IMG/VR virus record: IMGVR_UViG_3300045921_000463 | Span: 16,457-80,456 of that record | Origin: a virus | DNA: 64,000 nt | Direction: 5' to 3' (one strand) | Shown: in pieces, positions 1-64,000 of the stretch | Layout of the letters: the number at the start of each line of letters is the position of its first letter | How positions within the stretch are numbered: position 1 is the stretch's first letter | Program-made: the position numbers and the translations under genes | Notes under the pieces: generated by a model | Told to the model about the DNA's origin: nothing | Databases searched by the model: none | Seen by the model: only the letters and a program-made list of their open reading frames with translations

Positions 1-230
1 AACCATGTAGCCGCCATTAACGGGAGTTAGTTCGGTGTAGCGTTTCCAGTGCTTTGAGGGCTTGAAGTCGAGGCCGACACGAAAAACGGTAGTCGTGCTG
101 CTTTCCTTTACCGGAAGCGCACGAAGGCTCTTGTGAGGACGCCTCAGCTTATTGGGTAACTCTGGATCGAACCACCAGAGTTTTCTATTAGGCATTATAC
201 GTTTTTTCAGCATTCGGCATAGCCCTGGTC

Positions 231-262
231 AAAACAAAGGGCGCGGTTGTGCGCGCCCTTTG
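231..262 (-). terminator. Intrinsic terminator after the 378-aa gene
   Basis: 11-bp stem CAAAGGGCGCG/CGCGCCCTTTG followed by TTTT on the minus strand. Confidence 0.65.
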
Positions 263-285
263 TAACCGGTTATAGCAGAACCGTA

Positions 286-1422
286 TCAGGCCGCATCTTT
301 TTCGGCTTTGACGATCTTTGCAGTAATCCGCTTCTGCTTGGTGGCGGAAGCCACGTGTTCTTCGGCCCACGCCATGATGATTCGAGCAAGGGCTTCTGCA
401 TCCGATTCGACGCCGTAGAGCTTCTTGGCTTCTGCAAGCGCCAACTGCACAGCAGTTGCGTTTTCCTCGACCAGCTTGAAGTTGAGCGTGATCGTCTTGA
501 TCGCATTGCGACCGCCAGTGCGCTGCGCAACAGCACCGCTAGGAGTCCTGCCCGATTCGTCAACGTACTTGGTGACGAGAGAGGTCTTGAGTTCCTCGCG
601 CGTCATGTTGCGGGCATCCTCAATGAGGTTTTCATAGTTGTCCTCGGTCACGTAACGCTGAATTTCACGGACCTTGGACCAGCCGATGTCGGACAGCTTG
701 GACGGATCGAAGTTAGGGATCGCTGCAAACGTGGCGTACATCCGCGCAAGGTCGCCGCCTTTCGCTCCGCTGAAACCGAATTCGGCTTGGCAGAAGTCGT
801 CCCACGCCGTTTCGCCTTCGTACTGGCCGCCATTCTCCTTGAGGTAGATGCCCTCGCGTTTGATGCGAGCCAGCAGACCACCGAGGTAGAAGAACGACTG
901 CTCGATCTTGCCGAAGGTTGTCTCGGCAGCGGCGAGAAGATCGCCATTCGCCTGCTGGATGATGTCTTCCAGTTCGCCAACCGAAGGAATCGGCAGATAG
1001 TTGTCGTTCGCTTCTGCAAGCGCACGGCCCGTCAAAGCCTGCACTTCCTGAACGGCAAGTTCCTGACCGTCGATGTTTTCATCGTCGGGATTTTCGAGGA
1101 ACGCCACATAATCGGCAGCCCGGATGCACTCGTACTTCGGAGGCGAATCCTCGGTAGCCTCGTGCACTGCAACGATGACGAGAGTATCGCCTTTCTCGAA
1201 AATGCGATCCTCGTCCGGCGTTTCGTTGACATAGCCGGTAAACTTGACAAAGGTGTTTGCCGGAAGAATGACGATTTCCGAAACCTCTTTTGAAGTTTTT
1301 TCTTTCGCCGCAGTCGCTTTCTTGGCGCGCTGCTTGGTGGCGGTGTCGGAGGCAGCTTTTTCCTTGCTGCCAGCTTTACGAGTGGTGTCCTTGGGAATGA
1401 CCTTGGGTTTGCGTGTTGCCAT
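286..1422 (-). CDS. Hypothetical, probably DNA-binding protein (DUF3102-like middle, RHH-like C-terminus)
   Basis: 378-aa ORF with Lys/Ala-rich N-tail; LGGLLARIK..WDDFCQAEFGFS..ARMY pattern; AAGGA SD and strong promoter upstream. Confidence 0.6.
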   Translation of the reverse strand: MATRKPKVIPKDTTRKAGSKEKAASDTATKQRAKKATAAKEKTSKEVSEIVILPANTFVKFTGYVNETPDEDRIFEKGDTLVIVAVHEATEDSPPKYECIRAADYVAFLENPDDENIDGQELAVQEVQALTGRALAEANDNYLPIPSVGELEDIIQQANGDLLAAAETTFGKIEQSFFYLGGLLARIKREGIYLKENGGQYEGETAWDDFCQAEFGFSGAKGGDLARMYATFAAIPNFDPSKLSDIGWSKVREIQRYVTEDNYENLIEDARNMTREELKTSLVTKYVDESGRTPSGAVAQRTGGRNAIKTITLNFKLVEENATAVQLALAEAKKLYGVESDAEALARIIMAWAEEHVASATKQKRITAKIVKAEKDAA

Positions 1423-1471
1423 TTCCGTATCCTTTCGCGGTATAGGCAGCGGTTAGCAGGTAGTGGCCGTG

Positions 1472-1499
1472 AGTATATGAATCGGTATCTTGTTGTCAA
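1472..1499 (-). promoter_or_regulatory. Sigma70-type promoter
   Basis: TTGACA-N16-TATACT upstream of the gene starting at 1422. Confidence 0.7.
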
Positions 1500-2197
1500 G
1501 CGAATTGCGCAGCTTTGTCGAGAAAAGTGAAATCCCTTGGATTGGTTCGGCGAAAATCGACCGAGAGCTTCTCCCCGCGAACAAAAGCCGCGCAAAGTCT
1601 GGCTGCGTGAAAGGCGTCGGCTTCATCGTCATTTTTGGTTGTAAAGCCAAACCGCTGTGCAGCAAGGATTTTTAGCTGCTTTCCATTATAGCCGCGAGGA
1701 ACGCGACCGTATCCTGTCGCGGCCTTGATAAGACCGTTTGGACTAACGGTCATGTAGGGAATTCTTAAACCATTACGCAAACTTCGCTTGACGATACCGA
1801 CAAGTTCTGCCCGAACAAGAATCTTGCCTGCGAATCGCCCGACGGGGCCATAGTCTTCGATACAAGCGGCTATAACGGGGTATTGCGGATTGGAAAGGTC
1901 GGCAACGATGGTATCCACTACCGAATCTATACGACTTGTGTCGGCAGTATTTTTGGATGTGGTCGTTATGTGATAGTGAAAATCAGGATGACTTTCGTCC
2001 GGTTTCAAGGACATGAGATACACGCCAGTAGAGGTAAGGGATATGTCCAGCCCTACGACATAGGGATAATCTTTTTCGAGCGCCGCCCGAAACAACTTGT
2101 CACAACTGAGCATCTTGCTGTCCTTGTATCCTTTACGCCTTTGCATACCCTGTGCGGCAGCAGCCCGTTTTCTATACCAGCAACAACAGACCTGCAA
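1496..2197 (-). CDS. RuvC-like Holliday junction resolvase (true start probably internal, MLSCDK)
   Basis: VVGLDISLTSTG, CIED and NDDEADA acidic RNase H-fold motifs. Confidence 0.75.
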   Translation of the reverse strand: MQVCCCWYRKRAAAAQGMQRRKGYKDSKMLSCDKLFRAALEKDYPYVVGLDISLTSTGVYLMSLKPDESHPDFHYHITTTSKNTADTSRIDSVVDTIVADLSNPQYPVIAACIEDYGPVGRFAGKILVRAELVGIVKRSLRNGLRIPYMTVSPNGLIKAATGYGRVPRGYNGKQLKILAAQRFGFTTKNDDEADAFHAARLCAAFVRGEKLSVDFRRTNPRDFTFLDKAAQFA

Positions 2198-2943
2198 CGC
2201 TCTATTAAAGGCTGTATTCTTTTGGCTGGAAGGACCGCAGCTTCCAGTTCCTTGAACGGCAATTCGCTGTACATTCTTGAAACACTGCGGTCGATATATA
2301 TGAACCTTACAAAATCGGCAGCATCGTAGCCGAGCTTTTTCAGAATGTAATAGTATAAGCTTGCCTGAACATGGTGATCGCCAAGAGGTGCTTTCATGTC
2401 GGAAAAAACAATATCCTGACGATCTATGGTCTTTATTTCATAAATGATGATCTTGCCGTTGTCCATGCGAAACAACAAATCAGGATGCCCCACGAGTCTT
2501 ATATCTTCTACGCGAAGATCGACTTCACGATAACACATGTTGCTTTTTTCAGCGCCGCATTTTTCGCAGGCTGCCGGTCTGTAGCAAAAACTGTACCTAT
2601 GCCCACACTTCTGACATTCCCAATCACCCCATACAAGATGACCGTATTCGACCGACGTTTCCATGAATCTCTTTATGACTACATGATCGCCTATCAGGTT
2701 TCCAGTATCCCAGAGCAGTCGCATCTTGGGGGGTACCGTACCTGTCGGAGCTACTCTGCGCTCAAAGTACCTCAGCACAAACTCCCTTGCACAGAACTTG
2801 TCCGCCGTTCCGTTTTTCAGAAGATCGGAAACATGGACATAAGGCATACCCCTGCCGGTGTTGTTTGTTCTTCCGTATACAACAGTGGGAGCATTCAACA
2901 AGGCAGCAACCGAACCTAGCGGCAGTTCATTGACCGGCATCAT
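2053..2943 (-). CDS. PD-(D/E)XK / Cas4-like exonuclease
   Basis: GHPDLL..YEIKT..QASLY motifs; N-terminal Cys plus C-terminal Cys cluster; internal CxxC pairs. Confidence 0.75.
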   Translation of the reverse strand: MMPVNELPLGSVAALLNAPTVVYGRTNNTGRGMPYVHVSDLLKNGTADKFCAREFVLRYFERRVAPTGTVPPKMRLLWDTGNLIGDHVVIKRFMETSVEYGHLVWGDWECQKCGHRYSFCYRPAACEKCGAEKSNMCYREVDLRVEDIRLVGHPDLLFRMDNGKIIIYEIKTIDRQDIVFSDMKAPLGDHHVQASLYYYILKKLGYDAADFVRFIYIDRSVSRMYSELPFKELEAAVLPAKRIQPLIERCRSVVAGIENGLLPHRVCKGVKDTRTARCSVVTSCFGRRSKKIIPMS

Positions 2944-3304
2944 TCAACAACCTTACCAGATCGTTTACGGGTATGCACGCCACTTCACCTTCGCTCTTTC
3001 CGGTTTGTCTGTCTATGAACTCGATAACAATAGCAGGAACCTCATTGCAGGCCAAGCCTGCATTTACAATCTTGTCAATCATTTCACGAGTAACAGAAAA
3101 GGATTTGCGTGAAGTCGTCTTGTGTTCGATGCGAACAATGCCAACTTTTCTCACATCGCCTTTTTCGATCTTGTTTCCGCTTCCGTTCACTTTTCTGCCA
3201 CCAATGCGAACCGCAAGTTTCTTTTCATTGTTTTTGGATTGCCAATAGGACTTGGGTTGAGACGCCTTGCGTTCAAGTCTTTTGATAAGCGGATTCTTGT
3301 TCAT
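2927..3304 (-). CDS. Hjc-type resolvase / PD-(D/E)XK endonuclease
   Basis: NEKKLA..GSG..KGDV..IEHKTT motif. Confidence 0.65.
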   Translation of the reverse strand: MNKNPLIKRLERKASQPKSYWQSKNNEKKLAVRIGGRKVNGSGNKIEKGDVRKVGIVRIEHKTTSRKSFSVTREMIDKIVNAGLACNEVPAIVIEFIDRQTGKSEGEVACIPVNDLVRLLNDAGQ

Positions 3305-4467
3305 TCCAAATTCCAGCGGCGGCGGTAGGCGTCTACGATATTGCTAATAACGCGGTTATAGACGGTCTGGTTTTCGATTGCCCATTCGGTAAGCTGCCCT
3401 GAGCCTCTGAATTTGGTCGAAACGCCGTCAATGCTAAAAGCCGATGGGGAGCCGTGAATTACTCCTACCTTGAGCCCCGAGCTTACAACTGCCTTTGCTT
3501 GATCTACCCAACCCTCTAGCATACCGCTGTGTGGTGCACGAACAAGTCTGAACATGCCCTCTCTCAAGGGACCGCCTGTCTTGTTTTTTGTAATCTTGAT
3601 CATATGTTCGTTATACAAAACGATGTCGTCGCCAACATCGTCCTTTCCGAAATGCTCCTTGTTCTTGATTTCGAGTTGCTGCGACATGAAAAACTCGATT
3701 GCCTTGCCACCCGGCAATGTTCTTGGGTCTCCAAACACAAGGCCGATTTTCATTCGAAACTGATTCAAGCACATATGGTGCACAAGATGATCACGCTTTC
3801 GTTCAGAAAGCAGTGCGTTCTGTGCCTTTCGCACATATTTGCCGATAAGCCTTGCCTGCAAGCCCATGAATTCCTGCATTGCGCTTTCTTCGATTTCCTT
3901 CATGGGAACGAGCGCCGCGATGGAATCCGTGACAACCATTGAAACTTCCTTGGCGCGGATCACACCATCACATATGTCGATTGCGTGTTCGCCGGATTCT
4001 GGTTCTGCAATAACTATACGAGAAAGATCGCACCCGAGTTTGCGTGCCCATGCCTTATCGAAAGTTCCCTCGGCATCTATAATTACAACAGCACTGTCTG
4101 GGTATTTGCGTTGAACACTTGCAATGCACAGACATGCCGTGGTTGACTTACCGGCGGAACGCTCGCCATAGACCATTGAGGCACGGCCCATGCTGAATCC
4201 GCCACCCAAGGTCAGATCAAGCGCAAGCACGCCTGTTTCGAGACGTGGTGCTGTGAATTTCTTTGAATTCGCAATATGGAACGCTTCGCCGTAATCACCG
4301 GAATCCGTTATCTTTCGAACAAGTATTGCAAGTTCGGAGTCTGGTTTCTGCAAAATGGTTTCCGTCGGTATTTCTCGTTTCTTTACACGAGAGCTTGACA
4401 CGGCAGAGGGGGCATCGCTGCCCCCTCCTGAATTCGCGGACATTGTATTTCGCCGCTTTATTGCCAT
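3301..4467 (-). CDS. recA: RecA/UvsX-like recombinase
   Basis: TGVLALDLTLGGG, Walker A GERSAGKST, IDAEG, DSIAALVP, NQFRMKIG..GDP..PGG. Confidence 0.93.
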   Translation of the reverse strand: MAIKRRNTMSANSGGGSDAPSAVSSSRVKKREIPTETILQKPDSELAILVRKITDSGDYGEAFHIANSKKFTAPRLETGVLALDLTLGGGFSMGRASMVYGERSAGKSTTACLCIASVQRKYPDSAVVIIDAEGTFDKAWARKLGCDLSRIVIAEPESGEHAIDICDGVIRAKEVSMVVTDSIAALVPMKEIEESAMQEFMGLQARLIGKYVRKAQNALLSERKRDHLVHHMCLNQFRMKIGLVFGDPRTLPGGKAIEFFMSQQLEIKNKEHFGKDDVGDDIVLYNEHMIKITKNKTGGPLREGMFRLVRAPHSGMLEGWVDQAKAVVSSGLKVGVIHGSPSAFSIDGVSTKFRGSGQLTEWAIENQTVYNRVISNIVDAYRRRWNLE

Positions 4468-4473
4468 AACAGG

Positions 4474-5352
4474 TTATTCCTCGCTGGCTTCTTCCTGAAA
4501 TTTCAGAATGGCATTGATGTAGGCTGTTTTCTTTGCCTTAAGGTCAGCGCCCTTTTTCATGGTAACTTCGACTTCCCACGCTTCGGCAATTTCTTGAAGT
4601 TCGGAAAGTTTCATCCCCTTAAGTTCTTCCTCGGTGTAAGGCTCGTCTTGCTCGTCGTCGGACTCGTCGTCGGATTCCTCATCTTCGGATTCCTCATCTT
4701 CGGATTCCTCATCTTCGGATTCCTCGTCTTCGGATTCCTCATCTTCGGATTCCTCGTCTTCGGACTCGTCGTCTTCGAACAACGCCGCGAGAACAGCTTC
4801 TCGCAGTTCCTTGATGCCAAGTTTCGAGTCCACATCAAGATCGTATTCCTTGATGAGTGCACGAAGTTCCGGCGCTTTCATTGCGGCAACGTCATCGTAG
4901 GTGAGTTCGTCCGACTCTTCGGATTCCTCGGAATCGTCCGATTCGTCGGCATCTTCGGCATGGGCCTTTGCCTTGGTTTCTTCCAGTTTCTTGCCAAAGT
5001 CGGTTTCGATTTCGGCTTTCCCCTCATCGGGATCGGAATAGGAATCGAAAACAGAACCGGCAACCGAAGTGATGCGAGCCGTCAACCAATCGCTGATCGC
5101 AGCGTCGAGTTTGGTCTTGTATTCGTCTGCCTGATCAACAGGAACGTTATGAAATTCCTGTCCGACAGACACAAAAACCTCGTCTCCGACTTCGGAACGC
5201 TGTTTTACCGACACGGTTTGCTTGATCACCGTGAAAACCGGCACGGTAGCCTTGTCGTTCGTAATGGTCATTTGCGCATCACCCTCACTGGTCTTTTGAA
5301 TTTGGGGCGGTCGCCCTGCTTTCCTGATAGCCATTGTGCTGTAGTCTCCCAT
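4474..5352 (-). CDS. Highly acidic protein with two Rho-N/HeH-like helical motifs
   Basis: MKAPELRALIKEYDL and MKLSELQEIAEAWEV motifs flank an (EDEES)n tract. Confidence 0.65.
   Translation of the reverse strand: MGDYSTMAIRKAGRPPQIQKTSEGDAQMTITNDKATVPVFTVIKQTVSVKQRSEVGDEVFVSVGQEFHNVPVDQADEYKTKLDAAISDWLTARITSVAGSVFDSYSDPDEGKAEIETDFGKKLEETKAKAHAEDADESDDSEESEESDELTYDDVAAMKAPELRALIKEYDLDVDSKLGIKELREAVLAALFEDDESEDEESEDEESEDEESEDEESEDEESEDEESDDESDDEQDEPYTEEELKGMKLSELQEIAEAWEVEVTMKKGADLKAKKTAYINAILKFQEEASEE
4670..4767. repeat. 15-bp tandem repeat (about 6 copies) encoding EDEES
   Basis: TCGGATTCCTCRTCT repeated. Confidence 0.9.
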
Positions 5353-5921
5353 TGCTGACGAAGTTGACGGATTGTACTGTAAAGCTTTTCCTTCGTATCG
5401 AAGTGGTCTTTTCTGTAGTAGGCGAAACGTCGTTTGTGGTCGCCGATGATTGTAAGGATAGCCCGAACTTCTTCAAGATGATAGACAAGCAACTCTTTCT
5501 TGCTGATTCTTGTAAGAAGCACAGGTGACGGAATGATGGCGTCATCGCCCGAAGTCTGTCGCCAGAACGTCTGCAAACTCACTTGCAGCAGTTCTGCAAC
5601 CTTTGTCTTTGTAAAGCACGGAGCCTTGAATACCCGTCCTTTATATTCGACTTCCATGATTTCAGCCATGGTCGCAAAATAGCTAAGCGACCGCATCGGA
5701 TTGACGATTTCGAAATCCTTTGCCTTTTTCTTGCGATAATAGGCTCGCTGGTTTTCTAGGTGTTTCTGGCGAAACTCTGGATCAGTCCGGTAGCGTTCCG
5801 TACTACGATTTACGCCAATGGATTTTGCCTTTTTTTCTGTATTCTTGGACAACCGCTTGATAGCTTTTTTCGGCGGTTTGCGAATATTACGCATTATCCG
5901 TGCTCCTGTAAGTGCTGCCAC
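5268..5921 (-). CDS. Basic hypothetical protein with HTH-like motif
   Basis: FTKTKVAELLQVSLQTFWR resembles a MerR/excisionase HTH. Confidence 0.55.
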   Translation of the reverse strand: MAALTGARIMRNIRKPPKKAIKRLSKNTEKKAKSIGVNRSTERYRTDPEFRQKHLENQRAYYRKKKAKDFEIVNPMRSLSYFATMAEIMEVEYKGRVFKAPCFTKTKVAELLQVSLQTFWRQTSGDDAIIPSPVLLTRISKKELLVYHLEEVRAILTIIGDHKRRFAYYRKDHFDTKEKLYSTIRQLRQQWETTAQWLSGKQGDRPKFKRPVRVMRK

Positions 5922-7563
5922 TTATGTAAGTGATCGTTGCTTTAGCATTTAGCAGAGATTTCTCCCGAGCAGAAGCTTTTTTATCAAAAAAATGATTCAT
6001 TGCTTGAGCGATCTTGATTTGCTTGTCCCAATCGGATGAAAAGCCCTTTCTAGGTGGCATAACGAAACGATCATGAATCGCATACCATTCCGGTTGAGGC
6101 TTGTAAAAACCGTCTGCGCTGCGCAGGGTTCGCCCAAGGGGCTGTGTTATGTTTCCATATGGTGTAGCTTCAACGCCCATGTCGATTCTCGGATAGTCCA
6201 CGCCTTTGGCGAATATTTTATAGGTAGCCAGTATAATATTGCAAAAATTTGCGATAGTGTCAAGAGCTTCCTGAGAAGCCTTTACTGTATTGCGAACGAC
6301 AGAGAAAGAGACGGGCATTCCTTGTCTCAGATTTTTTTTAAGGGCGAAAGGCAGAATGTCGGCGATGTCCTTGTAGTCGCCGCTATCGAGCAACATGGCT
6401 ATTCTGTTAGCTTCTGCGTTCGTAACCGCAAGATCGAGACGCTGCTGTGTCTTTCCATAGCTGTACGAGACCGTGAAGGTTTGAGCGTCATATTCGGCAA
6501 CATGCAAACCTACGCGATCTGGCTCAACGCCCATCGACAACAAGATATGCTGAATGGCTTGAAGTTGCGCAACCCTGTCTGACAATACCAGACACACACG
6601 GTTTCGCTTGTAACCGTGTTCGAATATGATGTTCGCCACGAGTTTGTTACGTCTTTTGTCGCTTGCCAGCGAATTGATCAACGTCCCGTCGCTGTAAACG
6701 TTGTACAAGGTATCTAGACGGTTTCTGACGATAAACGCCTTGGGCTTTAGAACTTCCTGTCTGGATACGACAGCCGGGGTTCCCAGATAATCGTTTACAA
6801 GTGTGCCGAACCGGCCCTTCTTGTTGGTTGCTGTCATTCCCACAAGCACTCTGGCCTTGAACATGCCGAGCGCCTTGTGGTAGCGGCTGCCGAAAATCTG
6901 AACCTCATCGTATACGACAAGGCCGAAATGACTATACAAACCTTCTGGATATTTTCTGGACATCAGGGATTGAACCATGGCGATGCAGAACGGCTTGTCG
7001 TTATAGTTGCATGAATCCTGTTGTATGCGACCTACGTTTCTGCTGGTCCATTCCCTTCCGAAGAACTTGGTGAAGTTGCGAAGAAAGCCAGCCGCGATCT
7101 TGTTGCTGTCAACGACTATGAGGGTCGGCGTATCCAGCATTATGCCGAGGTTGATAGCGGCTAGACTTTTGCCCGAACCGGTCTGCGCGTTAGCCAATAT
7201 CTGCCTAGGTCCGCGTTCTCTTGCCTGGATATGTATACCACGAAAGAAGGTTGACTGCGCGTTGTCACGCGGAGGTATCGGCTTGATGTCCATGTTGGCG
7301 CGAGGAAACACTGTCCTGTCATCAAAGAAAGACACTCCAAACCTGTTGAACGCCCAAGATCGGGGAACACCCACGTAATCGCCTTTGTAAACAAAGGCAC
7401 GAAGGACTACTGTTTCTTGTTCCTTGTGTCCCCATATTGCTCTGTACTCAGCGGAAGTTCTGACTATATCAGGAATGCTTTGTCTGTATGTCAATTCGGA
7501 ACGCATACCCTTGGTAAAGGATAGGCGCGGAATGAATGCAAGGTTTGAAACACGGGCTTTCAT
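5887..7563 (-). CDS. Superfamily 2 DNA helicase (UvsW/Rad25-like)
   Basis: AQTGSGKS, YDEVQ, GMTAT, KGVDYPRID, QPLGRTLR. Confidence 0.88.
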   Translation of the reverse strand: MKARVSNLAFIPRLSFTKGMRSELTYRQSIPDIVRTSAEYRAIWGHKEQETVVLRAFVYKGDYVGVPRSWAFNRFGVSFFDDRTVFPRANMDIKPIPPRDNAQSTFFRGIHIQARERGPRQILANAQTGSGKSLAAINLGIMLDTPTLIVVDSNKIAAGFLRNFTKFFGREWTSRNVGRIQQDSCNYNDKPFCIAMVQSLMSRKYPEGLYSHFGLVVYDEVQIFGSRYHKALGMFKARVLVGMTATNKKGRFGTLVNDYLGTPAVVSRQEVLKPKAFIVRNRLDTLYNVYSDGTLINSLASDKRRNKLVANIIFEHGYKRNRVCLVLSDRVAQLQAIQHILLSMGVEPDRVGLHVAEYDAQTFTVSYSYGKTQQRLDLAVTNAEANRIAMLLDSGDYKDIADILPFALKKNLRQGMPVSFSVVRNTVKASQEALDTIANFCNIILATYKIFAKGVDYPRIDMGVEATPYGNITQPLGRTLRSADGFYKPQPEWYAIHDRFVMPPRKGFSSDWDKQIKIAQAMNHFFDKKASAREKSLLNAKATITYISGSTYRSTDNA

Positions 7564-7624
7564 TTACAGCCTTCGAAGATTGCAGCGGCGCACATACGCC
7601 GCTGCTGTAACGCTGTTATAGGGC

Positions 7625-8446
7625 TTAGCCCCAATTTATACCGTCTTCCTCGTCGTCGAAACCGCCGGACTGTTCGGCAAGAAGCTTGTTGCCGCCGTAC
7701 CTTTCGATCAATTCCTGTGCAGTCGGCGTCGGGAAAATCTTGAAGTAGTCCGGCGGGCTCAGAAGTTCCTGCTTGCCGCGAACGAGTTTTTGAATCGTTT
7801 CTTCGGAAACCAGCCTATCCTTGAATTCGATGTCCTCGCCGATTGATGCTTCCTTTGCACCATGACGACGATGAATCGCAACAAGGCCACGGAAAGTTCC
7901 GTGCTTCTTCCATTGCCTTTCGAACTTGGCAATGTTTCTGGACTTGATCGGGATCAGTTTCTTGCTCAATTTGACGAGCTGACCTTCACGGTTTCGATAA
8001 GGTCTCTTGTCTAGAGCCGTGAGCATGAGCGTGTAGGTTCCTTCCTTGCCGAGCATCTTGCACAGCGGGCAGATTTCGCCTGTGTCCGCAATACATACCT
8101 CATCGTCGAAACCGCCGCGCGGATTCTTGATCGTGTGAAGTCGCACAAAGAAAGGTTGCTGGTCCAGATACAGCAATTCTACCGTGTTGTTGCCCTTGCT
8201 GATGTCTCCTTGTGTAATACGAAACGCGAAAGGCTTTTCTCTGCGCCGTTCGTATTCTTCCTGCTGACGTTTTTGCTGACGATTTGCAATGGCAAAACCG
8301 GCCTCGCCTGTGATTGCTGCCGACTTTGCCTTGCTGGTTTCGTCTTCGATAAGAGTGGAGATATGGCTTGCTCTGGAAGACGGTTTGGTAGCGGAGGTTT
8401 CGACTCTCTTGGGCTTTTGCGATTTTACGGGTCTCTTGATTACCAT
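7625..8446 (-). CDS. Single-stranded DNA-binding protein (gp32-like); start chosen at MVIKRP
   Basis: H..C..CPLC Zn motif, acidic C-terminus DDEEDGINWG, position between primase and helicase; TTGACA promoter at 8543-8548. Confidence 0.65.
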   Translation of the reverse strand: MVIKRPVKSQKPKRVETSATKPSSRASHISTLIEDETSKAKSAAITGEAGFAIANRQQKRQQEEYERRREKPFAFRITQGDISKGNNTVELLYLDQQPFFVRLHTIKNPRGGFDDEVCIADTGEICPLCKMLGKEGTYTLMLTALDKRPYRNREGQLVKLSKKLIPIKSRNIAKFERQWKKHGTFRGLVAIHRRHGAKEASIGEDIEFKDRLVSEETIQKLVRGKQELLSPPDYFKIFPTPTAQELIERYGGNKLLAEQSGGFDDEEDGINWG

Positions 8447-8562
8447 GCTTCTGGCCTTTCGACGATTTTGGTTCCAGCGGGTTTGTGCGTTTGCAGCTTG
8501 TCCATGTGTGGACGAGGATAAATTAGCATGTCGAATAATGTATGTCAAAGATTTTTTGCTTC

Positions 8563-9660
8563 CTAAAACGGAATGTTATCGCTGTTCTTCCTGTACTCTG
8601 GAAGGAAAAACAAGCCGCGATAAAGCCATGAACTGGAAATCGCATGTCGTATTTCATGTATTGTAAGGCTATCCGGGTCTTTTCTGTTATCCGAGATTGC
8701 GCTTTTTGGGTATCTGGCGATCCAGACCGGAACGTGTGAGAACAAACGCTCGGCCCATGAAAGGTATGTGTTTTCCCTGAGACCTGTCTGGATGTTTATA
8801 TTTCCGAATGTAGCTGCATCGCCAGCCGCGTCGTTATCCAGAAAAAGCGTTACCGGTCGATTAAGTCTTATCAGATAGTTCACCTTGTGATCCGTTACTG
8901 CTGTTCCAAGAATAGCATGTGTGCCTCGATAGCCTGCCTGCTGACAGCGTGCATAGTCGAAAGGTCCCTCGACAAGAATGATTCGAGAATTTCCGGGCTT
9001 TCTTTTCCAGCGCGGATTGAACAAGAACAATCTGTCTTTCTGGAGACCGCCGTAGTCACGGCTTTTGGGATTCGCGCTGCTGCTTTTGCCTATGTAGCGG
9101 TCGGACATTACAGACCTGCCTGTAAATCCGCAAAGCTGCAAATTTTCGTCATATACGGGAAAAAGTACTCGTTGCTGGTTTTCGTCAAAGCGCAAACCAA
9201 GCCTCACGGCATCTAAAGGACTGTATCCGCGTTTCTTCAAGTACGGGTGAAGCGCCACGCCACCAAAGGATGGCATATTGAGCAATTTCGCATTGTCTTC
9301 CTTGGACTCATTTACAATTCCTGTATCGTCATCCCATTCCGGTACCGGCGATGTTTCGGATTCTTCGAACTCGGCCCGCTCGGCCCACGCAACAAGTTCG
9401 GAATAATCTGCCCCACGCAATTTTCCAAGCCTTGCTGGCAAAAGTGCCAGCGATCCTTTGGAGCCGCATGAGAAACACTTGTAGTGTGAGCGGCGATTGC
9501 CACTCGCAAGAACCCCAAACGACGGATGGTTATCAACTCTGTTTTTATGGTACCAAGGCGCAAACGGGCACTGATAGTTATACCAACTTCCAGATACCTG
9601 CCTTGGTTTTAGCGGTACACCAAGTTTTGAAAGTAATGCCTCAGCGGTTTCTATCTTCAT
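8563..9660 (-). CDS. DNA primase
   Basis: CPF..H..CFSC zinc finger; TOPRIM LVEGPFD and FLDNDAAG; KDPD. Confidence 0.9.
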   Translation of the reverse strand: MKIETAEALLSKLGVPLKPRQVSGSWYNYQCPFAPWYHKNRVDNHPSFGVLASGNRRSHYKCFSCGSKGSLALLPARLGKLRGADYSELVAWAERAEFEESETSPVPEWDDDTGIVNESKEDNAKLLNMPSFGGVALHPYLKKRGYSPLDAVRLGLRFDENQQRVLFPVYDENLQLCGFTGRSVMSDRYIGKSSSANPKSRDYGGLQKDRLFLFNPRWKRKPGNSRIILVEGPFDYARCQQAGYRGTHAILGTAVTDHKVNYLIRLNRPVTLFLDNDAAGDAATFGNINIQTGLRENTYLSWAERLFSHVPVWIARYPKSAISDNRKDPDSLTIHEIRHAISSSWLYRGLFFLPEYRKNSDNIPF

Positions 9661-9672
9661 CCATATAACGGG

Positions 9673-10314
9673 TTATAGCATGTTGGGGAAGTGTTTTGCG
9701 AGTTCCTTGCGTATCGCTTCTGCAACTTCGACATGTTCAAGCTGCGTACCGTTTCCCTCTCGAACTTCAAGATAATGTATCCACGAGCGCAAGCTTCCTG
9801 CCATGTAAAGGCGGCTCATGGTCAATCCTTCTGGAAGTATTGTACGAGCAGTTTCCTTTGCTACATCTAACCTGAGCGCATTGGAATAAACAAAATCAAC
9901 ATAACGAACAAGTATCGAAACAAGGATTTTCCACAGACGTTTTTTCCATTTCGGAAGATCATCTATGCTGTTTTGCCTGTTTTTGTGATCCTGTCGTCTT
10001 ATGTTTCGTTCACAGAACGTGGTTGCGGACGCATACCGCTGGGAGAACTCCTGAAACGAAAAACTTCTGTGTCTCAGTATCTGTCGCGCTATGTCGCGCG
10101 GACATTCTATTTCTACAACAGCGTGAACCATTTCGAAAGGGGACCAGTGCCCTTCTTTCACAAGGTAATCGAGCAGTTTTCCGCCAGTGTGATGGTGGTT
10201 TTGATTCTTTGGGTTGGAAACGCGAGCACAATACGCAACAAGAGCTTCCGGCTCCGGCGGAATACCGGAAGATTCAAGCGGCATGGTAACTGCTACAACG
10301 CGAACCCTTGTCAT
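9673..10314 (-). CDS. thyX: Flavin-dependent thymidylate synthase
   Basis: HWSPFE and RHRSFSFQEFSQRY ThyX motif. Confidence 0.96.
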   Translation of the reverse strand: MTRVRVVAVTMPLESSGIPPEPEALVAYCARVSNPKNQNHHHTGGKLLDYLVKEGHWSPFEMVHAVVEIECPRDIARQILRHRSFSFQEFSQRYASATTFCERNIRRQDHKNRQNSIDDLPKWKKRLWKILVSILVRYVDFVYSNALRLDVAKETARTILPEGLTMSRLYMAGSLRSWIHYLEVREGNGTQLEHVEVAEAIRKELAKHFPNML

Positions 10315-10856
10315 TGATCGCTTCTTTTGATCCTGATCTTGCGACTGACAACAGATGGAGTCTTTGCAGAAACCGTTTTGTCGAGGGAACGCCGCGTCTT
10401 GCGCTTTATGTCGGTAGCCTGCGGAACCACGATGAACTCGTCATTTGAGTTCTCAAGATCGAGTTCCTTGATGCGGATGTTGTAGTTGTCGCCCTTGACC
10501 GGCGTTTCCAATAACAGGGTTACATCGGAACCGAGAATATTGGTAACGTCAGTCTTGCTGACGCGAATGCAGCGAAGGAACTGGTCTTCCGTGATTTCGC
10601 CGCCTTTCAACTTGGCGTACAGATCGGCAGGGTTGATGATGCTCGACTCCGCTGCATCGTAGGTAATCTCGTGACCGTTGGTGCGTATGGTTGTACCAAG
10701 CGTCCATTCGTTGGACTGAATCCTGTTCTTGAAGATGTTGCGAATTTCCGTGGAAAGACGATTGAAAGCGTTGGTGTGCTCCTTTTTCAGGCTATGCTGT
10801 TCAAGAAGCTTTACGAGAGCGGTTTTCAATTCGTTCGGAAGGGGCAACCTTGGCAT
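10311..10856 (-). CDS. Hypothetical protein
   Basis: 181-aa ORF, GGAG SD, coupled to thyX. Confidence 0.6.
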   Translation of the reverse strand: MPRLPLPNELKTALVKLLEQHSLKKEHTNAFNRLSTEIRNIFKNRIQSNEWTLGTTIRTNGHEITYDAAESSIINPADLYAKLKGGEITEDQFLRCIRVSKTDVTNILGSDVTLLLETPVKGDNYNIRIKELDLENSNDEFIVVPQATDIKRKTRRSLDKTVSAKTPSVVSRKIRIKRSDQ

Positions 10857-13800
10857 TGCAACGCTCCATGGGTTTTGTAGTGGTTTTATTGTATCGAGAA
10901 TTACTACTGTTGTAAAGTTTTTTCGTCGATAGTGCTGCTAGCTTTTCTTCAACCTCGCGCATTTTTGCAATAGTCTTTTCGTCCTGTGAATTTATATCTC
11001 TTAATTTTTTAAGCTCATCATTAAGAATGTGTCTGATTATATCCGTGTAAGTCCTGTTGCCGGACTCTACAGAGAAGTACTTTGGTTTTACTTCGTAGGT
11101 TTCGGCGAGGTTTCTGCCGATTTCGGCGTCAGCTACAATAGGAACGGTAGGCTTCCATCCGAACCACTTTTCGAGCGGCAGATTTTCCATTGTTTTCTTG
11201 ACAAGCCGCATCGTTTTGGCGGCATACTCTTCCTTGGCAATACAGATGATGGAATCGTGGATGAATCCGCATATCTTGATGTGCTCCCACAACCCTGTAT
11301 TGCGCAGATAGGGAACAAGAAGACCGATTGCCATGAGCCCAAGATCGGAAGCAAAGCTCTGCACTGGCGAGTTGATGCCCTGACGTATTGCCTGCTTCGC
11401 AATGGCCTCGTCGGAACTGTCAACCATCGGAAGATGTCGTATGCGTCCGTTGAAGGCCCGCACATATTTGTGCTTCTTTACCCATTGCTCGACGCGGCTA
11501 TGCCATTCTGCAAGGCGGGGATACGTCTCAAAGAACATTTCTCTAAGAGATGCCGCTTCCTCGTCCGTAAAGTCGATACCGTAATCGGTTTTGGCGTATT
11601 CGCGGAATTTTTTCCACCACATGCCGTATAAAAACCCGAAATTGACGCTGTTTCCAGAGATGGTGACACGTCCGTTTCGTCTGACAACAACATAGGAGGA
11701 CGGCACAGTGACACAGTATACTGTCTGATTGTCAGCAGTCGATACGGACCAGTTATTGCGCTTGAACGGATTACGCTCATTGCTTCTGAAAGAAACCTTG
11801 AATGTCTTGTTTGAGCAAGAAACGAGATTGCTTGTTCTGTTGGACAACGTACAGACAATCTGCACAAAATTGGCGTTCTTCCTTTTAGAAGACGAATAGA
11901 AACACAAGCTTCGTGACGACTTTTTGTAACTATGCCCATCCCAACGGGGCAACTCGTCGAGAAAGGCTTCCTTATCTATTACCGACAGTAGCGACACATC
12001 AAAAGTCTTGTCCGGCATGTATGCCATTATACGCTTTGCGACAGAATCCTTTTTCGGCAAGTAAAAGAAAGTTACTGCCTTTTTGTCAGAATCGAAAAAC
12101 ACACTGGTAGAGTAATCGACTCCAGCGGCGTCGAGCAGTTCACGGCATCTGTTTATTTTACGTTGCTTTGAAAAACCCAAACGGATTGCTCCATTGTTTT
12201 GGTAGCTTCCGTCAGCCTGAACCATTACAAGCAATCTGGTAAACAAGGGATCAGCATCAGTTGAATCTGGATAGTAACCTGCATGGCAGCTTAGTACGCT
12301 GCCAGCCGTATCGTTGTAGGTAAGGTCTTCCGCAGCACGCTCATACGGCATCTTTGTGTACCGACTGAACAAGAGCAGCCTGTGGTTTGGGGTTACGGCA
12401 AGATCGGTACTCTTGTCTTGTATGATTACTACTTTCTGATTTTCGTAGCGATGAAAAGCCAACGGCTTTACAAAGCTGATCACGCCGCTTTCCCACTGCG
12501 CAACTTCAACATCCTGCGGCAACCTGTCGAACCTGACAAATCCTGAGGTTGTCAGGATTTCCGTATCGCCAGTGTAGCATTTTGATTGGAATCTTTTGAG
12601 GTCTTGAACCTCTTTTGAAAGCTTCAAGAATTCTTCAACAGATATGCCCATGATACCCGCCGCAGTCGAGCGGTGAATGTCGCCGCCTTCCTGATAGACC
12701 TGCATCATACGTTCGTCGCCGCTGATCATTGCTGCGATTCGCAACTCGGCCTGCGAAAGGTCAAGCTGAATGTAGACATGGCCTTCCGGGGCTTGAAACG
12801 CCTTTCTGAAAGTCTTTGCCATTTTCCCGCGCTTGGGAAAATTCTGACCATTGGGCGAATCTGAGCAACTACGACCTGTAGTCGTCTTGTGAAGAGAATA
12901 AGAAGGTCTGATACGCCCGTCATAGATGTACTTGTAGAAGCCCGAAATGTATGTATTCAGCATTTTCTGGTTCTTGATGTAGTCAGTAAGCCGCGCAATG
13001 AACGGATGGTCAGCAACATAGTAGGGAAGCGCCGTCTTTGACGAAACGGACGGCTTGCCGGTCTTGGTGTACTGCATTGGCTTCAAGCGCAGACCGTCGG
13101 GATGGTTGTAAAGGTAATCGACAAGGATTGCGTCACGATCAGGTTGCAGACCTACGCCTGTGTCTTTGTGAATGGACTTGATACTTACTGGAATCTGCGA
13201 AAGCAGCCATTCCTTTTCCTTCTCTTGGATGCCTCGCAAGTATTGCTCGAACTCTCTTAGGGCATCCACGTTTATGTAAAAGCCGGTCTGCTCCATGTAG
13301 CAGAAGGCGCGAATAGCGCGCATTACAGTCTTGCGATAGCAAGCCCAAAGTCTCTTGTCGCGCCGCAGTTTCGGCAATAACGTGTTATAGAGACGCAAGG
13401 CAGCGTCTGTATCGCCGCATCCGTAAGCTATCATCTTGTACGGCGGAACAAGGTCCATGCGCGTCTTGGACTGATGCACGGGGTCTTTGTTGAACTCGTC
13501 CGCATACCCCGCCATGGCAGGGACATGAAGTCTTGCAAGATCGTCTAGACTCTTGGAAAGGAGGTTTTCATCAATAAGGTGCGCCATCAGGATGGTATCG
13601 GCATGATAATTGGCAATCTGTATGCCGAGCTTGTAATGAAGCATCAGCCAGTCAAATTTCAGGTTATGGCCGATGACCTTTACTTTCGTATTCTCAAGCA
13701 GCCGTTTCAGTTGGGCAACTATTTTCGGTCTGTAGGTTTCATAGCCGCCCGGAAAGTCGATCACGTTGTGAAAGCGCAGATCGCCTGCATCATAATCTAC

Positions 13801-14529
13801 AGGCACAATGATACTTTCACCCGGCTTGATGCCGAGTTGAACCGTGAGAAGCCTAGTACTCGGATCGAACGGATACAATCCGACACTTTCGACATCGAGG
13901 GAAATGAGGCTTGGCGGGTCTTTCAGCAGATGTTCAAGATCGTAACACCAACGATAATTCACAGCGATCCTTGCGTGTGAGGCTTCGGCCTTGAACCCTC
14001 CTCTTGCAACGCGACCGAGAGTTTCAAGGTCTGCGAGGAAGATGTTCTCGGACTCCGGGTGCTTCCTTGCGAAGAATGGTGAGGTCATGGGAAGAACAGG
14101 AGTAGTTCCGAAGCTTTTGCTGGACTCCAGTACCTGCCCTCGAACCTTGGTTATCTGGACACTGCGCCCGATCACCTGTTGACAGGCTTTGGCACCCATC
14201 GGAACGATAATGAATGGCCGGAGTTCGTTTACAACCTCGACAAAGTGAGGCTCCCATTCCTTTAGAATCGAAGATACTGTCCTGTTGCTTGTGGATTCTT
14301 CGTAGGTAATGGAACGCGCGCACGAGAGAAATATTACGTCCTTTTCTTTCAGGCCGGTATGTTTCAATACGCGGGAACCAAGCCATTCAAGATCGTCCTT
14401 GCGAAGTGGAATGCTCAATGGCTGCGCAGAAATTACCGGATCGAGTACGACCATTACCTTGGCAGTCGTTCTTCCGAGGTGCGGAAGTCGTATTTCTACG
14501 CTGGCGTTTCTGTTGGTTGCCGCACTCAT
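10801..14529 (-). CDS. polA: Family A DNA polymerase with N-terminal UDG-like domain, 3'-5' exonuclease and an intein
   Basis: SLDVES, HNLKFD, YGCGD exo motifs; TTTGR; DLSQAELR motif A; K|intein|SVNFGFLYG motif B; IHDS motif C. Confidence 0.95.
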   Translation of the reverse strand: MSAATNRNASVEIRLPHLGRTTAKVMVVLDPVISAQPLSIPLRKDDLEWLGSRVLKHTGLKEKDVIFLSCARSITYEESTSNRTVSSILKEWEPHFVEVVNELRPFIIVPMGAKACQQVIGRSVQITKVRGQVLESSKSFGTTPVLPMTSPFFARKHPESENIFLADLETLGRVARGGFKAEASHARIAVNYRWCYDLEHLLKDPPSLISLDVESVGLYPFDPSTRLLTVQLGIKPGESIIVPVDYDAGDLRFHNVIDFPGGYETYRPKIVAQLKRLLENTKVKVIGHNLKFDWLMLHYKLGIQIANYHADTILMAHLIDENLLSKSLDDLARLHVPAMAGYADEFNKDPVHQSKTRMDLVPPYKMIAYGCGDTDAALRLYNTLLPKLRRDKRLWACYRKTVMRAIRAFCYMEQTGFYINVDALREFEQYLRGIQEKEKEWLLSQIPVSIKSIHKDTGVGLQPDRDAILVDYLYNHPDGLRLKPMQYTKTGKPSVSSKTALPYYVADHPFIARLTDYIKNQKMLNTYISGFYKYIYDGRIRPSYSLHKTTTGRSCSDSPNGQNFPKRGKMAKTFRKAFQAPEGHVYIQLDLSQAELRIAAMISGDERMMQVYQEGGDIHRSTAAGIMGISVEEFLKLSKEVQDLKRFQSKCYTGDTEILTTSGFVRFDRLPQDVEVAQWESGVISFVKPLAFHRYENQKVVIIQDKSTDLAVTPNHRLLLFSRYTKMPYERAAEDLTYNDTAGSVLSCHAGYYPDSTDADPLFTRLLVMVQADGSYQNNGAIRLGFSKQRKINRCRELLDAAGVDYSTSVFFDSDKKAVTFFYLPKKDSVAKRIMAYMPDKTFDVSLLSVIDKEAFLDELPRWDGHSYKKSSRSLCFYSSSKRKNANFVQIVCTLSNRTSNLVSCSNKTFKVSFRSNERNPFKRNNWSVSTADNQTVYCVTVPSSYVVVRRNGRVTISGNSVNFGFLYGMWWKKFREYAKTDYGIDFTDEEAASLREMFFETYPRLAEWHSRVEQWVKKHKYVRAFNGRIRHLPMVDSSDEAIAKQAIRQGINSPVQSFASDLGLMAIGLLVPYLRNTGLWEHIKICGFIHDSIICIAKEEYAAKTMRLVKKTMENLPLEKWFGWKPTVPIVADAEIGRNLAETYEVKPKYFSVESGNRTYTDIIRHILNDELKKLRDINSQDEKTIAKMREVEEKLAALSTKKLYNSSNSRYNKTTTKPMERCNAKVAPSERIENRSRKAS
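11650..12579 (-). mobile_element. Intein (310 aa) with LAGLIDADG homing endonuclease, in PolA motif B
   Basis: Starts CYTGDTEILT; block B VTPNHRL; LVMVQADGS and LPRWDGH endonuclease motifs; ends VYCVTV..RRNGRVTISGN before Ser. Confidence 0.93.
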
Positions 14530-15917
14530 CGCATGAAATCCAACATGCTGGGGTTGGGTGCAAGCGAGTTTCCTCGGCTTCGGGAAGATCGTGCCTGCGG
14601 CCTTTCCATTATTTCGATTCGCGGATCGTCCGGCTGCAAGAGCGAAAGGTCTATCGGCGAAGTCCTGTTTTCAGGATAGTTGCAGTACCAGTATCCGTCC
14701 TCGCCCTCGCGGCCCTTGAGAATGCCGAACACCCTTACCGATTTCTCGAAAGGATGAGGTCCGAGGTCCAGTCCGAAAACATGCGAAGCGGATTGGCCGA
14801 TAACGTCGGTTTCGCCGATTACCTCGACTCCAAGGTGTGCTATCGGATTGAAGCGCCGCGTCGATCCTGCCTGCTGTTCTTCATTGCGCTTTTGTGCGGC
14901 GCGGCGTCTTTCCTCGGCCTGCCTGTTGAACTGCATGGTGCTGACGATGGGTATTTTCCTGTCGGCAGCGCATTTTTTAAGTTCCTCAGCAACATCGGAT
15001 ATGGTTTCTCTGCGACCCGAGGAACCATATCTCTTTGTCTGCGGTTTTAGCAGGTACCCCGCGTCTATGTAGGAAATGTCGGGCTGGAACTGGTCTATGT
15101 AGGCTTCTACCTGCGGAACGGACCTGTCGAAATTGGCAGTCACCATGAACAAGGGCTGCATTTCGTTCATTTCCGCTATGGAGCGGCGAACAAGGTCTTG
15201 AGACGCGGTTGACACCGTTCCTGTGCGTATCAGGTTCGGGTTTATGCGGGAATGGAGACCTACCATTCGCCGCATCGTGGCACGTCCTTCCATCTCGTTC
15301 GAGACGAAAAGGATGCGATGACCCGCTTTCCATGCGTTATAGCACTGGTATAGAAGCGACCACGATTTTCCACGACCTACCCTGCCTACCCACACGATGT
15401 GATCGCCGGGCTGATAACCGCCGGTAACGTCATCAACCGCATCCCAGCCCGTAGTTACGCCGCGAAGTCCGTGGTAGGTGCTGCTGTCTTCGAACTCTTG
15501 AAGAATCTGCGCAAGAAGCGCGCGGCTGTCCTCGACACCGGAAGAGTCCGGCCCGAACCTGCGGCGTATGCTCGCAATCTCGTCGATGATCGCAAGCATC
15601 GCGGATACGTCGGATTGAGAACCCTTGAAACTTTCTCCGAGTCTGGCATACGGCTCCCGTAACAGGTTATAGAAAGCCCTGCGCTTTGCTTCATCGTAGT
15701 AGTATGAAGATGGCTCGTCAGGGTATGCGTTGATGCTGAAACGCCGCCGAAGCGTGTTGATAGTCGGAAACTTGTTGTGCTGCGCTACATGTACTCTGAC
15801 AAATTCGTAAAGTCGTTTTTCATCGTCTGTCCTGAGAAACTCGGATGGTATGTTCAGGAGACGGGAGCGTGACTTTTCCTTTACGACGGAAAGGACGAGG
15901 CTGATACCGACGCTCAT
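14526..15917 (-). CDS. dnaB: DnaB-like replicative helicase
   Basis: GVTTGW..D..GG, Walker A GRVGRGKS, SNEM, QFNR, KGREG. Confidence 0.88.
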   Translation of the reverse strand: MSVGISLVLSVVKEKSRSRLLNIPSEFLRTDDEKRLYEFVRVHVAQHNKFPTINTLRRRFSINAYPDEPSSYYYDEAKRRAFYNLLREPYARLGESFKGSQSDVSAMLAIIDEIASIRRRFGPDSSGVEDSRALLAQILQEFEDSSTYHGLRGVTTGWDAVDDVTGGYQPGDHIVWVGRVGRGKSWSLLYQCYNAWKAGHRILFVSNEMEGRATMRRMVGLHSRINPNLIRTGTVSTASQDLVRRSIAEMNEMQPLFMVTANFDRSVPQVEAYIDQFQPDISYIDAGYLLKPQTKRYGSSGRRETISDVAEELKKCAADRKIPIVSTMQFNRQAEERRRAAQKRNEEQQAGSTRRFNPIAHLGVEVIGETDVIGQSASHVFGLDLGPHPFEKSVRVFGILKGREGEDGYWYCNYPENRTSPIDLSLLQPDDPRIEIMERPQARSSRSRGNSLAPNPSMLDFMR

Positions 15918-15923
15918 GTGCGC

Positions 15924-16574
15924 TTAAGCGATTACGGTATCGTACAGTATCAGGTCCACAGTAGAGTCGGTGTAGATCGCTTCAAGATGCTTTCGAACAG
16001 TTGGCATATCCGGTTTCTTGGTTGGAAACCGCCAAGCCCCGAAAATTATCCTTCCGTGCAGGGAATGCTTGGCGATGCTGAGAAACTCGTAGAAGTGAGC
16101 CATAGCAGCAGGCTCGGACTTGAAGAATTGCTGCTGATGGCCGGACACTGCATCCGCGATGAAGATGTAATCCGATTCTTCTGCGTATTCGATGATACTT
16201 GGGGTGCCTCGCAGCGTGTTCTTGATCTGCGCAAGAGCAATGGTTGCTGGCGTGGCGTAGAAGACTGTTCCGATGCCGCACAGCAGGAATTCCGTTGCCG
16301 ATCCGCTGAAATCGGATTCATTCGTGATGAAAAGGCTGCGCGGAGCAACTTCGGCATTGACGATGTATTGAAGTTGCTTCTGGATTTCGGAAGAAACAAG
16401 TGATTTCGGAAGATCGCAAACTTTCATGTCTTTGATGGAGCGATTGCCGATCAGGGAACGAAAATAATCCAGCGGAACAACCGCCTTCGAAAGGTCTTCC
16501 ATGAGAACAGTAACCGGCATACTGCTTTCGCGAGGAAATAGCGTGTTATTGGCAGACGGCATGGTTACTCCCAT
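15924..16574 (-). CDS. Hypothetical protein, possibly a degenerate DnaC-like helicase loader
   Basis: Position directly before DnaB; SDYIFIAD resembles a Walker B; no intact Walker A. Confidence 0.4.
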   Translation of the reverse strand: MGVTMPSANNTLFPRESSMPVTVLMEDLSKAVVPLDYFRSLIGNRSIKDMKVCDLPKSLVSSEIQKQLQYIVNAEVAPRSLFITNESDFSGSATEFLLCGIGTVFYATPATIALAQIKNTLRGTPSIIEYAEESDYIFIADAVSGHQQQFFKSEPAAMAHFYEFLSIAKHSLHGRIIFGAWRFPTKKPDMPTVRKHLEAIYTDSTVDLILYDTVIA

Positions 16575-17218
16575 TCAGGTATGTTTTTCGCAGGTTTCGC
16601 TTTGCGAGGTCGCTTTATAGCAGGCTTTTTCTCGGATTGCAAGTCCCGGATTTTTGCTCTCAGCTTCATGATTTCGAATTCGCGTTTTCTGATTTCTTCC
16701 TGAGCGATGCGAACGACCTTGATGAGCGATTCCTGCTTCTCGGCAGCGCGCTCGTTTTCGCGCTTCCGTTCCGGCTCCTCGAAAACGCCATCCTTGAGCC
16801 GCTGGTAGTCGTAGAAGCACGAAACGTACAAGTCCGCGAAACGGAAAAGCCACGCCAGCGCAGGATACTCGGGATACTTCGAAAAACTGCGGAACTGCCG
16901 GGAATGCCGTATCGGCTTCCAGTTGTGAACGACGAAACCGGCAAAGTCCTGTACCGACAAACCCGCATCGCGGAGCGGTACCACGATCAACCGTTTCAGT
17001 TGCGGCACATCCCGTTTCTTCGACATCTGCATTACGGGAGCCGCAGGGAAGGACTCCCTGATCGCGGCACGCCAATAGCTATCGAAGATTCGAACGCCAT
17101 CTTCGATAGTATACCGCTTCGACCACTGGTCCAGCTTTTGCGCTTTCAGCGTCAGCGCGTGCGCTATCGCTTCCTGAGCGGAGGTGAACTGCTTGAGTGT
17201 ATGTGTACGTTTTTTCAT
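16565..17218 (-). CDS. Hypothetical replication-associated protein
   Basis: 217-aa ORF between origin-like region and loader/helicase; coiled C-terminus. Confidence 0.55.
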   Translation of the reverse strand: MKKRTHTLKQFTSAQEAIAHALTLKAQKLDQWSKRYTIEDGVRIFDSYWRAAIRESFPAAPVMQMSKKRDVPQLKRLIVVPLRDAGLSVQDFAGFVVHNWKPIRHSRQFRSFSKYPEYPALAWLFRFADLYVSCFYDYQRLKDGVFEEPERKRENERAAEKQESLIKVVRIAQEEIRKREFEIMKLRAKIRDLQSEKKPAIKRPRKAKPAKNIPEWE

Positions 17219-17224
17219 ACTCTA

Positions 17225-17530
17225 CCCTTGTTTAGATTTTTCTCGATTACACTAATTTCACATTTTTACTCTGATCTTTAGTTTTTAGATTTTTCCCTTT
17301 CTGCCTCGCGCGCGTACGCGCGCGTAGGTTGTATGTTGTTTAATATACCGTAAGGTATATTATATAGAGTCCGGCTGACCGGACTCTGGAGTCCGGCTGA
17401 CCGGACTTAGATTTTTCACAAAAACTGCTTTGTTTTGACCATTTTTTGAAGAATCCAGAATGTATGTTGAAGAATACGAGATATAAGAATTTGACATTTG
17501 AACGAGTCCGGTGGACCGGACTCTGTAAAA
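17225..17530. repeat. Putative replication origin: palindromic iterons plus AT-rich tract
   Basis: GAGTCCGG-N4-CCGGACTY at 17367-17386, 17389-17408 and 17504-17523; palindromes at 17307-17324 and 17341-17362; T-rich 17225-17300. Confidence 0.6.
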
Positions 17531-17535
17531 ATTTG

Positions 17536-18066
17536 TCAACGGTTTTCATCTTTTTCCCTCGCAATAAAGCCGCGAAGTGCCGCTCTGTCGAGCAAAATTT
17601 CATACTTGGAAGCGTAATGGATTGTGGCTTCCATTATAGCTGACATTATGGCTTGTCCGCGTTTTTTGTCGGATAGTAGGGCTTTTTTCAGTTCTTTTTC
17701 CGAACACACGTAATCGTACGGATAACAAGTTATTGAGAAGCCGCGTTTTTCTTGTTTTATCAGACCCATTTGTTTTAGTTTGTTGACAGACTCGTAAAAT
17801 TGTGATCGTCCTACTGCTGGCGCAGGTATGAGGAATTTCAGTTTCGCATAAGGCGTTTTTCCGCGTATGAGGTCTTCATACGTCATTGGTACGGGATCGG
17901 CTGCTCCAAACCTTGAAGTACGATCCCATATCCCCATGATTATCGCCTGCTCTGTCAGAGTCAAATATGGCAATATTGCGAACCGCAGAAACGTGACCGA
18001 ATCAAGCGCGTCATTGCGCAGATAATCGAAGGCTTGACAAACTTTCCGGTATTCGCTATTTATCAT
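17536..18066 (-). CDS. Putative replication initiator (winged-HTH, lambda O N-terminal-like)
   Basis: LTLTEQAIIMGIWDRT..G and GRSQFYESVNKLKQMGLI wHTH pattern; GAGGAG SD; iteron-like repeats immediately downstream. Confidence 0.55.
   Translation of the reverse strand: MINSEYRKVCQAFDYLRNDALDSVTFLRFAILPYLTLTEQAIIMGIWDRTSRFGAADPVPMTYEDLIRGKTPYAKLKFLIPAPAVGRSQFYESVNKLKQMGLIKQEKRGFSITCYPYDYVCSEKELKKALLSDKKRGQAIMSAIMEATIHYASKYEILLDRAALRGFIAREKDENR
18034..18062 (+). promoter_or_regulatory. Antisense sigma70-type promoter inside the 5' end of the initiator gene
   Basis: TTGACA-N17-TATTTA on the plus strand. Confidence 0.5.
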
Positions 18067-18163
18067 GACAGCTCCTCTCGTGGCTTCGTGCATTGAGTCT
18101 CCCTTTGCAGCTCCCTGTATGGGTGCTTCTCTGGTAGTTTTTCAATGCAGGTTTCGCAGCTTG

Positions 18164-18192
18164 AAGTTACGACGAGGGGCGGCTGGAGTCAA
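18164..18192 (-). promoter_or_regulatory. Sigma70-type promoter of the replication operon
   Basis: TTGACT-N17-TAACTT. Confidence 0.65.
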
Positions 18193-18212
18193 GCAGACGG
18201 GCTTCGGCCTTT

Positions 18213-18248
18213 GGGGGGAGAGCAGGCAAGCACTCTCCCCCTTTTTTT
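18213..18248 (+). terminator. Plus-strand intrinsic terminator
   Basis: GGGGGAGAG/CTCTCCCCC stem followed by T7; no U-tract in the minus direction. Confidence 0.7.
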
Positions 18249-18304
18249 ATTTCATGTTTTTGATTGGCGCGCGATCCAGCAGTGCCTTACCGTTTATAAC
18301 AATG

Positions 18305-18691
18305 TTATAGCTCCTTTCTCTTGTCTATCAGACGTATTGGTAGCCCTGATTTGATGGCTTTTCGAACCCTGTTAACCATGTCGTCTGTTTCGCGTCCACC
18401 CGGAGCCGCCAATACCACGTGCGGGTTTGTTTCGCGCAGCATCTGGTTGTTTCTTATGACGCCCGCGGCGTCTCCAAGCTCGGACCACCTGGCAGGGAAC
18501 ACCCGTATTCTGAATCCTGCTTGTCTTGCAATACGGCCAGCCAATCTGTCTGCGCCACGAGCACCGCCGTGTATAAGTTGTATCTGATCGCTTTCAAGAT
18601 CATTACCGACAGCTTCGAAAATCCAGCGACGAAGTTTGTCTTCATCGTGGAAATCCCTGCCGCCAGTAACAAGTAACCGCATTTTGATCAT
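18305..18691 (-). CDS. SLOG (YspA/DUF2493-like) protein
   Basis: LLVTGGRDF, IHGGARGAD, AGVIRNNQML, PGG..T.DM. Confidence 0.85.
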   Translation of the reverse strand: MIKMRLLVTGGRDFHDEDKLRRWIFEAVGNDLESDQIQLIHGGARGADRLAGRIARQAGFRIRVFPARWSELGDAAGVIRNNQMLRETNPHVVLAAPGGRETDDMVNRVRKAIKSGLPIRLIDKRKEL

Positions 18692-18987
18692 TTACAATCT
18701 TTCAAGTAGTAAAAAGATTGTATGCCGAACGATTTGTCTATTTCCAAAAATACCAGAGAAACGGGTTTTGAGGGCAAAGTGGCAGGAACATCGACAGGGG
18801 GCGTTTGAATGTCGTAGTACAGCGGTTTTCTCGGGGGTCTTCTGTATACAGGGGTGGTAGGAAGAAAAGGGCGCGGCGGGTCGTCAAGGATTGGCGGAAA
18901 GGGCTCCCTGACAGGATATGCAACAACAACATCAAGACAGGGAGGCGAGGTCATAAGCAATGCAGCCGCCACAACAAGGTATTTCAC
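18688..18987 (-). CDS. Hypothetical Pro-rich protein with signal-like N-terminus
   Basis: Coupled ORF with overlapping start/stop codons. Confidence 0.45.
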   Translation of the reverse strand: MKYLVVAAALLMTSPPCLDVVVAYPVREPFPPILDDPPRPFLPTTPVYRRPPRKPLYYDIQTPPVDVPATLPSKPVSLVFLEIDKSFGIQSFYYLKDCK

Positions 18988-19259
18988 GTCCAGTCCTTTC
19001 CTGATGCATCGAATTCAGGCAGTTCAAGAACACCGATGCTGATACCGTGCACAAGATCGTCGGCTCTGGCGCAGCCCAGAAAATTGCTCGCACATCTTGC
19101 CATGTCGTTTTTGGAAAGCCCGCAGTAAACACACTTGTAAGTGCTATCGGCAAGAAATGCGCAAAACTTGTCGTTCTCGGCGACAAGGCGCTCGTTTTTT
19201 TCTTTTCGGAACCTGTTGCACAAACCGAACGCCTTGCTTATGCTGTCAAGAAGACGCAT
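18984..19259 (-). CDS. Hypothetical Cys-containing protein
   Basis: Coupled ORF, CVYC motif. Confidence 0.5.
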   Translation of the reverse strand: MRLLDSISKAFGLCNRFRKEKNERLVAENDKFCAFLADSTYKCVYCGLSKNDMARCASNFLGCARADDLVHGISIGVLELPEFDASGKDWT

Positions 19260-19618
19260 CAGAATACTATTCCCTTTTTACGAAGTGCCACAAGACACAT
19301 GCGTTCGTATTCGACGGCCCTTTCGTATGTATCGAACAGCAGGGTTTCATTTTCTATGAGAATTGCCGTCGAAGATGTGATACCAAACCCAAAAATGCTA
19401 CAATGCATGTAAATTTTATGCACGTCATTGGCGTAAGGGCCCTTGAGCCATTTGACCATGTAGCGTTTGGTTTCCTTGTGCATACAGATGTCGGTTACTC
19501 GAAGCATGTCTCCGATTTCAAACATGTCATCGAGAATGGCGTGGGCTGCGCTGTCGCCGCGAGTAAATTGCGCATTGCCTTCCGGCGTAAAAGTAATGAC
19601 TGTGGGGATGTCGATCAT
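19259..19618 (-). CDS. Hypothetical protein
   Basis: GGAG SD; VITFTPEG..R...FDTYERAVEYE pattern. Confidence 0.6.
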   Translation of the reverse strand: MIDIPTVITFTPEGNAQFTRGDSAAHAILDDMFEIGDMLRVTDICMHKETKRYMVKWLKGPYANDVHKIYMHCSIFGFGITSSTAILIENETLLFDTYERAVEYERMCLVALRKKGIVF

Positions 19619-19671
19619 GCTTAGGCTCCGTAGTCGGCTTTTATTATAACCCGTTTATAACAACCGAACAA

Positions 19672-19701
19672 GAAAAAGTCCTCGGCCTTTCGACCGAGGA
19701 C
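19672..19701 (-). terminator. Intrinsic terminator
   Basis: GTCCTCGG/CCGAGGAC stem plus T-tract on the minus strand. Confidence 0.65.
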
Positions 19702-19735
19702 AGTTGCTTCCGTAAGGGAGGACCGGAAGATGTTA

Positions 19736-20473
19736 TCAGGGGGCAACCACGACAATGCCGGGCGAAAGCCACGAATTGCTGCTGTTCGCGTTGGTCGCGG
19801 TGACACGAACCTGAATGGTCCTGCCAAGATCACCGGGCGTCGGCGGCACCGGCGGATCGTCGTTCGGGTCTCCGGGATCGGTTACAACGAGCGCAAACGT
19901 GTTGTTCGTTGCGCCAGCCACTGCAACAGAGTTGCGGTACCACTGGTAGGCAAAGGTCGGAGTCGGGCCAGTCCACGTGCCGTTCGTGACGGAAAGCGTC
20001 TGACCTTCGTTCGGCGTACCGCTGACAGTCGGAGCCGTCAACAGTTGCGGCGGCTGCAACGCATCCTCGATGAAGTCGGAGTTCGCATCGGTCCATGTCG
20101 GCGTGTAGTTGTTGTAGGAAATGCCGAACACGCTTCCGGGGGCTGTGTCTTCCCGCAAATCCTTGATGATCCGGTCAACAAGTTTCACGATGAGTTCGCG
20201 CTTTGCGTTCGCATTGGACCAGTTAAACGAGCGATCAACCAGTTTATTCTCAAACTCGTCCAGTGCAAGTTCAAGGCCGTAGCTGCCATAATACACGTAT
20301 CCGGGCTCGCCGCGAGCGGGAGGGACGGCCACGCCGGTTGCGCTTGCAAGCATGTCAAGGAGAAGCTGCCTCTTGTGAGTCGGGGCAACACCGTTTCTAT
20401 GGAAGGAACGCCACGCATCGAGCTTTGCCAGTGCGTTGGTTACTGTGGCGTGCGTCAGGTCTGCCTGCGGCAT
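19736..20473 (-). CDS. Putative virion protein with C-terminal Ig-like domain
   Basis: APTVSGTP..GQTLSVTNGTWTG...FAYQWYR...DLGRTIQVRVTATN; AAGGA SD. Confidence 0.7.
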   Translation of the reverse strand: MPQADLTHATVTNALAKLDAWRSFHRNGVAPTHKRQLLLDMLASATGVAVPPARGEPGYVYYGSYGLELALDEFENKLVDRSFNWSNANAKRELIVKLVDRIIKDLREDTAPGSVFGISYNNYTPTWTDANSDFIEDALQPPQLLTAPTVSGTPNEGQTLSVTNGTWTGPTPTFAYQWYRNSVAVAGATNNTFALVVTDPGDPNDDPPVPPTPGDLGRTIQVRVTATNANSSNSWLSPGIVVVAP

Positions 20474-20866
20474 TTCATATCCTTTCGGTTCCTGTCGGTT
20501 TTCTTTATCGTAGAATGACCGGATTTGTCTTAAACGGTTCGATACGACATAGTGAAAGCGCGTTTGTACTTTTGCGCGTCTTGCTGACTATATAGAAACA
20601 AAGACACGGGCGCTGCCCGCATAGAAGATGCTTGTAGTCGATTACTCGTTTACTTTATATAGCGATTTACTGTAACTGGCAACTTTTTCGTTTTTGGTTG
20701 AGTCGCTGTAACAGCGTTACAATCTTCTGCGGCTACTTTTGCCACAAATCTTGCATGGCTTGTGTTTTTTTCTTGAATTGCGATTTCTTCGACAAACGCA
20801 TGGGGCAAAAGGATACCCAGATGCAACTCTGGGCACCTTTACAATCTTTGCTTTGGTATGCTGTAG

Positions 20867-20942
20867 TGGTCCGCCCCGCAGGATTCGAACCTGCAACCGA
20901 TGGATTAGAAGTCCATTGCTCTATCCGTTGAGCTAGGGGCGG
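20867..20942 (-). tRNA. tRNA-Arg(UCU)
   Basis: 76-nt cloverleaf: CCGCCCC/GGGGCGG acceptor, ATGGA-CTTCTAA-TCCAT anticodon arm, GGTTCGAATCC T-loop, encoded CCA. Confidence 0.97.
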
Positions 20943-20962
20943 GGATATGTTCGGCAATCGCG

Positions 20963-21157
20963 TCAGTAGATGACACGCTCGCCGTTATCCTTTCTTGGTC
21001 CGCATTCGCCTGCGGATTGTCGTTCTCGCTCTACCTTGCCGAGCAAGGATTCGAAGGGCGCGGTGGCATCAACACAGGTACCGCCCTGAAACCCCTCGGC
21101 CTCGATTTTTGTCACGCCGATACTGTCGATTGTCATCACGATCCGCTGAACTGCCAT
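20963..21157 (-). CDS. DUF2997-family protein
   Basis: TID..G...IEAEGFQGGTCVDATAPFE..LG. Confidence 0.8.
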   Translation of the reverse strand: MAVQRIVMTIDSIGVTKIEAEGFQGGTCVDATAPFESLLGKVERERQSAGECGPRKDNGERVIY

Positions 21158-21579
21158 TATGCTGCCCTTTCCATGACGAGAGAGACTGATCCGTTATCGT
21201 GTTTGATTCGCTGTGTGCCGAATCCGCTTTGCGCTGCCTTTATTTCTGCGGCCCGCAGTAGGTATTCCTGCGCGAGTGCGCCAACGTAGATGTTCTCGTT
21301 GTATCCGTTGTGTACGCTTCTGGCAGCGAAAACCATGTCCATTGCATACGGATCGAAAACAAGGTCATACCCGCCATCGTTGCGGCGACGAAGACCAATA
21401 TCGTGAGGGCCGGGCATCACGATGCAATGGTCGCAATCGTCGGGTTGGCCCTTGAAAGTCCTGAATCTGGTTTGGTTACGTACGAGACGCGCTTTTCCAT
21501 TAGACAAGTCATGTACGACTTGTTCAAGCAGTTTCAAGTCGTCGTAACGCACTTTGGACAGTACTATGTTGTGCGACAT
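21157..21579 (-). CDS. DUF1257 (Ycf35-like) protein
   Basis: MSH start, DIGLRR..DGGYDLVFD, LAQEY; adjacent to DUF2997. Confidence 0.75.
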   Translation of the reverse strand: MSHNIVLSKVRYDDLKLLEQVVHDLSNGKARLVRNQTRFRTFKGQPDDCDHCIVMPGPHDIGLRRRNDGGYDLVFDPYAMDMVFAARSVHNGYNENIYVGALAQEYLLRAAEIKAAQSGFGTQRIKHDNGSVSLVMERAA

Positions 21580-21655
21580 GGTGTGTTGGTCCGTTTCGTG
21601 GTTGTCGTGTTGTTAGTGTAGCTTGCGAGTTCTTTTGTCGCAAGCGATTATGGGG

Positions 21656-22300
21656 TTAAAGTTTCAACCTCTTTACTCTTTGGATTGCAATCGGCTTGTC
21701 CCTGACCTTGATGGTTTTTCTGATTTGCGGTTTTGCTTTTTCAAGCTCTGTGAAGCTCCATGAAGAAAGTTCGGAGTCTTTCTGCGTTGCTTCGACAACG
21801 AAGTTGCTGGTTGCTCCGAGCAACTTCTTGAACGCGGCGAGTTCGTTTGCCGTCAGCTTGTCGTGCGAAACCACTCTTTGCGCATTCCATATGAAATCGA
21901 GGTATGTCAGGTTTGCGTGCGGATGCTCTGGAAAGGAAAGCTGGGCGCGAAGCAGCGAGGCATCACGAAAGGATCGAACAAGAAGGGTTTGTGTGTCGAA
22001 TTCGAATATGCCACCTGAACGTTTCTTGTAGATCAGGCACCAGAGGGCACCGGAACGAACCTCGGCCCTGTAGTAATACCAATTACCCGGAGATACTGCC
22101 AAGACGTTGCTTGCAGGCACAACCTTGTGCACCTTGTCAACTTTACAGACATCGCCCTTGTTTGTGAGATATTTCGGATTTTCGAACAGGCCCGACTTCG
22201 GGTTATACACAAGAGCGGTAAGTGTTACCGCTCTCGGGTCGTGTCCTTGCGCTGCCCGAAAGCTGTCCGATCCTGTAACGTATTCGAATATTCCAGACAT
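21656..22300 (-). CDS. Hypothetical protein
   Basis: 214-aa ORF, AGGAG SD. Confidence 0.65.
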   Translation of the reverse strand: MSGIFEYVTGSDSFRAAQGHDPRAVTLTALVYNPKSGLFENPKYLTNKGDVCKVDKVHKVVPASNVLAVSPGNWYYYRAEVRSGALWCLIYKKRSGGIFEFDTQTLLVRSFRDASLLRAQLSFPEHPHANLTYLDFIWNAQRVVSHDKLTANELAAFKKLLGATSNFVVEATQKDSELSSWSFTELEKAKPQIRKTIKVRDKPIAIQRVKRLKL

Positions 22301-22332
22301 GTATTCTCCTTGCTTGTAACACGGTTATAGAC

Positions 22333-24144
22333 TCAGTGCAACCTGTCAGGCGCTTTTTTGAGTGATGGGCGTTTTGCCGGATTGACCTTGCGTACATTAT
22401 TGTACGTTTTCGGCTCCGCCGAGGCAATTCTGGCATGTGTCCGGCCCCATTCCTCGATTGCTCTGAAATCCTCTGCAAAGCTTTCTTTCAAGGGTTTCAG
22501 GTACTGTCTTTCTTTCAGAAAGTTTTTTAGCGTAAGAGTCGTGTGTCCTTCCTGATATGCGCGAATCAGGCATTGCTCGACGATGGACTCGATTTCAGCA
22601 CCGACAAGGCCATCCGAGTGCGTAACCATCTGGTTTATTTCGTCTTCGATTATACGCAACTTGCGCTTTTTTGCATGAATACGAACGATTTCCTCGCGCT
22701 CGTCACGGTTAGGACTGTTTACTGCCCAAAGCTCGTCCAGACGCCCTTTTCGCATCAGTTCGGGCGGAAGTCCATGTACGCGATTTGCCGTAAAGACGAT
22801 GAACACCGGACGTTCGCTCTGTTTGCGTTCCTGCATCCACGTCAAAAATGTGCCAAACACGCGCATGGACGTTCCGCTGTCGTTGTTGCCGCCGCGTGCA
22901 GTTCCTGCAAACCCCTTGTCTACCTCATCTACCATAAGCACGAGCGGTGCCATCGCGTCGATGAGTTTCAATGCGCTTCGCATCTTGCTTTCGGATTGTC
23001 CCACATACGAACCGAATACCCTGCCGATGTCGAATCGGATAACAGGAAGATCGAGTTGTGCACCCGCTGCCTTGGCGATCAAGGATTTGCCGGTTCCGGG
23101 CACACCAAGAACAAGAACGCCGCGCGACGGTGTGATGCCTTGAGCGATGGCATTTGCCTCATAGGTCAGGCGGCGTATTTCCATCCATTCCTTGTAGTTC
23201 TGCAAGCCGCCGATCTGATTTATACCGACGGGTTCCTGTAATTCCAGAACCTCGGTTTTTCGCAGAGCTTCTGTCTTGTATTGCCGTATCCAGCAACAAA
23301 CATGGTCGAAACTCACGGGCGTGGGTGTTTCTCCGTTGTGCGATGCATCCTGATGCCAATCGGTAATGGATAGAGCCAAGGCATTTTCGAACGCGGTCTT
23401 GCTCATGCCAAGACCGTTTCGGCATATGGTTCGCTTTTCGTTTTCGCTGAAATCGGGCTGGTGCTCTGGTTCAAGGTTCTCGATCATAAGATCGAACAGC
23501 ATCCTGAGTTCGGTTAGCTTGGGGTATTCATATTCGATAAGGTGCAGAAACGGGGCAATGTTGTCAGGCAGGCTCGCCGTTTCCGGCATGACCATGAACA
23601 GCCGCTGATCGCTGTCATAGGCACGCTGCGCCTGCCGCCTGATCGCGGCTTCCATTTGCGGTTCTTCAAGATAATGATGCGCGTCGATCATGACATAATA
23701 GCAGTCGTCGGGGTATTGTCGAATGTCCCGATCATCGTCCGCGATTTTTTGCAATGCCGTCGCATACGAAATGGCCGACTTGTCTTCCGAATACGGCTTT
23801 ATCGGGTTAAAGGTCTTTTCCTCGCCGTCCATAAGGCTGGCAAGGTCTGAAACGATGTCTTCCTCGTATTGCGCCCAGCCCGTAAGCATGGACCACATAC
23901 GAAATGCGGAACCATTGGACCGTGCAGCAAGATAGATTGTTTCGACCACCCGAAAAACTTCGGTTACGGGGCATCGTATTGCAATTATTCCCATGCTGGC
24001 GCGCGTAGTAATGTCTATCTGCCGCCGCAGCGAATCCATCGAAGTAGATTCATTGTCCATGCAGGATACCGTGGTGTTTTCGTTTCGGTTTCCCGAAATA
24101 TATACGTGGCACACCTGAAAGAAAAGAGTAAAACGCGGGGCCAA
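22333..24144 (-). CDS. Ycf46-like AAA+ ATPase (true start probably near 24060)
   Basis: IGGL..YKEW, GVPGTGKSLIAKA, YVGQSE, VDEVDKGF, TAN..LPPELMRKGRLDE. Confidence 0.9.
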   Translation of the reverse strand: MAPRFTLFFQVCHVYISGNRNENTTVSCMDNESTSMDSLRRQIDITTRASMGIIAIRCPVTEVFRVVETIYLAARSNGSAFRMWSMLTGWAQYEEDIVSDLASLMDGEEKTFNPIKPYSEDKSAISYATALQKIADDDRDIRQYPDDCYYVMIDAHHYLEEPQMEAAIRRQAQRAYDSDQRLFMVMPETASLPDNIAPFLHLIEYEYPKLTELRMLFDLMIENLEPEHQPDFSENEKRTICRNGLGMSKTAFENALALSITDWHQDASHNGETPTPVSFDHVCCWIRQYKTEALRKTEVLELQEPVGINQIGGLQNYKEWMEIRRLTYEANAIAQGITPSRGVLVLGVPGTGKSLIAKAAGAQLDLPVIRFDIGRVFGSYVGQSESKMRSALKLIDAMAPLVLMVDEVDKGFAGTARGGNNDSGTSMRVFGTFLTWMQERKQSERPVFIVFTANRVHGLPPELMRKGRLDELWAVNSPNRDEREEIVRIHAKKRKLRIIEDEINQMVTHSDGLVGAEIESIVEQCLIRAYQEGHTTLTLKNFLKERQYLKPLKESFAEDFRAIEEWGRTHARIASAEPKTYNNVRKVNPAKRPSLKKAPDRLH

Positions 24145-24222
24145 TGACTAGGTAAGGTCGTCAGCCCCGCGTCATTTTTTCCAGAAGGAAACCAACAGGT
24201 ATCCTTTTCAACCACAACTCAA

Positions 24223-24250
24223 ATAATACACATTCAATAATTTTTGTCAA
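24223..24250 (-). promoter_or_regulatory. Strong sigma70-type promoter
   Basis: TTGACA-N16-TATTAT in an AT-rich gap upstream of the AAA ATPase. Confidence 0.7.
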
Positions 24251-24321
24251 GAACTCTTTTCAACTATTTTTACACGCAATAACTGGTTATTGGCATCGGC
24301 ACAGGCGACACGCACTGGCAA

Positions 24322-25410
24322 CTAGCGCAATATGTGAGGCAGCATGTGACGTGCGACTGCCTCGATCATCGGAACAACAACCGAGTTGCCAAACTGCTTG
24401 TATGCCTGACTGTCGGAAACGACGATCCTGAACCGCGACTCTCCGGGTTTGTCGAAACCCATCAATCTGGCACATTCGCGCGGTGTGAGTCTGCGCGGGT
24501 TTGCTCCTTTGCCTCTGTTTACCAGAATGTCAGAGCCGTCCTTGTGGTACCTTGCCAACAAGGCACGTGCTACGCCGGAATTATCAACAAGGCTAAATCC
24601 GAAATTGCATCCACGAACACGCAGCTCAGCCGCACGATTTTTCAGGTATTGCCACAAACGATCACTCAGAATGTATTTCGGATTTACGCTGCCATCAGGC
24701 AGAGTGTATGGCAGTTCCGGTTCTTCCGTTCCGTCTTCTGGATGCAGGATTGTGTGTAGCTTTGGTCCATCCTGCGGCGATGGTATGTACAAATCGTCAA
24801 AACTAAACTCGCATCTTTCCCTGAAACCGACGATGATTATGCGCTCTCTGTTTTGAGGAACGTAACCGCGAGCATTGATTATGCAAGGCGACGGAACGTA
24901 ATACCCAAGGTTTCTCAAGGTGTGCATAATGACGGCAAACGTAAATCCGCCATCATGCTTTACAAGATTCTTGACGTTTTCCAGAAGGAATGCTTTTGGG
25001 CGACAATCTCTCAGTATACGCTCAATCTCAAAGAACAGGTTTCCCTGTTTTTCGCACGCAAAGCCGTGCGGCTGACCTAATGCCTTTCTGCTGCTTACAC
25101 CTGCGATGCTGAACGGTTGACACGGAAAACCCGCAACAAGCACATCGTGTTCTGGTATGTCCTTTGTTGAGACATCCCTGATGTCGCCTGCAATTTCATG
25201 CTTGTCCTGCGTAAAATTTGCTCTGTATGTCTGCTGCGCAAACTTGTTGTATTCAGACGTAAAGACACATTTTCCACCAACGGCTTCAAAACCAAGTCTG
25301 ATACCGCCTATGCCCGCAAACAGATCAATGAATGTAAACGTTGAACACTTCTTTGTCTCGAATCTGTTTCGATATGCAGCCTTGAGTCTTTTTGCCATAG
25401 CTGTCATCAA
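24322..25410 (-). CDS. dcm: DNA cytosine-C5 methyltransferase (Dcm-like)
   Basis: DLFAGIGG, GFPCQPFS, ENVKNL, QNRER, RRLTPRECARL, KQFGNSV. Confidence 0.95.
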   Translation of the reverse strand: MMTAMAKRLKAAYRNRFETKKCSTFTFIDLFAGIGGIRLGFEAVGGKCVFTSEYNKFAQQTYRANFTQDKHEIAGDIRDVSTKDIPEHDVLVAGFPCQPFSIAGVSSRKALGQPHGFACEKQGNLFFEIERILRDCRPKAFLLENVKNLVKHDGGFTFAVIMHTLRNLGYYVPSPCIINARGYVPQNRERIIIVGFRERCEFSFDDLYIPSPQDGPKLHTILHPEDGTEEPELPYTLPDGSVNPKYILSDRLWQYLKNRAAELRVRGCNFGFSLVDNSGVARALLARYHKDGSDILVNRGKGANPRRLTPRECARLMGFDKPGESRFRIVVSDSQAYKQFGNSVVVPMIEAVARHMLPHILR

Positions 25411-25546
25411 CCTCGCTTGACTTCTACAACAGGAGTGAAGGCACGCTGCGGAGCAACTCCTTGCCTATATGGCATAAAATGCACTACCTTAAAACGAGTT
25501 GCCTTGCAAGACATATGCTATAACCGGTTATTACTTCCCTCGCGGT

Positions 25547-25771
25547 TTACCGATTCTTTACACACGCTGCCTCGAAGCCGATCACTACGTCTGCGCCCGC
25601 ATTGCCAACCGCATCCGGCGTCTCTGGATGAGCCAGAAGCTGCCGCCTAAGGTTAGCGACATACGGGGCCAGCGGCGCGCATACTGCATCACTTGCGACG
25701 ATGCGGGTCTGTGGCGCGCAAGCGGCGAATCCAGTCAGGCTCGCCAGTGTAAGTAGCAGAATTCGGCTCAT
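25547..25771 (-). CDS. Outer-membrane spanin (lipoprotein)
   Basis: Signal peptide with lipobox FAAC; overlaps the upstream membrane protein. Confidence 0.65.
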   Translation of the reverse strand: MSRILLLTLASLTGFAACAPQTRIVASDAVCAPLAPYVANLRRQLLAHPETPDAVGNAGADVVIGFEAACVKNR

Positions 25772-26030
25772 CTGTTTTACTCCTTTCCTCTCTTTCAACA
25801 ATAGCAGTTCGGCTTTCGGCGATTGCCTGCTCTACAGCGCCAGCAACCATGTCCCGTCGTTCTATTTCTCGCATGGCAGCCTTGCCTTGTGCTTCGATGG
25901 AACCGATTTTTCGTCCACGCCTAGTACCCAAGACAGCACCAAGCACACCACCTAAAACAGTGCCGATTACAGTAACAACCGTTGCAAGAAACCACGTCAC
26001 ATTCGAACTCCTTGTGTTTGCGTCTGGCAA
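25689..26030 (-). CDS. Inner-membrane spanin
   Basis: N-terminal TM segment followed by a helical domain, in the lysis cassette. Confidence 0.55.
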   Translation of the reverse strand: MPDANTRSSNVTWFLATVVTVIGTVLGGVLGAVLGTRRGRKIGSIEAQGKAAMREIERRDMVAGAVEQAIAESRTAIVEREERSKTDEPNSATYTGEPDWIRRLRATDPHRRK

Positions 26031-26054
26031 GTTAGAGGTTTGTCAGACCGTTGC

Positions 26055-26651
26055 TCATTCTCTTTCGAGAAGATGAAAAATAACCGCATCTGTTCTATCC
26101 GGCGTTCTCACACCGGCACAATCGTATTCCAAGTCTAGATACAATTCTACCCTACCCGGTTGTAGTTGTTGCGGCGGTATCACGTCTAGCCGCAACCTTG
26201 TCGATTCTACCCCAATCTGTCTAACGGGGGGAATTGGTCTCCCTGCGTATGTAATTCCAGTCTCGTCTGTAAATAACGGGATTGCCTCAAGGAACCGGCA
26301 CAGGGCACCTAGTCGTGTTCTCTGAATTACGAGATAAAGCTTTACGTTATCACCTACGTAGACGGGTTCCCGGACGTAAGACAAACCGGGTGTTTGGCGA
26401 ATTACACGATCTTCGCCGGTAGCGCGAGCTACATCTACGCTTATGCTGCGTAGTGTCTGCTCCAACTCATGAATATCGTGACGAATCACGGAAATGTCGT
26501 TTGTACTATTCCAAACCGCAGTTATCTTATCCCATACAGGTGTCAGGACAAATACGAATGCGACGATCACGCTCCACAGCATACCGCGTACCAGCAGTTT
26601 CTTGGCTTCCTCGACAAAGAGTTTGCCAGTGTTCGTGATTTGCTGGTTCAT
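26055..26651 (-). CDS. Membrane-anchored hypothetical protein
   Basis: One TM helix, coiled coil, beta-rich C-terminus with two Cys. Confidence 0.6.
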   Translation of the reverse strand: MNQQITNTGKLFVEEAKKLLVRGMLWSVIVAFVFVLTPVWDKITAVWNSTNDISVIRHDIHELEQTLRSISVDVARATGEDRVIRQTPGLSYVREPVYVGDNVKLYLVIQRTRLGALCRFLEAIPLFTDETGITYAGRPIPPVRQIGVESTRLRLDVIPPQQLQPGRVELYLDLEYDCAGVRTPDRTDAVIFHLLERE

Positions 26652-26751
26652 CTGGTCTTTCCGTCAGGCAAAGGTTTCCTCTCGGTACAGGCTCGACTCG
26701 TACGCACTCTGTTTTTTTGCGATTTTGTTCAGTGACGAATCTACGAGAAAC

Positions 26752-26982
26752 TCAGTCACCATCGCGAAAACCTCGTTCGAGCCGGTCACGCAGACCAATA
26801 AGGCCCAGACCGAGGGCGATCAACGCGGCTGGCGATGCATCGCTAGACCCGGCAAGAATTATGATAATGCGAGCCAATTCTCCAAGAGGTCTTGTAGTTG
26901 GCATTACCATTAATGCAACACCGACAGATAAGGCAAAAACTCCCGACCACCAAGTAAGCGAAGTTGGACGAATGTAACGCAT
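26752..26982 (-). CDS. Putative holin
   Basis: 76 aa, 2-3 hydrophobic segments, charged C-tail, follows the lysozyme. Confidence 0.6.
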   Translation of the reverse strand: MRYIRPTSLTWWSGVFALSVGVALMVMPTTRPLGELARIIIILAGSSDASPAALIALGLGLIGLRDRLERGFRDGD

Positions 26983-26986
26983 GGGA

Positions 26987-27658
26987 TCAGCTCCTCTTTG
27001 TCAAGTTGATGAAAAACTGGATCAACCTAGATAGCCAACTGGACGTTATAACCGGTTGTTGCGAAGATACAGGCACTGTGGTTGCAGGCTGCGCGCGCAA
27101 CAGTTCCAGCGCTTCAACCTCGGTCAATCGTCGGATCGCTCGCGAAAAATCCACACGACCGCTTTCGTTCACTGTCCAGACCGGAATCTGGCCACTAGGG
27201 TAACGGCCATGACGGAACAGATCGCGCTCAGCTTCACGGCGCGGGATAATCGAGGCCGGTCGCCGCCAATTCATAAACGCCTCAGCCGCTGTCTCCCGCT
27301 TGCCTTCGTTCAGTTTTTGCGTCAAGGCGGCCCTCGCAATGCCACCTGTATTGTAGTGAAACGAAACCAGCGCGTCAAACTCATGCTGAGCAAGCGGAAC
27401 CTTTACAGCACGGCGCACATCTGCTTCGTAGGCAGCTATGTCAGACGCAAATAGCCGAAATGCCTGACGGATTGCAGCATCAAGATCGGCTGGCATACCG
27501 CGCGACATTTTTTCGGGGTCCGGCGGCCCGGCTGAGGCGGTATGTCCTATTCCAAACGTCCAGACGTTTTTGCTGTCGAGATATGGTCCGGGCACTACGC
27601 CTTCGTGCCGGACGATGGCCAGCTTGCCACGGTCGGTGGTTCGAATTGCTCCTGTCAT
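26987..27658 (-). CDS. Endolysin, GH24 lysozyme
   Basis: HEG..PYLDS..VWTFGIGHT catalytic E-D-T, FDALVSFHYNTG, RREAERDLF. Confidence 0.92.
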   Translation of the reverse strand: MTGAIRTTDRGKLAIVRHEGVVPGPYLDSKNVWTFGIGHTASAGPPDPEKMSRGMPADLDAAIRQAFRLFASDIAAYEADVRRAVKVPLAQHEFDALVSFHYNTGGIARAALTQKLNEGKRETAAEAFMNWRRPASIIPRREAERDLFRHGRYPSGQIPVWTVNESGRVDFSRAIRRLTEVEALELLRAQPATTVPVSSQQPVITSSWLSRLIQFFINLTKRS

Positions 27659-27675
27659 TGTCCCTGCTCCCGCGT

Positions 27676-27858
27676 TTATGGTGAACCAGATAATGCCAAA
27701 TCAAGCGTGAATTTCGGCAACTCCGCAAGCAATATCTCCGGGTTTAGCGACAACAAACCGCTCCGTTTATGCACCGCAACCGCCGTTTGCCAAACAATAT
27801 CTTGCCATTTGGCGATTCGGGTAGTTAGGGTGAAAGCCGTAACAGCATCATCACTCAT
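27676..27858 (-). CDS. Hypothetical protein
   Basis: GGAGG SD, coupled ORF. Confidence 0.45.
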   Translation of the reverse strand: MSDDAVTAFTLTTRIAKWQDIVWQTAVAVHKRSGLLSLNPEILLAELPKFTLDLALSGSP

Positions 27859-28237
27859 TGTCCTCCTTTACTGCTGTCGAATCCATTGCTTTCACAGCGG
27901 TGTCAACTTCGCGCCAGCCGTCGGCGCCCGGCTCCGAGACGTTGCCCGCCGTGGTGCTGGCCCATGCTTTTCCTTTGTGCCAGACCTCGAATCCCTCGGG
28001 AAAGCCGCGCGCGCCCCCGTCGGCCTCGGTGTCGGCCCCGAATATCTGCTGCCAGTGGGGCAGATACCGACCCTCGTGATGGCGAGTCCCCAGCCTCGGC
28101 AAGTCGGCGCAATCGCGCCAGATGCCGGGCAGGCCGATGCTGGCGCAGTAGGCAGCCGCGTCGGCTTCCTCGGGCGGGATTACGATGACTTGCACCACAT
28201 TTTCGTTGTCGTCCAAGCGCGCTGCATAACGTTCCAT
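27851..28237 (-). CDS. Fibre-associated protein with C-terminal carbohydrate-binding-like motif
   Basis: YAARLD..NVVQVIV start; VWHKGKAW.S...N..EPG..GW. Confidence 0.55.
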   Translation of the reverse strand: MERYAARLDDNENVVQVIVIPPEEADAAAYCASIGLPGIWRDCADLPRLGTRHHEGRYLPHWQQIFGADTEADGGARGFPEGFEVWHKGKAWASTTAGNVSEPGADGWREVDTAVKAMDSTAVKEDNE

Positions 28238-29109
28238 CAGGCCACTCCGATCTTGTAGCGCACCACGACGATGCCCGACCCGCCGTTGCCGCCAAGCCCC
28301 GCCTGAGCGCCGCCACCACCGCCGCCCCTGTTTGTGGCGCCGTTCTGGGCGTTCACCGACAGGTTCGCCCCGTTGCCGCCGCCACCCGTGCCGCCAGCGC
28401 CGCCGGTGTTGCCGCCACTACCGCCGGTGCGTCCGCCGCCGCCGCCCCCGGCATAGACAACCGAGGTTCCGGTGATCGACGATGCAAGCCCGGCTCCGCC
28501 ATTCCCGCCAAACCCATTGACCGCTGTCTGCCCCGCGGCGCCCGCTCCACCGCCCCCGCCGCCCGCCGCGATGTTGTTTCCGCCATTGGGCGAGCCCGCG
28601 CCACCCGCGTTGCCCTGCCCGGCGGTCCCCGCTCCGCCCGCGGACTGCCGCGTTCCGCCGCCGCCGCTGCCGCCGGGCAGGCCCTGGGACGACTGCCCGG
28701 TGCCGACAACACCGCCCCCACCCCCGCCCAGCGCGGTGATGGCATTGAAGCTGCTGCTGCTGCCCGACGATCCATTCGTGCCACCGGCGCCACCCGCCCC
28801 GCCAGCCCCCACCACGATGGGAAAGCTACCGGCGCTGATTTCGACCGTGCCGCTCAGCATACCCCCCGCGCCGCCGCCGCCGCCCGCCGAGGTGCCCGCG
28901 CCCCCTCCGCCCCCGCCCCCGACGATGAGGTATTCGACCTCGCCGCCGCGCGTGACCGCAAGGATGCCCGAGGCGGTGAAGGTGTGCACCCGCCACTGGA
29001 AGCCGCCTGCGGTGATCGTGGTCTCGGCGCCGCCTGTGGCGGCGGTGTTGAAGCCTCTCCGCCCCCCGAATGGCGAACGAAGGCCGAAAGTGTCGAAGGG
29101 GTCACGCAT
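28237..29109 (-). CDS. Glycine-rich fibre/receptor-binding protein
   Basis: VHTFTASG, EYLIVGGGGGGG, YAGGGGGG, GGSGIVVVRY; very high GC; start estimated at MRDPFD. Confidence 0.75.
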   Translation of the reverse strand: MRDPFDTFGLRSPFGGRRGFNTAATGGAETTITAGGFQWRVHTFTASGILAVTRGGEVEYLIVGGGGGGGAGTSAGGGGGAGGMLSGTVEISAGSFPIVVGAGGAGGAGGTNGSSGSSSSFNAITALGGGGGGVVGTGQSSQGLPGGSGGGGTRQSAGGAGTAGQGNAGGAGSPNGGNNIAAGGGGGGAGAAGQTAVNGFGGNGGAGLASSITGTSVVYAGGGGGGRTGGSGGNTGGAGGTGGGGNGANLSVNAQNGATNRGGGGGGAQAGLGGNGGSGIVVVRYKIGVA

Positions 29110-29380
29110 GGCTGACGCTCGCCACCGCTTGACCTTGGTAAGTGCGGGCATAGAGGCGGTTCGCACCAGTCAGCCCGGCAAAGTGCTCCGACATGACAAT
29201 CACCAGCCCCTGACCTGACCTCAACAAAATCGCCCCGCGAAAACTGGACGGCGGAGTTACGCCTACTGCTGCCTGTACAAGTATTGGAATATTGGAAATA
29301 TTTTGCACTCGGCAGGTCGTGACGTTCGATGATGTCAGAAGCGTGGCCGTGGTGGTCACTGTGATGTTGGCAACAGGCAT
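29102..29380 (-). CDS. Hypothetical virion-associated protein
   Basis: GGAGG SD, beta-rich 92 aa. Confidence 0.6.
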   Translation of the reverse strand: MPVANITVTTTATLLTSSNVTTCRVQNISNIPILVQAAVGVTPPSSFRGAILLRSGQGLVIVMSEHFAGLTGANRLYARTYQGQAVASVSHA

Positions 29381-29625
29381 CGGGGCCTCCTGAGGTTCGG
29401 CAGGAAAAATCGGTGCAAGAGCGTAACGCTGGCTTTCGCCGCCCGTTTGGGCATGTCAATGGCGGTGTAGCGGGCCAGATGCGCGGCTGATTCATGGCCG
29501 AGCGCCTGCACCACGATATGGAAACGTCCGGTGCGCGCATCAACGTCAGTCCAGACAATGCTGCTTGCAGTGCCACAACCACGACAGGTGGCATTGTTTG
29601 CAGAATTTGCTGTAAACTGTACCAT
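29356..29625 (-). CDS. Hypothetical protein
   Basis: Coupled to the upstream fibre gene. Confidence 0.35.
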   Translation of the reverse strand: MVQFTANSANNATCRGCGTASSIVWTDVDARTGRFHIVVQALGHESAAHLARYTAIDMPKRAAKASVTLLHRFFLPNLRRPRCLLPTSQ

Positions 29626-31094
29626 CAGCTCCGCCCCGTCGCCCTCTGGTAGCCCGCGATTGTGCCCATCCCCATGGAATAGGGCACGACAATCGTGGTC
29701 GCGGTTCCTTCGCTGGCCGTGGCGACAATGCCAGCGCCGAAAGCATTGGCGGCTGAAACGGGAATGTCCGAGGTGTTGATCACGTCGAGCACTGGCGTAG
29801 CGTTCAAGCCCTCCCAGACGCGGAACCGAACTGATGCAGCATTAGCCGGAACGTCGATTTCGAGCACATAAGCCTGCGCAACGTCTAGGGTCAGCGTCGT
29901 GCCATGGGTGGTTCTGGTGCCGTCCGCCGCAGTCTTGCAGGACAGGACATTGCCATTGATTTCGAAGTAAGCGCCATCGGTTGCGTCGGCGTGAGTTGTG
30001 GTGTCCAGCCAGCCGACCCGCACGAGGCCGGTGGCGACAGTCGTTTCCGGCGTGCCGATCCGGCCACGGAATTTGCGGGAGGTCACGCCGAACCAGTCGG
30101 AAGCGAATGCGTTGGTAACATACCGGTAGCCGCTGTTGGCCGAGGTCGATGACCGCAGCGCAAAGCCGTACGGATTGAACGCCTGCCGCAGGATGTTCAA
30201 TGCGACATTGGCGATAGTGCCGGACGCGATTGCTGTTCCCGCCCACAGGTCGTAGGAATTGGCATTGACATTCGAAAACCAGTTTTCGTTCCAATGATCC
30301 CACTGATCCAGCACCGGACCCGCAGTCGAGGGCGCGATGACAACGCTTTGCCCGGCAGACCGACATTTTACCTCGCCCGTCGTGCTGTTCAGCCAGAGCA
30401 TCCCATTGGTCGGGCTTGGGGGATCACTGGCCTGCCCGCCCAGCAGGACGGGTTCGGGCAACGTGACGCGCCCCGAGGCAGGATCGGTTCCCAGCGCCGT
30501 GAACCACGCCGCCCCGTCGGCGCTGACCTTGATTTCGAAGCTGTCGCTGCCTGCGGTGCCCATTTCGGCGCGGCCCGAAAAGCCGGTCTGGAACAAAAGA
30601 CTGGCTGTGTTGCTCGCAGCAGCCTTGTTGATTTTTATTTGATGACCATTACCGGCATGGTTAAACAACGAAGCCGCAGACGACAGCGCAAGTTTGTTTG
30701 TGTTGTCGAACGATGTGTTGATTCCTATTCCTGCAAGGTTGTTGAAATTGAGCGAGGACGCAAAATCTATCCAGTTGGATCCGTTATAAATGCGAAAAAG
30801 ACCGGTTGATTGTACATATGCGAGATAGCCAGTGGCAGGAAGCAGGCGTATCCATGCGTTACCGACACGAAAGGCTATGCTTTTGTCCCAGCCGGACCAG
30901 CTTCCAGTTGCACCTGTCGGTACGATGTATCTGTCGCCGTTGTTTGGAGAACCCGGTGGACTGCTTGTGCTGTCGGACAGCACCGAAATTTGCGCAAGTG
31001 CATCAATGAAGCGCAACGCTTCATTGATCGTAACGTGCTTTTGCGCCTGACCCGCCGCTAGCAGCGGCAACCCCATGATGGTGGTGACGGCCAT
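29625..31094 (-). CDS. DUF2793 tail fibre protein
   Basis: LPLL..GQAQKHVTINEAL..D, GDRYIV, FQTGFSGRAEMG..KVS.DG. Confidence 0.88.
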   Translation of the reverse strand: MAVTTIMGLPLLAAGQAQKHVTINEALRFIDALAQISVLSDSTSSPPGSPNNGDRYIVPTGATGSWSGWDKSIAFRVGNAWIRLLPATGYLAYVQSTGLFRIYNGSNWIDFASSLNFNNLAGIGINTSFDNTNKLALSSAASLFNHAGNGHQIKINKAAASNTASLLFQTGFSGRAEMGTAGSDSFEIKVSADGAAWFTALGTDPASGRVTLPEPVLLGGQASDPPSPTNGMLWLNSTTGEVKCRSAGQSVVIAPSTAGPVLDQWDHWNENWFSNVNANSYDLWAGTAIASGTIANVALNILRQAFNPYGFALRSSTSANSGYRYVTNAFASDWFGVTSRKFRGRIGTPETTVATGLVRVGWLDTTTHADATDGAYFEINGNVLSCKTAADGTRTTHGTTLTLDVAQAYVLEIDVPANAASVRFRVWEGLNATPVLDVINTSDIPVSAANAFGAGIVATASEGTATTIVVPYSMGMGTIAGYQRATGRS

Positions 31095-31095
31095 T

Positions 31096-34000
31096 TTACA
31101 CCTTGAGCTCGTATTCGGCTACCAGGGGTTTGACAAGAACATTCGATAGCTGCCTGATTCGTACCCTCAGGGTAGAGTTTCTCGGCAGTACGATTCCAAA
31201 ATCGGCTATCTGCTGACTACCTGTATACGTATAGGTTGTACTGTTGTTTACAGTAACTTCTCTGACAATATCGGTATTGTCCAATATTGTCAATCTGTAG
31301 GACTCAGAGGACTCGGAAAGCGGGATTTCCTCTAGGTTGAATGAATCGGACTGCAAGGAACGATCCCTGCGAATCCAGTTTATAACGATGTTATTATCCG
31401 TTCTGTATGTTATCGGGTGTACCGAAATAACCGGAGCATACGGAGAAAGTCCCCTGCCATCCGGTGTATATTCGATTTCAGAAAACCGTTGGTCTGACAA
31501 CGGTACACCCAGAGGGCCTACTGTTATACTGGTTTCGATGCCGATGTCTTCGATGCCGTAAGGTAGTTCGTTTCCTTGTCTGCGCAGTAGCACAAGTATG
31601 CTATCGACAGGTTTTTCCTGCGAACTGTTCACATCGGTTCCGAACAAACCCCTTATCAGTTTGCTGAAACGGTAGGTTCTTGTTCCTACAAGTTGTATGT
31701 TCTGTACAGAAATGATTTCGTATTCGTTATTCGGGTGTACTACCGCAAACAGATTTATGTTGTTCAGGAATTCGCTGTCGCTAACGCTGACCATCGTCTG
31801 TTCGCTCATTACGGCAGTAAATTCTGTCCCGTGATCTATGACATGAGGCTGGCCCGGCGGTAACTCTGTCAACAGAACACCGAAAATGGACGGTGTTTCT
31901 ATAGCCACGGACTCGCCTCCTTCCGTGATGACTACGGCGCCAAGCCCCCACTGCGGAGAGAACGACCTCACTTCTACGCTGGTTTGGCTCTGTTCGTTTC
32001 TATATACCGGCAAATCTAGAACCTGTGTAAAGAACCCGCTGATGCGTCTGTCTGTTTGCGTAGTATCCTTCGGGATTATATCGTCATAAAACGCTGCATC
32101 GAGAATTGCCGGATTGAACGACCTGCATTCGATTTTCAGCATGTCGAGAAAATCTGTACGAGCAACCGTATACCTGTAGACATTGCCGTTTTCGTTCACT
32201 ACTTCTATGCTATCGCCGGGATGAACAACGCCATAGGACGGCGGAAGCGATCCTTGAAGTATGTTGCGGGAAGCCCATGTGTTGTAGTGATAGATGTGGG
32301 CCTGCCTGTAAAGACATGCAGGATATGCCGAAAACGGGAAGTTTTCGGCGTTTCTCGAATCAGAAACCGGAGACTCATAGTAGCTGTCAACCATGATGGT
32401 CTTGTAGCCGCCATCGGACCTCTGCGCCGACCATGACAGATATGCAGGCAATTCCTTGTCTGCTATTCTCTCTACCGACACGGATGGTTCTTCATCTCCT
32501 TCGTTCCAGAGAAAATGCTCGAACGGTATTCTGTGATCGGAGCCGTTACCCCTGTGTGAAAATTGCAGTATGCCTTCCTTTTCGTATCCGTCGAAAAGGA
32601 AAAATCTTGCAACAGGCTCTATACACTGTGTCGCAGACATTGCGGTGATTATGACGTAACCCTCTACCTGCCCGTATAGTTTGTAGGTATCTATCCTGTT
32701 TGGATCGACACCGGCTTCTTTGCACAATTCGTAAACAAGCCCAGCTACGTCGGCTGATCCTATACGTCCGGTAATCCAGTGCCCGAACTCCCAGTTTGCA
32801 CGGTCATTCCACATGTCGTTTTCGACTGGAAACTCTGGATAAGGCCGAGCATCCCAAGTCCATATGGACGTGTTGTTCAGATCGAGCATCGGAAGGTTGG
32901 TAACAGTCGATAACGGGTTATTGGCGGAGTCCGACCAATAGTAATGTAGCGCCTTTATGTATTGTCTTTGAATTATCGTATCGAACCACGATCTTGAGAA
33001 ATAGGGAACCGCACTTTCCGAGGACTTCGGATCGAAAAACACGTTTGGCTGGTTCGTGCCTCGGTCGATGGCGGGGCATCCGGCTTCCGTAAACCAGAAC
33101 TGTTTCGACTCCGGCACCCATGCCGTAGGTGCACCGCTTTCTATCCCGTTCGGGCGATTGAAGTGTTGATTCGACCACCAGTTGCGCAAATCCTTGTAAC
33201 GAAATACCCACGGCTTGTTGTACGCACCATCTGTTATTGGCGTTCTGATCTGCGCTTCGCGGTCGGCATTCGAAGCGTAGAACCAGTCATAGCCCTCACC
33301 ACGTGCAATGTTGTTTTTCAGGTAATCTATGTCGTATATTGTCTTCCACCCCTCTTGCGCGTCGAGGTGATTGAACCCGTCGCGCCAGTCGGAGAGCGGC
33401 ATGTAGTTGTCGATGCCGATAAAGTCGATGTTCGAGTCTGACCAGAGCGGGTCGAGGTGGAAGAACACATCCCCACTGCCATCTTGCGGCTGGTGGCCGA
33501 AGTATTCCGACCAGTCCGCAGCATAGCTTATCTTGGTGCTGGACCCAAGAATGGCTCTGACATCGGCAGCAAGTTCTATAAATTTTTGCACTGCGGGGTA
33601 GTTGGATGCGTTAGAGCGGATTGTGGTAAGCCCGCGCATTTCTGAACCGATCAAAAAAGCATCCACACCTCCCGCTGCTGCACAGAGGTGTGCATAGTGC
33701 AAAATCATCCTGCGAAAACCCCACTCTGTCGGCGATCCGGTCCACGACACGTTTGTGCCGGAGACAGAAAAATCTGTGATAGAGGCATTTCCAAAAAAAC
33801 TGTTCACTTGCGCAGCGGCAGCGGCAGTTTTATCTACGCTTCCCGCATATCCACTTGCCGGGGAACAGGTAATCCTGCCCCGCCAAGGAAAAACGGATTG
33901 TCCCGTCTGCGAGGCGTTATCGCTGTAGGGATCGGGCAGAGTATTGTCAGGCGGCACGTCCATCAGGATAAACGGGTAAAAGGTGACTTTCAGCCCGCGC

Positions 34001-35082
34001 GCCTTTATGGCTGCAATAGTCTCGACAATGGAGTTATCAGAAGGCGTGCCGCCATAATAAGGTCGATTATTCGAGTCTTGACTTACCAAGTAAGCAGAAC
34101 TGCGCGTAACGCCGTTTACAGACCAAGACAACGGATCGGTTGCTACGCCGAACGTTTCCACGCCGGGACGAATTGTGCAGTCACCCGCTCTAAGATCGGT
34201 ACCAAACCAGGATACGACAATGGATACGGATTCCACATTCGGGCACGACGCTACGAGATTCGACAACGACTGCTCGACATGTGCAACACCGTGGCTGGTC
34301 AAGTTTACAAGTTCTGCTGTGTCTTCCGAGTTGGTTATGATCTGTATATCGTTTGGCGGAAGCACATTAGATGTTATCGGCGTAGTGGCATAAACGAACT
34401 CGCCGGAAGAAGGTATCAGTGTTACGGACCTGATCATTGTTTCTGCGCTGTATTCGTTATCGACAGGTTTCATTACCTCAAACTGTATCTGCGGAATCCT
34501 GTTTCCGTAGTCGGTAAGCAGCAAGTCTTCGAACACCACATAGCACAGCCCACGGTAGGCAGGTGTATTGTCTACCCCTTCTATGCCTTGTATGAGTGTG
34601 TCCGGCTGCTGGCCTTCCGTTCCTAGGTATACACGTGCATTGAAATCGGCGATATTGGCCGGTTCGCCGTCAACCCACATTCTGCCCAGACCGCCGACCG
34701 GCCCCTCGCATATACCGATGGCAAAACTGGCATAGTAGTTGTAAGTAGTCTGTGTTTGTTTACGAACTCCCTTGCGACCTCCTACTTTTTGTGTGACGAT
34801 TTCCTCGCGAAAATCCGTAGCCCATATGATGTTTCCGCCTATGCGTACCCTTCCGTAAACACGCGGTATCGGAACACCCTCTGTAGAAGTTGTGACAAGC
34901 AGATTGTCCAATCTTGGCCCGTATATGGGCTGAGGTCTCGGACCGAACAACCAACTATCGACATAGCCGCCGAGGAGCTTGCCAGCATAGGTGCCGATTG
35001 ATGCGGCACTTATTCCAAGAATAGCACCTCCGATCTTGCTGCCTACCAAACCACCTACTGCTGCAAACAGTAACGTTGCCAT
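31096..35082 (-). CDS. GTA-like baseplate multidomain protein (megatron, TIM-barrel)
   Basis: GPRL..STEG.PIPRVYGRVR, YGGTPSD, YAADWSEY, GIDNYMPLSDWRDG, WTWDARPYP. Confidence 0.93.
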   Translation of the reverse strand: MATLLFAAVGGLVGSKIGGAILGISAASIGTYAGKLLGGYVDSWLFGPRPQPIYGPRLDNLLVTTSTEGVPIPRVYGRVRIGGNIIWATDFREEIVTQKVGGRKGVRKQTQTTYNYYASFAIGICEGPVGGLGRMWVDGEPANIADFNARVYLGTEGQQPDTLIQGIEGVDNTPAYRGLCYVVFEDLLLTDYGNRIPQIQFEVMKPVDNEYSAETMIRSVTLIPSSGEFVYATTPITSNVLPPNDIQIITNSEDTAELVNLTSHGVAHVEQSLSNLVASCPNVESVSIVVSWFGTDLRAGDCTIRPGVETFGVATDPLSWSVNGVTRSSAYLVSQDSNNRPYYGGTPSDNSIVETIAAIKARGLKVTFYPFILMDVPPDNTLPDPYSDNASQTGQSVFPWRGRITCSPASGYAGSVDKTAAAAAQVNSFFGNASITDFSVSGTNVSWTGSPTEWGFRRMILHYAHLCAAAGGVDAFLIGSEMRGLTTIRSNASNYPAVQKFIELAADVRAILGSSTKISYAADWSEYFGHQPQDGSGDVFFHLDPLWSDSNIDFIGIDNYMPLSDWRDGFNHLDAQEGWKTIYDIDYLKNNIARGEGYDWFYASNADREAQIRTPITDGAYNKPWVFRYKDLRNWWSNQHFNRPNGIESGAPTAWVPESKQFWFTEAGCPAIDRGTNQPNVFFDPKSSESAVPYFSRSWFDTIIQRQYIKALHYYWSDSANNPLSTVTNLPMLDLNNTSIWTWDARPYPEFPVENDMWNDRANWEFGHWITGRIGSADVAGLVYELCKEAGVDPNRIDTYKLYGQVEGYVIITAMSATQCIEPVARFFLFDGYEKEGILQFSHRGNGSDHRIPFEHFLWNEGDEEPSVSVERIADKELPAYLSWSAQRSDGGYKTIMVDSYYESPVSDSRNAENFPFSAYPACLYRQAHIYHYNTWASRNILQGSLPPSYGVVHPGDSIEVVNENGNVYRYTVARTDFLDMLKIECRSFNPAILDAAFYDDIIPKDTTQTDRRISGFFTQVLDLPVYRNEQSQTSVEVRSFSPQWGLGAVVITEGGESVAIETPSIFGVLLTELPPGQPHVIDHGTEFTAVMSEQTMVSVSDSEFLNNINLFAVVHPNNEYEIISVQNIQLVGTRTYRFSKLIRGLFGTDVNSSQEKPVDSILVLLRRQGNELPYGIEDIGIETSITVGPLGVPLSDQRFSEIEYTPDGRGLSPYAPVISVHPITYRTDNNIVINWIRRDRSLQSDSFNLEEIPLSESSESYRLTILDNTDIVREVTVNNSTTYTYTGSQQIADFGIVLPRNSTLRVRIRQLSNVLVKPLVAEYELKV

Positions 35083-35083
35083 G

Positions 35084-35542
35084 TCAGGTCAGCCCCTTTG
35101 GTTGTGCCGGAAAAGCTGCAACAGCCGCAATTCGCTTGATCCAGAAAGCAGAAAGTGCCTGATACACTACTCCCCTACCTTCGTAGGCATGTATGAACAT
35201 GTCGTTATAACCGGTTATGCCGACATGTTTACAATCTGCGTTCGGAAACATCCTGAACACTATGACTCTGCCCGAGGTTCGATACGTCATCGGGTTGCAC
35301 TCGACAAGGTACTTTCTGACGGAATTCAACAGCAAGTCGTCGCCACGCCGTTCACCCCACAAGCGATTGTATGGCGGAACCGCCTGCGGCTCCTCCAAAT
35401 CGTAAAGGTCACGCCAGATGCCGCGTAACAAACCAAGACAATCGCATCCGACACCTTTCAAGGATGCCTGATCGACATAGGGCGTTCCAAGCCAGGATTC
35501 GGCTACAGCCAACACAACATTATCGGGAATTGTGCCGAGCAT
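35084..35542 (-). CDS. NlpC/P60 cell-wall peptidase (GTA-like)
   Basis: WLGTPY..Q...GVGCDCLGLLRGIWR, KHVGI, FIHAY. Confidence 0.92.
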   Translation of the reverse strand: MLGTIPDNVVLAVAESWLGTPYVDQASLKGVGCDCLGLLRGIWRDLYDLEEPQAVPPYNRLWGERRGDDLLLNSVRKYLVECNPMTYRTSGRVIVFRMFPNADCKHVGITGYNDMFIHAYEGRGVVYQALSAFWIKRIAAVAAFPAQPKGLT

Positions 35543-35550
35543 CTAGATTT

Positions 35551-36420
35551 TTACTCCTTGACCTTCGGTATTGCGACTCTCAACACGCTATCGCTACTTG
35601 GTATGTGCGGAAAACCTCGAAAGTTTGTAACATTGTTGAACTTGTTGGTACATGCAGAGAGCGACTTGTTGCATCCGGCTACTATGTTGAACACGTCACC
35701 CGCCTGCATATCCTTGGTGGTAGCTTCGTTGAACGTCAGAAACGCATTCGATCCGATACGCCGATGAACAGCGACATGAACCTTTTTGGTTTGCAATATT
35801 CCTGTATTGAAGGTAGCGTATCCGCGTGAAAAAAACTTGTCATCGAAAGACAACAACCCTGAAACTCTGACATCCGTATCCGAAAGCACCTCGACAATGG
35901 CTCCCGATCCGTTATAGACCGGGAGGCTCAGATCGACACCGCAACGAGTGTCTCCAAGCCGCGCATCACACATCGACTGGTAAAATCTTCCACGTTCCTG
36001 AGAAAGCATGGAAGTCATGCCGGAAACTTCGGCTACGAACTTGCCGACCTTTCTTGTGACCTTGCCTATCTCGCCAAACCTTACGAGCTTTCGTTCGTTG
36101 GTGTTTTTCCAGTTTACAAGGTAGACTTCAACTGTTGCGCCATTCCAGAAACCATTGATGATGTCGTCTTCCGTTATCCTGTCGTCCGTTATGACGCCAT
36201 CTATGTCTTGAAAATCTTCACCAAGATTGTTTTCATACCTCAATGCCGTTGGGTCGATCAAGTCGGATGGTGAATAAGTAACCGCGCCGAATACAAGATT
36301 TTCGTCGTGATCTGTAAAACCCAGCACAGTTCCGTTAGCAAGAGAAATCTTCCAGCAAAAGCATACTGTCGAAGCACCGAGGGACATGTGCCTTTCAAGA
36401 TCGCGTGCAGCCTGACTCAT
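35551..36420 (-). CDS. Baseplate hub (DUF2163 / BR0599-like)
   Basis: LGFTDHD, CDARLGD..C, AGCNK...C..KFNN..NFRGFPHIP. Confidence 0.92.
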   Translation of the reverse strand: MSQAARDLERHMSLGASTVCFCWKISLANGTVLGFTDHDENLVFGAVTYSPSDLIDPTALRYENNLGEDFQDIDGVITDDRITEDDIINGFWNGATVEVYLVNWKNTNERKLVRFGEIGKVTRKVGKFVAEVSGMTSMLSQERGRFYQSMCDARLGDTRCGVDLSLPVYNGSGAIVEVLSDTDVRVSGLLSFDDKFFSRGYATFNTGILQTKKVHVAVHRRIGSNAFLTFNEATTKDMQAGDVFNIVAGCNKSLSACTNKFNNVTNFRGFPHIPSSDSVLRVAIPKVKE

Positions 36421-37049
36421 TTTATTTCCTCAAGCTTGATATTGCCAAACTCGAACAACTCAGGGATCGGTAAGGTTCTGGTCAGGGTATCGGTTACAAA
36501 TCGTACTTCTACATGATAAGCAAAACCCGCAGTTATTTCTACTCCCGAAGCGGGGGCTGTGGCAAAGGTTATCACACCGCCTGATTCGGAATAACCGGAA
36601 AGCTGCACAACGTTGTTTAACGCCACCAAAAGCGAACCGGGAACAATTCTACGAATTTTTCTGTTGTAGACAAAACCATCGTACTCGTAGGGTTTGACTA
36701 TCTGAAACGACGTGGTTGTATTATTCCCCAGCCCTATCAGACAATCGTTTGCGCTTATGGTATTTCGCATTGACCTGGTTGACTTGTAATCCGATACGTC
36801 GTTGAACAGGAAAGACGCATTGTTCTCGTGCACGTTTTCAAAGAAAGCTGTAACGGATTCGAAACGATGCAATTTGTCCAAGGAGTAGGAAATTTCATAC
36901 ACTCTCTTGGAGTGCGCTATTCTGGAAAGCCGCTCTTCGTGGCCTGCTATCGAGACCATTACCGATGTTTTTCTGCTTATGGTTATCTTGGGTTTTGCCG
37001 ACAGTTCGAGAGGAAAGAGTGCAGCTATGAAAGTCATGGTTCTACCCAC
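36417..37049 (-). CDS. Distal tail protein (DUF2460), paralog 2
   Basis: FPL, GHEER, DYKS, FQIVK.Y, ITAGF...VRF. Confidence 0.8.
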   Translation of the reverse strand: MGRTMTFIAALFPLELSAKPKITISRKTSVMVSIAGHEERLSRIAHSKRVYEISYSLDKLHRFESVTAFFENVHENNASFLFNDVSDYKSTRSMRNTISANDCLIGLGNNTTTSFQIVKPYEYDGFVYNRKIRRIVPGSLLVALNNVVQLSGYSESGGVITFATAPASGVEITAGFAYHVEVRFVTDTLTRTLPIPELFEFGNIKLEEIK

Positions 37050-37789
37050 TCATACATGTGCCATTCTTGGAGAAACGTTAGCCACTGAGAGACTGTAGGC
37101 GTAGGTCCGTACTGCTCCATAAAGCTACGATAGATGGTAGATTCCGCGTGAACCATCGGCCTAAGAACCTCTTTTAGCTCTACGGAACCAGCAACCATGT
37201 ACATGCCATTTTGAAGCACCAGCGACAAATTATCGCTGCCGAAGCGCGTCACGGTATGAAAGAGGAAACCACACGTAATAACCGCGTTATTGGCGGGCGG
37301 AGAATCGAAAAGCAGCACTCCAGAGTCCGTAATCTTGTATCCGCTGTTCAACGGAGTTCCGTCTACTGCAACCGTAAATGTATCAGGTACCAGCGCCTGT
37401 ATCGGTCTTTTGTAGTGTTGCGGCCCTGTCCCGTAGGTTTTCGTTACCTGAAACATGTTGGATACGCCGTTTCCGATACCTATGGTCTGATCCAACGGGG
37501 TTATGTCTGTGCCTATTCCCTTTCCCGTAGAGGAATAGTCGGACCAGTCGTGAAACCTGAAAGAATACAGTCTGCCCATACGGCACTCGAAAAAGCTTAT
37601 CAGATTTCGATGAACTGCGGCATCCTTTATCGAGAATGACAAATCGTAGTTGCGAAAGGTGTACTTGCTGACAAATGATACCTTTGCATGGCCGGAATCG
37701 GCTTCCTTGGTAACACGTCTGCGCACATGCTGTATGCGGGGTTCCAAGTCCGCACAGTCGATGAACAGCGTATCGTGAAAGGTTCCCAT
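37034..37789 (-). CDS. Distal tail protein (DUF2460), paralog 1
   Basis: FFECRMGRLYSFRFHDWSDY, DQTIGIGNG, ITCGF.F...RF. Confidence 0.85.
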   Translation of the reverse strand: MGTFHDTLFIDCADLEPRIQHVRRRVTKEADSGHAKVSFVSKYTFRNYDLSFSIKDAAVHRNLISFFECRMGRLYSFRFHDWSDYSSTGKGIGTDITPLDQTIGIGNGVSNMFQVTKTYGTGPQHYKRPIQALVPDTFTVAVDGTPLNSGYKITDSGVLLFDSPPANNAVITCGFLFHTVTRFGSDNLSLVLQNGMYMVAGSVELKEVLRPMVHAESTIYRSFMEQYGPTPTVSQWLTFLQEWHMYEWVEP

Positions 37790-40700
37790 TATCTAACCAT
37801 TCTGTTAAGGTCCGCCATGATCTGTGCGCGGCTTTGCCGAAAACTTTCTGGATTCGGAGACTGTACATTGAAAACGACGGTCTGCGGCTGTCTGCTCGAA
37901 GTTAACAATTCCTTCAATATTGCGGCAGTGTCCGACCGTCCGATTACTTGTGCTGGTCCGGTTACAATCTCCGGGCCGCGCTCGCCAACGATTCCGAACC
38001 GGTTCCTGCCGATGGTGCCGCCATTGTCATAGAACCCCGAAAAAGCTCTGAACAGACCACCAAACAGAGTTCTGAAAAGGCTTCTGCCCGCACCTGCGGG
38101 TTGTGTGCCTTGCATGGCGAGATTCAATACCTGTCCGAACTGAGTTCCAAAATCATTCAATAGCTGAATCAGGTTTTGCAGAAAATCATTGAATACCTGA
38201 GACATTCCTTGAACAAGCTGGTTCAGGGCATCGCTGATCGCTATAACATGTTCTTGGAACGGCCCGGCGTATTGCGGCGCTGCGGCTGCTGCTGTTACGC
38301 CGCTGCCTGCGGGAATGCCGAAGATGCTGCCGAAAATTCTTGCGAATATCCCGGCACCGACCTGTGCGGCACCGGCACCTACAGGCGATACGCCTGCGGC
38401 AGTCCCGGATGCCATCATGCTAGACAAAGACATTGCAAACTCTTGTAGAATTCGTCTTGTAGCGTTCGTTATAAGCTCTCTGGTTGCATTAAGGAAAGTT
38501 TCTCTTAGCATTTCGAGGAAATCGCCTTGACCTGTAATCCAGCGTCCAACGGCATCCGACAAGCCGTCGAGTATGGTGACGCTATACTGCGCAACGTTAT
38601 CTACCGTAGTGAGCAGGTCACGCTGATACTGCAACAATCCGGCCTGTATGCCTAGGAACACACGCTGCGACTCGCGATTTACTGTCATGGACAAGTTGCG
38701 CAACTGGTCTATCTGCATATCTATAGCGCGATTGCGACGTTCGACCATTGCGGTGAATGTCTGTGTATAGGCAATCTCCGCGTCTCGCGCTGCCTCGACT
38801 TCTCTGATTATTTCCCGATATGCTTCCGCAAGTCTGTTCAATTCGAGGGGTTGTCCCTCGAAACGTTTGTTCAGGTCTTCGAGTTCGCGTTGCAGCCTTA
38901 TGATCTGATATTCGTAACGACTGCGAATGTCGGCAACATCCAGTTCCAGCAGTATATCGACCCGAGTTCGAATATCGAATACCCCGGATTCAAGTTGTGC
39001 ACGCTGAGCTTGCCTGCGTATACTCTCTATTTCTCTAAGCGCATCCTCGAATTGGCGGCGAGCGCGCTTGGCTTCTTCTGCGGGGTCTCTGCCCCTACCC
39101 CCGCTGTTGCGACGGTTGAAACGATCTGTTGCAACCGTCGTTTGCGCTTCAAGTGCGGCTATCCCTGCGTTGATTGCATCTACGAGGTTTCGAGACGATT
39201 CTTCCAACGATTGGCGTATCTGATCCGCTACGTTATCAGTGATTGCGCCTGCTTGAAGCATTTCTGCAAGAATGGCATTAACAAGTAGCAGGTACTCGTT
39301 TCGTCTTGTTTCTGCAAAGGCAAATATGTCTTCGTAGCTCACACCGGCATCGACCATTTCTTCGATGGCTTCGGCAAACCCGGTAAACGACAATGCCTCG
39401 CCAAGCGAGAGACCGGCAGCATCAAGGGTCAGATTGAGTGCTCTTGCAATTTCACCAGCGTCGATGCCTAGACGCCTGTTGAACAGGTTTATTTCTCCAA
39501 AGGCGGCCTGAATGCCCTTGGATTGTTCGTTCACCACGTCCCTTACGATAGAAATAAGTCTGGAATTCTCGGAAAGACGAATAGAGCGAAGTTCTGTTTC
39601 AAGGTCTTCTGTAGCAGATGCCTGCGCTCTTGCAATCTGCAAGGCGAGTTCCCTCGCTCTGTCTCTTGCGGCAGCCCTTACTTCTGAAAAGTTCAATGCA
39701 AGCTGATTGATTTGATTGGCGGTAAGGTCGATCAGGCCGTCTCTGATCTGCTGAGGAATGGTTTGATCACGCCGCAGCCGTTCGAATACATCGCCTATTT
39801 GAAGAAACCCGGTTTCCCCGCTCTCAAAAGCTTCGATCAAGCCTTGTACGAGCGCGTTCTGGTTTTCCCGAAGATACGCGATTACAGATTCGCGCGCATC
39901 TTCCCGTATGAATCTGCGAGCCTCAGGAGAACGCTCGGTGATGATGTCGTCGAAAAACTGGTTATAGCCTAGAGTCAGATTGTTAAGAGCATTGGCAAGC
40001 TCGGTATCGGCTTGCTGTACAAGAGTCTCAAGTTCTTCCATACGCTGTTGTCGGGCTGCGACAGCCGCTGCAAATACAGGATCACGCAACGCATCGCTTT
40101 GACGATCAAAACTTTGTCGAAGTCTATCGAGTTCTTCGACAAGTTGACTTTCCTGATTCTCTAGAGAATTTAGCTGAGACCTTCTTTCTTCGGTAAAGGT
40201 TCCCCCCTCCGACAGCAATCCGAATATGCTGTTACGAACATCTTGAAGGTTTTGTTCCACCTCTCTTATAGCGTTTCGGAAATTGGCAACAGGCATCCTG
40301 AAATCAGAGAAATTGGTCGAAAGCTCCGCGCGAAGATTTTCCAACTCGTCAATCAGAATTTGCCGTTCTTCCCTGATGGAATTACGCAAGACAGAGATAG
40401 TAGCGTTCGAAAGATCGAGACCGGAACCCGGTCTGCCAGCGTAGAGGTTGTATGCGGCTTGCAGATCAAACTGCGCTGTTTCTATGCGCCGTCGAGAATC
40501 CGCCAGATTCATCAGGTTATTAAGCCTGACAAGATCATCGTAGGCGCCTTGCAGCGCCTCTCTGGAAGCTTCGCGGTTTTCCCGCCACCGCCTTGTGAGT
40601 TCGACAACACCCCAAATTACGCCACCCACTCCAAGCAGGGCAAGACCTATTGCGCCAAAACCCGTTGCTGTAGCAACTGCGGCAGCCTTGGCCGTACCAA

Positions 40701-42069
40701 GGGCAGAAACAAAGGAGAGCAGGCGCGGCAATGCCGCCATTATGTTGAAACCGATAGCCTGAATAAATCCGATGAAGTTCAGACTCATGACACCCATAAT
40801 GGCCGTTCTTGTAGCTCCGAGAGCGCCGACCAGTACGGTTGTGGATGTAACCAGAGAAAAGACCGCCGCAACAGCCCTTGCAATAAAAGACACCAAGCCA
40901 AGAATGGAAACTCCAATGGACTTGATTATCGTGAAGGCAACCGTGGCTATCGCCACATAGGCGACCCACCGCACGATGTTTTCTCTTGTTGCTTCATCAA
41001 GTTCTCTAAATGCAACAACAGCATAACGAACATATCCGACAAATTCCTGAATAACACCGGCACCGGCTCGACCTATTTCGATAAAGAAATCGTTGATAGC
41101 GTTTCGTGCCAGATTCATGGCACCATCGAACGTATTCAACTGCCTGACAAAAAGTTCGAACGCCCGGTTTGTTCCGGTAATGGATTCTCTCATGCGATCA
41201 AGCGAGCCGGACATGGCAGCCTCGATCAAGGCAATACCGCCTGCAACGCCCTCGACACCGAAAATGACGGAAAGATCGGACGTGGAGAGTCCGGCTCTTC
41301 CCAAATCTATGAGTATGTCTCTCAGATTTCGCAGCGAACCGTCTGCCTCGACAGTCTGTATGTTGAATTGGCGCATCAAGTCCCGTGCGGTACCAACCGG
41401 GCGGGCAAGACGAACATAGAGGTTGCGAAGCTGGGTACCGGCCTGCTCGCCTCGCAGACCTATGTTGTAAAGCTCGGCAAGCTGTGCGGTAACGTCTTCA
41501 AGACTTGCGCCCATTGCAGCCGCAGCAGGAGCCACCTGACGCATCGAGAAAGCGATCTTGTCCAGAGTCGCTTGCGAGTTGGTAATTGCGGCTGCAAACA
41601 CGTTTGAGAGGCGTGTGGTATCTGCGGCTTCGAGGCCAAAGGCCCTGATGTTGGAAGCAACGACATCCGCAGTAAAAGCCACGTCCATGAGGGTAGACTG
41701 CGAAAGCAGCAGCACGCCGTTCATGGCAGCCAGGGATTCTTCGACACTGAAACCTGCGGATGCCAGAAAATAAAGAGCCGAAGCCGCTTCTGTAGCTGAC
41801 GTAGAAGTAGCAAGTGCAAACTGCCGAACCGCCTGTTCCATCTGGCGAAACTGCTCGGCGGTTCCGCCAGCGACGGAGTTTGTCAGCACAAGCTGACGTT
41901 CGAACTCGCGAAAAACGCTTACTGTCTGCCCAAAAAGCGTAGCACCGGATACAAGCGAGGCAAAGTTGAAAACTGCCTGTTGCAGTTGTTCATTGAGCGA
42001 ACTGAACTGGTTAAAGCCCTGACCCGCGTTCCGACCCGCGTTCCGACCTGTGCTACCGGCCATAGTCAA
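37789..42069 (-). CDS. Tape measure protein
   Basis: 1426 aa, TP901-type core (LASAGFS, GEQAGTQLRN), long helical region, GIVGERGPE and FRQSRAQI C-terminus. Confidence 0.93.
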   Translation of the reverse strand: MTMAGSTGRNAGRNAGQGFNQFSSLNEQLQQAVFNFASLVSGATLFGQTVSVFREFERQLVLTNSVAGGTAEQFRQMEQAVRQFALATSTSATEAASALYFLASAGFSVEESLAAMNGVLLLSQSTLMDVAFTADVVASNIRAFGLEAADTTRLSNVFAAAITNSQATLDKIAFSMRQVAPAAAAMGASLEDVTAQLAELYNIGLRGEQAGTQLRNLYVRLARPVGTARDLMRQFNIQTVEADGSLRNLRDILIDLGRAGLSTSDLSVIFGVEGVAGGIALIEAAMSGSLDRMRESITGTNRAFELFVRQLNTFDGAMNLARNAINDFFIEIGRAGAGVIQEFVGYVRYAVVAFRELDEATRENIVRWVAYVAIATVAFTIIKSIGVSILGLVSFIARAVAAVFSLVTSTTVLVGALGATRTAIMGVMSLNFIGFIQAIGFNIMAALPRLLSFVSALGTAKAAAVATATGFGAIGLALLGVGGVIWGVVELTRRWRENREASREALQGAYDDLVRLNNLMNLADSRRRIETAQFDLQAAYNLYAGRPGSGLDLSNATISVLRNSIREERQILIDELENLRAELSTNFSDFRMPVANFRNAIREVEQNLQDVRNSIFGLLSEGGTFTEERRSQLNSLENQESQLVEELDRLRQSFDRQSDALRDPVFAAAVAARQQRMEELETLVQQADTELANALNNLTLGYNQFFDDIITERSPEARRFIREDARESVIAYLRENQNALVQGLIEAFESGETGFLQIGDVFERLRRDQTIPQQIRDGLIDLTANQINQLALNFSEVRAAARDRARELALQIARAQASATEDLETELRSIRLSENSRLISIVRDVVNEQSKGIQAAFGEINLFNRRLGIDAGEIARALNLTLDAAGLSLGEALSFTGFAEAIEEMVDAGVSYEDIFAFAETRRNEYLLLVNAILAEMLQAGAITDNVADQIRQSLEESSRNLVDAINAGIAALEAQTTVATDRFNRRNSGGRGRDPAEEAKRARRQFEDALREIESIRRQAQRAQLESGVFDIRTRVDILLELDVADIRSRYEYQIIRLQRELEDLNKRFEGQPLELNRLAEAYREIIREVEAARDAEIAYTQTFTAMVERRNRAIDMQIDQLRNLSMTVNRESQRVFLGIQAGLLQYQRDLLTTVDNVAQYSVTILDGLSDAVGRWITGQGDFLEMLRETFLNATRELITNATRRILQEFAMSLSSMMASGTAAGVSPVGAGAAQVGAGIFARIFGSIFGIPAGSGVTAAAAAPQYAGPFQEHVIAISDALNQLVQGMSQVFNDFLQNLIQLLNDFGTQFGQVLNLAMQGTQPAGAGRSLFRTLFGGLFRAFSGFYDNGGTIGRNRFGIVGERGPEIVTGPAQVIGRSDTAAILKELLTSSRQPQTVVFNVQSPNPESFRQSRAQIMADLNRMVR

Positions 42070-42557
42070 CCTCTCCCAAGTATCCTTGTCGGTTTTCTGG
42101 GTACATGTACCGGAGCCTGTGCATCTGGATTTACAACCTTTGGATCAATCATGCCCTGATTGTCCACATAGGCTTCGGTAGGAGAAATTCGTGACCCGAC
42201 TTTTCGTTTTTCGTTTTCCTGCAACTCTCTTTCGGCGTTGATCTTCAAACCAACCATCGCCATTATTGCAGGATAAAGGCAGGGTTGCGAACCTAGACCT
42301 CCGGGTTCTGGAAGTATACCCTTGTCATAGGCACTGTAGGCGATGCTTACTTCATTCCACCAAAAACCGCCATCTTCCTTGATCGGATAGAGCGGGCATA
42401 TGTCATCCCACTCTCCGTTGGCATGTTTCCAGTACCGGCCCTTGCTGCTGCTTACGCCGCATCCTCGTTCTCTTTGCTGCCGCTCGTCACAGCTTTTACA
42501 AGACCATCCAGAGAAGGCGGGTCTGAGGGTTGCCGCAACAGCCCTTCCAACTTTTTT
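42066..42557 (-). CDS. Tail assembly chaperone -1 frameshift extension (gpT-like)
   Basis: The -1 frame is open from A-AAA-AAG at 42557-42551 to the stop at 42066; encodes CKSC..C..CP and GILPEPGGLGSQP. Confidence 0.8.
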   Translation of the reverse strand, partial: KKVGRAVAATLRPAFSGWSCKSCDERQQRERGCGVSSSKGRYWKHANGEWDDICPLYPIKEDGGFWWNEVSIAYSAYDKGILPEPGGLGSQPCLYPAIMAMVGLKINAERELQENEKRKVGSRISPTEAYVDNQGMIDPKVVNPDAQAPVHVPRKPTRILGRG

Positions 42558-43075
42558 TCGAGTTCGCTGGTCACTCCATTGATACGCAGGATTTCACCGG
42601 CAAGTTCGCGCACCACGTCGATATGCAGCATGTTGAGCGATTTTTCCGAAACAACCTTGCGTGGCTGTCCTGTTTCAGAAACGCCGGGAACAATTTCAAA
42701 CGGAATTTGGTTGCCGTTTTCGTCGAGATAGTTTTCCCATCCGAGTAGGGCGCGTTTCACACACTCGTACATGCGCAATGTGTTCTGGTTTTTCATTCGC
42801 ATGTTGCCTTCTCTGGTCTGCTCGATATTGCCGAGAAGGTCCGAAAGGAAAATCTTGTCGCTGTGGGCAAGGTTTCCGAGAATAAAGACAGTGGGTTCAC
42901 CTGCTTCGTTGCGAACGGCGATTTCTACAGCCATGCGCTCCTGTTCGCCGATTTTATTGCCACCAATAGCGGCAAGACGTTTTTCGACCTCTGCTGAAAT
43001 ATTGTCAGGATGTGCAGGGTCATCCTTGAGAATGTAACGATGGCGCTCGGCCATCGAAAGTCCGCGAACTGCCAT
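42452..43075 (-). CDS. Tail assembly chaperone (gpG-like)
   Basis: Between tail tube and tape measure; LLGWENYLD; slippery site near the 3' end. Confidence 0.85.
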   Translation of the reverse strand: MAVRGLSMAERHRYILKDDPAHPDNISAEVEKRLAAIGGNKIGEQERMAVEIAVRNEAGEPTVFILGNLAHSDKIFLSDLLGNIEQTREGNMRMKNQNTLRMYECVKRALLGWENYLDENGNQIPFEIVPGVSETGQPRKVVSEKSLNMLHIDVVRELAGEILRINGVTSELEKKLEGLLRQPSDPPSLDGLVKAVTSGSKENEDAA

Positions 43076-43098
43076 AAGTGCTTCCTTTCCCGATGCTG

Positions 43099-43272
43099 CT
43101 ATGGCGTTTCCTTGTCGGCTTGTAGCTTTATGACCTCTGCTCCTTCATAGCGAGCCGCGATTGTTTCGGCTGCCAGACGAGTGAGCTTCACATCAACTAC
43201 GACGACATACTCTACCCCATCTTCCCTGTATTGTCCAGTTCTTTGCCTGACAAGATAGACGGGTATTTTCAT
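43099..43272 (-). CDS. Small hypothetical protein (start MKIPVY)
   Basis: Fills the gap between tube terminator and chaperone. Confidence 0.55.
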   Translation of the reverse strand: MKIPVYLVRQRTGQYREDGVEYVVVVDVKLTRLAAETIAARYEGAEVIKLQADKETP

Positions 43273-43290
43273 CGCTTGTAACCCGGTTAT

Positions 43291-43323
43291 AAGAGAAAGG
43301 CGGCGCAATTCTGTGCGCCGCCT
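43291..43323 (-). terminator. Terminator-like hairpin after the tail tube gene
   Basis: AGGCGGCGCA/TGCGCCGCCT stem followed by TTCTCTT. Confidence 0.6.
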
Positions 43324-43359
43324 CGTTCCATCGTTGTACTACATCTCCGAAAACCGGTA

Positions 43360-44937
43360 TCAGGTGATCGGGAAGGCGATTCTCAATTCGTCGTCGCCAA
43401 AAGGCGATACGGCGTTCAACCGAAAAGTTGGTTCCATAACCTGCGAACGGTTTCTGTCGGATAGGGAAATGCCGGTATAGGTAGTGTTGTCCATGTAGAA
43501 CCTGACCATGTTGTTAAGCTGCGTTCCAACACGAAGATGAAGCGGTACTTCTTCGCCGCTTGAAAAGTCGCCCCACATGTTGGTGTATACTTCAAGCGTA
43601 CCTTCGGGGTTGACGGTTGCAGTGGGCGAGCGACCGGAAACCTGAGAGCCGGAGTACCCGTCTGCGGCATTCATGCACAAGCGTTCGTTGATTTCGTTCG
43701 CATATGTGATCGTAAAGCTTTCGGCACAGAAATCCGAATCTCCACGAATCGACATTTGCGCCAATTCCACTTTTGGCGGACGCGACAGTTCGTACCGCAA
43801 GTTCGGAGGAAGCGGCTGTTGCTCAGGCGGGTTATAGTTTCCGGTAAACTCGAATTGCGCAGAACCGTATTCTCCTGCGGTTCCGTTGAAGGTAACGGTG
43901 CCGAGAGCCGCAGTGCAGCGATACATTTGCCCGTCGATATAGACATGAATTGTCATCGTCGGCGTTTCTTCGCTGTCCGAGGTCGGGCGATACATGTACC
44001 CGGTTTCGTAAAGCTGGACAATCCACATCTGACCCTTTACGAGGCTTCCGGTCCACGTCATTGTCAACTGCGCGCCGGAATCTCCGAGAGGAATCTGTGT
44101 AGTGCCCGAGGTGACGGTAACAGGTGCCGCATTGCTGGCAAACGTCACAGTCACGACGTTGCTCGAAGCTGATGCAACCAACAAGGGATGCGGGTTGATC
44201 AACGCGGCAAGAGCCGTTGCAACGGCCTGATCCGGGTTGGGATCGCCTGCCATCGCCGCTGTCACACGAAGGCGGAACACATTACCTCCAACTACTGCGT
44301 AAAGCGTATCGCCCTCGGTGACGGTGCCGCCTACGGTAAAGGTGAGCGAAGTTTCGTTGGACATGTTCAGCGTCAGTGTAGTCTGCGCGTAGTAGTTTGT
44401 AACCGCTTCGTGCCTTGTATTCATCAGGACGGTGTTATCGGTGTCTGCCTGATTCCAGCGGAAAACCTGGACCTGAGCCGTTCCGGAAACACCGCCAGTA
44501 ACAACTCTGAGGAGGTAGGAACCGAAGCGTTGCGTAGGTGCAGCAGTCTTTCCGAACGTAACACTCGGGCCATTGATCGTCCCTGCGATGATCGGGTTTT
44601 CGATCTGGTTGGCAGGACCAGCCGTGACAAGCGTTTCGCGCATCATGCAGCCGTTGAGCAGGGTGCCCAACTTGGGGCGAGTTGCAGAATTGCCGCTGCC
44701 CTTGATTTCATGCGTAAAGGAAACCTTCATTACTTTGCGACCAACCACAGCCGGAGTCGCCGAAAACGAAGGCCGGTAGATGTCGCGCTCAAGAAGCTGT
44801 GGTTCAAGGCCGATTTCGACGTTGCCGCAGAGAAATGCATCAACAAGCGGATCGGGTGCCGAATCGACACCGCGAACAGCTTCGGGTTTGACCAGTACCG
44901 CTGTACGTTCGATAAAAACACGAGGTCCGTTGCTCAT
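43360..44937 (-). CDS. Major tail tube protein with inserted domain
   Basis: 525 aa, beta-rich, upstream of the chaperone, own terminator. Confidence 0.8.
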   Translation of the reverse strand: MSNGPRVFIERTAVLVKPEAVRGVDSAPDPLVDAFLCGNVEIGLEPQLLERDIYRPSFSATPAVVGRKVMKVSFTHEIKGSGNSATRPKLGTLLNGCMMRETLVTAGPANQIENPIIAGTINGPSVTFGKTAAPTQRFGSYLLRVVTGGVSGTAQVQVFRWNQADTDNTVLMNTRHEAVTNYYAQTTLTLNMSNETSLTFTVGGTVTEGDTLYAVVGGNVFRLRVTAAMAGDPNPDQAVATALAALINPHPLLVASASSNVVTVTFASNAAPVTVTSGTTQIPLGDSGAQLTMTWTGSLVKGQMWIVQLYETGYMYRPTSDSEETPTMTIHVYIDGQMYRCTAALGTVTFNGTAGEYGSAQFEFTGNYNPPEQQPLPPNLRYELSRPPKVELAQMSIRGDSDFCAESFTITYANEINERLCMNAADGYSGSQVSGRSPTATVNPEGTLEVYTNMWGDFSSGEEVPLHLRVGTQLNNMVRFYMDNTTYTGISLSDRNRSQVMEPTFRLNAVSPFGDDELRIAFPIT

Positions 44938-44957
44938 GGTCGATTCCTTTCAATGGG

Positions 44958-45464
44958 TCAGCCGGGATCGCCTGCACGTCTGTAAGGATCGTGTCTGGCG
45001 TGTTCGTATTCAACTACAAAGACAACTGTGCCACCGGGGTAGGCATCCTTCGTGTTCAGGATGCGATGGGCGTTGCTGTCTTCTCTTATGTCGCGCAGAT
45101 GAGGGTACTGATCGTGGTTTTCATGTAACGATAGAAAGGCAAACTGTATCAAGCCCAGATAATACTTGAATACATCCAGTTCATCAACCCCCTTGGGAGC
45201 GTTAAAGCGAAAATGAACAAATACAGGTAGCTCCTTTATTGTGCAACCGCCGTACATTTCTATGTTGTTTTCCGTACCCTCGTCCAGTGAAGCAAAAGGT
45301 GCACCTCTGTTATCGAGGTCTTCAATATCTCCGACATAGACTTTTTGCCACACCGGAACCGGAGGGTTTCCGTCTGTCATGTTTTCCAGAGTTGATTTCA
45401 ACCCGTCGATTATCTGTTGTCTTAAAGTTCGACCGCGTACTGATGTTGTAATTGTGGTGGTCAT
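44958..45464 (-). CDS. Tail terminator-like protein
   Basis: RQQIIDGLK..L start, VEYEH end; synteny. Confidence 0.6.
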   Translation of the reverse strand: MTTTITTSVRGRTLRQQIIDGLKSTLENMTDGNPPVPVWQKVYVGDIEDLDNRGAPFASLDEGTENNIEMYGGCTIKELPVFVHFRFNAPKGVDELDVFKYYLGLIQFAFLSLHENHDQYPHLRDIREDSNAHRILNTKDAYPGGTVVFVVEYEHARHDPYRRAGDPG

Positions 45465-46129
45465 GTGAAAGAACCTCCGCCTTTAACATAGGCATCATTC
45501 ACAAGCGAAACGCCAAGATTGCTTATGACGATATTCCCCCATTCAGTTGCAAGCGAGGGTAACTGGTTGTTCCATGCGTTCTGCGCCCACCCCTTGTGCT
45601 TGCGAAGCTGCACCTGATCAAGCAGCAGATATAGTACGGAAACCTTGCCGGAAGCGGTTTTTCTTGCGATATACAACTGCCCGGTTCTTTTGGATTTGTA
45701 TACGAAGCTGCCGAGCATCTTCCAACTGCGCGCACTAGGAAGTTTTGGTGTGCCGTCTGCCCGCAAACCATCGAACACAGGTACGGTAAGGTATTTCGAA
45801 TTTACGGGGGTTATGGTTGAACCGCGATCTTGAGCTATGAGATACAAAGGAGCCGTTATATGACCCCTGAGATAGCGAATTCCGGTGCCGAACGCTTGCG
45901 CCCTTTTCCTTACCATTGCATACCCCCTTCCAGTCCTTTTTGGAAAGGAGCCGTCCTGATATGCGTTGTCCATCGCTTCATTTAGCGCATTTCTCAACGC
46001 TTCTCGCATCTGTCGCGCAATTACAGTCTGCAACTTGCGAGTAACAGGAGACCTCGAAAGGGCAGACATCAGACCTGACGCCTCGCGCCCCAGGTCAACG
46101 TCAAGAAGTCTGGCGCGGCGCGAAGCCAT
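45461..46129 (-). CDS. Neck / tail completion protein
   Basis: PKRTG, G.TITP...KYLTVP; synteny. Confidence 0.55.
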   Translation of the reverse strand: MASRRARLLDVDLGREASGLMSALSRSPVTRKLQTVIARQMREALRNALNEAMDNAYQDGSFPKRTGRGYAMVRKRAQAFGTGIRYLRGHITAPLYLIAQDRGSTITPVNSKYLTVPVFDGLRADGTPKLPSARSWKMLGSFVYKSKRTGQLYIARKTASGKVSVLYLLLDQVQLRKHKGWAQNAWNNQLPSLATEWGNIVISNLGVSLVNDAYVKGGGSFT

Positions 46130-46773
46130 CAGAACCCCGTCAACGAACGCACATGAGGAGAAATCAGGCCGTGAACTTCACGGATAAACCCCGATCCTAG
46201 TATATCGAACGTCTTTCCGCCTGACTTGTCCTGATGGCGAGAAAAACCGATGGTTTCGTTTTTGGCGCGCGAGAACATGAAAGCCGCCTGCATTGCGCAG
46301 GCTTCGCGTATATCCTGACTGGCTAAAAAAAGGTCTGGATCGTTAGGGTCGGTTTCAAACCCTGCGTAATATTCTATTTTCAGTGCACGCGGCATTTGCG
46401 GAGCGTTATGCAATAACAAGGTTATAGAGTGGCTGTGCTCATCGACCGCGAAATCGGATGGTTCGAAAACCAGATTCGAATGTATGGCAGACAAAGGCTC
46501 GTAGGTAATGACGGGTCTTGGTGTCGAACGCAGCGGGCGTTCCCTTGTAAATATCTTTTGCAGGCGCCGCTCTGGTTGAATTTGCCAGTTTATATTGGAA
46601 ATATCAACGAAATCCACATATTTTCCGTAGAGCCAATTCCTGCGGGTAAATGAAACTATCTTGGCCGTAACCTGCTCGATGAACCTGATGATTTCCTGAT
46701 CGGAACCAGCATATTGCATTGCAACATTGGCATAGGTTTTCACGTCATCGACAGTGCAGAAACGCTTGGCCAT
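46129..46773 (-). CDS. Head-tail adaptor
   Basis: FCTVDDVK, IEYYAGF, DIREAC. Confidence 0.7.
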   Translation of the reverse strand: MAKRFCTVDDVKTYANVAMQYAGSDQEIIRFIEQVTAKIVSFTRRNWLYGKYVDFVDISNINWQIQPERRLQKIFTRERPLRSTPRPVITYEPLSAIHSNLVFEPSDFAVDEHSHSITLLLHNAPQMPRALKIEYYAGFETDPNDPDLFLASQDIREACAMQAAFMFSRAKNETIGFSRHQDKSGGKTFDILGSGFIREVHGLISPHVRSLTGF

Positions 46774-46782
46774 GACTGACTT

Positions 46783-47088
46783 CTAGATTTTTCGGATGGT
46801 TCTACGACCGCGAGACTCGCCAGCGGGTATTCTTTTTCTCTCGGAAGAATCGGATGTAGTCTGCATTGCAACGCCGCGCTCTACCATAAAGATGGGCTTT
46901 TCCACTTCCTCGTCGTCCGAATCCGTTACAATCTCATGAAGTTCCTCGCAGAGACGAATGATGTTTTCGTCGTCAACAAAACGCGGCTTGCCGCGCTCGA
47001 AAGTGTAGGAACCCTTTCTCCTGTCCATCGGATGGACGACGGAATAGTTACGTCCGCGAACAAGAGTGATGGTTGCGCCTTTAGACAT
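46783..47088 (-). CDS. Hypothetical head-associated protein
   Basis: GGAG SD; follows the capsid gene. Confidence 0.6.
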   Translation of the reverse strand: MSKGATITLVRGRNYSVVHPMDRRKGSYTFERGKPRFVDDENIIRLCEELHEIVTDSDDEEVEKPIFMVERGVAMQTTSDSSERKRIPAGESRGRRTIRKI

Positions 47089-47147
47089 CGGTACAATCTC
47101 CGCAATGTGTGATGGTTAGGTTTGAAGTGGTCGAAAAGGATAACTGT

Positions 47148-47176
47148 AAATGCAGGGGCGACAACGCGCCCCTGCT
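47148..47176 (-). terminator. Terminator-like hairpin after the capsid gene
   Basis: GCAGGGGCG/CGCCCCTGC stem. Confidence 0.6.
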
Positions 47177-47191
47177 TGTTATACGGTGTTA

Positions 47192-48187
47192 TCAGGTCGG
47201 AACGTAGAGGCCGAGGTTGTCCACACGAACCACCTGATCTTCCTGTTCGAGCTTGACATCGAAACGCATCGTAACGACGATGATCAGGACACGTTCGCGG
47301 GTATCCTTGTCGTACTCGATCCGCATCTGCCGCTGCATACCCATGATGATGTTTTGCGGATCAATGAGAATTGCCTTGTCGTTCGGCATGTTCGGAACGC
47401 CGACCATAGGAACGCCGAAGGGCGAGAACGGACCCATGCCGCGACCAGTGCCACCGCCCTGACCGCCACCGACAAGAACCGTATCGCCAAGCGCCGTTTG
47501 CCGCATCGCAATCTGCAACATGTAGTCAAGCACCCGCGAATGCGAGGCATACATGCGGAAACGCGGCATCAGTCGCTTGAACTGCACAGGCACAGAATCG
47601 AGAACGGTTTTCATCAAAACCGCATCGAACGGGCCGCCTGCATTGTTCACCACGTTCGAAGATGCCTGACGAAGGATACCGTCACGAATTGACAGGAACG
47701 GGTCTGCCGAAGTCGTGTCGCCGTTGATAACGAGGTCTTCAATATCGATTCTGATACGCTCTGCAAGACGAGACAAAACCGTTTCCTCGAAACGGGTATT
47801 GTCGATCTGACCGCCTTCGATGTTGTCTTCCAGAACCTCGTAGGGAATATTTACCTCGGCAATCGCCTCGAAGGTATTAAGATCGATCTTGCTGGTAGTG
47901 ACCTTGGTACGGTCGATACGCGGCAAGGCCCGCTCGCCGAAGTCGCCGCTGTTCGGCGAACTGATTGCGCCCTGATTGGCCACGCGAAGGGCGCGCTCGG
48001 CAAGATTAAGCTTGTTGATTACCATTTGCGGACGGTTCATGCGAACCATGCGCACTTCGGATAGCATGGGTGCGTCCTCCATCATGATTCGGAGGAACGT
48101 GTTCGATTGTTCGGGCTGCATGTACCCGCCGTTGAACAGATCGGCCAGAGCAATGTCGGCCTTCTGTAGCAGTTGTTTTGTGTTCAT
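47192..48187 (-). CDS. Major capsid protein (HK97 fold); start MNTKQL
   Basis: GGYMQPEQ..F, EVLEDNIEG, DLVINGD, PQNIIMG; AAGGA SD. Confidence 0.9.
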   Translation of the reverse strand: MNTKQLLQKADIALADLFNGGYMQPEQSNTFLRIMMEDAPMLSEVRMVRMNRPQMVINKLNLAERALRVANQGAISSPNSGDFGERALPRIDRTKVTTSKIDLNTFEAIAEVNIPYEVLEDNIEGGQIDNTRFEETVLSRLAERIRIDIEDLVINGDTTSADPFLSIRDGILRQASSNVVNNAGGPFDAVLMKTVLDSVPVQFKRLMPRFRMYASHSRVLDYMLQIAMRQTALGDTVLVGGGQGGGTGRGMGPFSPFGVPMVGVPNMPNDKAILIDPQNIIMGMQRQMRIEYDKDTRERVLIIVVTMRFDVKLEQEDQVVRVDNLGLYVPT

Positions 48188-48219
48188 TTGTGGTTTCCTT
48201 TTCTGGAATCTCAAAGGCT

Positions 48220-49554
48220 TTAGCGCCCGAAGATAACGGAGCCGAACTCGTCAGCCACCTTTTTGGATATATTATCCTTCCTGTCGTTGAAAGACGTTGC
48301 GTCCTCGTCCTTCGACAAGTCAGAGGTAGGAACCGACTTCGATATTTGCCTGCGAGCAGCAATCCTGTCAACCACTTTTGCAAGCTGTTCGACGGAATCT
48401 GCGACAGGCGTGATGTACTTCCTTACAACTTCCTCGATGTCAGGCTGCGCAATAACCCGGTTATTGGCGGTATCGGGCATGGTCCGTTCGGCGGACTTTT
48501 CTGCAACAAAACCGTCTTCGATGAGCGCCATGCCGAAGCCGGTTGCCCATTTCTGCAACGATTCGAAGGTTTCCGGCGTCGTATGTTTCATGACTTCTTC
48601 GGGTTCCGATTCAACAAAGGACTCAAAAAGAGCATTCTGTGCAAGGACGAGGGAAACGACAGATTCCGCATCCTTGCGAAGCTGCGATTCAAGATCGTCG
48701 CCGCCTGCATTGAGAGATTTGCGGACTGCCTGAGTAAACGTCCACATCACTTCCTCGAACCCCGGCACCGCCCCGCCTTTCATTCCGGCCTTTAGAAGTT
48801 TGGCGAACGAGGTATCGTTTTGCTCGATCCATATTTCATAGTGGTCGAACTTGCGAATGGCAGGCGTGTTCGACTTTCGCAGATTTTCGAGAAACACTGC
48901 CCTCTTGGAAAGCGCCACAGGCATTTCGGCAGCAATGGAATCGCTTTGTTTGGACACGGAAATTGCATTCTCCTTGGCGCTGACCTCGGTTTCTTCCTTG
49001 TCGTTTGCTTCTTCTGCGACGTGATTTTCCGAAGCGTCTTCGGAATCGTTCTCCGAACCGTCCTCGGAATTTGCAGCCTTGACGAAATAGGCACCGACTT
49101 CGGCGATGACCCCATCCTCTCCGGTGTCGATTTCATCTTTTCTGACAAATTCGACACCCTCTGCATCCTTGTTGAGGACAGTGATTACAGTATCGCCGTC
49201 AACGAATTCCATTTCGCCTTCAAAATCCGAGTTTTCCATGAAATTCCTTACGTCCTCGACAGAAGCGAAATGCTCCTTTTCGAAGACGAACTTTGTAATC
49301 ATGGTTTCCCGCTTGTTGGCAACTTCCTCGACGTATTTGCGTTTCTGGGAAGTGTTGACTGCCTTGTTGGATTTCTGTGCAGCCTGCTTTTCGGGGGCCG
49401 TGTTCCGGCGCTTGATATTCATCTGGATGTCCTCTTGCTTGACAACGACGAAGGGCGAACCTGTTGCACCTCTGTTTACAACCGAAACAAACGAGGGTGT
49501 CGCATCGACAAGGGCCGTGACCTTGCGTCGATACGTTTTTTTGACAGGTTTCAT
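48220..49554 (-). CDS. Scaffold-like protein with N-terminal protease-type motif
   Basis: LVDATPSFVSVVNRGA at the N-terminus, acidic and helical remainder, directly upstream of the capsid gene. Confidence 0.6.
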   Translation of the reverse strand: MKPVKKTYRRKVTALVDATPSFVSVVNRGATGSPFVVVKQEDIQMNIKRRNTAPEKQAAQKSNKAVNTSQKRKYVEEVANKRETMITKFVFEKEHFASVEDVRNFMENSDFEGEMEFVDGDTVITVLNKDAEGVEFVRKDEIDTGEDGVIAEVGAYFVKAANSEDGSENDSEDASENHVAEEANDKEETEVSAKENAISVSKQSDSIAAEMPVALSKRAVFLENLRKSNTPAIRKFDHYEIWIEQNDTSFAKLLKAGMKGGAVPGFEEVMWTFTQAVRKSLNAGGDDLESQLRKDAESVVSLVLAQNALFESFVESEPEEVMKHTTPETFESLQKWATGFGMALIEDGFVAEKSAERTMPDTANNRVIAQPDIEEVVRKYITPVADSVEQLAKVVDRIAARRQISKSVPTSDLSKDEDATSFNDRKDNISKKVADEFGSVIFGR

Positions 49555-49561
49555 GCTCCCC

Positions 49562-50194
49562 TCACAAGACTATTCGGTGGGTGTGGTTATTGGTAGCATC
49601 CGTCACGGACAAATCGCTTATGCTATGAGTATGGCCTTCGGTTCCGCCCTGTCCGGTAAATCCTCGGGCTACGTTCCCTGCACTGTCCATCTGTACCAGA
49701 TAAAGATGTGTGTGTCCATCCTCGGAATGCGGCATGGTCTCTCCTATGGACCACGCCATGAATTCGATTTCGGCTTCATGCTCGATAGTGAAGGCGCGTA
49801 CTTCCATGCTGTAGCCGTTCAATTCTCCGCGCTTGATCCTTTCCCACACTACCGGGTCGTTTATTTTCGTGGTAGCGATCCATGAGCCCGCCTGCGCAAA
49901 CTCCGTATCTTCGCGCTGGATGTAGCTTTCGACGACAACCGCAGAAATCGGTTTGTTGTCATGCATGATGTCAACTTGTTTCTGCAAGCCCCTTTCGAGA
50001 AAGGCGTGGGCTGTCTTTTCGATTTCGTCTGCGGTCATGTAGTGACCATGACTGTCAAGAACAAAGGGACTGTAGACAACACCCGTTACCAGATGCTGCT
50101 CGTTGTCGATCTTGTGTATCTTGTAGTCTATCCTTACGGCAACGTTGCCGTTATCGGTTTCCCATTTTCTTAGCAGTTTTCTCGTGTCAAACAT
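49562..50194 (-). CDS. XkdF-like prohead serine protease (start MFDTRK)
   Basis: LVTGVVYSP..DSHG..MTADEIEKTAH.F, DIMHD, VVESY, GELNGYSM; GHTH repeats. Confidence 0.85.
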   Translation of the reverse strand: MFDTRKLLRKWETDNGNVAVRIDYKIHKIDNEQHLVTGVVYSPFVLDSHGHYMTADEIEKTAHAFLERGLQKQVDIMHDNKPISAVVVESYIQREDTEFAQAGSWIATTKINDPVVWERIKRGELNGYSMEVRAFTIEHEAEIEFMAWSIGETMPHSEDGHTHLYLVQMDSAGNVARGFTGQGGTEGHTHSISDLSVTDATNNHTHRIVL

Positions 50195-50217
50195 CTGAAT
50201 ACCTCTCTGTAACCGCG

Positions 50218-51957
50218 TTATTGCGAGGCAGATGCGCGTTTTACGTTTTCGAGAAGCTCGTCCAGCATCAGATGAACCGAGTTGGCAATCTCGTTTTGGG
50301 CATCGGGCGGTGAAGCACCGGCAACGCCTTCCGAAAACCCGTTCACGATATACTCGAATCCCTTTACTCGTGCGCCACGGTTGAGGTTGACAAGTGTTGC
50401 ATTCCAAGGCATGTCGCCCCATTCCTCGGTTATGGATTCGACAGACAGATTCAGGTATCTGTTTGCCAGTTCGATGCAGACGTTCGGAGTAAGTGCGCCC
50501 TGCGCACCAAGAACCCCGAGAAGTTGCGAAATCTCTTGTGGATCGTTGTAGGAAGGCTGCGAGGATCGCACAGACCAGTACTGCAAATCCCAATCGCGCA
50601 ACACCACGTTTTCCATGAAGGAATCCCACATCCGGCGCTCCGGGACAAAAACCTGCTGCTCTGCTGTCTGCATGGACGCAAAGGCAGATGCGCGGTTGTA
50701 TTCTTCGGCTGATCCGATGTAGATCGGAGGCAGGCGGAAAGACTGTCTGATCTTTTCGGACGCATCCTTGATGTACTTCGAAAACAGACCCTCATGCTGC
50801 CTGTCGGAAAGCATGGGCTTGATGTCAACCTTGGGTGCGGGGGCAGAGCCGTCTATGGAAGCCATTTCGGATGCCTCGGTAGTCGCTTCAAGAACAACGA
50901 TCCGGTTCATGGAACCTTGCCCGCGAACTGCGTTGAAGTAATTTACAATCTTCGAATAGCTTTCTTCGGTAAGCGCACCGCCGGACACGAGAACCGCAAG
51001 CGCCGGAATGGCATTGTCGCGGAAGAAGGACAAGTTGACCATTTCGGCTTCGCGGCTTCCGAGCAATGCCGGAATACAGCCAGACCATTGCGGAGTGCCA
51101 TACGGGGAACCGGGCGTATAATACGAGTCATACCATATGGAGGTGGCTTCTTCTTCAATGGACAGCGAATTGTCCACCTTTCCTGTTGCGGGGTCGATCT
51201 TTCTTGGATCGCCCCACTCCTTGTAGTATATCATGCGACCGAAAACGTCGCGTTGAACAAAGCGGCGAAAACGACGTTTCTGCTGCACAAAGGTTCCGAG
51301 CCGGTTATTGTATACGGGTACTTCGACAGGTTCCTTTTCGAGTCTGGTCAACAGGAGCGTGTTTGTCGGAATGCGCGCTATGTTTACTACGCGACCAAGC
51401 GCGTCCTGAATTACCTCGAAAGCACGAGAACCTATTACTTCCTTGTCGATACGGGAACGCATCCTCGCTTGTTGAAGCGTCTCTCCGTTGATTACAAGTG
51501 TTTCAAGAAACGCTTCCAGTCTCTCGTACTCTCGACGGGAGGGGCGGCTGTCGCGTCTGCCTTCGGGTCCGATATACTCGATCTTGATGCCATAGCTCTC
51601 GATATTGGTGACGTAAGCCGAAACACACTCCCGCAAGGTTGTGCTGGCCAGATAAAGCTGCGAAAGCTGCTTGAACGGAAATATAGGGTTTACAATAGGC
51701 AGTTGCTCGTCATTCGACGAGGTGATGTCGAAGATCACGGTTCCATCGCTTTCGAAAGTCGAAAGGTCGTTGAATCCGAAAAGTCCCTTCTGGATCGTTC
51801 TTGCTTCAAGAAGAGGTTGCAAGTGACCGGTTACGAACTCCTGCCGCTTTCCAATCGGTATTTCCCTGCCCAACGACTTGCGCAAGGATGTGCCATACGG
51901 ATACAACGAACCGGGGTTGGCGGATGCCCGATTGCTGCCAATATTCGTTTTTGCCAT
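50218..51957 (-). CDS. Portal protein (PBSX-like)
   Basis: YGTPQW, FFRDNAIP, FRLPPIYIG, YNRASA. Confidence 0.88.
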   Translation of the reverse strand: MAKTNIGSNRASANPGSLYPYGTSLRKSLGREIPIGKRQEFVTGHLQPLLEARTIQKGLFGFNDLSTFESDGTVIFDITSSNDEQLPIVNPIFPFKQLSQLYLASTTLRECVSAYVTNIESYGIKIEYIGPEGRRDSRPSRREYERLEAFLETLVINGETLQQARMRSRIDKEVIGSRAFEVIQDALGRVVNIARIPTNTLLLTRLEKEPVEVPVYNNRLGTFVQQKRRFRRFVQRDVFGRMIYYKEWGDPRKIDPATGKVDNSLSIEEEATSIWYDSYYTPGSPYGTPQWSGCIPALLGSREAEMVNLSFFRDNAIPALAVLVSGGALTEESYSKIVNYFNAVRGQGSMNRIVVLEATTEASEMASIDGSAPAPKVDIKPMLSDRQHEGLFSKYIKDASEKIRQSFRLPPIYIGSAEEYNRASAFASMQTAEQQVFVPERRMWDSFMENVVLRDWDLQYWSVRSSQPSYNDPQEISQLLGVLGAQGALTPNVCIELANRYLNLSVESITEEWGDMPWNATLVNLNRGARVKGFEYIVNGFSEGVAGASPPDAQNEIANSVHLMLDELLENVKRASASQ

Positions 51958-52021
51958 GAAAGCCGCACCGTCTGGGGGTTACGGCATGACTATAGCTCTT
52001 TGGCAAGGCGACTTCAACGCC

Positions 52022-52510
52022 TCATTTGCGGTGCTGCGGCAAACGCTTCAATGCTCTTGTCGGTTTTATCTGTTTTCTCGGCTCTGATAGAAGTTCCATC
52101 GAACCTTTTTTTCTGAAACTGCGCGCAAGTTCCGGCATGTCCCACAGAAATATCTGTCGGTAGATGAGCGGCAACCCGCTATTCAGCGCCTCGATTTGTT
52201 CCAGCATTTTGCGTGAGTAAAGATGCCGCACAAGTCCGTTGTAATCCGGGTCGGAAAGCGGAGATACTCCGCAACCACGCCACATGATGCTGCACAAGAA
52301 ATACAGAAACAACTTGTGGTCGAGTCTCATTGTCTGAAAGCTGTTGCCGCTTTTTGCTTCCGCGACCATGTTCAAAAGATCAAGAGCCGAAACGCTATGG
52401 CAATAACGTGTTATAGCACATATGAACCTATGCCGCATTGCTCTGCGCCAACAATCGCCGTAAAGGGCGTCCATTTGTTCTTCCGGTGTCAGCCGCTTGC
52501 GCAATTTCAT
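52022..52510 (-). CDS. Hypothetical protein (start MKLRKR)
   Basis: AGGAG SD; coupled to the upstream gene; LSDPDYN motif. Confidence 0.55.
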   Translation of the reverse strand: MKLRKRLTPEEQMDALYGDCWRRAMRHRFICAITRYCHSVSALDLLNMVAEAKSGNSFQTMRLDHKLFLYFLCSIMWRGCGVSPLSDPDYNGLVRHLYSRKMLEQIEALNSGLPLIYRQIFLWDMPELARSFRKKGSMELLSEPRKQIKPTRALKRLPQHRK

Positions 52511-52938
52511 TTGCGACTCCTGTAAGGATTCCTCCCGAATCTGAAAGCCCACAGCGGGCACGTAACGTCTGCGCATTCGGTTACAAGTTTTCGAGAACCC
52601 GTACACACTATGCACATGGCGGTTATTGCAGTGTGCCTGTTACGAACTCTGTTGCGATAACGCTGCTCTGTAGGTGTTGACTTGTCGAACGGGGTTCTCA
52701 GCAACTTGAAACGATCAGCGATTGACAACGGAATAAGGTCCGGCAGATCGCCACATGCCGCAGCAAGATTACCGAAGCCACGGGCAGTAGCCCCATCAAG
52801 AGAGTCCATGTTCTTGAAAAATCCTGTATTTTCGACAGGCTTTTTCGGCTTTGCTTCGATGGTCGGAAACTTTTTGGGCGCGGTTTCGTTTTCCATCATC
52901 GGTGAATTTGCGGGTAATTCGCGTTTCCTGATTGCCAT
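52507..52938 (-). CDS. Cys4 zinc-binding protein, paralog 2
   Basis: AITAMCIVC..ECADVTCPLWAFRFG. Confidence 0.7.
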   Translation of the reverse strand: MAIRKRELPANSPMMENETAPKKFPTIEAKPKKPVENTGFFKNMDSLDGATARGFGNLAAACGDLPDLIPLSIADRFKLLRTPFDKSTPTEQRYRNRVRNRHTAITAMCIVCTGSRKLVTECADVTCPLWAFRFGRNPYRSRK

Positions 52939-53499
52939 TCAGTCCTCTGCATCTTCGTTGTCTTCATCCTCGTCGTCCGCGAAAAGGTCTGAATCGAAAT
53001 CGTCGTTTTCGACTGCATCGGAAGGTTCCGAAACGGGCAATGGAGGAGGTGGCTCATGGCCTCGAAGCGGATCGGTACCCATGCGGAAGTTCCATAGAGG
53101 ACAGGTAAGCATTGCACATTCCTTGACTCCGGCAACGGAACCGCCTTGGCAGTCTATGCAATATGCACGAATTGCGGTTGCCGGATTTTTTACACGAGCC
53201 CTGTACTTGTCTACAAGAGCATCTTCGTGCAATGGCTGATTGCAAACTTCGCGCAACTTGTCTTTACTGAGAATTCGGGGGTCGGCGCCCTGCCAAGACA
53301 AGCAATATTCTACGCGATTGCAGTACCGCCCGATTTTCATGCGCTTAATCGGGTTTTTCTCGTTTTCCAGTTGTTCTTGCAGGGTTTCCAGTTTTTTTTC
53401 GAGCAAAATTCGGAAACCTGACGATTCTTCTGATAGCGGCTTGTCGTAGTGGTCCGGCACTGTCGTTGGTCTTGGTCTTGTGCTCTGGTTGTCTGTCAT
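52939..53499 (-). CDS. Cys4 zinc-binding protein, paralog 1
   Basis: AIRAYCIDC..ECAMLTCPLWNFRMG; acidic tail. Confidence 0.7.
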   Translation of the reverse strand: MTDNQSTRPRPTTVPDHYDKPLSEESSGFRILLEKKLETLQEQLENEKNPIKRMKIGRYCNRVEYCLSWQGADPRILSKDKLREVCNQPLHEDALVDKYRARVKNPATAIRAYCIDCQGGSVAGVKECAMLTCPLWNFRMGTDPLRGHEPPPPLPVSEPSDAVENDDFDSDLFADDEDEDNEDAED

Positions 53500-53749
53500 C
53501 TACGCGGCTCCCTTGCTGTTCGATAGCCATAGCCAATACGTTCAAGAGTGCATCGAAGCAGTTGTCGTCTACCTTTACTGCCCAAGGCCGTGTCGCATCG
53601 AGGTAACGAACGATTGCCTGAAAGCTGACAGGACGAATAGATGACATGCCATTGGAAAGATCATACCGTGCCACTCTTAGAACAAGTTCCGTGCAACCTG
53701 CCTGAAAAACATTAGCGAGAAGCTTTTCAAGTGTTATATTATCTGACAT
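53345..53749 (-). CDS. Hypothetical protein (start MSDNIT)
   Basis: GGAG SD; fills the gap after terminase. Confidence 0.45.
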   Translation of the reverse strand: MSDNITLEKLLANVFQAGCTELVLRVARYDLSNGMSSIRPVSFQAIVRYLDATRPWAVKVDDNCFDALLNVLAMAIEQQGSRVDDRQPEHKTKTNDSAGPLRQAAIRRIVRFPNFARKKTGNPARTTGKREKPD

Positions 53750-53799
53750 TGGATGTGTGCTCCGATATGTTCGAACGGTAGCGCAAAAATCTGATAAAA

Positions 53800-55827
53800 T
53801 CAAGCAGATTTATGCCTACTTGCAGATCTTCGAACAATTTTTTTTCGTAGCGTTCGCCGATGTATGCTTTCCTTGCCTTCCTGTTTCTTGAGCTCCATCA
53901 ACTCGATGTTTTCGTGCAAGGTACGACGCCCGTGCAGCATGTAGCCACCTTGTCCAACGAAAATCGGTTGCTGAGTCCAAGCTGCGCGTCTTGTCATAAG
54001 GTATGAGGCAACACCGCATACCGCATCGGCAATATCCTTGCTTCCTCCATTAGGGCGATGATCAATTTTTTCCTTGCTTCCGGCGCGAACATACTCAAGC
54101 TCTACCAGTTCCTTCATCAGATAATTATGGCGAGGCATGAATATACGACCATCGTTTATTGCATCACGAAAGGCAACATAGGGTTGCGGATTTCTGTCAA
54201 CCGAAAGATAGTCGGTTGCGTACCCCTTTTTTGCGAGAATCTGTCTGAAATCTACGGAGTTGAAACCGTCGGTAGTGACGATCTTGATAGGAAGTCCGTA
54301 TTTTTCCTTCAAATCGTATATGATCTGACGGATCATGGAAAAATCTATTTCGCCGTTGGGCGGAGGAACAATTCTTAGAACAACGTCGAAGGCAATGACG
54401 GGGAGCACTTCTGTTACTGTCTGGCCGGTTTCGAAATTTGTCCTGGTGCAGGTCTTGGTACCCGCGACATGCCCTATGGCAAGACCAGCCGCGTCCCTGC
54501 TTACGGCAAGGTCAACATGCGCTACTCGCATCTGTTTTACATCGGTACGAAGATTGGCTTCGATAACACTTGGTTTCGTGACGTGAAGATCGACTTCTTC
54601 GATGTTGTGAAGAAGCCTGTATCCGTACTGCTCCGCAAGTGACATGCAGTTGTAGATCGCTTCCCGATTCCGCAAAAACGGTCTGGTAGCCAGCGTGGTT
54701 CGACCAGCAAGGTCTCTGATCGAGCCGTCAACATCCTTGATGAATTCCGAACGGAAATCTTCCGGCACCTCTATGACTTCCATATCCGGCGGCGCAGTCT
54801 CGTTTTCGTTCAGTATACGAGACTTGTGCCGTTCGTTACCGACAAGAACGCGAAAGCTCTTGGGGCTGTACTTGTCTCTGCCTCTCGATTCCCATAGAGA
54901 CTTGGAAAACACGTAAATCTGCGGATCGGGTCCGCCCTGAGACGCTGCTTCTGCCGCTTTGATTTCCGTGAAGTCGTCAGGGTATCGTGAAGACGACACC
55001 AGAAAAAGGATACCGGGAAGTTTTCCGCGCGACATGAAACGGGAACGACGACGTTTTGAAAGATTCAGGTAAAGGTTTTTTGCCTGATCGTATTCGCCCG
55101 ATGTGTCTGCGTGTTCGTTCTTCGACTTGGCAACTTTTTGCATGAAGTTCATTTCGTCGAGCAAGCCGCCGATCACGTTCAGCGAGATTGCACCCGTGTC
55201 CGATGAAGACACTGGCATGACGGTAACGCGCTGCTCCCGAAACACCATTTCGGAAGTTATGCGCTTGTCATAAGGATACACCTTTGTGAAGTACGGCGAA
55301 TTGGAGATATAGGCCCCCATTTCCTGAAAAACGGCTTTCTTTGCCGTGCTGAGCCGAACCGACTGTATTGTAAAAACAATGGACGAATTCCTCTGCACGC
55401 CAAATGTGGCCTGCGGGTGCCTCAAACACGAAATCAGATAAAGCTGTCTCAGTATCCCAAGATTGGCGATAGTCGATTTGCCTGAACCGATACCGCCCTT
55501 GATCACAGCCTCTACGTAATTTCCGTTGTCAAGTTCGTGCAACGCTTCCGTTACCCCCGGAAAAAGTTCCGAAGGTCGAAGCCCGAGATACATCGAGCCA
55601 TAAAGAAACTCGTCCAGAGGGACAGGTGTACGGCGATATTTCGTAAGCTCGATCAACCTTTCGAAATCGCCATCCTTTCTGACCTGCTCGATTGCACGTC
55701 GAAGCTGATCGGTAATCGACGGGTCGTTCAATTGATCCAGTTCCTGCTGTAACCGGGTTATAGCTTCGTTTATTTCTACCTGCCGAAACGCTTCTAAAGA
55801 CGGCGGGAGCGTTTTTCTGGCAGGCAT
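53800..55827 (-). CDS. terL: Terminase large subunit
   Basis: Walker A GGIGSGKS, Walker B GLLDE, LVSS coupling motif, nuclease HVDLA..D and SKDIADAV. Confidence 0.9.
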   Translation of the reverse strand: MPARKTLPPSLEAFRQVEINEAITRLQQELDQLNDPSITDQLRRAIEQVRKDGDFERLIELTKYRRTPVPLDEFLYGSMYLGLRPSELFPGVTEALHELDNGNYVEAVIKGGIGSGKSTIANLGILRQLYLISCLRHPQATFGVQRNSSIVFTIQSVRLSTAKKAVFQEMGAYISNSPYFTKVYPYDKRITSEMVFREQRVTVMPVSSSDTGAISLNVIGGLLDEMNFMQKVAKSKNEHADTSGEYDQAKNLYLNLSKRRRSRFMSRGKLPGILFLVSSSRYPDDFTEIKAAEAASQGGPDPQIYVFSKSLWESRGRDKYSPKSFRVLVGNERHKSRILNENETAPPDMEVIEVPEDFRSEFIKDVDGSIRDLAGRTTLATRPFLRNREAIYNCMSLAEQYGYRLLHNIEEVDLHVTKPSVIEANLRTDVKQMRVAHVDLAVSRDAAGLAIGHVAGTKTCTRTNFETGQTVTEVLPVIAFDVVLRIVPPPNGEIDFSMIRQIIYDLKEKYGLPIKIVTTDGFNSVDFRQILAKKGYATDYLSVDRNPQPYVAFRDAINDGRIFMPRHNYLMKELVELEYVRAGSKEKIDHRPNGGSKDIADAVCGVASYLMTRRAAWTQQPIFVGQGGYMLHGRRTLHENIELMELKKQEGKESIHRRTLRKKIVRRSASRHKSA

Positions 55828-55828
55828 G

Positions 55829-56494
55829 TCATGGCTCCTGCGATTGCATCAACTGAAATATTGCGTTTGTCAGTGCCGCACGCTTTTCCTCGTCATGCTG
55901 AATGTTCTGCACACCGTCTCTTATTTCATGGTCGGGAACCGCACCGACACCGGCAGCGGTGTTGAGCGTCTTGCCCATGCGCAGACGCGCGTACTTTTCT
56001 ATAAGTTCGCCAAGTACCTGTACTTCCTTGTGCGTAGTGTTGAACAGTTTGCCGATGTTGCGTTCGCTGGCAAAATCAATCGAAATTCTGACCTTTTGCA
56101 GCGCAATCAGCTTGGCGAGTTCGGTTTCGGATGTCAGTATGGCAGCATTTCCGTCGAAAAGATGATCGTATGCCACGATACCGTCGGACTGGTTAGGGTC
56201 CATAAGCTTGCAAAGTTCCGGGTGCGCACGACGGAACATCGAAAGATACGCGATGGCAGTCTTGCGGTTTATCTGAAACTCGCCGCGCTCTATGAAAAAA
56301 TCGGCAATGTCGGAATTGCTTGTCCCAAGACGCATCATTGCGATGATGGTCGGATACTGGCTGTGATTCATGATGAAGTTGGTAGCAACAATGGTTTGCC
56401 TCTCGTAGGCCGTAAGAACACGCCCTTCGGTCTTGTTTGCCCCGACAGGCTTGGGAATTATGCGTCGGCGGCGGGTGTTCGGTCTGTTGCTCAT
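55829..56494 (-). CDS. Putative terminase small subunit
   Basis: Helical 221-aa ORF immediately upstream of terL; positional inference. Confidence 0.45.
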   Translation of the reverse strand: MSNRPNTRRRRIIPKPVGANKTEGRVLTAYERQTIVATNFIMNHSQYPTIIAMMRLGTSNSDIADFFIERGEFQINRKTAIAYLSMFRRAHPELCKLMDPNQSDGIVAYDHLFDGNAAILTSETELAKLIALQKVRISIDFASERNIGKLFNTTHKEVQVLGELIEKYARLRMGKTLNTAAGVGAVPDHEIRDGVQNIQHDEEKRAALTNAIFQLMQSQEP

Positions 56495-57330
56495 TTACCC
56501 GCTGGCCTTTTGCGAACGACCTTCTTGTTTACAGCCTTGAGCTTTACTCCCGCACCGATTTCCCTTGCAGCGTCTGCTATGATCTTCTGCATGAATGACT
56601 GCATGGACTGTCCGGTAGAATCCAGACGATCACGCAACGCTGTTAACAGACTGTCTGTTGCGTCGTCGATCTGAACATAGTGGTGATTTTTTCCGCCGAA
56701 ACTGAAAACAAGGTACCCGGTTTCGGCTTCGCTGCCTTGTTCCTTGAAAATCTTGTGCAGGATCGAGCTCAGATCGTCTACGGATTTGATCTTTTCCTTT
56801 GCTTTTGCAAGAACCGCTTTCTGTTTGGGAGTCAGGGATTTTTCGATACCTTCGTAAACTGCCTCGAATTCCTTTTTCTCGGTGAAACCAAGCATGGTCT
56901 GCAACAGTTTCGGGTCGTACTTTCTTGCCAACTCTGTATATAGCTTGGTAAATTTCTGGGTATTCATCTGGCCGTGGACGATATTCCGCTTGACCAGCGC
57001 GATCTTTTGCTTGTCCTCGTCCCAGCTTTCCTTGATGACTGCGGGTACGTCAGCCATGCCAGCTACGCGCGCAGCCTTTACCCGATGGTGGCCGCTGGCA
57101 ATCAGATATTTTCCCTCGTCTCTGGGATGCGGAATGACGATGATCGGTTCGTCGAAGCCGCTTTCCTGTATCTCCTGAACAAGAATGTCGAACTTGTCCT
57201 CTTTCATCTCGTTAGGATTAAGCTCGTCCATTACGAGAAGTTCGAGAGGGATGTCGAACACTTGAAGCTTGCTTTGCTTCAAGTTTTCCTTGTCAGGTTT
57301 GCCAGCGGGTCGAGTAGTGAGCTTTTTCAT
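56491..57330 (-). CDS. ParB/Srx N-terminal domain protein
   Basis: NPNEM..L..EIQESGFDEPIIV..IASGHHRVKAA. Confidence 0.85.
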   Translation of the reverse strand: MKKLTTRPAGKPDKENLKQSKLQVFDIPLELLVMDELNPNEMKEDKFDILVQEIQESGFDEPIIVIPHPRDEGKYLIASGHHRVKAARVAGMADVPAVIKESWDEDKQKIALVKRNIVHGQMNTQKFTKLYTELARKYDPKLLQTMLGFTEKKEFEAVYEGIEKSLTPKQKAVLAKAKEKIKSVDDLSSILHKIFKEQGSEAETGYLVFSFGGKNHHYVQIDDATDSLLTALRDRLDSTGQSMQSFMQKIIADAAREIGAGVKLKAVNKKVVRKRPAGK

Positions 57331-58871
57331 TTGGCTGCTCTCGTGTTTGCGTAGTCTCTTTCAAAGACATCCTTGCGTACGAATACCTCATCCGGTCCAT
57401 CGCAAAGATCGACATATCCGCAATACCGCATGGCATGATGTATCGCGCCGCGTCCGTATGTCCATGTCGCGCGAATGTCAAGATTGCCTATGGACACTCC
57501 AAGGAAGCCACACTTGCGCAGATATGCCACGACATCGGCAAAAGTGTATCGTTCGCCTTTCAATTCCTCAAGGAAACCGAGTATGGCTCCCGATGTCTTG
57601 AACTTCGGCAGCGGTGCTCTTGCGATCCTTTCAAGTGCATCGACAAGTACGGAAATGTTTGTCGGCGCATCGAAAGTTCGCTTGAGATGCTGCCGCCACG
57701 GTTCGATCATGTCGCGCGCTTCATCGGGATTTTCCTTGATGAAGCGAAGATGGCCTATGAGGGCGTCACGATCCGAAGGTTTGACTACAAACGGATAATC
57801 CGGGAAAAACGTCTGCTGGTAGTCGGCTTCCGGCATGACAAGAGGCACGCCCATGTAGAGTGCTTCGCTTACCCCTACCGGACAATCGAGATGCGACATC
57901 GGAACAATACCGGCGTGCATAGTCCTTAGCAGTTTGAGGAAGGACACACGCGGATTGTTTTCAACAAGTTCGTAATACGGCTTGTCCGGTCCAAAAGTAA
58001 TACCATCCTTTGCAAGCCGTTTCTTCATTGGGCCGCCAAGCCTGCCAGAAAGCGAAACGATGAGCTTGGCATCCATGCCGGAAGCATAAAGCAGCCGCGA
58101 CCATTCGAGAAACTTTGTATAGGACACATTGATGATGCGCCCGATGCTTATCACCCTGAACCCGCTCTCGCTCTTGTACCTGTCGCGCTGATAAAGCCTG
58201 TCGAGTTCTTCTGTTTCTATCCCCGAAGGAATGACAAGACAGGTATCCAGCCAGTCCTGAATCACTTTCGGTCGGTAGATCGGCGTCATGCCCTGCACGA
58301 CTTCCGAGCGGTTGTGATCCGAAATGAAGACTGTCGCATCCGCAGCCAGATAGCCCTGACACTGTGCCAGCCAGTAAGCCTGACCGACAAACGAACGAAA
58401 CCGCGTTTGCGGATATTCCTCGATCACAATCATCGGCAAGCCATAATGCTTGTCCGTATAATAGCTGCCGTTATCGTGAAATCGCGGACTTTCGAGTATA
58501 CGCCGTATCATGCTTGCCGCGCCGGTGCGCGCGGTGCATATCACGTCGATATGGTACTTGCCTGCAATCCGGTTGAACAGATTGAAAAAATTGTCCGTAA
58601 CCAGACCATCCACAATGAACTGATCCTGAATGTACCCGGTCCTGATGATCCCCACGTTGGGGTGTTCCTCTATCGGATTCGCCTGATATTCGACATCAGG
58701 CAGCATCCAGTAGACGAAGTGCCCGCGTTTCACCAGTTCACGAACAAGCGAAACATACTTGTTGTATGTGGAGGAGGAACCAAGGTTGGCAATCTGCACG
58801 TAAACAGGATCGAGAAGAATTCTCAGACGCGGGGCCTGTACGTCTCTGTGAGCCCACTTTTTTTCTGTCAT
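57327..58871 (-). CDS. GT-B (GT4-like) glycosyltransferase
   Basis: GHFVY, VFISDH, VIPSGI, SIGR, SEALYMGVPLV. Confidence 0.75.
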   Translation of the reverse strand: MTEKKWAHRDVQAPRLRILLDPVYVQIANLGSSSTYNKYVSLVRELVKRGHFVYWMLPDVEYQANPIEEHPNVGIIRTGYIQDQFIVDGLVTDNFFNLFNRIAGKYHIDVICTARTGAASMIRRILESPRFHDNGSYYTDKHYGLPMIVIEEYPQTRFRSFVGQAYWLAQCQGYLAADATVFISDHNRSEVVQGMTPIYRPKVIQDWLDTCLVIPSGIETEELDRLYQRDRYKSESGFRVISIGRIINVSYTKFLEWSRLLYASGMDAKLIVSLSGRLGGPMKKRLAKDGITFGPDKPYYELVENNPRVSFLKLLRTMHAGIVPMSHLDCPVGVSEALYMGVPLVMPEADYQQTFFPDYPFVVKPSDRDALIGHLRFIKENPDEARDMIEPWRQHLKRTFDAPTNISVLVDALERIARAPLPKFKTSGAILGFLEELKGERYTFADVVAYLRKCGFLGVSIGNLDIRATWTYGRGAIHHAMRYCGYVDLCDGPDEVFVRKDVFERDYANTRAAK

Positions 58872-58892
58872 GAATCACCCGCTATAACAGCG

Positions 58893-59276
58893 TTATTGTA
58901 TCGGAAAGACGATTGTCGTTTTCCTCGAAAATGCAGCATCGTTGAGTGCCACGACAATATACGGATTCTCGCCGCACCAGAATACCACGAGCACATCGCA
59001 CGAGTCGATGATCGTGCGGTTGCGTGCCATGAACGCCTTTTCGTGTCCGAGCGTCTTGATTTTCGGTATTACCTTTTCGAAGTCCATGCCGTGTCGGTTT
59101 GCATAATCTATCGCAAACGTCTCCGGCCCCCGACCGCCGCCGGAAATGATGACGGCGTTCTTTCCGCGATCAGGACACATTCCCATGATGGCACGTGTAA
59201 GACACGAATCCACATACTCCCTGTCCTCGAATACGCTTCCGTTTCTGCTTCTGCTCGTGATGATGCCGAATTTCAT
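58893..59276 (-). CDS. SLOG (YspA-like) protein
   Basis: IISGGGRGPE, RNRTIIDSCDVLVVFW. Confidence 0.75.
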   Translation of the reverse strand: MKFGIITSRSRNGSVFEDREYVDSCLTRAIMGMCPDRGKNAVIISGGGRGPETFAIDYANRHGMDFEKVIPKIKTLGHEKAFMARNRTIIDSCDVLVVFWCGENPYIVVALNDAAFSRKTTIVFPIQ

Positions 59277-59317
59277 CCTTGTCTAGTCCCGTAAGGTAGA
59301 ACCTTGAACAATGTATA

Positions 59318-59880
59318 TCAACGGTTGTCCATTATCAAGTTTGCGTTGGCGAGGGTATCCGAAACAGGAACTACTGCCGTCTCTCCCTCGTTCAAGGCCA
59401 AAAAGTTATGCTTGTATTCTGACGGATAAGGGGCAAGCAGCATCACATGTTTCACAAGAATATCGACACACCGCCCGGAGCGCGGAAGCTCGCCAAGCGT
59501 TTTGGCACTTGCGTGATAATTCCCCTCCTCATCGACTTGCAATACGATTTTCACCAGAACCCTGTCCTTTGGCTTCCGGTGAACCGCATCGCGCAGCGGC
59601 CACAGGGTCTGCACGTTCTTGCCTGTGCGCGCATCTCTTTTCAATCGCGAACTGTCCGAATGCACCAACCCCATGTCGATCAGTTCGCGTACGCGCGCCG
59701 TCGCCGAAGTTCCGCGCAGTCCGCAGCCGCGCGTCACGTCGCTCCTGCAACAGCCCGGATTCTGCACTATGAACTGCCAAACATCGAAAAGTTGTCCTTG
59801 CAGATGCGGATTCCGCACCGCCGTTTCCGTTTCCCACTCGGGAGTAGCCTGATTGACATAGGATGTCATGTTATCCATCG
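59318..59880 (-). CDS. Winged-HTH protein (start approximate)
   Basis: VWQFI..NPG..RSDV...GLRGTSATARVRELIDMGLV. Confidence 0.65.
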
Positions 59881-60234
59881 CTTCGCAGATTTGCATATGG
59901 AAAGATATGCTTTTACGACAGCGTACGCAAGCGAAGTATCGGTAACTGCTGCACAAAACGACTTTCTGCTCGCCGGATAATTCTTCCAGTCGAGAACTTC
60001 TGTAAAAGACAGAAAGACACGAAAACAACGATGGTGCGGATAATTCGCCTGCAACGTTTCAACACGAGCATCGAACCGCAGGCATACAGCCTCCATGATG
60101 TTCACGTCATTTACATGAGACACACCAAGTTTTCGTCCGATCAAAAGCATCAGTTTTGTGGAATCTGTTTCCAGAAGATCGAAAGCATCGTCGATTTCGG
60201 ACTTGCGTCTGAAACGAAGTTTGCGGACAGCCAT
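59866..60234 (-). CDS. Hypothetical protein (start MAVRKL)
   Basis: Fills the gap; ATG directly follows a palindrome copy. Confidence 0.5.
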   Translation of the reverse strand: MAVRKLRFRRKSEIDDAFDLLETDSTKLMLLIGRKLGVSHVNDVNIMEAVCLRFDARVETLQANYPHHRCFRVFLSFTEVLDWKNYPASRKSFCAAVTDTSLAYAVVKAYLSICKSAKRWIT

Positions 60235-60342
60235 TATAACCCCGTTATAGACAAGCAAAACGACCGGCACAACAGACGGTCGCCACGCAGCGTTCGTGCA
60301 ATACGCGAGGTCATGCCGAGTTTGATTAGTCAATAGATAGCA

Positions 60343-61149
60343 TCACAGGCGCACAGCCTGAATGTGTTGGTAATCGTAGTTTCTCCGACGACCGAGAGAC
60401 ACCCACCCTTCCTCTTCCCATATGCGCCACCACATGTCGTATTGCGGACGCGCGAGCCATGCCTTGTCGCCACCCGCTCGCAAAGGATTCATTTCGGGAT
60501 CGATGTCGATGGCCGCAGCCACCGCATGAACCGACAGCCGCGTACCGCCCCGCATCAGCCTGTTGTTGTAGCATCCCCCGAAAAGATCGAGGCGAAGCCG
60601 CCTTACCTCGTCGTACCCGTAATGGTCGAGCACCTTTTTCAGACACTGCATCATGCTGTCGGCGCATCGCTTGTTGACAACAATACGGTTGACCGTTGTA
60701 TTCGTGTCCCACGCCAGCCGCATCGGATACGGAAGCTCTCGTGTCACGTTATTCTCGCCGGGTTTGCCGTAAAATGCGATCATGTCCCTGTAAAGAGGCC
60801 ACCGACCTTCCGTTTTCGTATCGCCATCCACGCCCCGCAGATGGTTCTGCCAAAGCTCGATGGCATACTCTGTAGCGGGACCGTAAAGGCCGTCGATCCT
60901 GCCGCGATACCATCCATTCCTTGCGAAGAAGTGCTGATTTACAGCCAGTCTCTGTCTTTCATAAGAAAACACGATATGCCCGTGGTCGCTCCATTCGCCG
61001 TCGATACCGTGCATGACATCTACATATTGTCGTACCGCGCGTTGCGTCATCGGACCCTCGACGCCATCGACAGCACCCCCGTAAAATCCGCCGACCTGCA
61101 AGTACCGCTGCAAGTCGAATGACGACATGCCCTTGTATCGCGAGTTCAT
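60343..61149 (-). CDS. M15 peptidase endolysin with peptidoglycan-binding domains
   Basis: Two DG..GP.T PG-binding repeats; R.MRGG..SVHA...AIDID; DYQHIQ. Confidence 0.9.
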   Translation of the reverse strand: MNSRYKGMSSFDLQRYLQVGGFYGGAVDGVEGPMTQRAVRQYVDVMHGIDGEWSDHGHIVFSYERQRLAVNQHFFARNGWYRGRIDGLYGPATEYAIELWQNHLRGVDGDTKTEGRWPLYRDMIAFYGKPGENNVTRELPYPMRLAWDTNTTVNRIVVNKRCADSMMQCLKKVLDHYGYDEVRRLRLDLFGGCYNNRLMRGGTRLSVHAVAAAIDIDPEMNPLRAGGDKAWLARPQYDMWWRIWEEEGWVSLGRRRNYDYQHIQAVRL

Positions 61150-61163
61150 CTGTTTTCTCCCGT

Positions 61164-61382
61164 TCAGAAGTTTTTCCGCAACCACCACGCTGCCACGTAA
61201 AGCTCGATTTCGTCGTCCTCAACTCCGTTTTCAAGCGTTTCGACACTATCGGGATGCAACACCGATTTCGGTACCCATACTTCTATCATTTTTCCATGTT
61301 CGTCATGTTCGAAGCTCACGCATACTGCATTAGGTGTCTCCCTGTGCAATATGCACAGAAATCCGTAATATTTCGTTTTCAT
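61164..61382 (-). CDS. Small hypothetical protein
   Basis: ET..AV, WVPKS motif, GAGGT SD. Confidence 0.6.
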   Translation of the reverse strand: MKTKYYGFLCILHRETPNAVCVSFEHDEHGKMIEVWVPKSVLHPDSVETLENGVEDDEIELYVAAWWLRKNF

Positions 61383-61442
61383 GCCGCAGACCTCATGTTA
61401 AAAATATGATAGCATATGCACACGAGCAAGTAAACGATAAGC

Positions 61443-61979
61443 TCATCGTCCAGAAAATACGCGGGGCCACCCTTTGTAATACTCGTGAGTGCAGCCGCGA
61501 TCAAAGCGGTACCACGCAGCGTCCTCGAAGCCCGATTTTCCGTTCTGCAACCAGCTTATACGTCCAACCGGAACGAAATCCGACATGTATTTCATTGAAT
61601 TCGTACAAAATCGCTCGTTATTTACCAGTGCAGACGACAAAAGCAGCCAGGTCGGTCTCAAAAGCGTAAAGTGTTCGATCATTTCCCTGAGAAGATTTTC
61701 CTTCCACGGGGGATTGGTGATAATGAGTTCTGCACCGTTCAGGTGTCTTTCTTCAAGCTGACGAAAGTCTAGTCGAACTATACTGGAATGTTGCGGTTCG
61801 ATGTCGTATTTCGCAACACAGCGAGCCACGGGTTTCAACGCTCTCACAAGGTGGTTGCCGCCCGCGCACGGTTCGCAGTAGGTCATTCCCCTGACATATC
61901 GGTAAAGAGGTAAAGCCGCCTTGAGCGGAGTAGGATAGTAATCTCTTTCGTGGCGCTCGAAGTCTGACCTTTTTCCCAT
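61443..61979 (-). CDS. DNA N6-adenine (amino) methyltransferase
   Basis: DYYPTP, EPCAG, IITNPPW. Confidence 0.85.
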   Translation of the reverse strand: MGKRSDFERHERDYYPTPLKAALPLYRYVRGMTYCEPCAGGNHLVRALKPVARCVAKYDIEPQHSSIVRLDFRQLEERHLNGAELIITNPPWKENLLREMIEHFTLLRPTWLLLSSALVNNERFCTNSMKYMSDFVPVGRISWLQNGKSGFEDAAWYRFDRGCTHEYYKGWPRVFSGR

Positions 61980-62006
61980 TTGCTGTGCTCCTTTTGTAGG
62001 CGGGAT

Positions 62007-62035
62007 AAGGTAGCACGTTGTCCTTGCGTGCGCAA
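62007..62035 (-). promoter_or_regulatory. Sigma70-type promoter for the MTase operon
   Basis: TTGCGC-N17-TACCTT. Confidence 0.5.
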
Positions 62036-62077
62036 TAAGATACCGCTTCTATAACCAAGTTATAGTTCTTTACGTTT

Positions 62078-62452
62078 TAGATTTTTAGTATTCTAGATTT
62101 TTAGTATTCTAGATTTTTAGTATTCTAGATTTTTATACTACTTTTTACATATTTTTTCTAAAATTTTCGATACTATAAATAGTGCAGACTTTATTTTAGA
62201 TTCTTTATCTAGAATTTTTCAGACTTCATTTTACATATTCTTCCTAAAATTTTTAAGACTCTATTTTAGATTTTTCAAATAAAATTTTTTAAGACTTTAT
62301 TTTAGATTTTTCAAATAAAATTTTCGATACTATAAATAGTGCAGAGTCTATTTTAGATTTTTCAAATAAAATTTTCCAGACTCTATTTTAGATTTTTCAA
62401 ATAAAATTTTTTAAGACTTTATTTTAGATTTTTCAAATAAAATTTTCCAGAC
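62078..62452. repeat. AT-rich repeat array
   Basis: 16-bp TAGATTTTTAGTATTC x3.6 (62078-62135); about 35-bp AGACTYTATTTTAGATTTTTCAAATAAAATTTT x5; AAATTTTCGATACTATAAATAGTGCAGA x2. Confidence 0.92.
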
Positions 62453-62548
62453 ATATTGTGTTAGTGGGGGGGTGTTTTGGTGATTCGCTGAATTAATTAA
62501 GCCGGGGTATCCCCGGCTTAATTAGAGGCTGGAATTGTCGATATTGCG

Positions 62549-62908
62549 CTAGACGAATTGCGGCAGGCAAACGCAGAGTGTATCCCCGGCGCCGTGTTGC
62601 AATATGAGGCAAGCGATTTCCCCGCGCGGCATATCGCGCAAATGCGCAATGTCGAGCAGATAATCCGGAATCGAGCAATTATTGGCTTGAATAAAACCGT
62701 CCGTGAAGGGCGGAATATCGGGGGCGTGGACGTAAAAGGCACGCGCGAGATAGGTGTTTTTGATGATTTCCGGCAAAGAATGCGCGATTTCGATATTGAA
62801 GACGTTAGCCGCAATCGCGCGAATCGCGGAATCGGTTTCCGCGATATGTTCGGGCGCGGTGGAAAAAAAGAGGAAGTTGCAAGTAAGGCCGGGCGGATAG
62901 TTGCGCAT
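62549..62908 (-). CDS. Hypothetical protein
   Basis: Co-oriented with neighbours; natural amino-acid composition. Confidence 0.5.
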   Translation of the reverse strand: MRNYPPGLTCNFLFFSTAPEHIAETDSAIRAIAANVFNIEIAHSLPEIIKNTYLARAFYVHAPDIPPFTDGFIQANNCSIPDYLLDIAHLRDMPRGEIACLILQHGAGDTLCVCLPQFV

Positions 62909-62982
62909 GACGGGATTCCGTGGTTAGAGGTTGAAAATGAATCGCGCGCGGGGTTAGCCCGCGCGCGACGATTGCGATTAGA

Positions 62983-63693
62983 TTAGACCGGCTTGCGAGT
63001 GCCGAGATAACGCGAGTCGGCCCGCGCGCGATCCGTGGCGTGCAGGCGGTTCCCGTTATCGGAAACGGCGAGAAACCCCGCTTTGACGAGACGATTGATG
63101 GCGCCCGCGTCCGTGGCTTTCGCCGAACCCGAGTAGTAGGGATTCCGGCGCTTGCCGCTGCCCGCATCGGTGCCCGCCGCATGGATTTCCGCGAGGGTCG
63201 CGGAATCCCCGCGCGGCCGCATGACGGAACCGAAGAAATAGAGGAAAGCAGAGTCGCGATCGCTGAAAGTGCCGAAATTGGTGCGGCAGGCCGCGACCGT
63301 GTCGGCATCCCGAGTCGCCGTGCGGTAGGTGATTGCTTCCGCCGCCGCCGCTTCCGCCGCCGCCGCCGCTTCCGCCGCTTTCGCCGCCGCCGCTTCCGCC
63401 GCTTCCGCCGCTTCCGCCGCTTCCGCCGCTTTCGTGGCTTTGATTGCCGCCGCTTCCGCTTCCGCCGCTTCCGCTTCCGCCGCCGCCGCTTCCGCCGCCG
63501 CTTCCGCCGCTTTCGCCGCCGCTTCCGCCGCTTCCGGCGCTTTCGCCGCCGCTTCCGCCGCTTTCGCCGCCGCTTCCGCCGCAATTTGATCGGATTCGAT
63601 AGCGGAGTCGGCAGCTTGGATCGCGGCCCGGCGCGATTCCGCTTTCGATGGAACCGCTTTAGCGCGCGGCTTGCGCTTAGAGTCGTTAAGCAT
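62983..63693 (-). CDS. Ala/Glu-rich helical linker protein with C-terminal wHTH-like domain
   Basis: About 80-aa A/E/K tract; TLAEIH..GAINRLVKAGFL..L..T; promoter upstream. Confidence 0.65.
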   Translation of the reverse strand: MLNDSKRKPRAKAVPSKAESRRAAIQAADSAIESDQIAAEAAAKAAEAAAKAPEAAEAAAKAAEAAAEAAAAEAEAAEAEAAAIKATKAAEAAEAAEAAEAAAAKAAEAAAAAEAAAAEAITYRTATRDADTVAACRTNFGTFSDRDSAFLYFFGSVMRPRGDSATLAEIHAAGTDAGSGKRRNPYYSGSAKATDAGAINRLVKAGFLAVSDNGNRLHATDRARADSRYLGTRKPV

Positions 63694-63759
63694 GAGAGCC
63701 CCCGATTAGGCTAAGGTTAAGGTTAGGCGAGCCGGGAAGTGAGCCCCGGCACGCAAGGC

Positions 63760-63790
63760 ATTATATAGGGCGCGCCGCGCCGCGATGCAA
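63760..63790 (-). promoter_or_regulatory. Sigma70-type promoter
   Basis: TTGCAT then TATATAAT at 17-19 bp spacing. Confidence 0.55.
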
Positions 63791-63819
63791 GCGAGTTGTG
63801 CGCTATAACCGGTTATAAG

Positions 63820-64000
63820 CCGGGCCGCGCCGGGCCGCGCCGGGTGCCGCAGGTGCCGCCTGGTGGCACGGGCCGCGCCGGGTGCCGCTGGGCGCGCCGG
63901 GTGCCGCTGGGCGCGCCGGGTGCCGCTGGGCGCGCCGGGTGCCGCTGGGCGCGCCGGGTGCCGCTGGGCGCGCCGGGTGCCGCTGGGCGCGCTGGGTGCC
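63820..64000. repeat. GC-rich tandem repeats running off the window end
   Basis: 10-bp CGGGCCGCGC x2, then 19-bp GCCGGGTGCCGCTGGGCGC x6.5 from 63877. Confidence 0.95.

Follow-up and report, generated by a model that had tools for sequence, protein, structure and literature searches.

The chromosome of a hot-spring phage is covered by a lattice of short palindromes, each of two 7-bp arms around a free spacer, at roughly one copy per 2 kb with genes included. On balance, we favour the reading that these copies are docking sites for a phage-encoded flexible dimer, most likely a protein of 378 aa, that would cover the chromosome for silencing, organisation or maintenance. The source is a single-contig virus record of 80,456 bp (∼85% complete), in which all the genes are co-oriented; the window, that is, the whole 64,000-nt stretch analysed, corresponds to its bases 16457–80456. 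The full element reads (C/t)(T/a)(A/g)TAAC-N2/3-GTTAT(A/t)G, with 2-bp spacers as frequent as 3-bp ones, and the weight matrix gave one spacer of 1 bp. No description of such a palindrome lattice was found in the searched literature.

The initial annotation had counted 28 exact TAAC-N2/3-GTTA copies in the window, and our pattern recount returned the identical 28 positions (Table 1); the whole genome holds 35. Dinucleotide-preserving shuffles gave a mean of 0.94 copies and a maximum of 4, so the earlier chance estimate of ∼2 copies was slightly too high. Shuffling of synonymous codons predicted 2.5 ± 1.3 intragenic copies (maximum 6 across 300 shuffles) against the 15 observed, and the motif is therefore enriched over both types of control. 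With a weight matrix at ≥14 bits, we obtained 41 sites in the genome vs 0.6 in shuffles. The matrix also recovered the one-mismatch copies named in the initial annotation, together with two extra weak copies at 16536 and 38457. The extended palindromes at 24277–24292 and 63803–63818 matched their earlier description.

Table 1. Lattice sites and candidate reader genes (window coordinates)
Feature	Position	Strand	Details
Candidate reader, 378 aa	286..1422	-	phrog_17202 (function unknown); common to all lattice phages
ParB_N protein, 279 aa	56491..57330	-	second-rank candidate/possible partner; Pfam ParB_N 4.5e-12
Site	260..275	.	spacer 2, TTGTAAC-CG-GTTATAG; gene junction; 22.2 bits
One-mismatch variant	1870..1885	.	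spacer 2, right arm GGTA; within RuvC-like ORF; 17.6 bits
Site	3345..3361	.	spacer 3; within recA-like ORF 3301-4467; same place in G153
Site	4464..4479	.	spacer 2; is the junction: stop TAA of 4474-5352, recA ATG at edge
Site	7605..7621	.	spacer 3; SSB-like gene/helicase gene junction
Site	9663..9678	.	spacer 2; junction; TAA = stop of thymidylate-synthase-like ORF
Site	10509..10525	.	spacer 3, right arm GTTAC; within small ORF
Site	13375..13390	.	spacer 2; within polA-like ORF 10801-14529; same place in G153
Site	15657..15672	.	spacer 2; within dnaB-like ORF 14526-15917
Weak variant	16536..16551	.	TAGC replaces TAAC, spacer 2; 13.7 bits, near noise
Site	17720..17735	.	spacer 2; within ORF 17536-18093
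Site	18294..18310	.	spacer 3; junction; TAA = stop codon
Weak variant	19644..19660	.	TTTA replaces GTTA, spacer 3; 12.1 bits, near noise
Site	20706..20722	.	spacer 3, GTAAC-AGC-GTTAC; non-coding
Site	22314..22330	.	spacer 3; junction, downstream of AAA ATPase gene
Site	24277..24292	.	spacer 2, perfect CAATAAC-TG-GTTATTG; non-coding, upstream of AAA ATPase gene
Site	25518..25533	.	spacer 2; non-coding
One-mismatch variant	27046..27061	.	GTTG, spacer 2; within ORF 26987-27658; 16.2 bits
Site	31380..31396	.	spacer 3; within 1328-aa tail ORF
Site	32908..32923	.	spacer 2; within 1328-aa tail ORF
Site	35205..35220	.	spacer 2; within ORF 35084-35542
Site	37276..37292	.	spacer 3; within ORF 37034-37789
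One-mismatch variant	38241..38256	.	GTTC, spacer 2; within tape-measure ORF; 17.0 bits
Weak variant	39952..39967	.	AAAC replaces TAAC, spacer 2; within tape-measure ORF; 13.9 bits
Site	43276..43292	.	spacer 3; within small ORF 43099-43308; same place in G153
Site	46411..46427	.	spacer 3; within ORF 46129-46773
Site	48450..48466	.	spacer 3, perfect CAATAAC-CCG-GTTATTG; within ORF 48220-49554; same place in G153
Site	50207..50223	.	spacer 3; junction; TAA = portal gene stop; same place in G153
Site	52401..52416	.	spacer 2; within ORF 52022-52615
Site	55747..55763	.	spacer 3; within 5' end of large-terminase ORF 53800-55827; same place in G153
Site	58882..58898	.	spacer 3; SLOG-like/glycosyltransferase-like gene junction; same place in G153
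Site	60234..60250	.	spacer 3; non-coding
Site	62049..62065	.	spacer 3; non-coding, edge of AT-rich repeat region
Site	63803..63818	.	spacer 2, CTATAAC-CG-GTTATAA; non-coding

The copies were spaced far more evenly than chance (CV of the gaps 0.47 vs 0.98 for random placement, with 0 of 20,000 simulations that low), and the widest gap was 5,035 bp where 8,591 bp was expected (P = 0.005). The even spacing survived a null that preserves the split between junctions and coding DNA. It was also observed in each of six phages (CV 0.47–0.65 vs about 1), which passed the junction-aware null as well. As claimed earlier, copies lie both between genes and within essential ORFs: gene junctions hold 22 of the 41 sites (54%, compared to 10% expected), and the ORFs carrying copies include polA, dnaB, recA, tail genes and terL. 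No association was found between the sites and sigma70-like promoters.

The abundance of junction sites could suggest signals in the mRNA, namely processing sites, translational coupling or terminator-like hairpins. In six genome copies, the TAA is the stop codon of the upstream gene, and in one the ATG of the following gene stands at the site edge. However, the next start codon lies anywhere from 0 to 236 nt away, 15–19 copies are deep within ORFs, a T-run is missing and the TGCAA sites of the relatives supply no stop codon. The arms do not covary, and A.C mismatches in the mRNA sense (see below) would disrupt RNA pairing. A preference for junctions would arise in any case, since non-coding DNA can change freely. 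We consider mRNA signals extremely unlikely.

Conservation in relatives, proposed earlier as a check, was observed in G153, a 90-kb relative of 68% DNA identity, where 8 of the 9 alignable sites are in place with differing spacer letters. The arms are under purifying selection and the spacer is not. Lattices occur throughout the clade. They are present in ten cultured phages of Rhodobacter, Agrobacterium, Rhizobium, Aeromonas, Pseudomonas, Stenotrophomonas and Vibrio hosts, mostly as TGCAA-N4-TTGCA, and on six further uncultured contigs; RcPescado, an out-of-clade control, has no lattice. The half-site differs by lineage (TGCAA, TGCAC, TATAAC), L338C has N1/N2 spacers, and in the lattice described here both half-site and spacer have changed naturally; the architecture is constant. 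Such lineage-specific half-sites in a constant architecture are the expectation for a co-evolving phage-encoded reader. The motif of the Rhodobacter phage RcTiptonus occurs at most once per genome in 151 Paracoccus-family genomes (the family taken as the host's), and hence is not a host-genome feature. The earlier proposal of selection for coverage of the entire molecule, as opposed to control of one promoter set, thus survived the tests of enrichment, spacing, relatives, host genomes and promoters. The same tests support an undescribed site-and-protein system, in which the existence of a protein reader, its identity and the effect of its binding are inferences.

A dimer acting on duplex DNA is the probable reader of the sites. 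We found no covariation between the arms at variable positions for any pair in any phage tested, and in SM1 the Watson-Crick arm combinations were fewer than chance. The hairpin free energy is −1.4 kcal/mol at 37°C, weakening to −0.3 at 55°C. Duplex reading is probable because the arms vary independently and this energy is negligible. To use 2- and 3-bp spacers equally often, a dimer would have to be unusually flexible. A symmetric dimer does not explain the polarity of the sites in the alphaproteobacterial-type phages (this phage, G153, RcTiptonus, JP1, RcZahn and L011), where most imperfect pairs are A.C combinations on the coding strand, equivalent to G.T on the template strand (27:11 in this phage, 39:6 in G153, 24:3 in JP1 and 14:2 in RcZahn).

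This G.T bias would suit small template-strand-specific hairpins, in single-stranded or supercoiled DNA, acting in priming, loading or nicking (DnaG-type primase, DnaB, RecA, resolvase) or as N4-style promoters. Loop length is free, as the spacers of 1–3 bp and those of L338C indicate, the spacer letters are under no constraint and the genes common to all lattice phages are mainly for replication and recombination. The ∼2 kb spacing is also similar to the length of Okazaki fragments. Strand signals are nevertheless unlikely in our view: the missing arm covariation and the SM1 result do not fit them, DLP5 and SM1 show no polarity and HJ05 the reverse one, and the hairpins would be thermodynamically negligible, especially since their stem is AT-rich and the phage comes from a hot spring. 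Moreover, co-directional replication would make the template strand the leading-strand template, and a T7/N4-type RNA polymerase was not found in a search that had no positive control.

For the dimer reading, the best candidate reader is the 378-aa protein, one of the candidates of the initial annotation. Its family is the sole non-enzymatic, function-unknown protein common to all lattice-bearing phages, and every phage checked that has a homologue has a lattice. Members of the family include RcTiptonus gp82, JP1_074, DLP5 gp066 and SM1 gp050. The protein has a Lys/Ala-rich disordered N-terminal tail (residues 1–49), an SH3/Tudor-like barrel (about 50–140), a helical ParB/KorB-type DNA-binding domain (about 155–290) and then a C-terminal helical pair with a basic tail (AlphaFold2 pLDDT 77 and 84). 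ParB-family domains bind 13–16-bp palindromes, each subunit taking one half-site. The helical domain matched the folds of ParB DBD-parS (6s6h, Z 7.5), Spo0J (1vz0, Z 7.3) and KorB DBD-operator (1r71, Z 5.7; 8qa8, Z 5.0), as well as the SopB and VirB DNA-binding domains; 6s6h, 1vz0 and 7ol9 are ParB/Noc structures. These matches are middling (Z ≤7.5; Foldseek E 0.7), and unrelated chains reached Z ≤4.7, except the Rubisco factor Raf1, which scored alongside the ParB-type matches. The protein has no Pfam match, and no sequence profile connects it to ParB. As it has no ParB CTPase domain, it is not a KorB-type sliding clamp by itself. A tentative link between an arginine of the putative recognition helix and the G/C of the half-site fails for the Vibrio phage VHS1; co-variation with the motif would be expected of any phage protein through shared descent.

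The docking sites could instead be read by another phage protein, such as the ParB_N protein, a winged-helix protein or an unrecognised small regulator. The ParB_N protein, encoded just upstream of the terminase genes, has a CTPase/nuclease-like N-terminal domain with GHHR replacing GERR, and its residues 24–183 gave PDB sequence matches to the N-terminal halves of ParB/Noc. Of the ten lattice phages searched, this one included, eight have a ParB_N protein, and in SM1 one is encoded next to the 378-aa homologue. However, RcZahn and VHS1 have lattices but no ParB_N protein, and no canonical HTH follows the N-domain of the protein of this phage. The winged-helix protein (59318–60028) has a MarR-like HTH, but is common only to this phage and RcTiptonus. 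We therefore regard a different reader as improbable.

The genes for the helicase, the exonuclease, RecA and the resolvases belong to the core set and are always followed by the 378-aa gene. This arrangement would be in line with a Chi-like self-marking, in which the 558-aa SF2 helicase and the Cas4-like PD-(D/E)XK exonuclease, with RecA, switch from degradation to recombination; phage DNA would be spared and motif-free host DNA destroyed. The even spacing with a capped widest gap suits such a system, as does the near absence of the motif from the 151 genomes of the host's family, and a palindrome would function from both ends. Known Chi sites, on the other hand, are short, asymmetric and read on a single strand, unlike the lattice sites. 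The enzymes have no link to the motif, and two arms with a free spacer better fit an HTH dimer. We find this possibility very unlikely.

We propose, as a working model, that a phage-encoded protein docks on the duplex copies as a flexible dimer, one 7-bp arm per subunit. The reader would most likely be the 378-aa protein, which has a ParB/KorB-type helix-turn-helix and carries histone-like Lys/Ala-rich tails and an SH3-like barrel. Selection would maintain ∼1 site per 2 kb, at junctions if possible and otherwise encoded within codons, and such coverage would let the reader reach the entire chromosome. Its purpose may be to silence or road-block transcription of the one-direction genome, like KorB or stoperators, or to organise the phage chromosome or maintain it as an episome. 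Temperate members of the clade include DLP5, which lives as a phagemid, and DLP3 (PMC5834331, PMC7326821).

Among known systems, KorB has 12 O_B operators on the IncP-1 plasmid RK2 and acts up to ∼1.5 kb from an operator, a reach comparable to the lattice spacing (PMC11790492). Both systems have a short palindrome scattered over a 60–100-kb mobile replicon, also in genes and far from promoters, and a ParB-superfamily helix-turn-helix reader, as the 1r71 and 8qa8 matches of the 378-aa candidate suggest. The lattice differs in having 35–55 demonstrably even sites, a variable spacer, a virus as replicon and no known KorA-like partner; its candidate reader has SH3-like and Lys/Ala-rich parts in place of the CTPase N-domain, and no detectable sequence similarity.

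Cluster O mycobacteriophages carry a 17-bp dyad, TGTTCGG-N3-CCGAACA, of unknown function in >30 copies per ∼70-kb siphophage genome (PMC4351075). It resembles the lattice in its 7-bp arms around free spacer letters, in not being tied to start codons and in its placement, with ∼2/3 of the repeats intergenic or near gene starts and 1/3 intragenic (PMC4351075). Its sequence and lineage are unrelated, however, its spacer length is fixed, it is reported to be denser at one genome end instead of evenly spread and it has no proposed reader.

Cluster A stoperators follow the direction of transcription and, by blocking elongation, silence the entire prophage; lattice sites of several lineages are also polar relative to transcription. 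They too are dozens of phage-wide repressor sites, many in short intergenic gaps (PMC4351075). Stoperators are asymmetric 13-bp sites of a monomeric immunity repressor, whereas the lattice sites are two-armed palindromes for which a repressor role is a proposal.

ParB-parS, Noc-NBS and the N15 centromere use 14–16-bp palindromes whose half-sites are read by a ParB-type HTH, and Noc and the plasmid prophage N15 have many or dispersed sites. The clade relatives DLP5 and DLP3, thought to live as phagemids, add to this likeness. A canonical ParABS reading lacks its ParA, as no ParA-type ATPase was found in the genome, and the candidate reader differs in lacking a CTP-binding domain. The number and regularity of the lattice sites are far above those of any known partition system.

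The initial annotation had reported 28 exact copies of the palindrome TAAC-N2/3-GTTA in the window, and all 28 positions matched exactly; 100 dinucleotide-preserving shuffles of the window gave an expectation of 0.94 copies and a maximum of 4. The whole genome is a single contig of 80,456 bp, of which the window covers bases 16457-80456. It comes from hot-spring and microbial-mat metagenomes, carries essentially all of its genes on the minus strand and contains 35 exact copies. Aligned on the plus strand, the copies read (C/t)(T/a)(A/g)TAAC-N2/3-GTTAT(A/t)G, and no conservation was observed beyond these 16-17 bp. A weight matrix derived from this alignment recovered the one-mismatch copies named in that annotation and yielded 41 sites at at least 14 bits (0.6 in shuffles) and 39 at at least 16 bits (0 in shuffles). 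Two-bp and 3-bp spacers were equally frequent (20/20 at the 14-bit cut, 20/18 at the 16-bit cut), and a spacer of 1 bp was found once.

Gene junctions or non-coding DNA hold 20 of the 35 exact copies, and the remaining 15 lie within ORFs. In the 41-site set the junction share is 54%, compared to 10% expected. The intragenic copies are also in excess, as 300 shuffles that kept the proteins and the codon usage gave 2.5 +/- 1.3 copies (maximum 6). The TAA of the site serves as the stop codon of the upstream gene in 6 copies, and the next ATG lies at the edge of 1 copy. The next start codon lies anywhere between 0 and 236 nt from the site, which argues against a translation signal. Operators at sigma70 promoters were likewise rejected; only 4 of the 41 sites are within 60 nt of a promoter-like match (3.0 expected), with no preferred distance. 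One of the stop-codon sites ends an ORF that matches phage thymidylate synthase families (see table).

We then analysed the spacing of the sites. The proposal that coverage of the whole molecule is under selection was borne out by the regularity of the gaps, whose coefficient of variation (CV) in this genome is 0.47 compared to 0.98 for random placement, and none of 20,000 simulations gave a value as low. A null preserving the observed junction/coding split gave a CV of 1.08, and again no simulation reached 0.47. Close pairs and long empty stretches are both scarce, and no gap exceeds 5,035 bp, where a maximum of 8,591 bp would be expected (P=0.005). The CV was below random in all five other phages tested (0.50-0.65). 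Sites are sparse over the longest distances in the tape-measure gene and in a tail-gene block of ~60% G+C (28-32 kb); the latter appears to be a host-range module of recent acquisition in which sites have yet to arise. Selection for a site in every ~2 kb would mean a function that needs local presence along the whole chromosome.

One of the contigs closest to our phage, G153, is a complete genome of 90,183 bp with terminal repeats. It carries 55 copies (37 with N3, 18 with N2) with an identical logo. Where the DNA of the two phages can be aligned (68% identity), 8 of 9 sites of our phage are kept at the same place, with different spacer letters, so that the conservation in relatives anticipated for a selected site is present; by our arithmetic, chance retention of all eight core letters is ~5%. 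There is turnover too, since some sites occur in only one of the two genomes.

Beyond this lineage, the nearest cultured phages belong to the Rhodobacter RcF cluster (portal identity 49%). The motifs listed in the table came from a de novo search of the relatives for palindromes in excess. The common frame is TGCA-N6-TGCA, and that of our lineage is TATA-N6/7-TATA; here TATAAC has replaced TGCAA as the half-site, and the fixed N4 spacer frame has given way to N2/3. The TATAAC-type motif is common to the nearest contigs (G153, L014 and L015). In VHS1, the half-site letters are those of our window in a different geometry, and its homologue of the candidate reader described below has a helix sequence typical of the TGCA-type phages. 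The palindrome scan gave no such motif in the Rhodobacter phage RcPescado, which does not belong to the clade. Megablast of 20 kb of the present DNA against the phage collection gave no match, a single-protein scan of viral contigs found none, and the matches of an Atlas search were viral clusters only.

Palindromes of the relatives and coordinates of the features discussed
Genome or feature	Coordinates	Motif or description	Copies or remark
RcTiptonus		T(G/A)CAATCGATTGCA	~49 in 94 kb
Agrobacterium JP1		TTGCAAACGTTTGCAA	~40 in 97 kb
Rhizobium L338C		GTGCAAC-N1/2-GTTGCAC	24 in 50 kb; variable spacer here too
Aeromonas HJ05		TTGCAAC-NN-GTTGCAA	
Pseudomonas SM1		GTGCAA-RCGY-TTGCAC	
Stenotrophomonas DLP5		TGCAAT-NN-ATTGCA	
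RcZahn		TGCAAT-NN-AYTGCA	
Vibrio VHS1	L140, record 20001-70000	TAAC-N(2-8)-GTTA	noisier; TAAC-N6-GTTA 12 (0.9 expected) and TAAC-N4-GTTA 8, replacing TGCA-N6-TGCA
L011 (uncultured)		TTGCAAACGTNTGCAA	
L012 (uncultured)		TTGCAC-GATC-GTGCAA	
L013 (uncultured, 33% G+C)		TGCACACGTGTGCA	1 per 2-3 kb
Candidate reader	window 286-1422 (-)	378-aa protein	
Reader homologue in L013	L013:9701-10825	long (PET/SET) repeat at the end, with a C-terminal segment	
Thymidylate synthase-like ORF	window 9673-10314	213 aa; phrog_85, 1e-61	stop codon from palindrome 9663-9678
Tail-gene block	window 28000-32000	59.6% G+C (~50% elsewhere)	0 palindrome copies between 27061 and 31380
Gene run including the terminase	window 55829-59276	SLOG-like (YAcAr), 514-aa glycosyltransferase-like, ParB_N, 221-aa and large terminase	run conserved in RcTiptonus and JP1
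ParB N-domain protein	window 56491-57330 (-)	279 aa; GHHR box	missing from RcZahn and VHS1
SM1 gp050-gp051	L007:44202-46335	reader homologue, directly followed by a ParB_N-domain protein, then a second ParB_N match	
HerA/FtsK-like NTPase	G000:C1:6563-7924 = L143:346-1707 (-)	453 aa, HerA_C (PF05872)	outside the window; not in cultured relatives

A match to an ordinary host box had been named as the alternative to a viral system. This was tested on RcTiptonus, a relative with a known host. The RcTiptonus 14-mer TGCAATCGATTGCA occurs 0 or 1 times per genome among 151 genomes of the Paracoccus/Rhodobacter (Rhodobacteraceae) family, 7 of them having the one copy, against 19 exact copies in the 94 kb of the phage. 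The RcTiptonus motif is therefore not over-represented in the chromosomes of the host family, as a Chi-like recombination signal or a DNA-uptake signal (USS/DUS) would be. A scan of genome contigs gave scattered single copies among the matches listed. A 95-kb Burkholderiaceae MAG contig, binned as bacterial, has 2 exact 14-mers 3 kb apart and possibly represents a further member of the lattice clade, either phage or phagemid.

Next, we asked in which form the element is read. At positions variable in both arms, Watson-Crick combinations are no commoner than independence predicts, and are rarer in SM1; predicted DNA hairpins are weak, with energies of -1.4 kcal/mol (37 C) and -0.3 kcal/mol (55 C). 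The independence of the arms and the weak hairpin energies count against a base-paired structure. Promoters of the N4 type would require a small hairpin that is stable on the template strand, together with a single-subunit RNA polymerase of the phage; a search of the genome for such a T7/N4-type enzyme (PF00940), run without a positive control, did not find one.

Most of the imperfect pairs are A.C when read on the coding strand, equal to G.T on the template (27:11 in our phage, 39:6 in G153, 24:3 in JP1 and 14:2 in RcZahn), and this polarity counts for something strand-specific. In our phage and G153 together, GTTAC stands in the 3' arm 27 times, against a single instance of the mirror change in the 5' arm; on the coding strand the 5' arm is strictly ATAAC and the 3' arm GTTAT or GTTAC. 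Such departure from perfect symmetry was noted in these two phages, RcZahn (L141), L011 and JP1. The polarity is consistent in our phage, G153, JP1, RcZahn and RcTiptonus; SM1 and DLP5 lack it and HJ05 shows the reverse, so that it is not a general requirement. Avoidance of stop codons does not account for it, as 6 of 10 GTTAC variants are non-coding, and a mutational bias would be too weak for a ratio of 27:1.

We compared all the ORFs with five relatives by tblastn. Beyond virion proteins and replication-recombination enzymes, a single shared protein of unknown function emerged, the 378-aa product. Its gene always follows those for RecA, a resolvase, a Cas4-like exonuclease and a RuvC-like protein, and the family is present in 37 phage records, all of phages of 79-110 kb, as well as in every lattice contig. 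Its members in cultured phages include RcTiptonus gp82, JP1_074, DLP5 gp066 and SM1 gp050. The protein belongs to no Pfam family, ParB_N included, a profile of 17 homologues gave no ParB or KorB match among all PDB sequences, and PHROGs places it in phrog_17202 only (function unknown). An AlphaFold2 model (pLDDT 77 for the whole, 84 for the domain only) divides it into four parts, namely a disordered tail rich in Lys and Ala, a barrel of the SH3/Tudor type, a helical domain and, C-terminally, a pair of helices.

The modelled helical domain superimposed on the ParB DNA-binding domain bound to parS (6s6h) with a Z of 7.5 (rmsd 4.0 over 112 residues), which is below the safe level for fold identity. 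Other matches were Spo0J (1vz0, 7.3), the KorB DNA-binding domain on its operator (1r71, 5.7), KorB (8qa8, 5.0), SopB (4.1) and VirB (3.9). Only 8 of 48,161 chains reached a Z of at least 5, all of them ParB-family or Raf1, and unrelated chains scored 4.7 or less. The best Foldseek match was ParB-parS 6t1f (probability 0.92, E 0.68). As the fold scores are middling, the assignment of the predicted domain to the ParB/KorB/SopB/VirB-type helix-turn-helix is likely and no firmer. The ParB N-terminal (CTPase) domain with its GERRxRA box is not in the protein, whose N-terminal half consists of the Lys/Ala tail and the barrel. KPAA-type repeats lie at one or the other end of the homologues, and in the family as a whole strong conservation is confined to an IGWSK helix. 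A co-variation of an arginine in the putative recognition helix with G/C in the half-site holds in 14 phages, fails in VHS1 and is confounded by phylogeny.

The separate ParB N-domain protein is a possible partner of the candidate reader, and the gene neighbourhood in SM1 hints that the two families work together. The gene run in which it lies in our phage may be a module for a packaging-linked modification of DNA or virion. No ParA partner of a ParABS system was found: PF13614 gave no match in the record, which is ~85% complete and might lack such a gene, and the single Walker-A match to PF01656 (15.7 bits) is the 453-aa protein that Pfam identifies as HerA_C (606 bits). The sites of the relatives resemble what we take to be the LacI/GalR operator consensus (TGNAANCGNTTNCA-like). 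A LacI-type reader was rejected, as PF00356 is absent from the genome while 14 of 14 control genomes were positive.

On these statistical and comparative facts, which are what was established here, the likeliest mechanism is recognition of the sites in duplex form by a dimer that the 378-aa protein would form, its subunits flexibly joined and each taking one arm; binding, identity of the reader and function are what we infer. Silencing of the whole genome or maintenance as an episome would be plausible functions, because the relatives DLP5 and DLP3 are temperate, DLP5 being a phagemid (PMC5834331, PMC7326821), and because the nearest working models would be KorB and the Cluster A stoperators. 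Compaction through the basic tails would be as plausible. A bolder reading, which we consider rather unlikely, is a virus-encoded, chromatin-like self-marking, in which a ParB-type domain with histone-like Lys/Ala tails and no CTPase would nucleate at private palindromes every ~2 kb and coat, compact or tether the chromosome. If so, phage and host DNA would be told apart for silencing, episome inheritance or nuclease protection, site and reader would co-evolve (compare the switch from TGCAA-N4-TTGCA to TATAAC-N2/3-GTTATA), and tailed phages would have a new class of genome-wide cis/trans system.

If the palindromes are docking sites, a large, widespread clade of 80-110-kb siphophages, infecting Pseudomonas, Stenotrophomonas, Vibrio, Aeromonas, Rhizobium, Agrobacterium and Rhodobacter and including uncultured hot-spring phages, keeps a private, evenly spaced address system at a cost inside essential genes. 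This would imply a function of the whole genome that phage biology has yet to describe in them, for instance silencing, organisation, maintenance of an episome or self-recognition. The cultured relatives, some of them under consideration for therapeutic use and others, like DLP5, temperate phagemids, allow direct tests, and the changed half-site and spacer of our lineage offer a natural specificity switch by which the reader and its recognition residues could be identified.

The literature searched held no description of the lattice of this clade; palindromes are not mentioned in the papers on Rhodobacter phages and DLP3, nor in the titles or abstracts on Samunavirus. Cluster O mycobacteriophages carry >30 copies of a 17-bp dyad (7-N-7) of unknown function (PMC4351075). 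These lie in and between the genes of a siphophage, as in our lattice, a likeness of descriptive class only, with neither sequence nor lineage in common. The stoperators of Cluster A mycobacteriophages, which the immunity repressor of a temperate phage reads, are asymmetric and all oriented with transcription, whereas our sites are two-armed palindromes, yet with polarity. KorB forms a CTP-dependent sliding clamp and works with a second repressor; our phage has a separate ParB_N protein, which is not universal in the clade. The KorB operators (O_B) are dispersed palindromes, some of them distant from promoters, from which KorB acts over up to 1.5 kb (PMC11790492), and the present genome is alike in having 41 sites, only ~10% of them with a sigma70-like promoter at 60 nt or less.

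Follow-up and report, generated by a model that had tools for sequence, protein, structure and literature searches.

Does the promoter-like site that reads out of the first replication-module gene of this phage start an antisense RNA, and would such an RNA hold the module in check? The window analyzed here, a stretch of 64,000 nucleotides, is part of the 80,456-bp IMG/VR phage contig IMGVR_UViG_3300045921_000463, which is 85% complete. The sequencing runs that contain it are DNA runs from hot springs and microbial mats, probably its source, and no RNA run is among those listed. Its closest named phages are ~94-kb Rhodobacter capsulatus siphophages (RcKickapoo-like), with a DnaB that is 42% identical; these phages do not carry the 176-aa winged-helix gene that concerns us here. 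Along the minus strand, a SLOG/YspA-like gene is followed by a 238-nt gap, the 176-aa gene, an origin-like region, two unknown genes, DnaB (14526-15917) and a family-A DNA polymerase. The features of the locus are as follows.

18305-18691, minus: SLOG/YspA-like upstream gene (PF10686, 1.3e-14; phrog_289)
18247-18303, minus: dCTP-deaminase-like remnant of 18 codons without an ATG, its stop codon overlapping the A tract
18214-18248, plus: intrinsic-terminator-like hairpin with a 9-bp GC stem and a 10-nt loop (arms GGGGGAGAG at 18214-18222 and CTCTCCCCC at 18233-18241), followed by T7 at 18242-18248
18192-18187 and 18169-18164, minus: sense promoter P2, TTGACT-N17-TAACTT, facing Pas
18067-18157, minus: sense 5' UTR of ~91 nt, with its probable start near G18157; fully overlapped by the predicted antisense RNA
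18077-18072, minus: Shine-Dalgarno sequence (SD) GAGGAG, within the sense 5' UTR
18068-18248, plus: predicted non-coding antisense RNA of ~175-181 nt, with its probable start at A18068 or A18070 and its end in the T run
18057-18062, plus: -10-like hexamer TATTTA of Pas, 17 nt past the -35 hexamer, complement of codons 2-4 of the 176-aa gene
18034-18039, plus: -35 hexamer TTGACA of the antisense promoter Pas, complement of codons Cys10-Gln11 (TGT CAA)
17536-18066, minus: 176-aa winged-helix gene, ATG at 18066-18064, heading the replication module
17225-17535: origin-like region directly downstream of the 176-aa gene, with three GAGTCCGG..CCGGACTC palindromes, an AT-rich palindrome ATACCT..CGGTAT and the GC alternating palindrome CGCGCGCG

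An earlier note on this DNA had described a plus-strand TTGACA-N17-TATTTA promoter just inside the 176-aa gene, a minus-strand TTGACT-N17-TAACTT promoter facing it, and a plus-only terminator about 180 nt past the first promoter, in an otherwise all-minus genome. The plus-strand promoter motif can be read directly in the sequence, and the facing promoter and the hairpin with its T7 run are present at the positions listed. The all-minus organization holds wherever it can be tested, with minus-strand ORFs far outscoring their plus-strand shadows in comparison with a related phage.

This relative, G001 (IMGVR_UViG_3300001605_000015; contig piece L004), is a complete, syntenic genome of 90,183 bp that ends in direct terminal repeats, and it shares ~65-70% (~66%) nucleotide identity with the window phage. 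The comparative evidence comes from these two phages, and each conservation argument below has n = 2 and p ~0.02. Searches of the region and of the 176-aa protein against named phages with blastn and tblastn gave no match. IMG/VR scans with the 176-aa protein, its alignments, DnaB, combined DnaB and polymerase alignments and a DNA pattern of the origin palindromes returned only G001 or very distant polymerases, and no further relative was matched in metagenome and genome scans. The two phages differ between the SLOG gene and the hairpin, where G001 keeps an intact dCTP-deaminase-like (DCD) gene (184 aa; L004 3207-3761; PF22769, 7.7e-19) that has been deleted in the window; the deletion has spared the hairpin and the A/T tract. 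Another difference lies in the DNA polymerase gene (10801-14529, minus), which contains a ~320-aa insertion at 11647-12579 that is absent from the 919-aa orthologue in G001. The insertion starts with CYTGDTEILT and ends with ...ISGN, and it looks like an intein; PHROG matches of this segment alone are to ribonucleotide reductase, thymidylate synthase and PhoH families. One mat run contains a variant strain with ~22 substitutions in 3.3 kb (window 16500-19800), among them a change at 18046/18047 that gives Arg7Gln in the 176-aa protein. The contigs of this strain are interrupted at the hairpin, between 18217 and 18316, and do not cover the terminator. Four of the substitutions (18046, 18047, 18108 and 18123) fall between the two promoters and none in the hexamers, an outcome expected by chance in ~2 of 3 cases and hence without weight.

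We compared the antisense promoter site in the two phages. Its -10 hexamer in the window is weak, with 3 of 6 consensus matches and an A, not a T, at position 6. A generic consensus scan listed neither Pas, P2 nor the hairpin, the 10-nt loop of which exceeds the limit of that scan, and promoter-like and terminator-like matches genome-wide are at the level of shuffled sequence. The window genome's sequence alone therefore proves little. A looser pattern, TTGACA-N16-18-TAnnn[AT], defined after the site had been seen, has a single match on the antisense strand of the 80-kb window genome, namely Pas, and two on the antisense strand of G001, one of which is at the orthologous start codon. This G001 site reads TTGACA-N17-TATAAA, overlaps the orthologous ATG and has the same spacing as the site in the window. 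With an E. coli-type matrix, it ranks 4th of 90,143 antisense positions in G001, and Pas ranks 122nd of 80,416 in the window genome. A candidate antisense promoter with its -35 hexamer in the target gene and its -10 hexamer at the start codon or ribosome binding site is thus found in both phages, as a match at the sequence level.

How much of this agreement could come from the coding sequence? TGTCAA is also present in G001, and TGT and CAA are the minor Cys and Gln codons in both genomes (usage 0.36 x 0.38 in the window genome, 0.34 x 0.43 in G001). We simulated the region with a fixed protein sequence, codons drawn from genome usage and a random spacer between SD and ATG. A site as good as that of G001 arose in 2.6% of these null simulations, the pattern arose in 2.2%, and the matrix score of the window site was reached in 13%. 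The -10 hexamers fall on non-homologous sequence, codons 2-4 in one phage and the SD-ATG spacer in the other, and the 17-nt spacing is kept in both, as would be expected from selection for a promoter, not from shared descent. The last base of the -10 hexamer is A in both antisense sites and T in all eight conserved sense promoters (8/8). The A-ending -10 hexamer is the main weakness of Pas.

The sense promoters give a clearer picture. Four TTGACA-type, sigma-70-like promoters are conserved at orthologous intergenic places, all with a TAnnnT -10 hexamer (window 24250, 18192, 8548 and 1499; G001 24370, 32314, 40207 and 47159), and at the level of sequence they show that the phages use the host sigma-70-type polymerase. 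The P2 orthologue in G001, TTGACA-N18-TAAACT, ranks 4th of 90,143 positions on the gene strand with the E. coli-type matrix, and this conservation supports P2 as a probable real promoter. In G001 the module runs from the hairpin through the sense promoter, a ~106-nt leader and AGGAG plus ATG to the opposite-strand TTGACA-N17-TATAAA. Antisense promoter, antisense-oriented terminator and facing sense promoter are all kept, in intergenic sequence that otherwise cannot be aligned between the phages. The sense leader is weakly structured, with z scores of -1.75 in the window and +1.98 in G001. The region contains a long imperfect inverted repeat (18071-18100 / 18150-18180), and in the predicted fold of read-through transcripts from upstream, the SD pairs with CCCCUCGUCG, located inside the P2 spacer. 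An 11-nt box, GCYRCGAARCC, lies at the predicted P2 start in both phages, and G001 has another copy in the loop of its hairpin (window 18150-18160, minus; the two G001 copies are at L004 3784-3794 and 3872-3882). It is not specific to this region, and two further copies lie elsewhere in the genomes. Further upstream, the conserved promoter P1 (TTGACA-N16-TATTAT; window 24120-24250, minus; L008 4370-4490) is followed by a conserved leader and a strong hairpin that carries a U run on the sense strand and is preceded by an A run. This whole unit is kept in G001 and had no meaningful match in Rfam; it may be a ~90-nt sRNA or an attenuator in front of the AAA ATPase operon.

The hairpin between P2 and the upstream operon has a clear polarity in the window. 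On the minus strand it is followed by CAAAGGCC, which contains no U, and it is therefore terminator-like on the plus strand only. In our own terminator scan its dG of -18.9 is among the four strongest on the plus strand. The corresponding hairpin in G001 (GGGGGAGC/GCTCCCCC) lies directly past the stop codon of the upstream dcd gene. Together with the adjoining UUAAUUUUUU it has a dG of -24.3, and no other antisense-oriented terminator candidate in that 90-kb genome is stronger. There, the distance from antisense promoter to terminator is ~205 nt, with the two in the right order. A single compensatory pair (A-U versus C-G) distinguishes the stems of the two phages. Both retain the antisense-side T tract, and only G001 has a U-rich tail (UCUUGUUAC) on the sense side. 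Other clean intergenic sense terminators of the window genome have no A tract upstream. A candidate antisense-oriented intrinsic terminator that would end a short, discrete RNA is thus present in both the window and G001.

Folding of the predicted RNA is strand-specific. In the window, the 183-nt span has an antisense minimum free energy of -83.1 kcal/mol (z -4.7 to -5.2) and a sense value of -60.1 (z -2.2); in G001, the 211-nt span gives -94.3 kcal/mol (z -6.5) and -63.2 (z -2.9), respectively. Both antisense values fall outside the range of a background of 110 windows, which has a mean antisense z of -0.43, a standard deviation of 1.24 and a minimum of -3.8. The predicted structures of the two RNAs are unlike each other. 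The MAFFT alignment of the two intergenic regions was unreliable; covariation support consists of the one pair in the terminator stem. Rfam cmscan of window 16000-20500 and L004 3600-4200 gave no match at E up to 5, so that the Rfam and covariation check proposed in the earlier note did not add backing beyond that single compensatory pair. The possibility of a small protein encoded on the antisense RNA was considered and rejected, as there is no SD and no peptide common to both phages. The predicted transcripts overlap by ~90 nt in the window phage and by ~96 nt in G001. Complementarity of the RNA to the GAGGAG SD and the whole 5' UTR, another claim of the note, stands for the window phage; in G001 the predicted RNA starts at the edge of the SD, and masking of the SD is therefore not conserved.

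What would such an RNA control? The start codon of the 176-aa gene is backed by the aligned N-termini of 10 homologues, and the family is small, with 13 relatives among 1.84 billion proteins; some of the homologues are encoded on contigs of 98-99 kb. The protein has a weak match to the TrmB wHTH and none in PHROG. An AF2 model built with 11 homologues (pLDDT 85.7) contains only a generic winged-helix domain; the single-sequence model (pLDDT 34) was useless. Structure searches returned generic winged-helix matches only (Z up to 8.1), Foldseek against the PDB gave nothing below E 0.49 for the model, and a profile search of PDB sequences with the family gave no match. The gene precedes the two unknown genes, DnaB and the polymerase, and adjoins origin-like palindromes, of which G001 keeps the ATACCT..CGGTAT and CGCGCGCGAGG elements (L004 4590-4700). 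Position and conserved palindromes fit a putative origin-binding or initiator protein. P2 is directed toward the origin-like region and Pas away from it.

We compared the arrangement to characterized antisense units. By analogy, the closest analogue is pO/oop of phage lambda, not the ctRNA of repABC replicons. In the lambda sequence, which we checked, TTGAGT-N17-CATAAT lies antisense to gene O, with the -10 hexamer on the ATG of O and the -35 hexamer inside O. The oop RNA is short and non-coding and ends in a hairpin and a T run, as predicted for the window RNA, and its promoter is convergent with the one that serves the replication genes and origin transcription. Such convergence is also found here: P2 faces Pas and would read through the 176-aa gene to the palindromes at 17225-17535. 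In lambda, pO lowers the pR transcription that reaches the origin, via interference between converging polymerases (Olszewski et al. 2014; PMC3985674). There are clear differences. The predicted RNA has no sequence or Rfam similarity to oop and measures ~180-205 nt, whereas oop is 77 nt long. oop overlaps the 3' end of cII, whereas the RNA predicted here covers the promoter and 5' UTR of its own target and ends at the stop codon of dcd (G001) or of the remnant (window), with no overlap of an upstream gene's 3' end of the oop kind. The 176-aa target is not a Phage_rep_O homologue, and the window phage shows no lysogeny genes. In phage P22, the sar RNA of immI is a short antisense RNA whose promoter lies inside the ant leader, convergent with the ant promoter, and which is complementary to the ribosome binding site. 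Its antisense promoter is convergent with that of the target, as predicted here, but sar is ~69 nt long, controls an antirepressor and not a replication-module gene, and has no sequence similarity to our RNA. The plasmid ctRNAs (R1 CopA, pMV158 RNAII, pT181 RNAI and the repABC ctRNA) are likewise cis-antisense to the leader of a replication gene and have their own constitutive-type promoter and intrinsic terminator. The RNA predicted here is, in contrast, two to three times longer and also crosses the target promoter, its target is a putative initiator, and the phage has no plasmid maintenance genes.

The earlier note had gone on to suggest a plasmid-type counter-transcript that sets copy number in a plasmid-like or carrier state. 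The layout does resemble ctRNA units, with a promoter in the rep leader or gene and an intrinsic terminator, and the absence of an integrase from the window, which the note had pointed out, was confirmed: none was matched in either genome. Searches also revealed no resolvase and no ParA-type ATPase (PF13614) in the window contig (85% complete) or in G001, and the covariance models ctRNA_pGA1, ctRNA_pND324, ctRNA_pT181, ctRNA_p42d, CopA and RNAI of Rfam had no match in the window or L004 at E up to 5. With its direct terminal repeats and its own DnaB, polymerase and primase, G001 resembles large virulent siphophages, and an RNA of ~180 nt exceeds the typical ctRNA length. We thus regard a plasmid-like or carrier state as most improbable; of the note's antisense unit, the part that faces the target's promoter gained comparative evidence from G001, and membership in a ctRNA family fell away. 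Control in cis by the sense strand or by DNA, with no antisense RNA involved, is very unlikely in our judgment. Here, either the inverted repeat would sequester the SD in read-through transcripts, through the predicted pairing with CCCCUCGUCG, or the winged-helix protein would repress P2 via the GCYRCGAARCC boxes. Autorepression is common among winged-helix initiators, and the box coincides with the predicted P2 +1 in both phages, with the second G001 copy in the hairpin loop. Against this, the sense leader is weakly structured by its z scores in both phages, both genomes contain the box at other places as well, and cis-control leaves the opposite-strand terminator and the conserved antisense promoter unexplained.

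A more serious alternative, possible although on balance unlikely, is that no functional antisense RNA exists. The hairpin would then mark the boundary of the upstream operon (as a terminator, an insulator or a 3'-end stabilizer), the A tract the context of a stop codon, and the promoter-like site a chance product of Cys-Gln codons next to an AT-rich start. The position of the G001 hairpin directly after the dcd stop, with a moderately U-rich sense tail (UCUUGUUAC), makes action on the sense strand possible there. In the window, however, the sense side is devoid of U while the antisense T7 is intact, and the other clean intergenic sense terminators do without an upstream A tract. Chance would account for antisense -10 hexamers that lack the key T at position 6, for a window site that the standard matrix places only at rank 122 and that 13% of null simulations equal in score, and for the shuffle-level frequency of promoter-like and terminator-like matches genome-wide. 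It accounts less well for G001, in which the 4th-ranked antisense promoter site and the strongest antisense terminator candidate follow each other in the right order, ~205 nt apart, at the orthologous place, and for the strand asymmetry of folding in both phages.

The reading that we favor, and hold to be somewhat more probable than all others together, is a lambda pO/oop-like cis-antisense unit that would damp the promoter and the leader of the gene that heads the replication module. The analysis shows that the elements are present in the sequence, that one diverged relative keeps them and that folding favors one strand; that the RNA is made, which mechanism would dominate and that the target is an initiator are inferences. 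Host sigma-70 RNA polymerase would start at Pas, within the first codons of the winged-helix gene, transcribe ~180 nt against the 5' UTR and across P2, and stop at the plus-strand terminator just short of the upstream operon. The terminator would thereby shield the upstream SLOG/YspA-like gene from antisense transcription. One route of action would be transcriptional interference between the face-to-face promoters, the -35 hexamers of which span ~160 bp and the transcripts of which overlap by ~90 nt. In a second route, at least in the window phage, the RNA would pair with the whole leader including the SD. In G001 the SD lies at the edge of the predicted RNA, and thus the possibility common to both phages is interference, or else decay of the leader triggered by duplex formation. 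The outcome may be to limit or to time expression of the first replication-module gene, together with P2 read-through into the origin-like region.

A bolder version of this scheme, which we think quite unlikely, would combine Pas, P2 and the GCYRCGAARCC box into a conserved switch of two convergent promoters, in a phage that is both virulent and thermophilic. By binding to the boxes, the winged-helix protein would determine whether Pas or P2 fires. The antisense unit would act as a timer and end transcription of the replication module into the adjacent origin, and a lambda-style dual-promoter logic would have evolved independently and without lysogeny.

Antisense damping is already known from lambda and from plasmids, and the RNA predicted here would be of a familiar type that indicates no new lifestyle. 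If the RNA is made, the locus would be a compact natural convergent-promoter module of ~215 bp, and antisense damping of the first replication gene would extend to large virulent phages of hot-spring mats, which have no homologous initiator or RNA in common with lambda.
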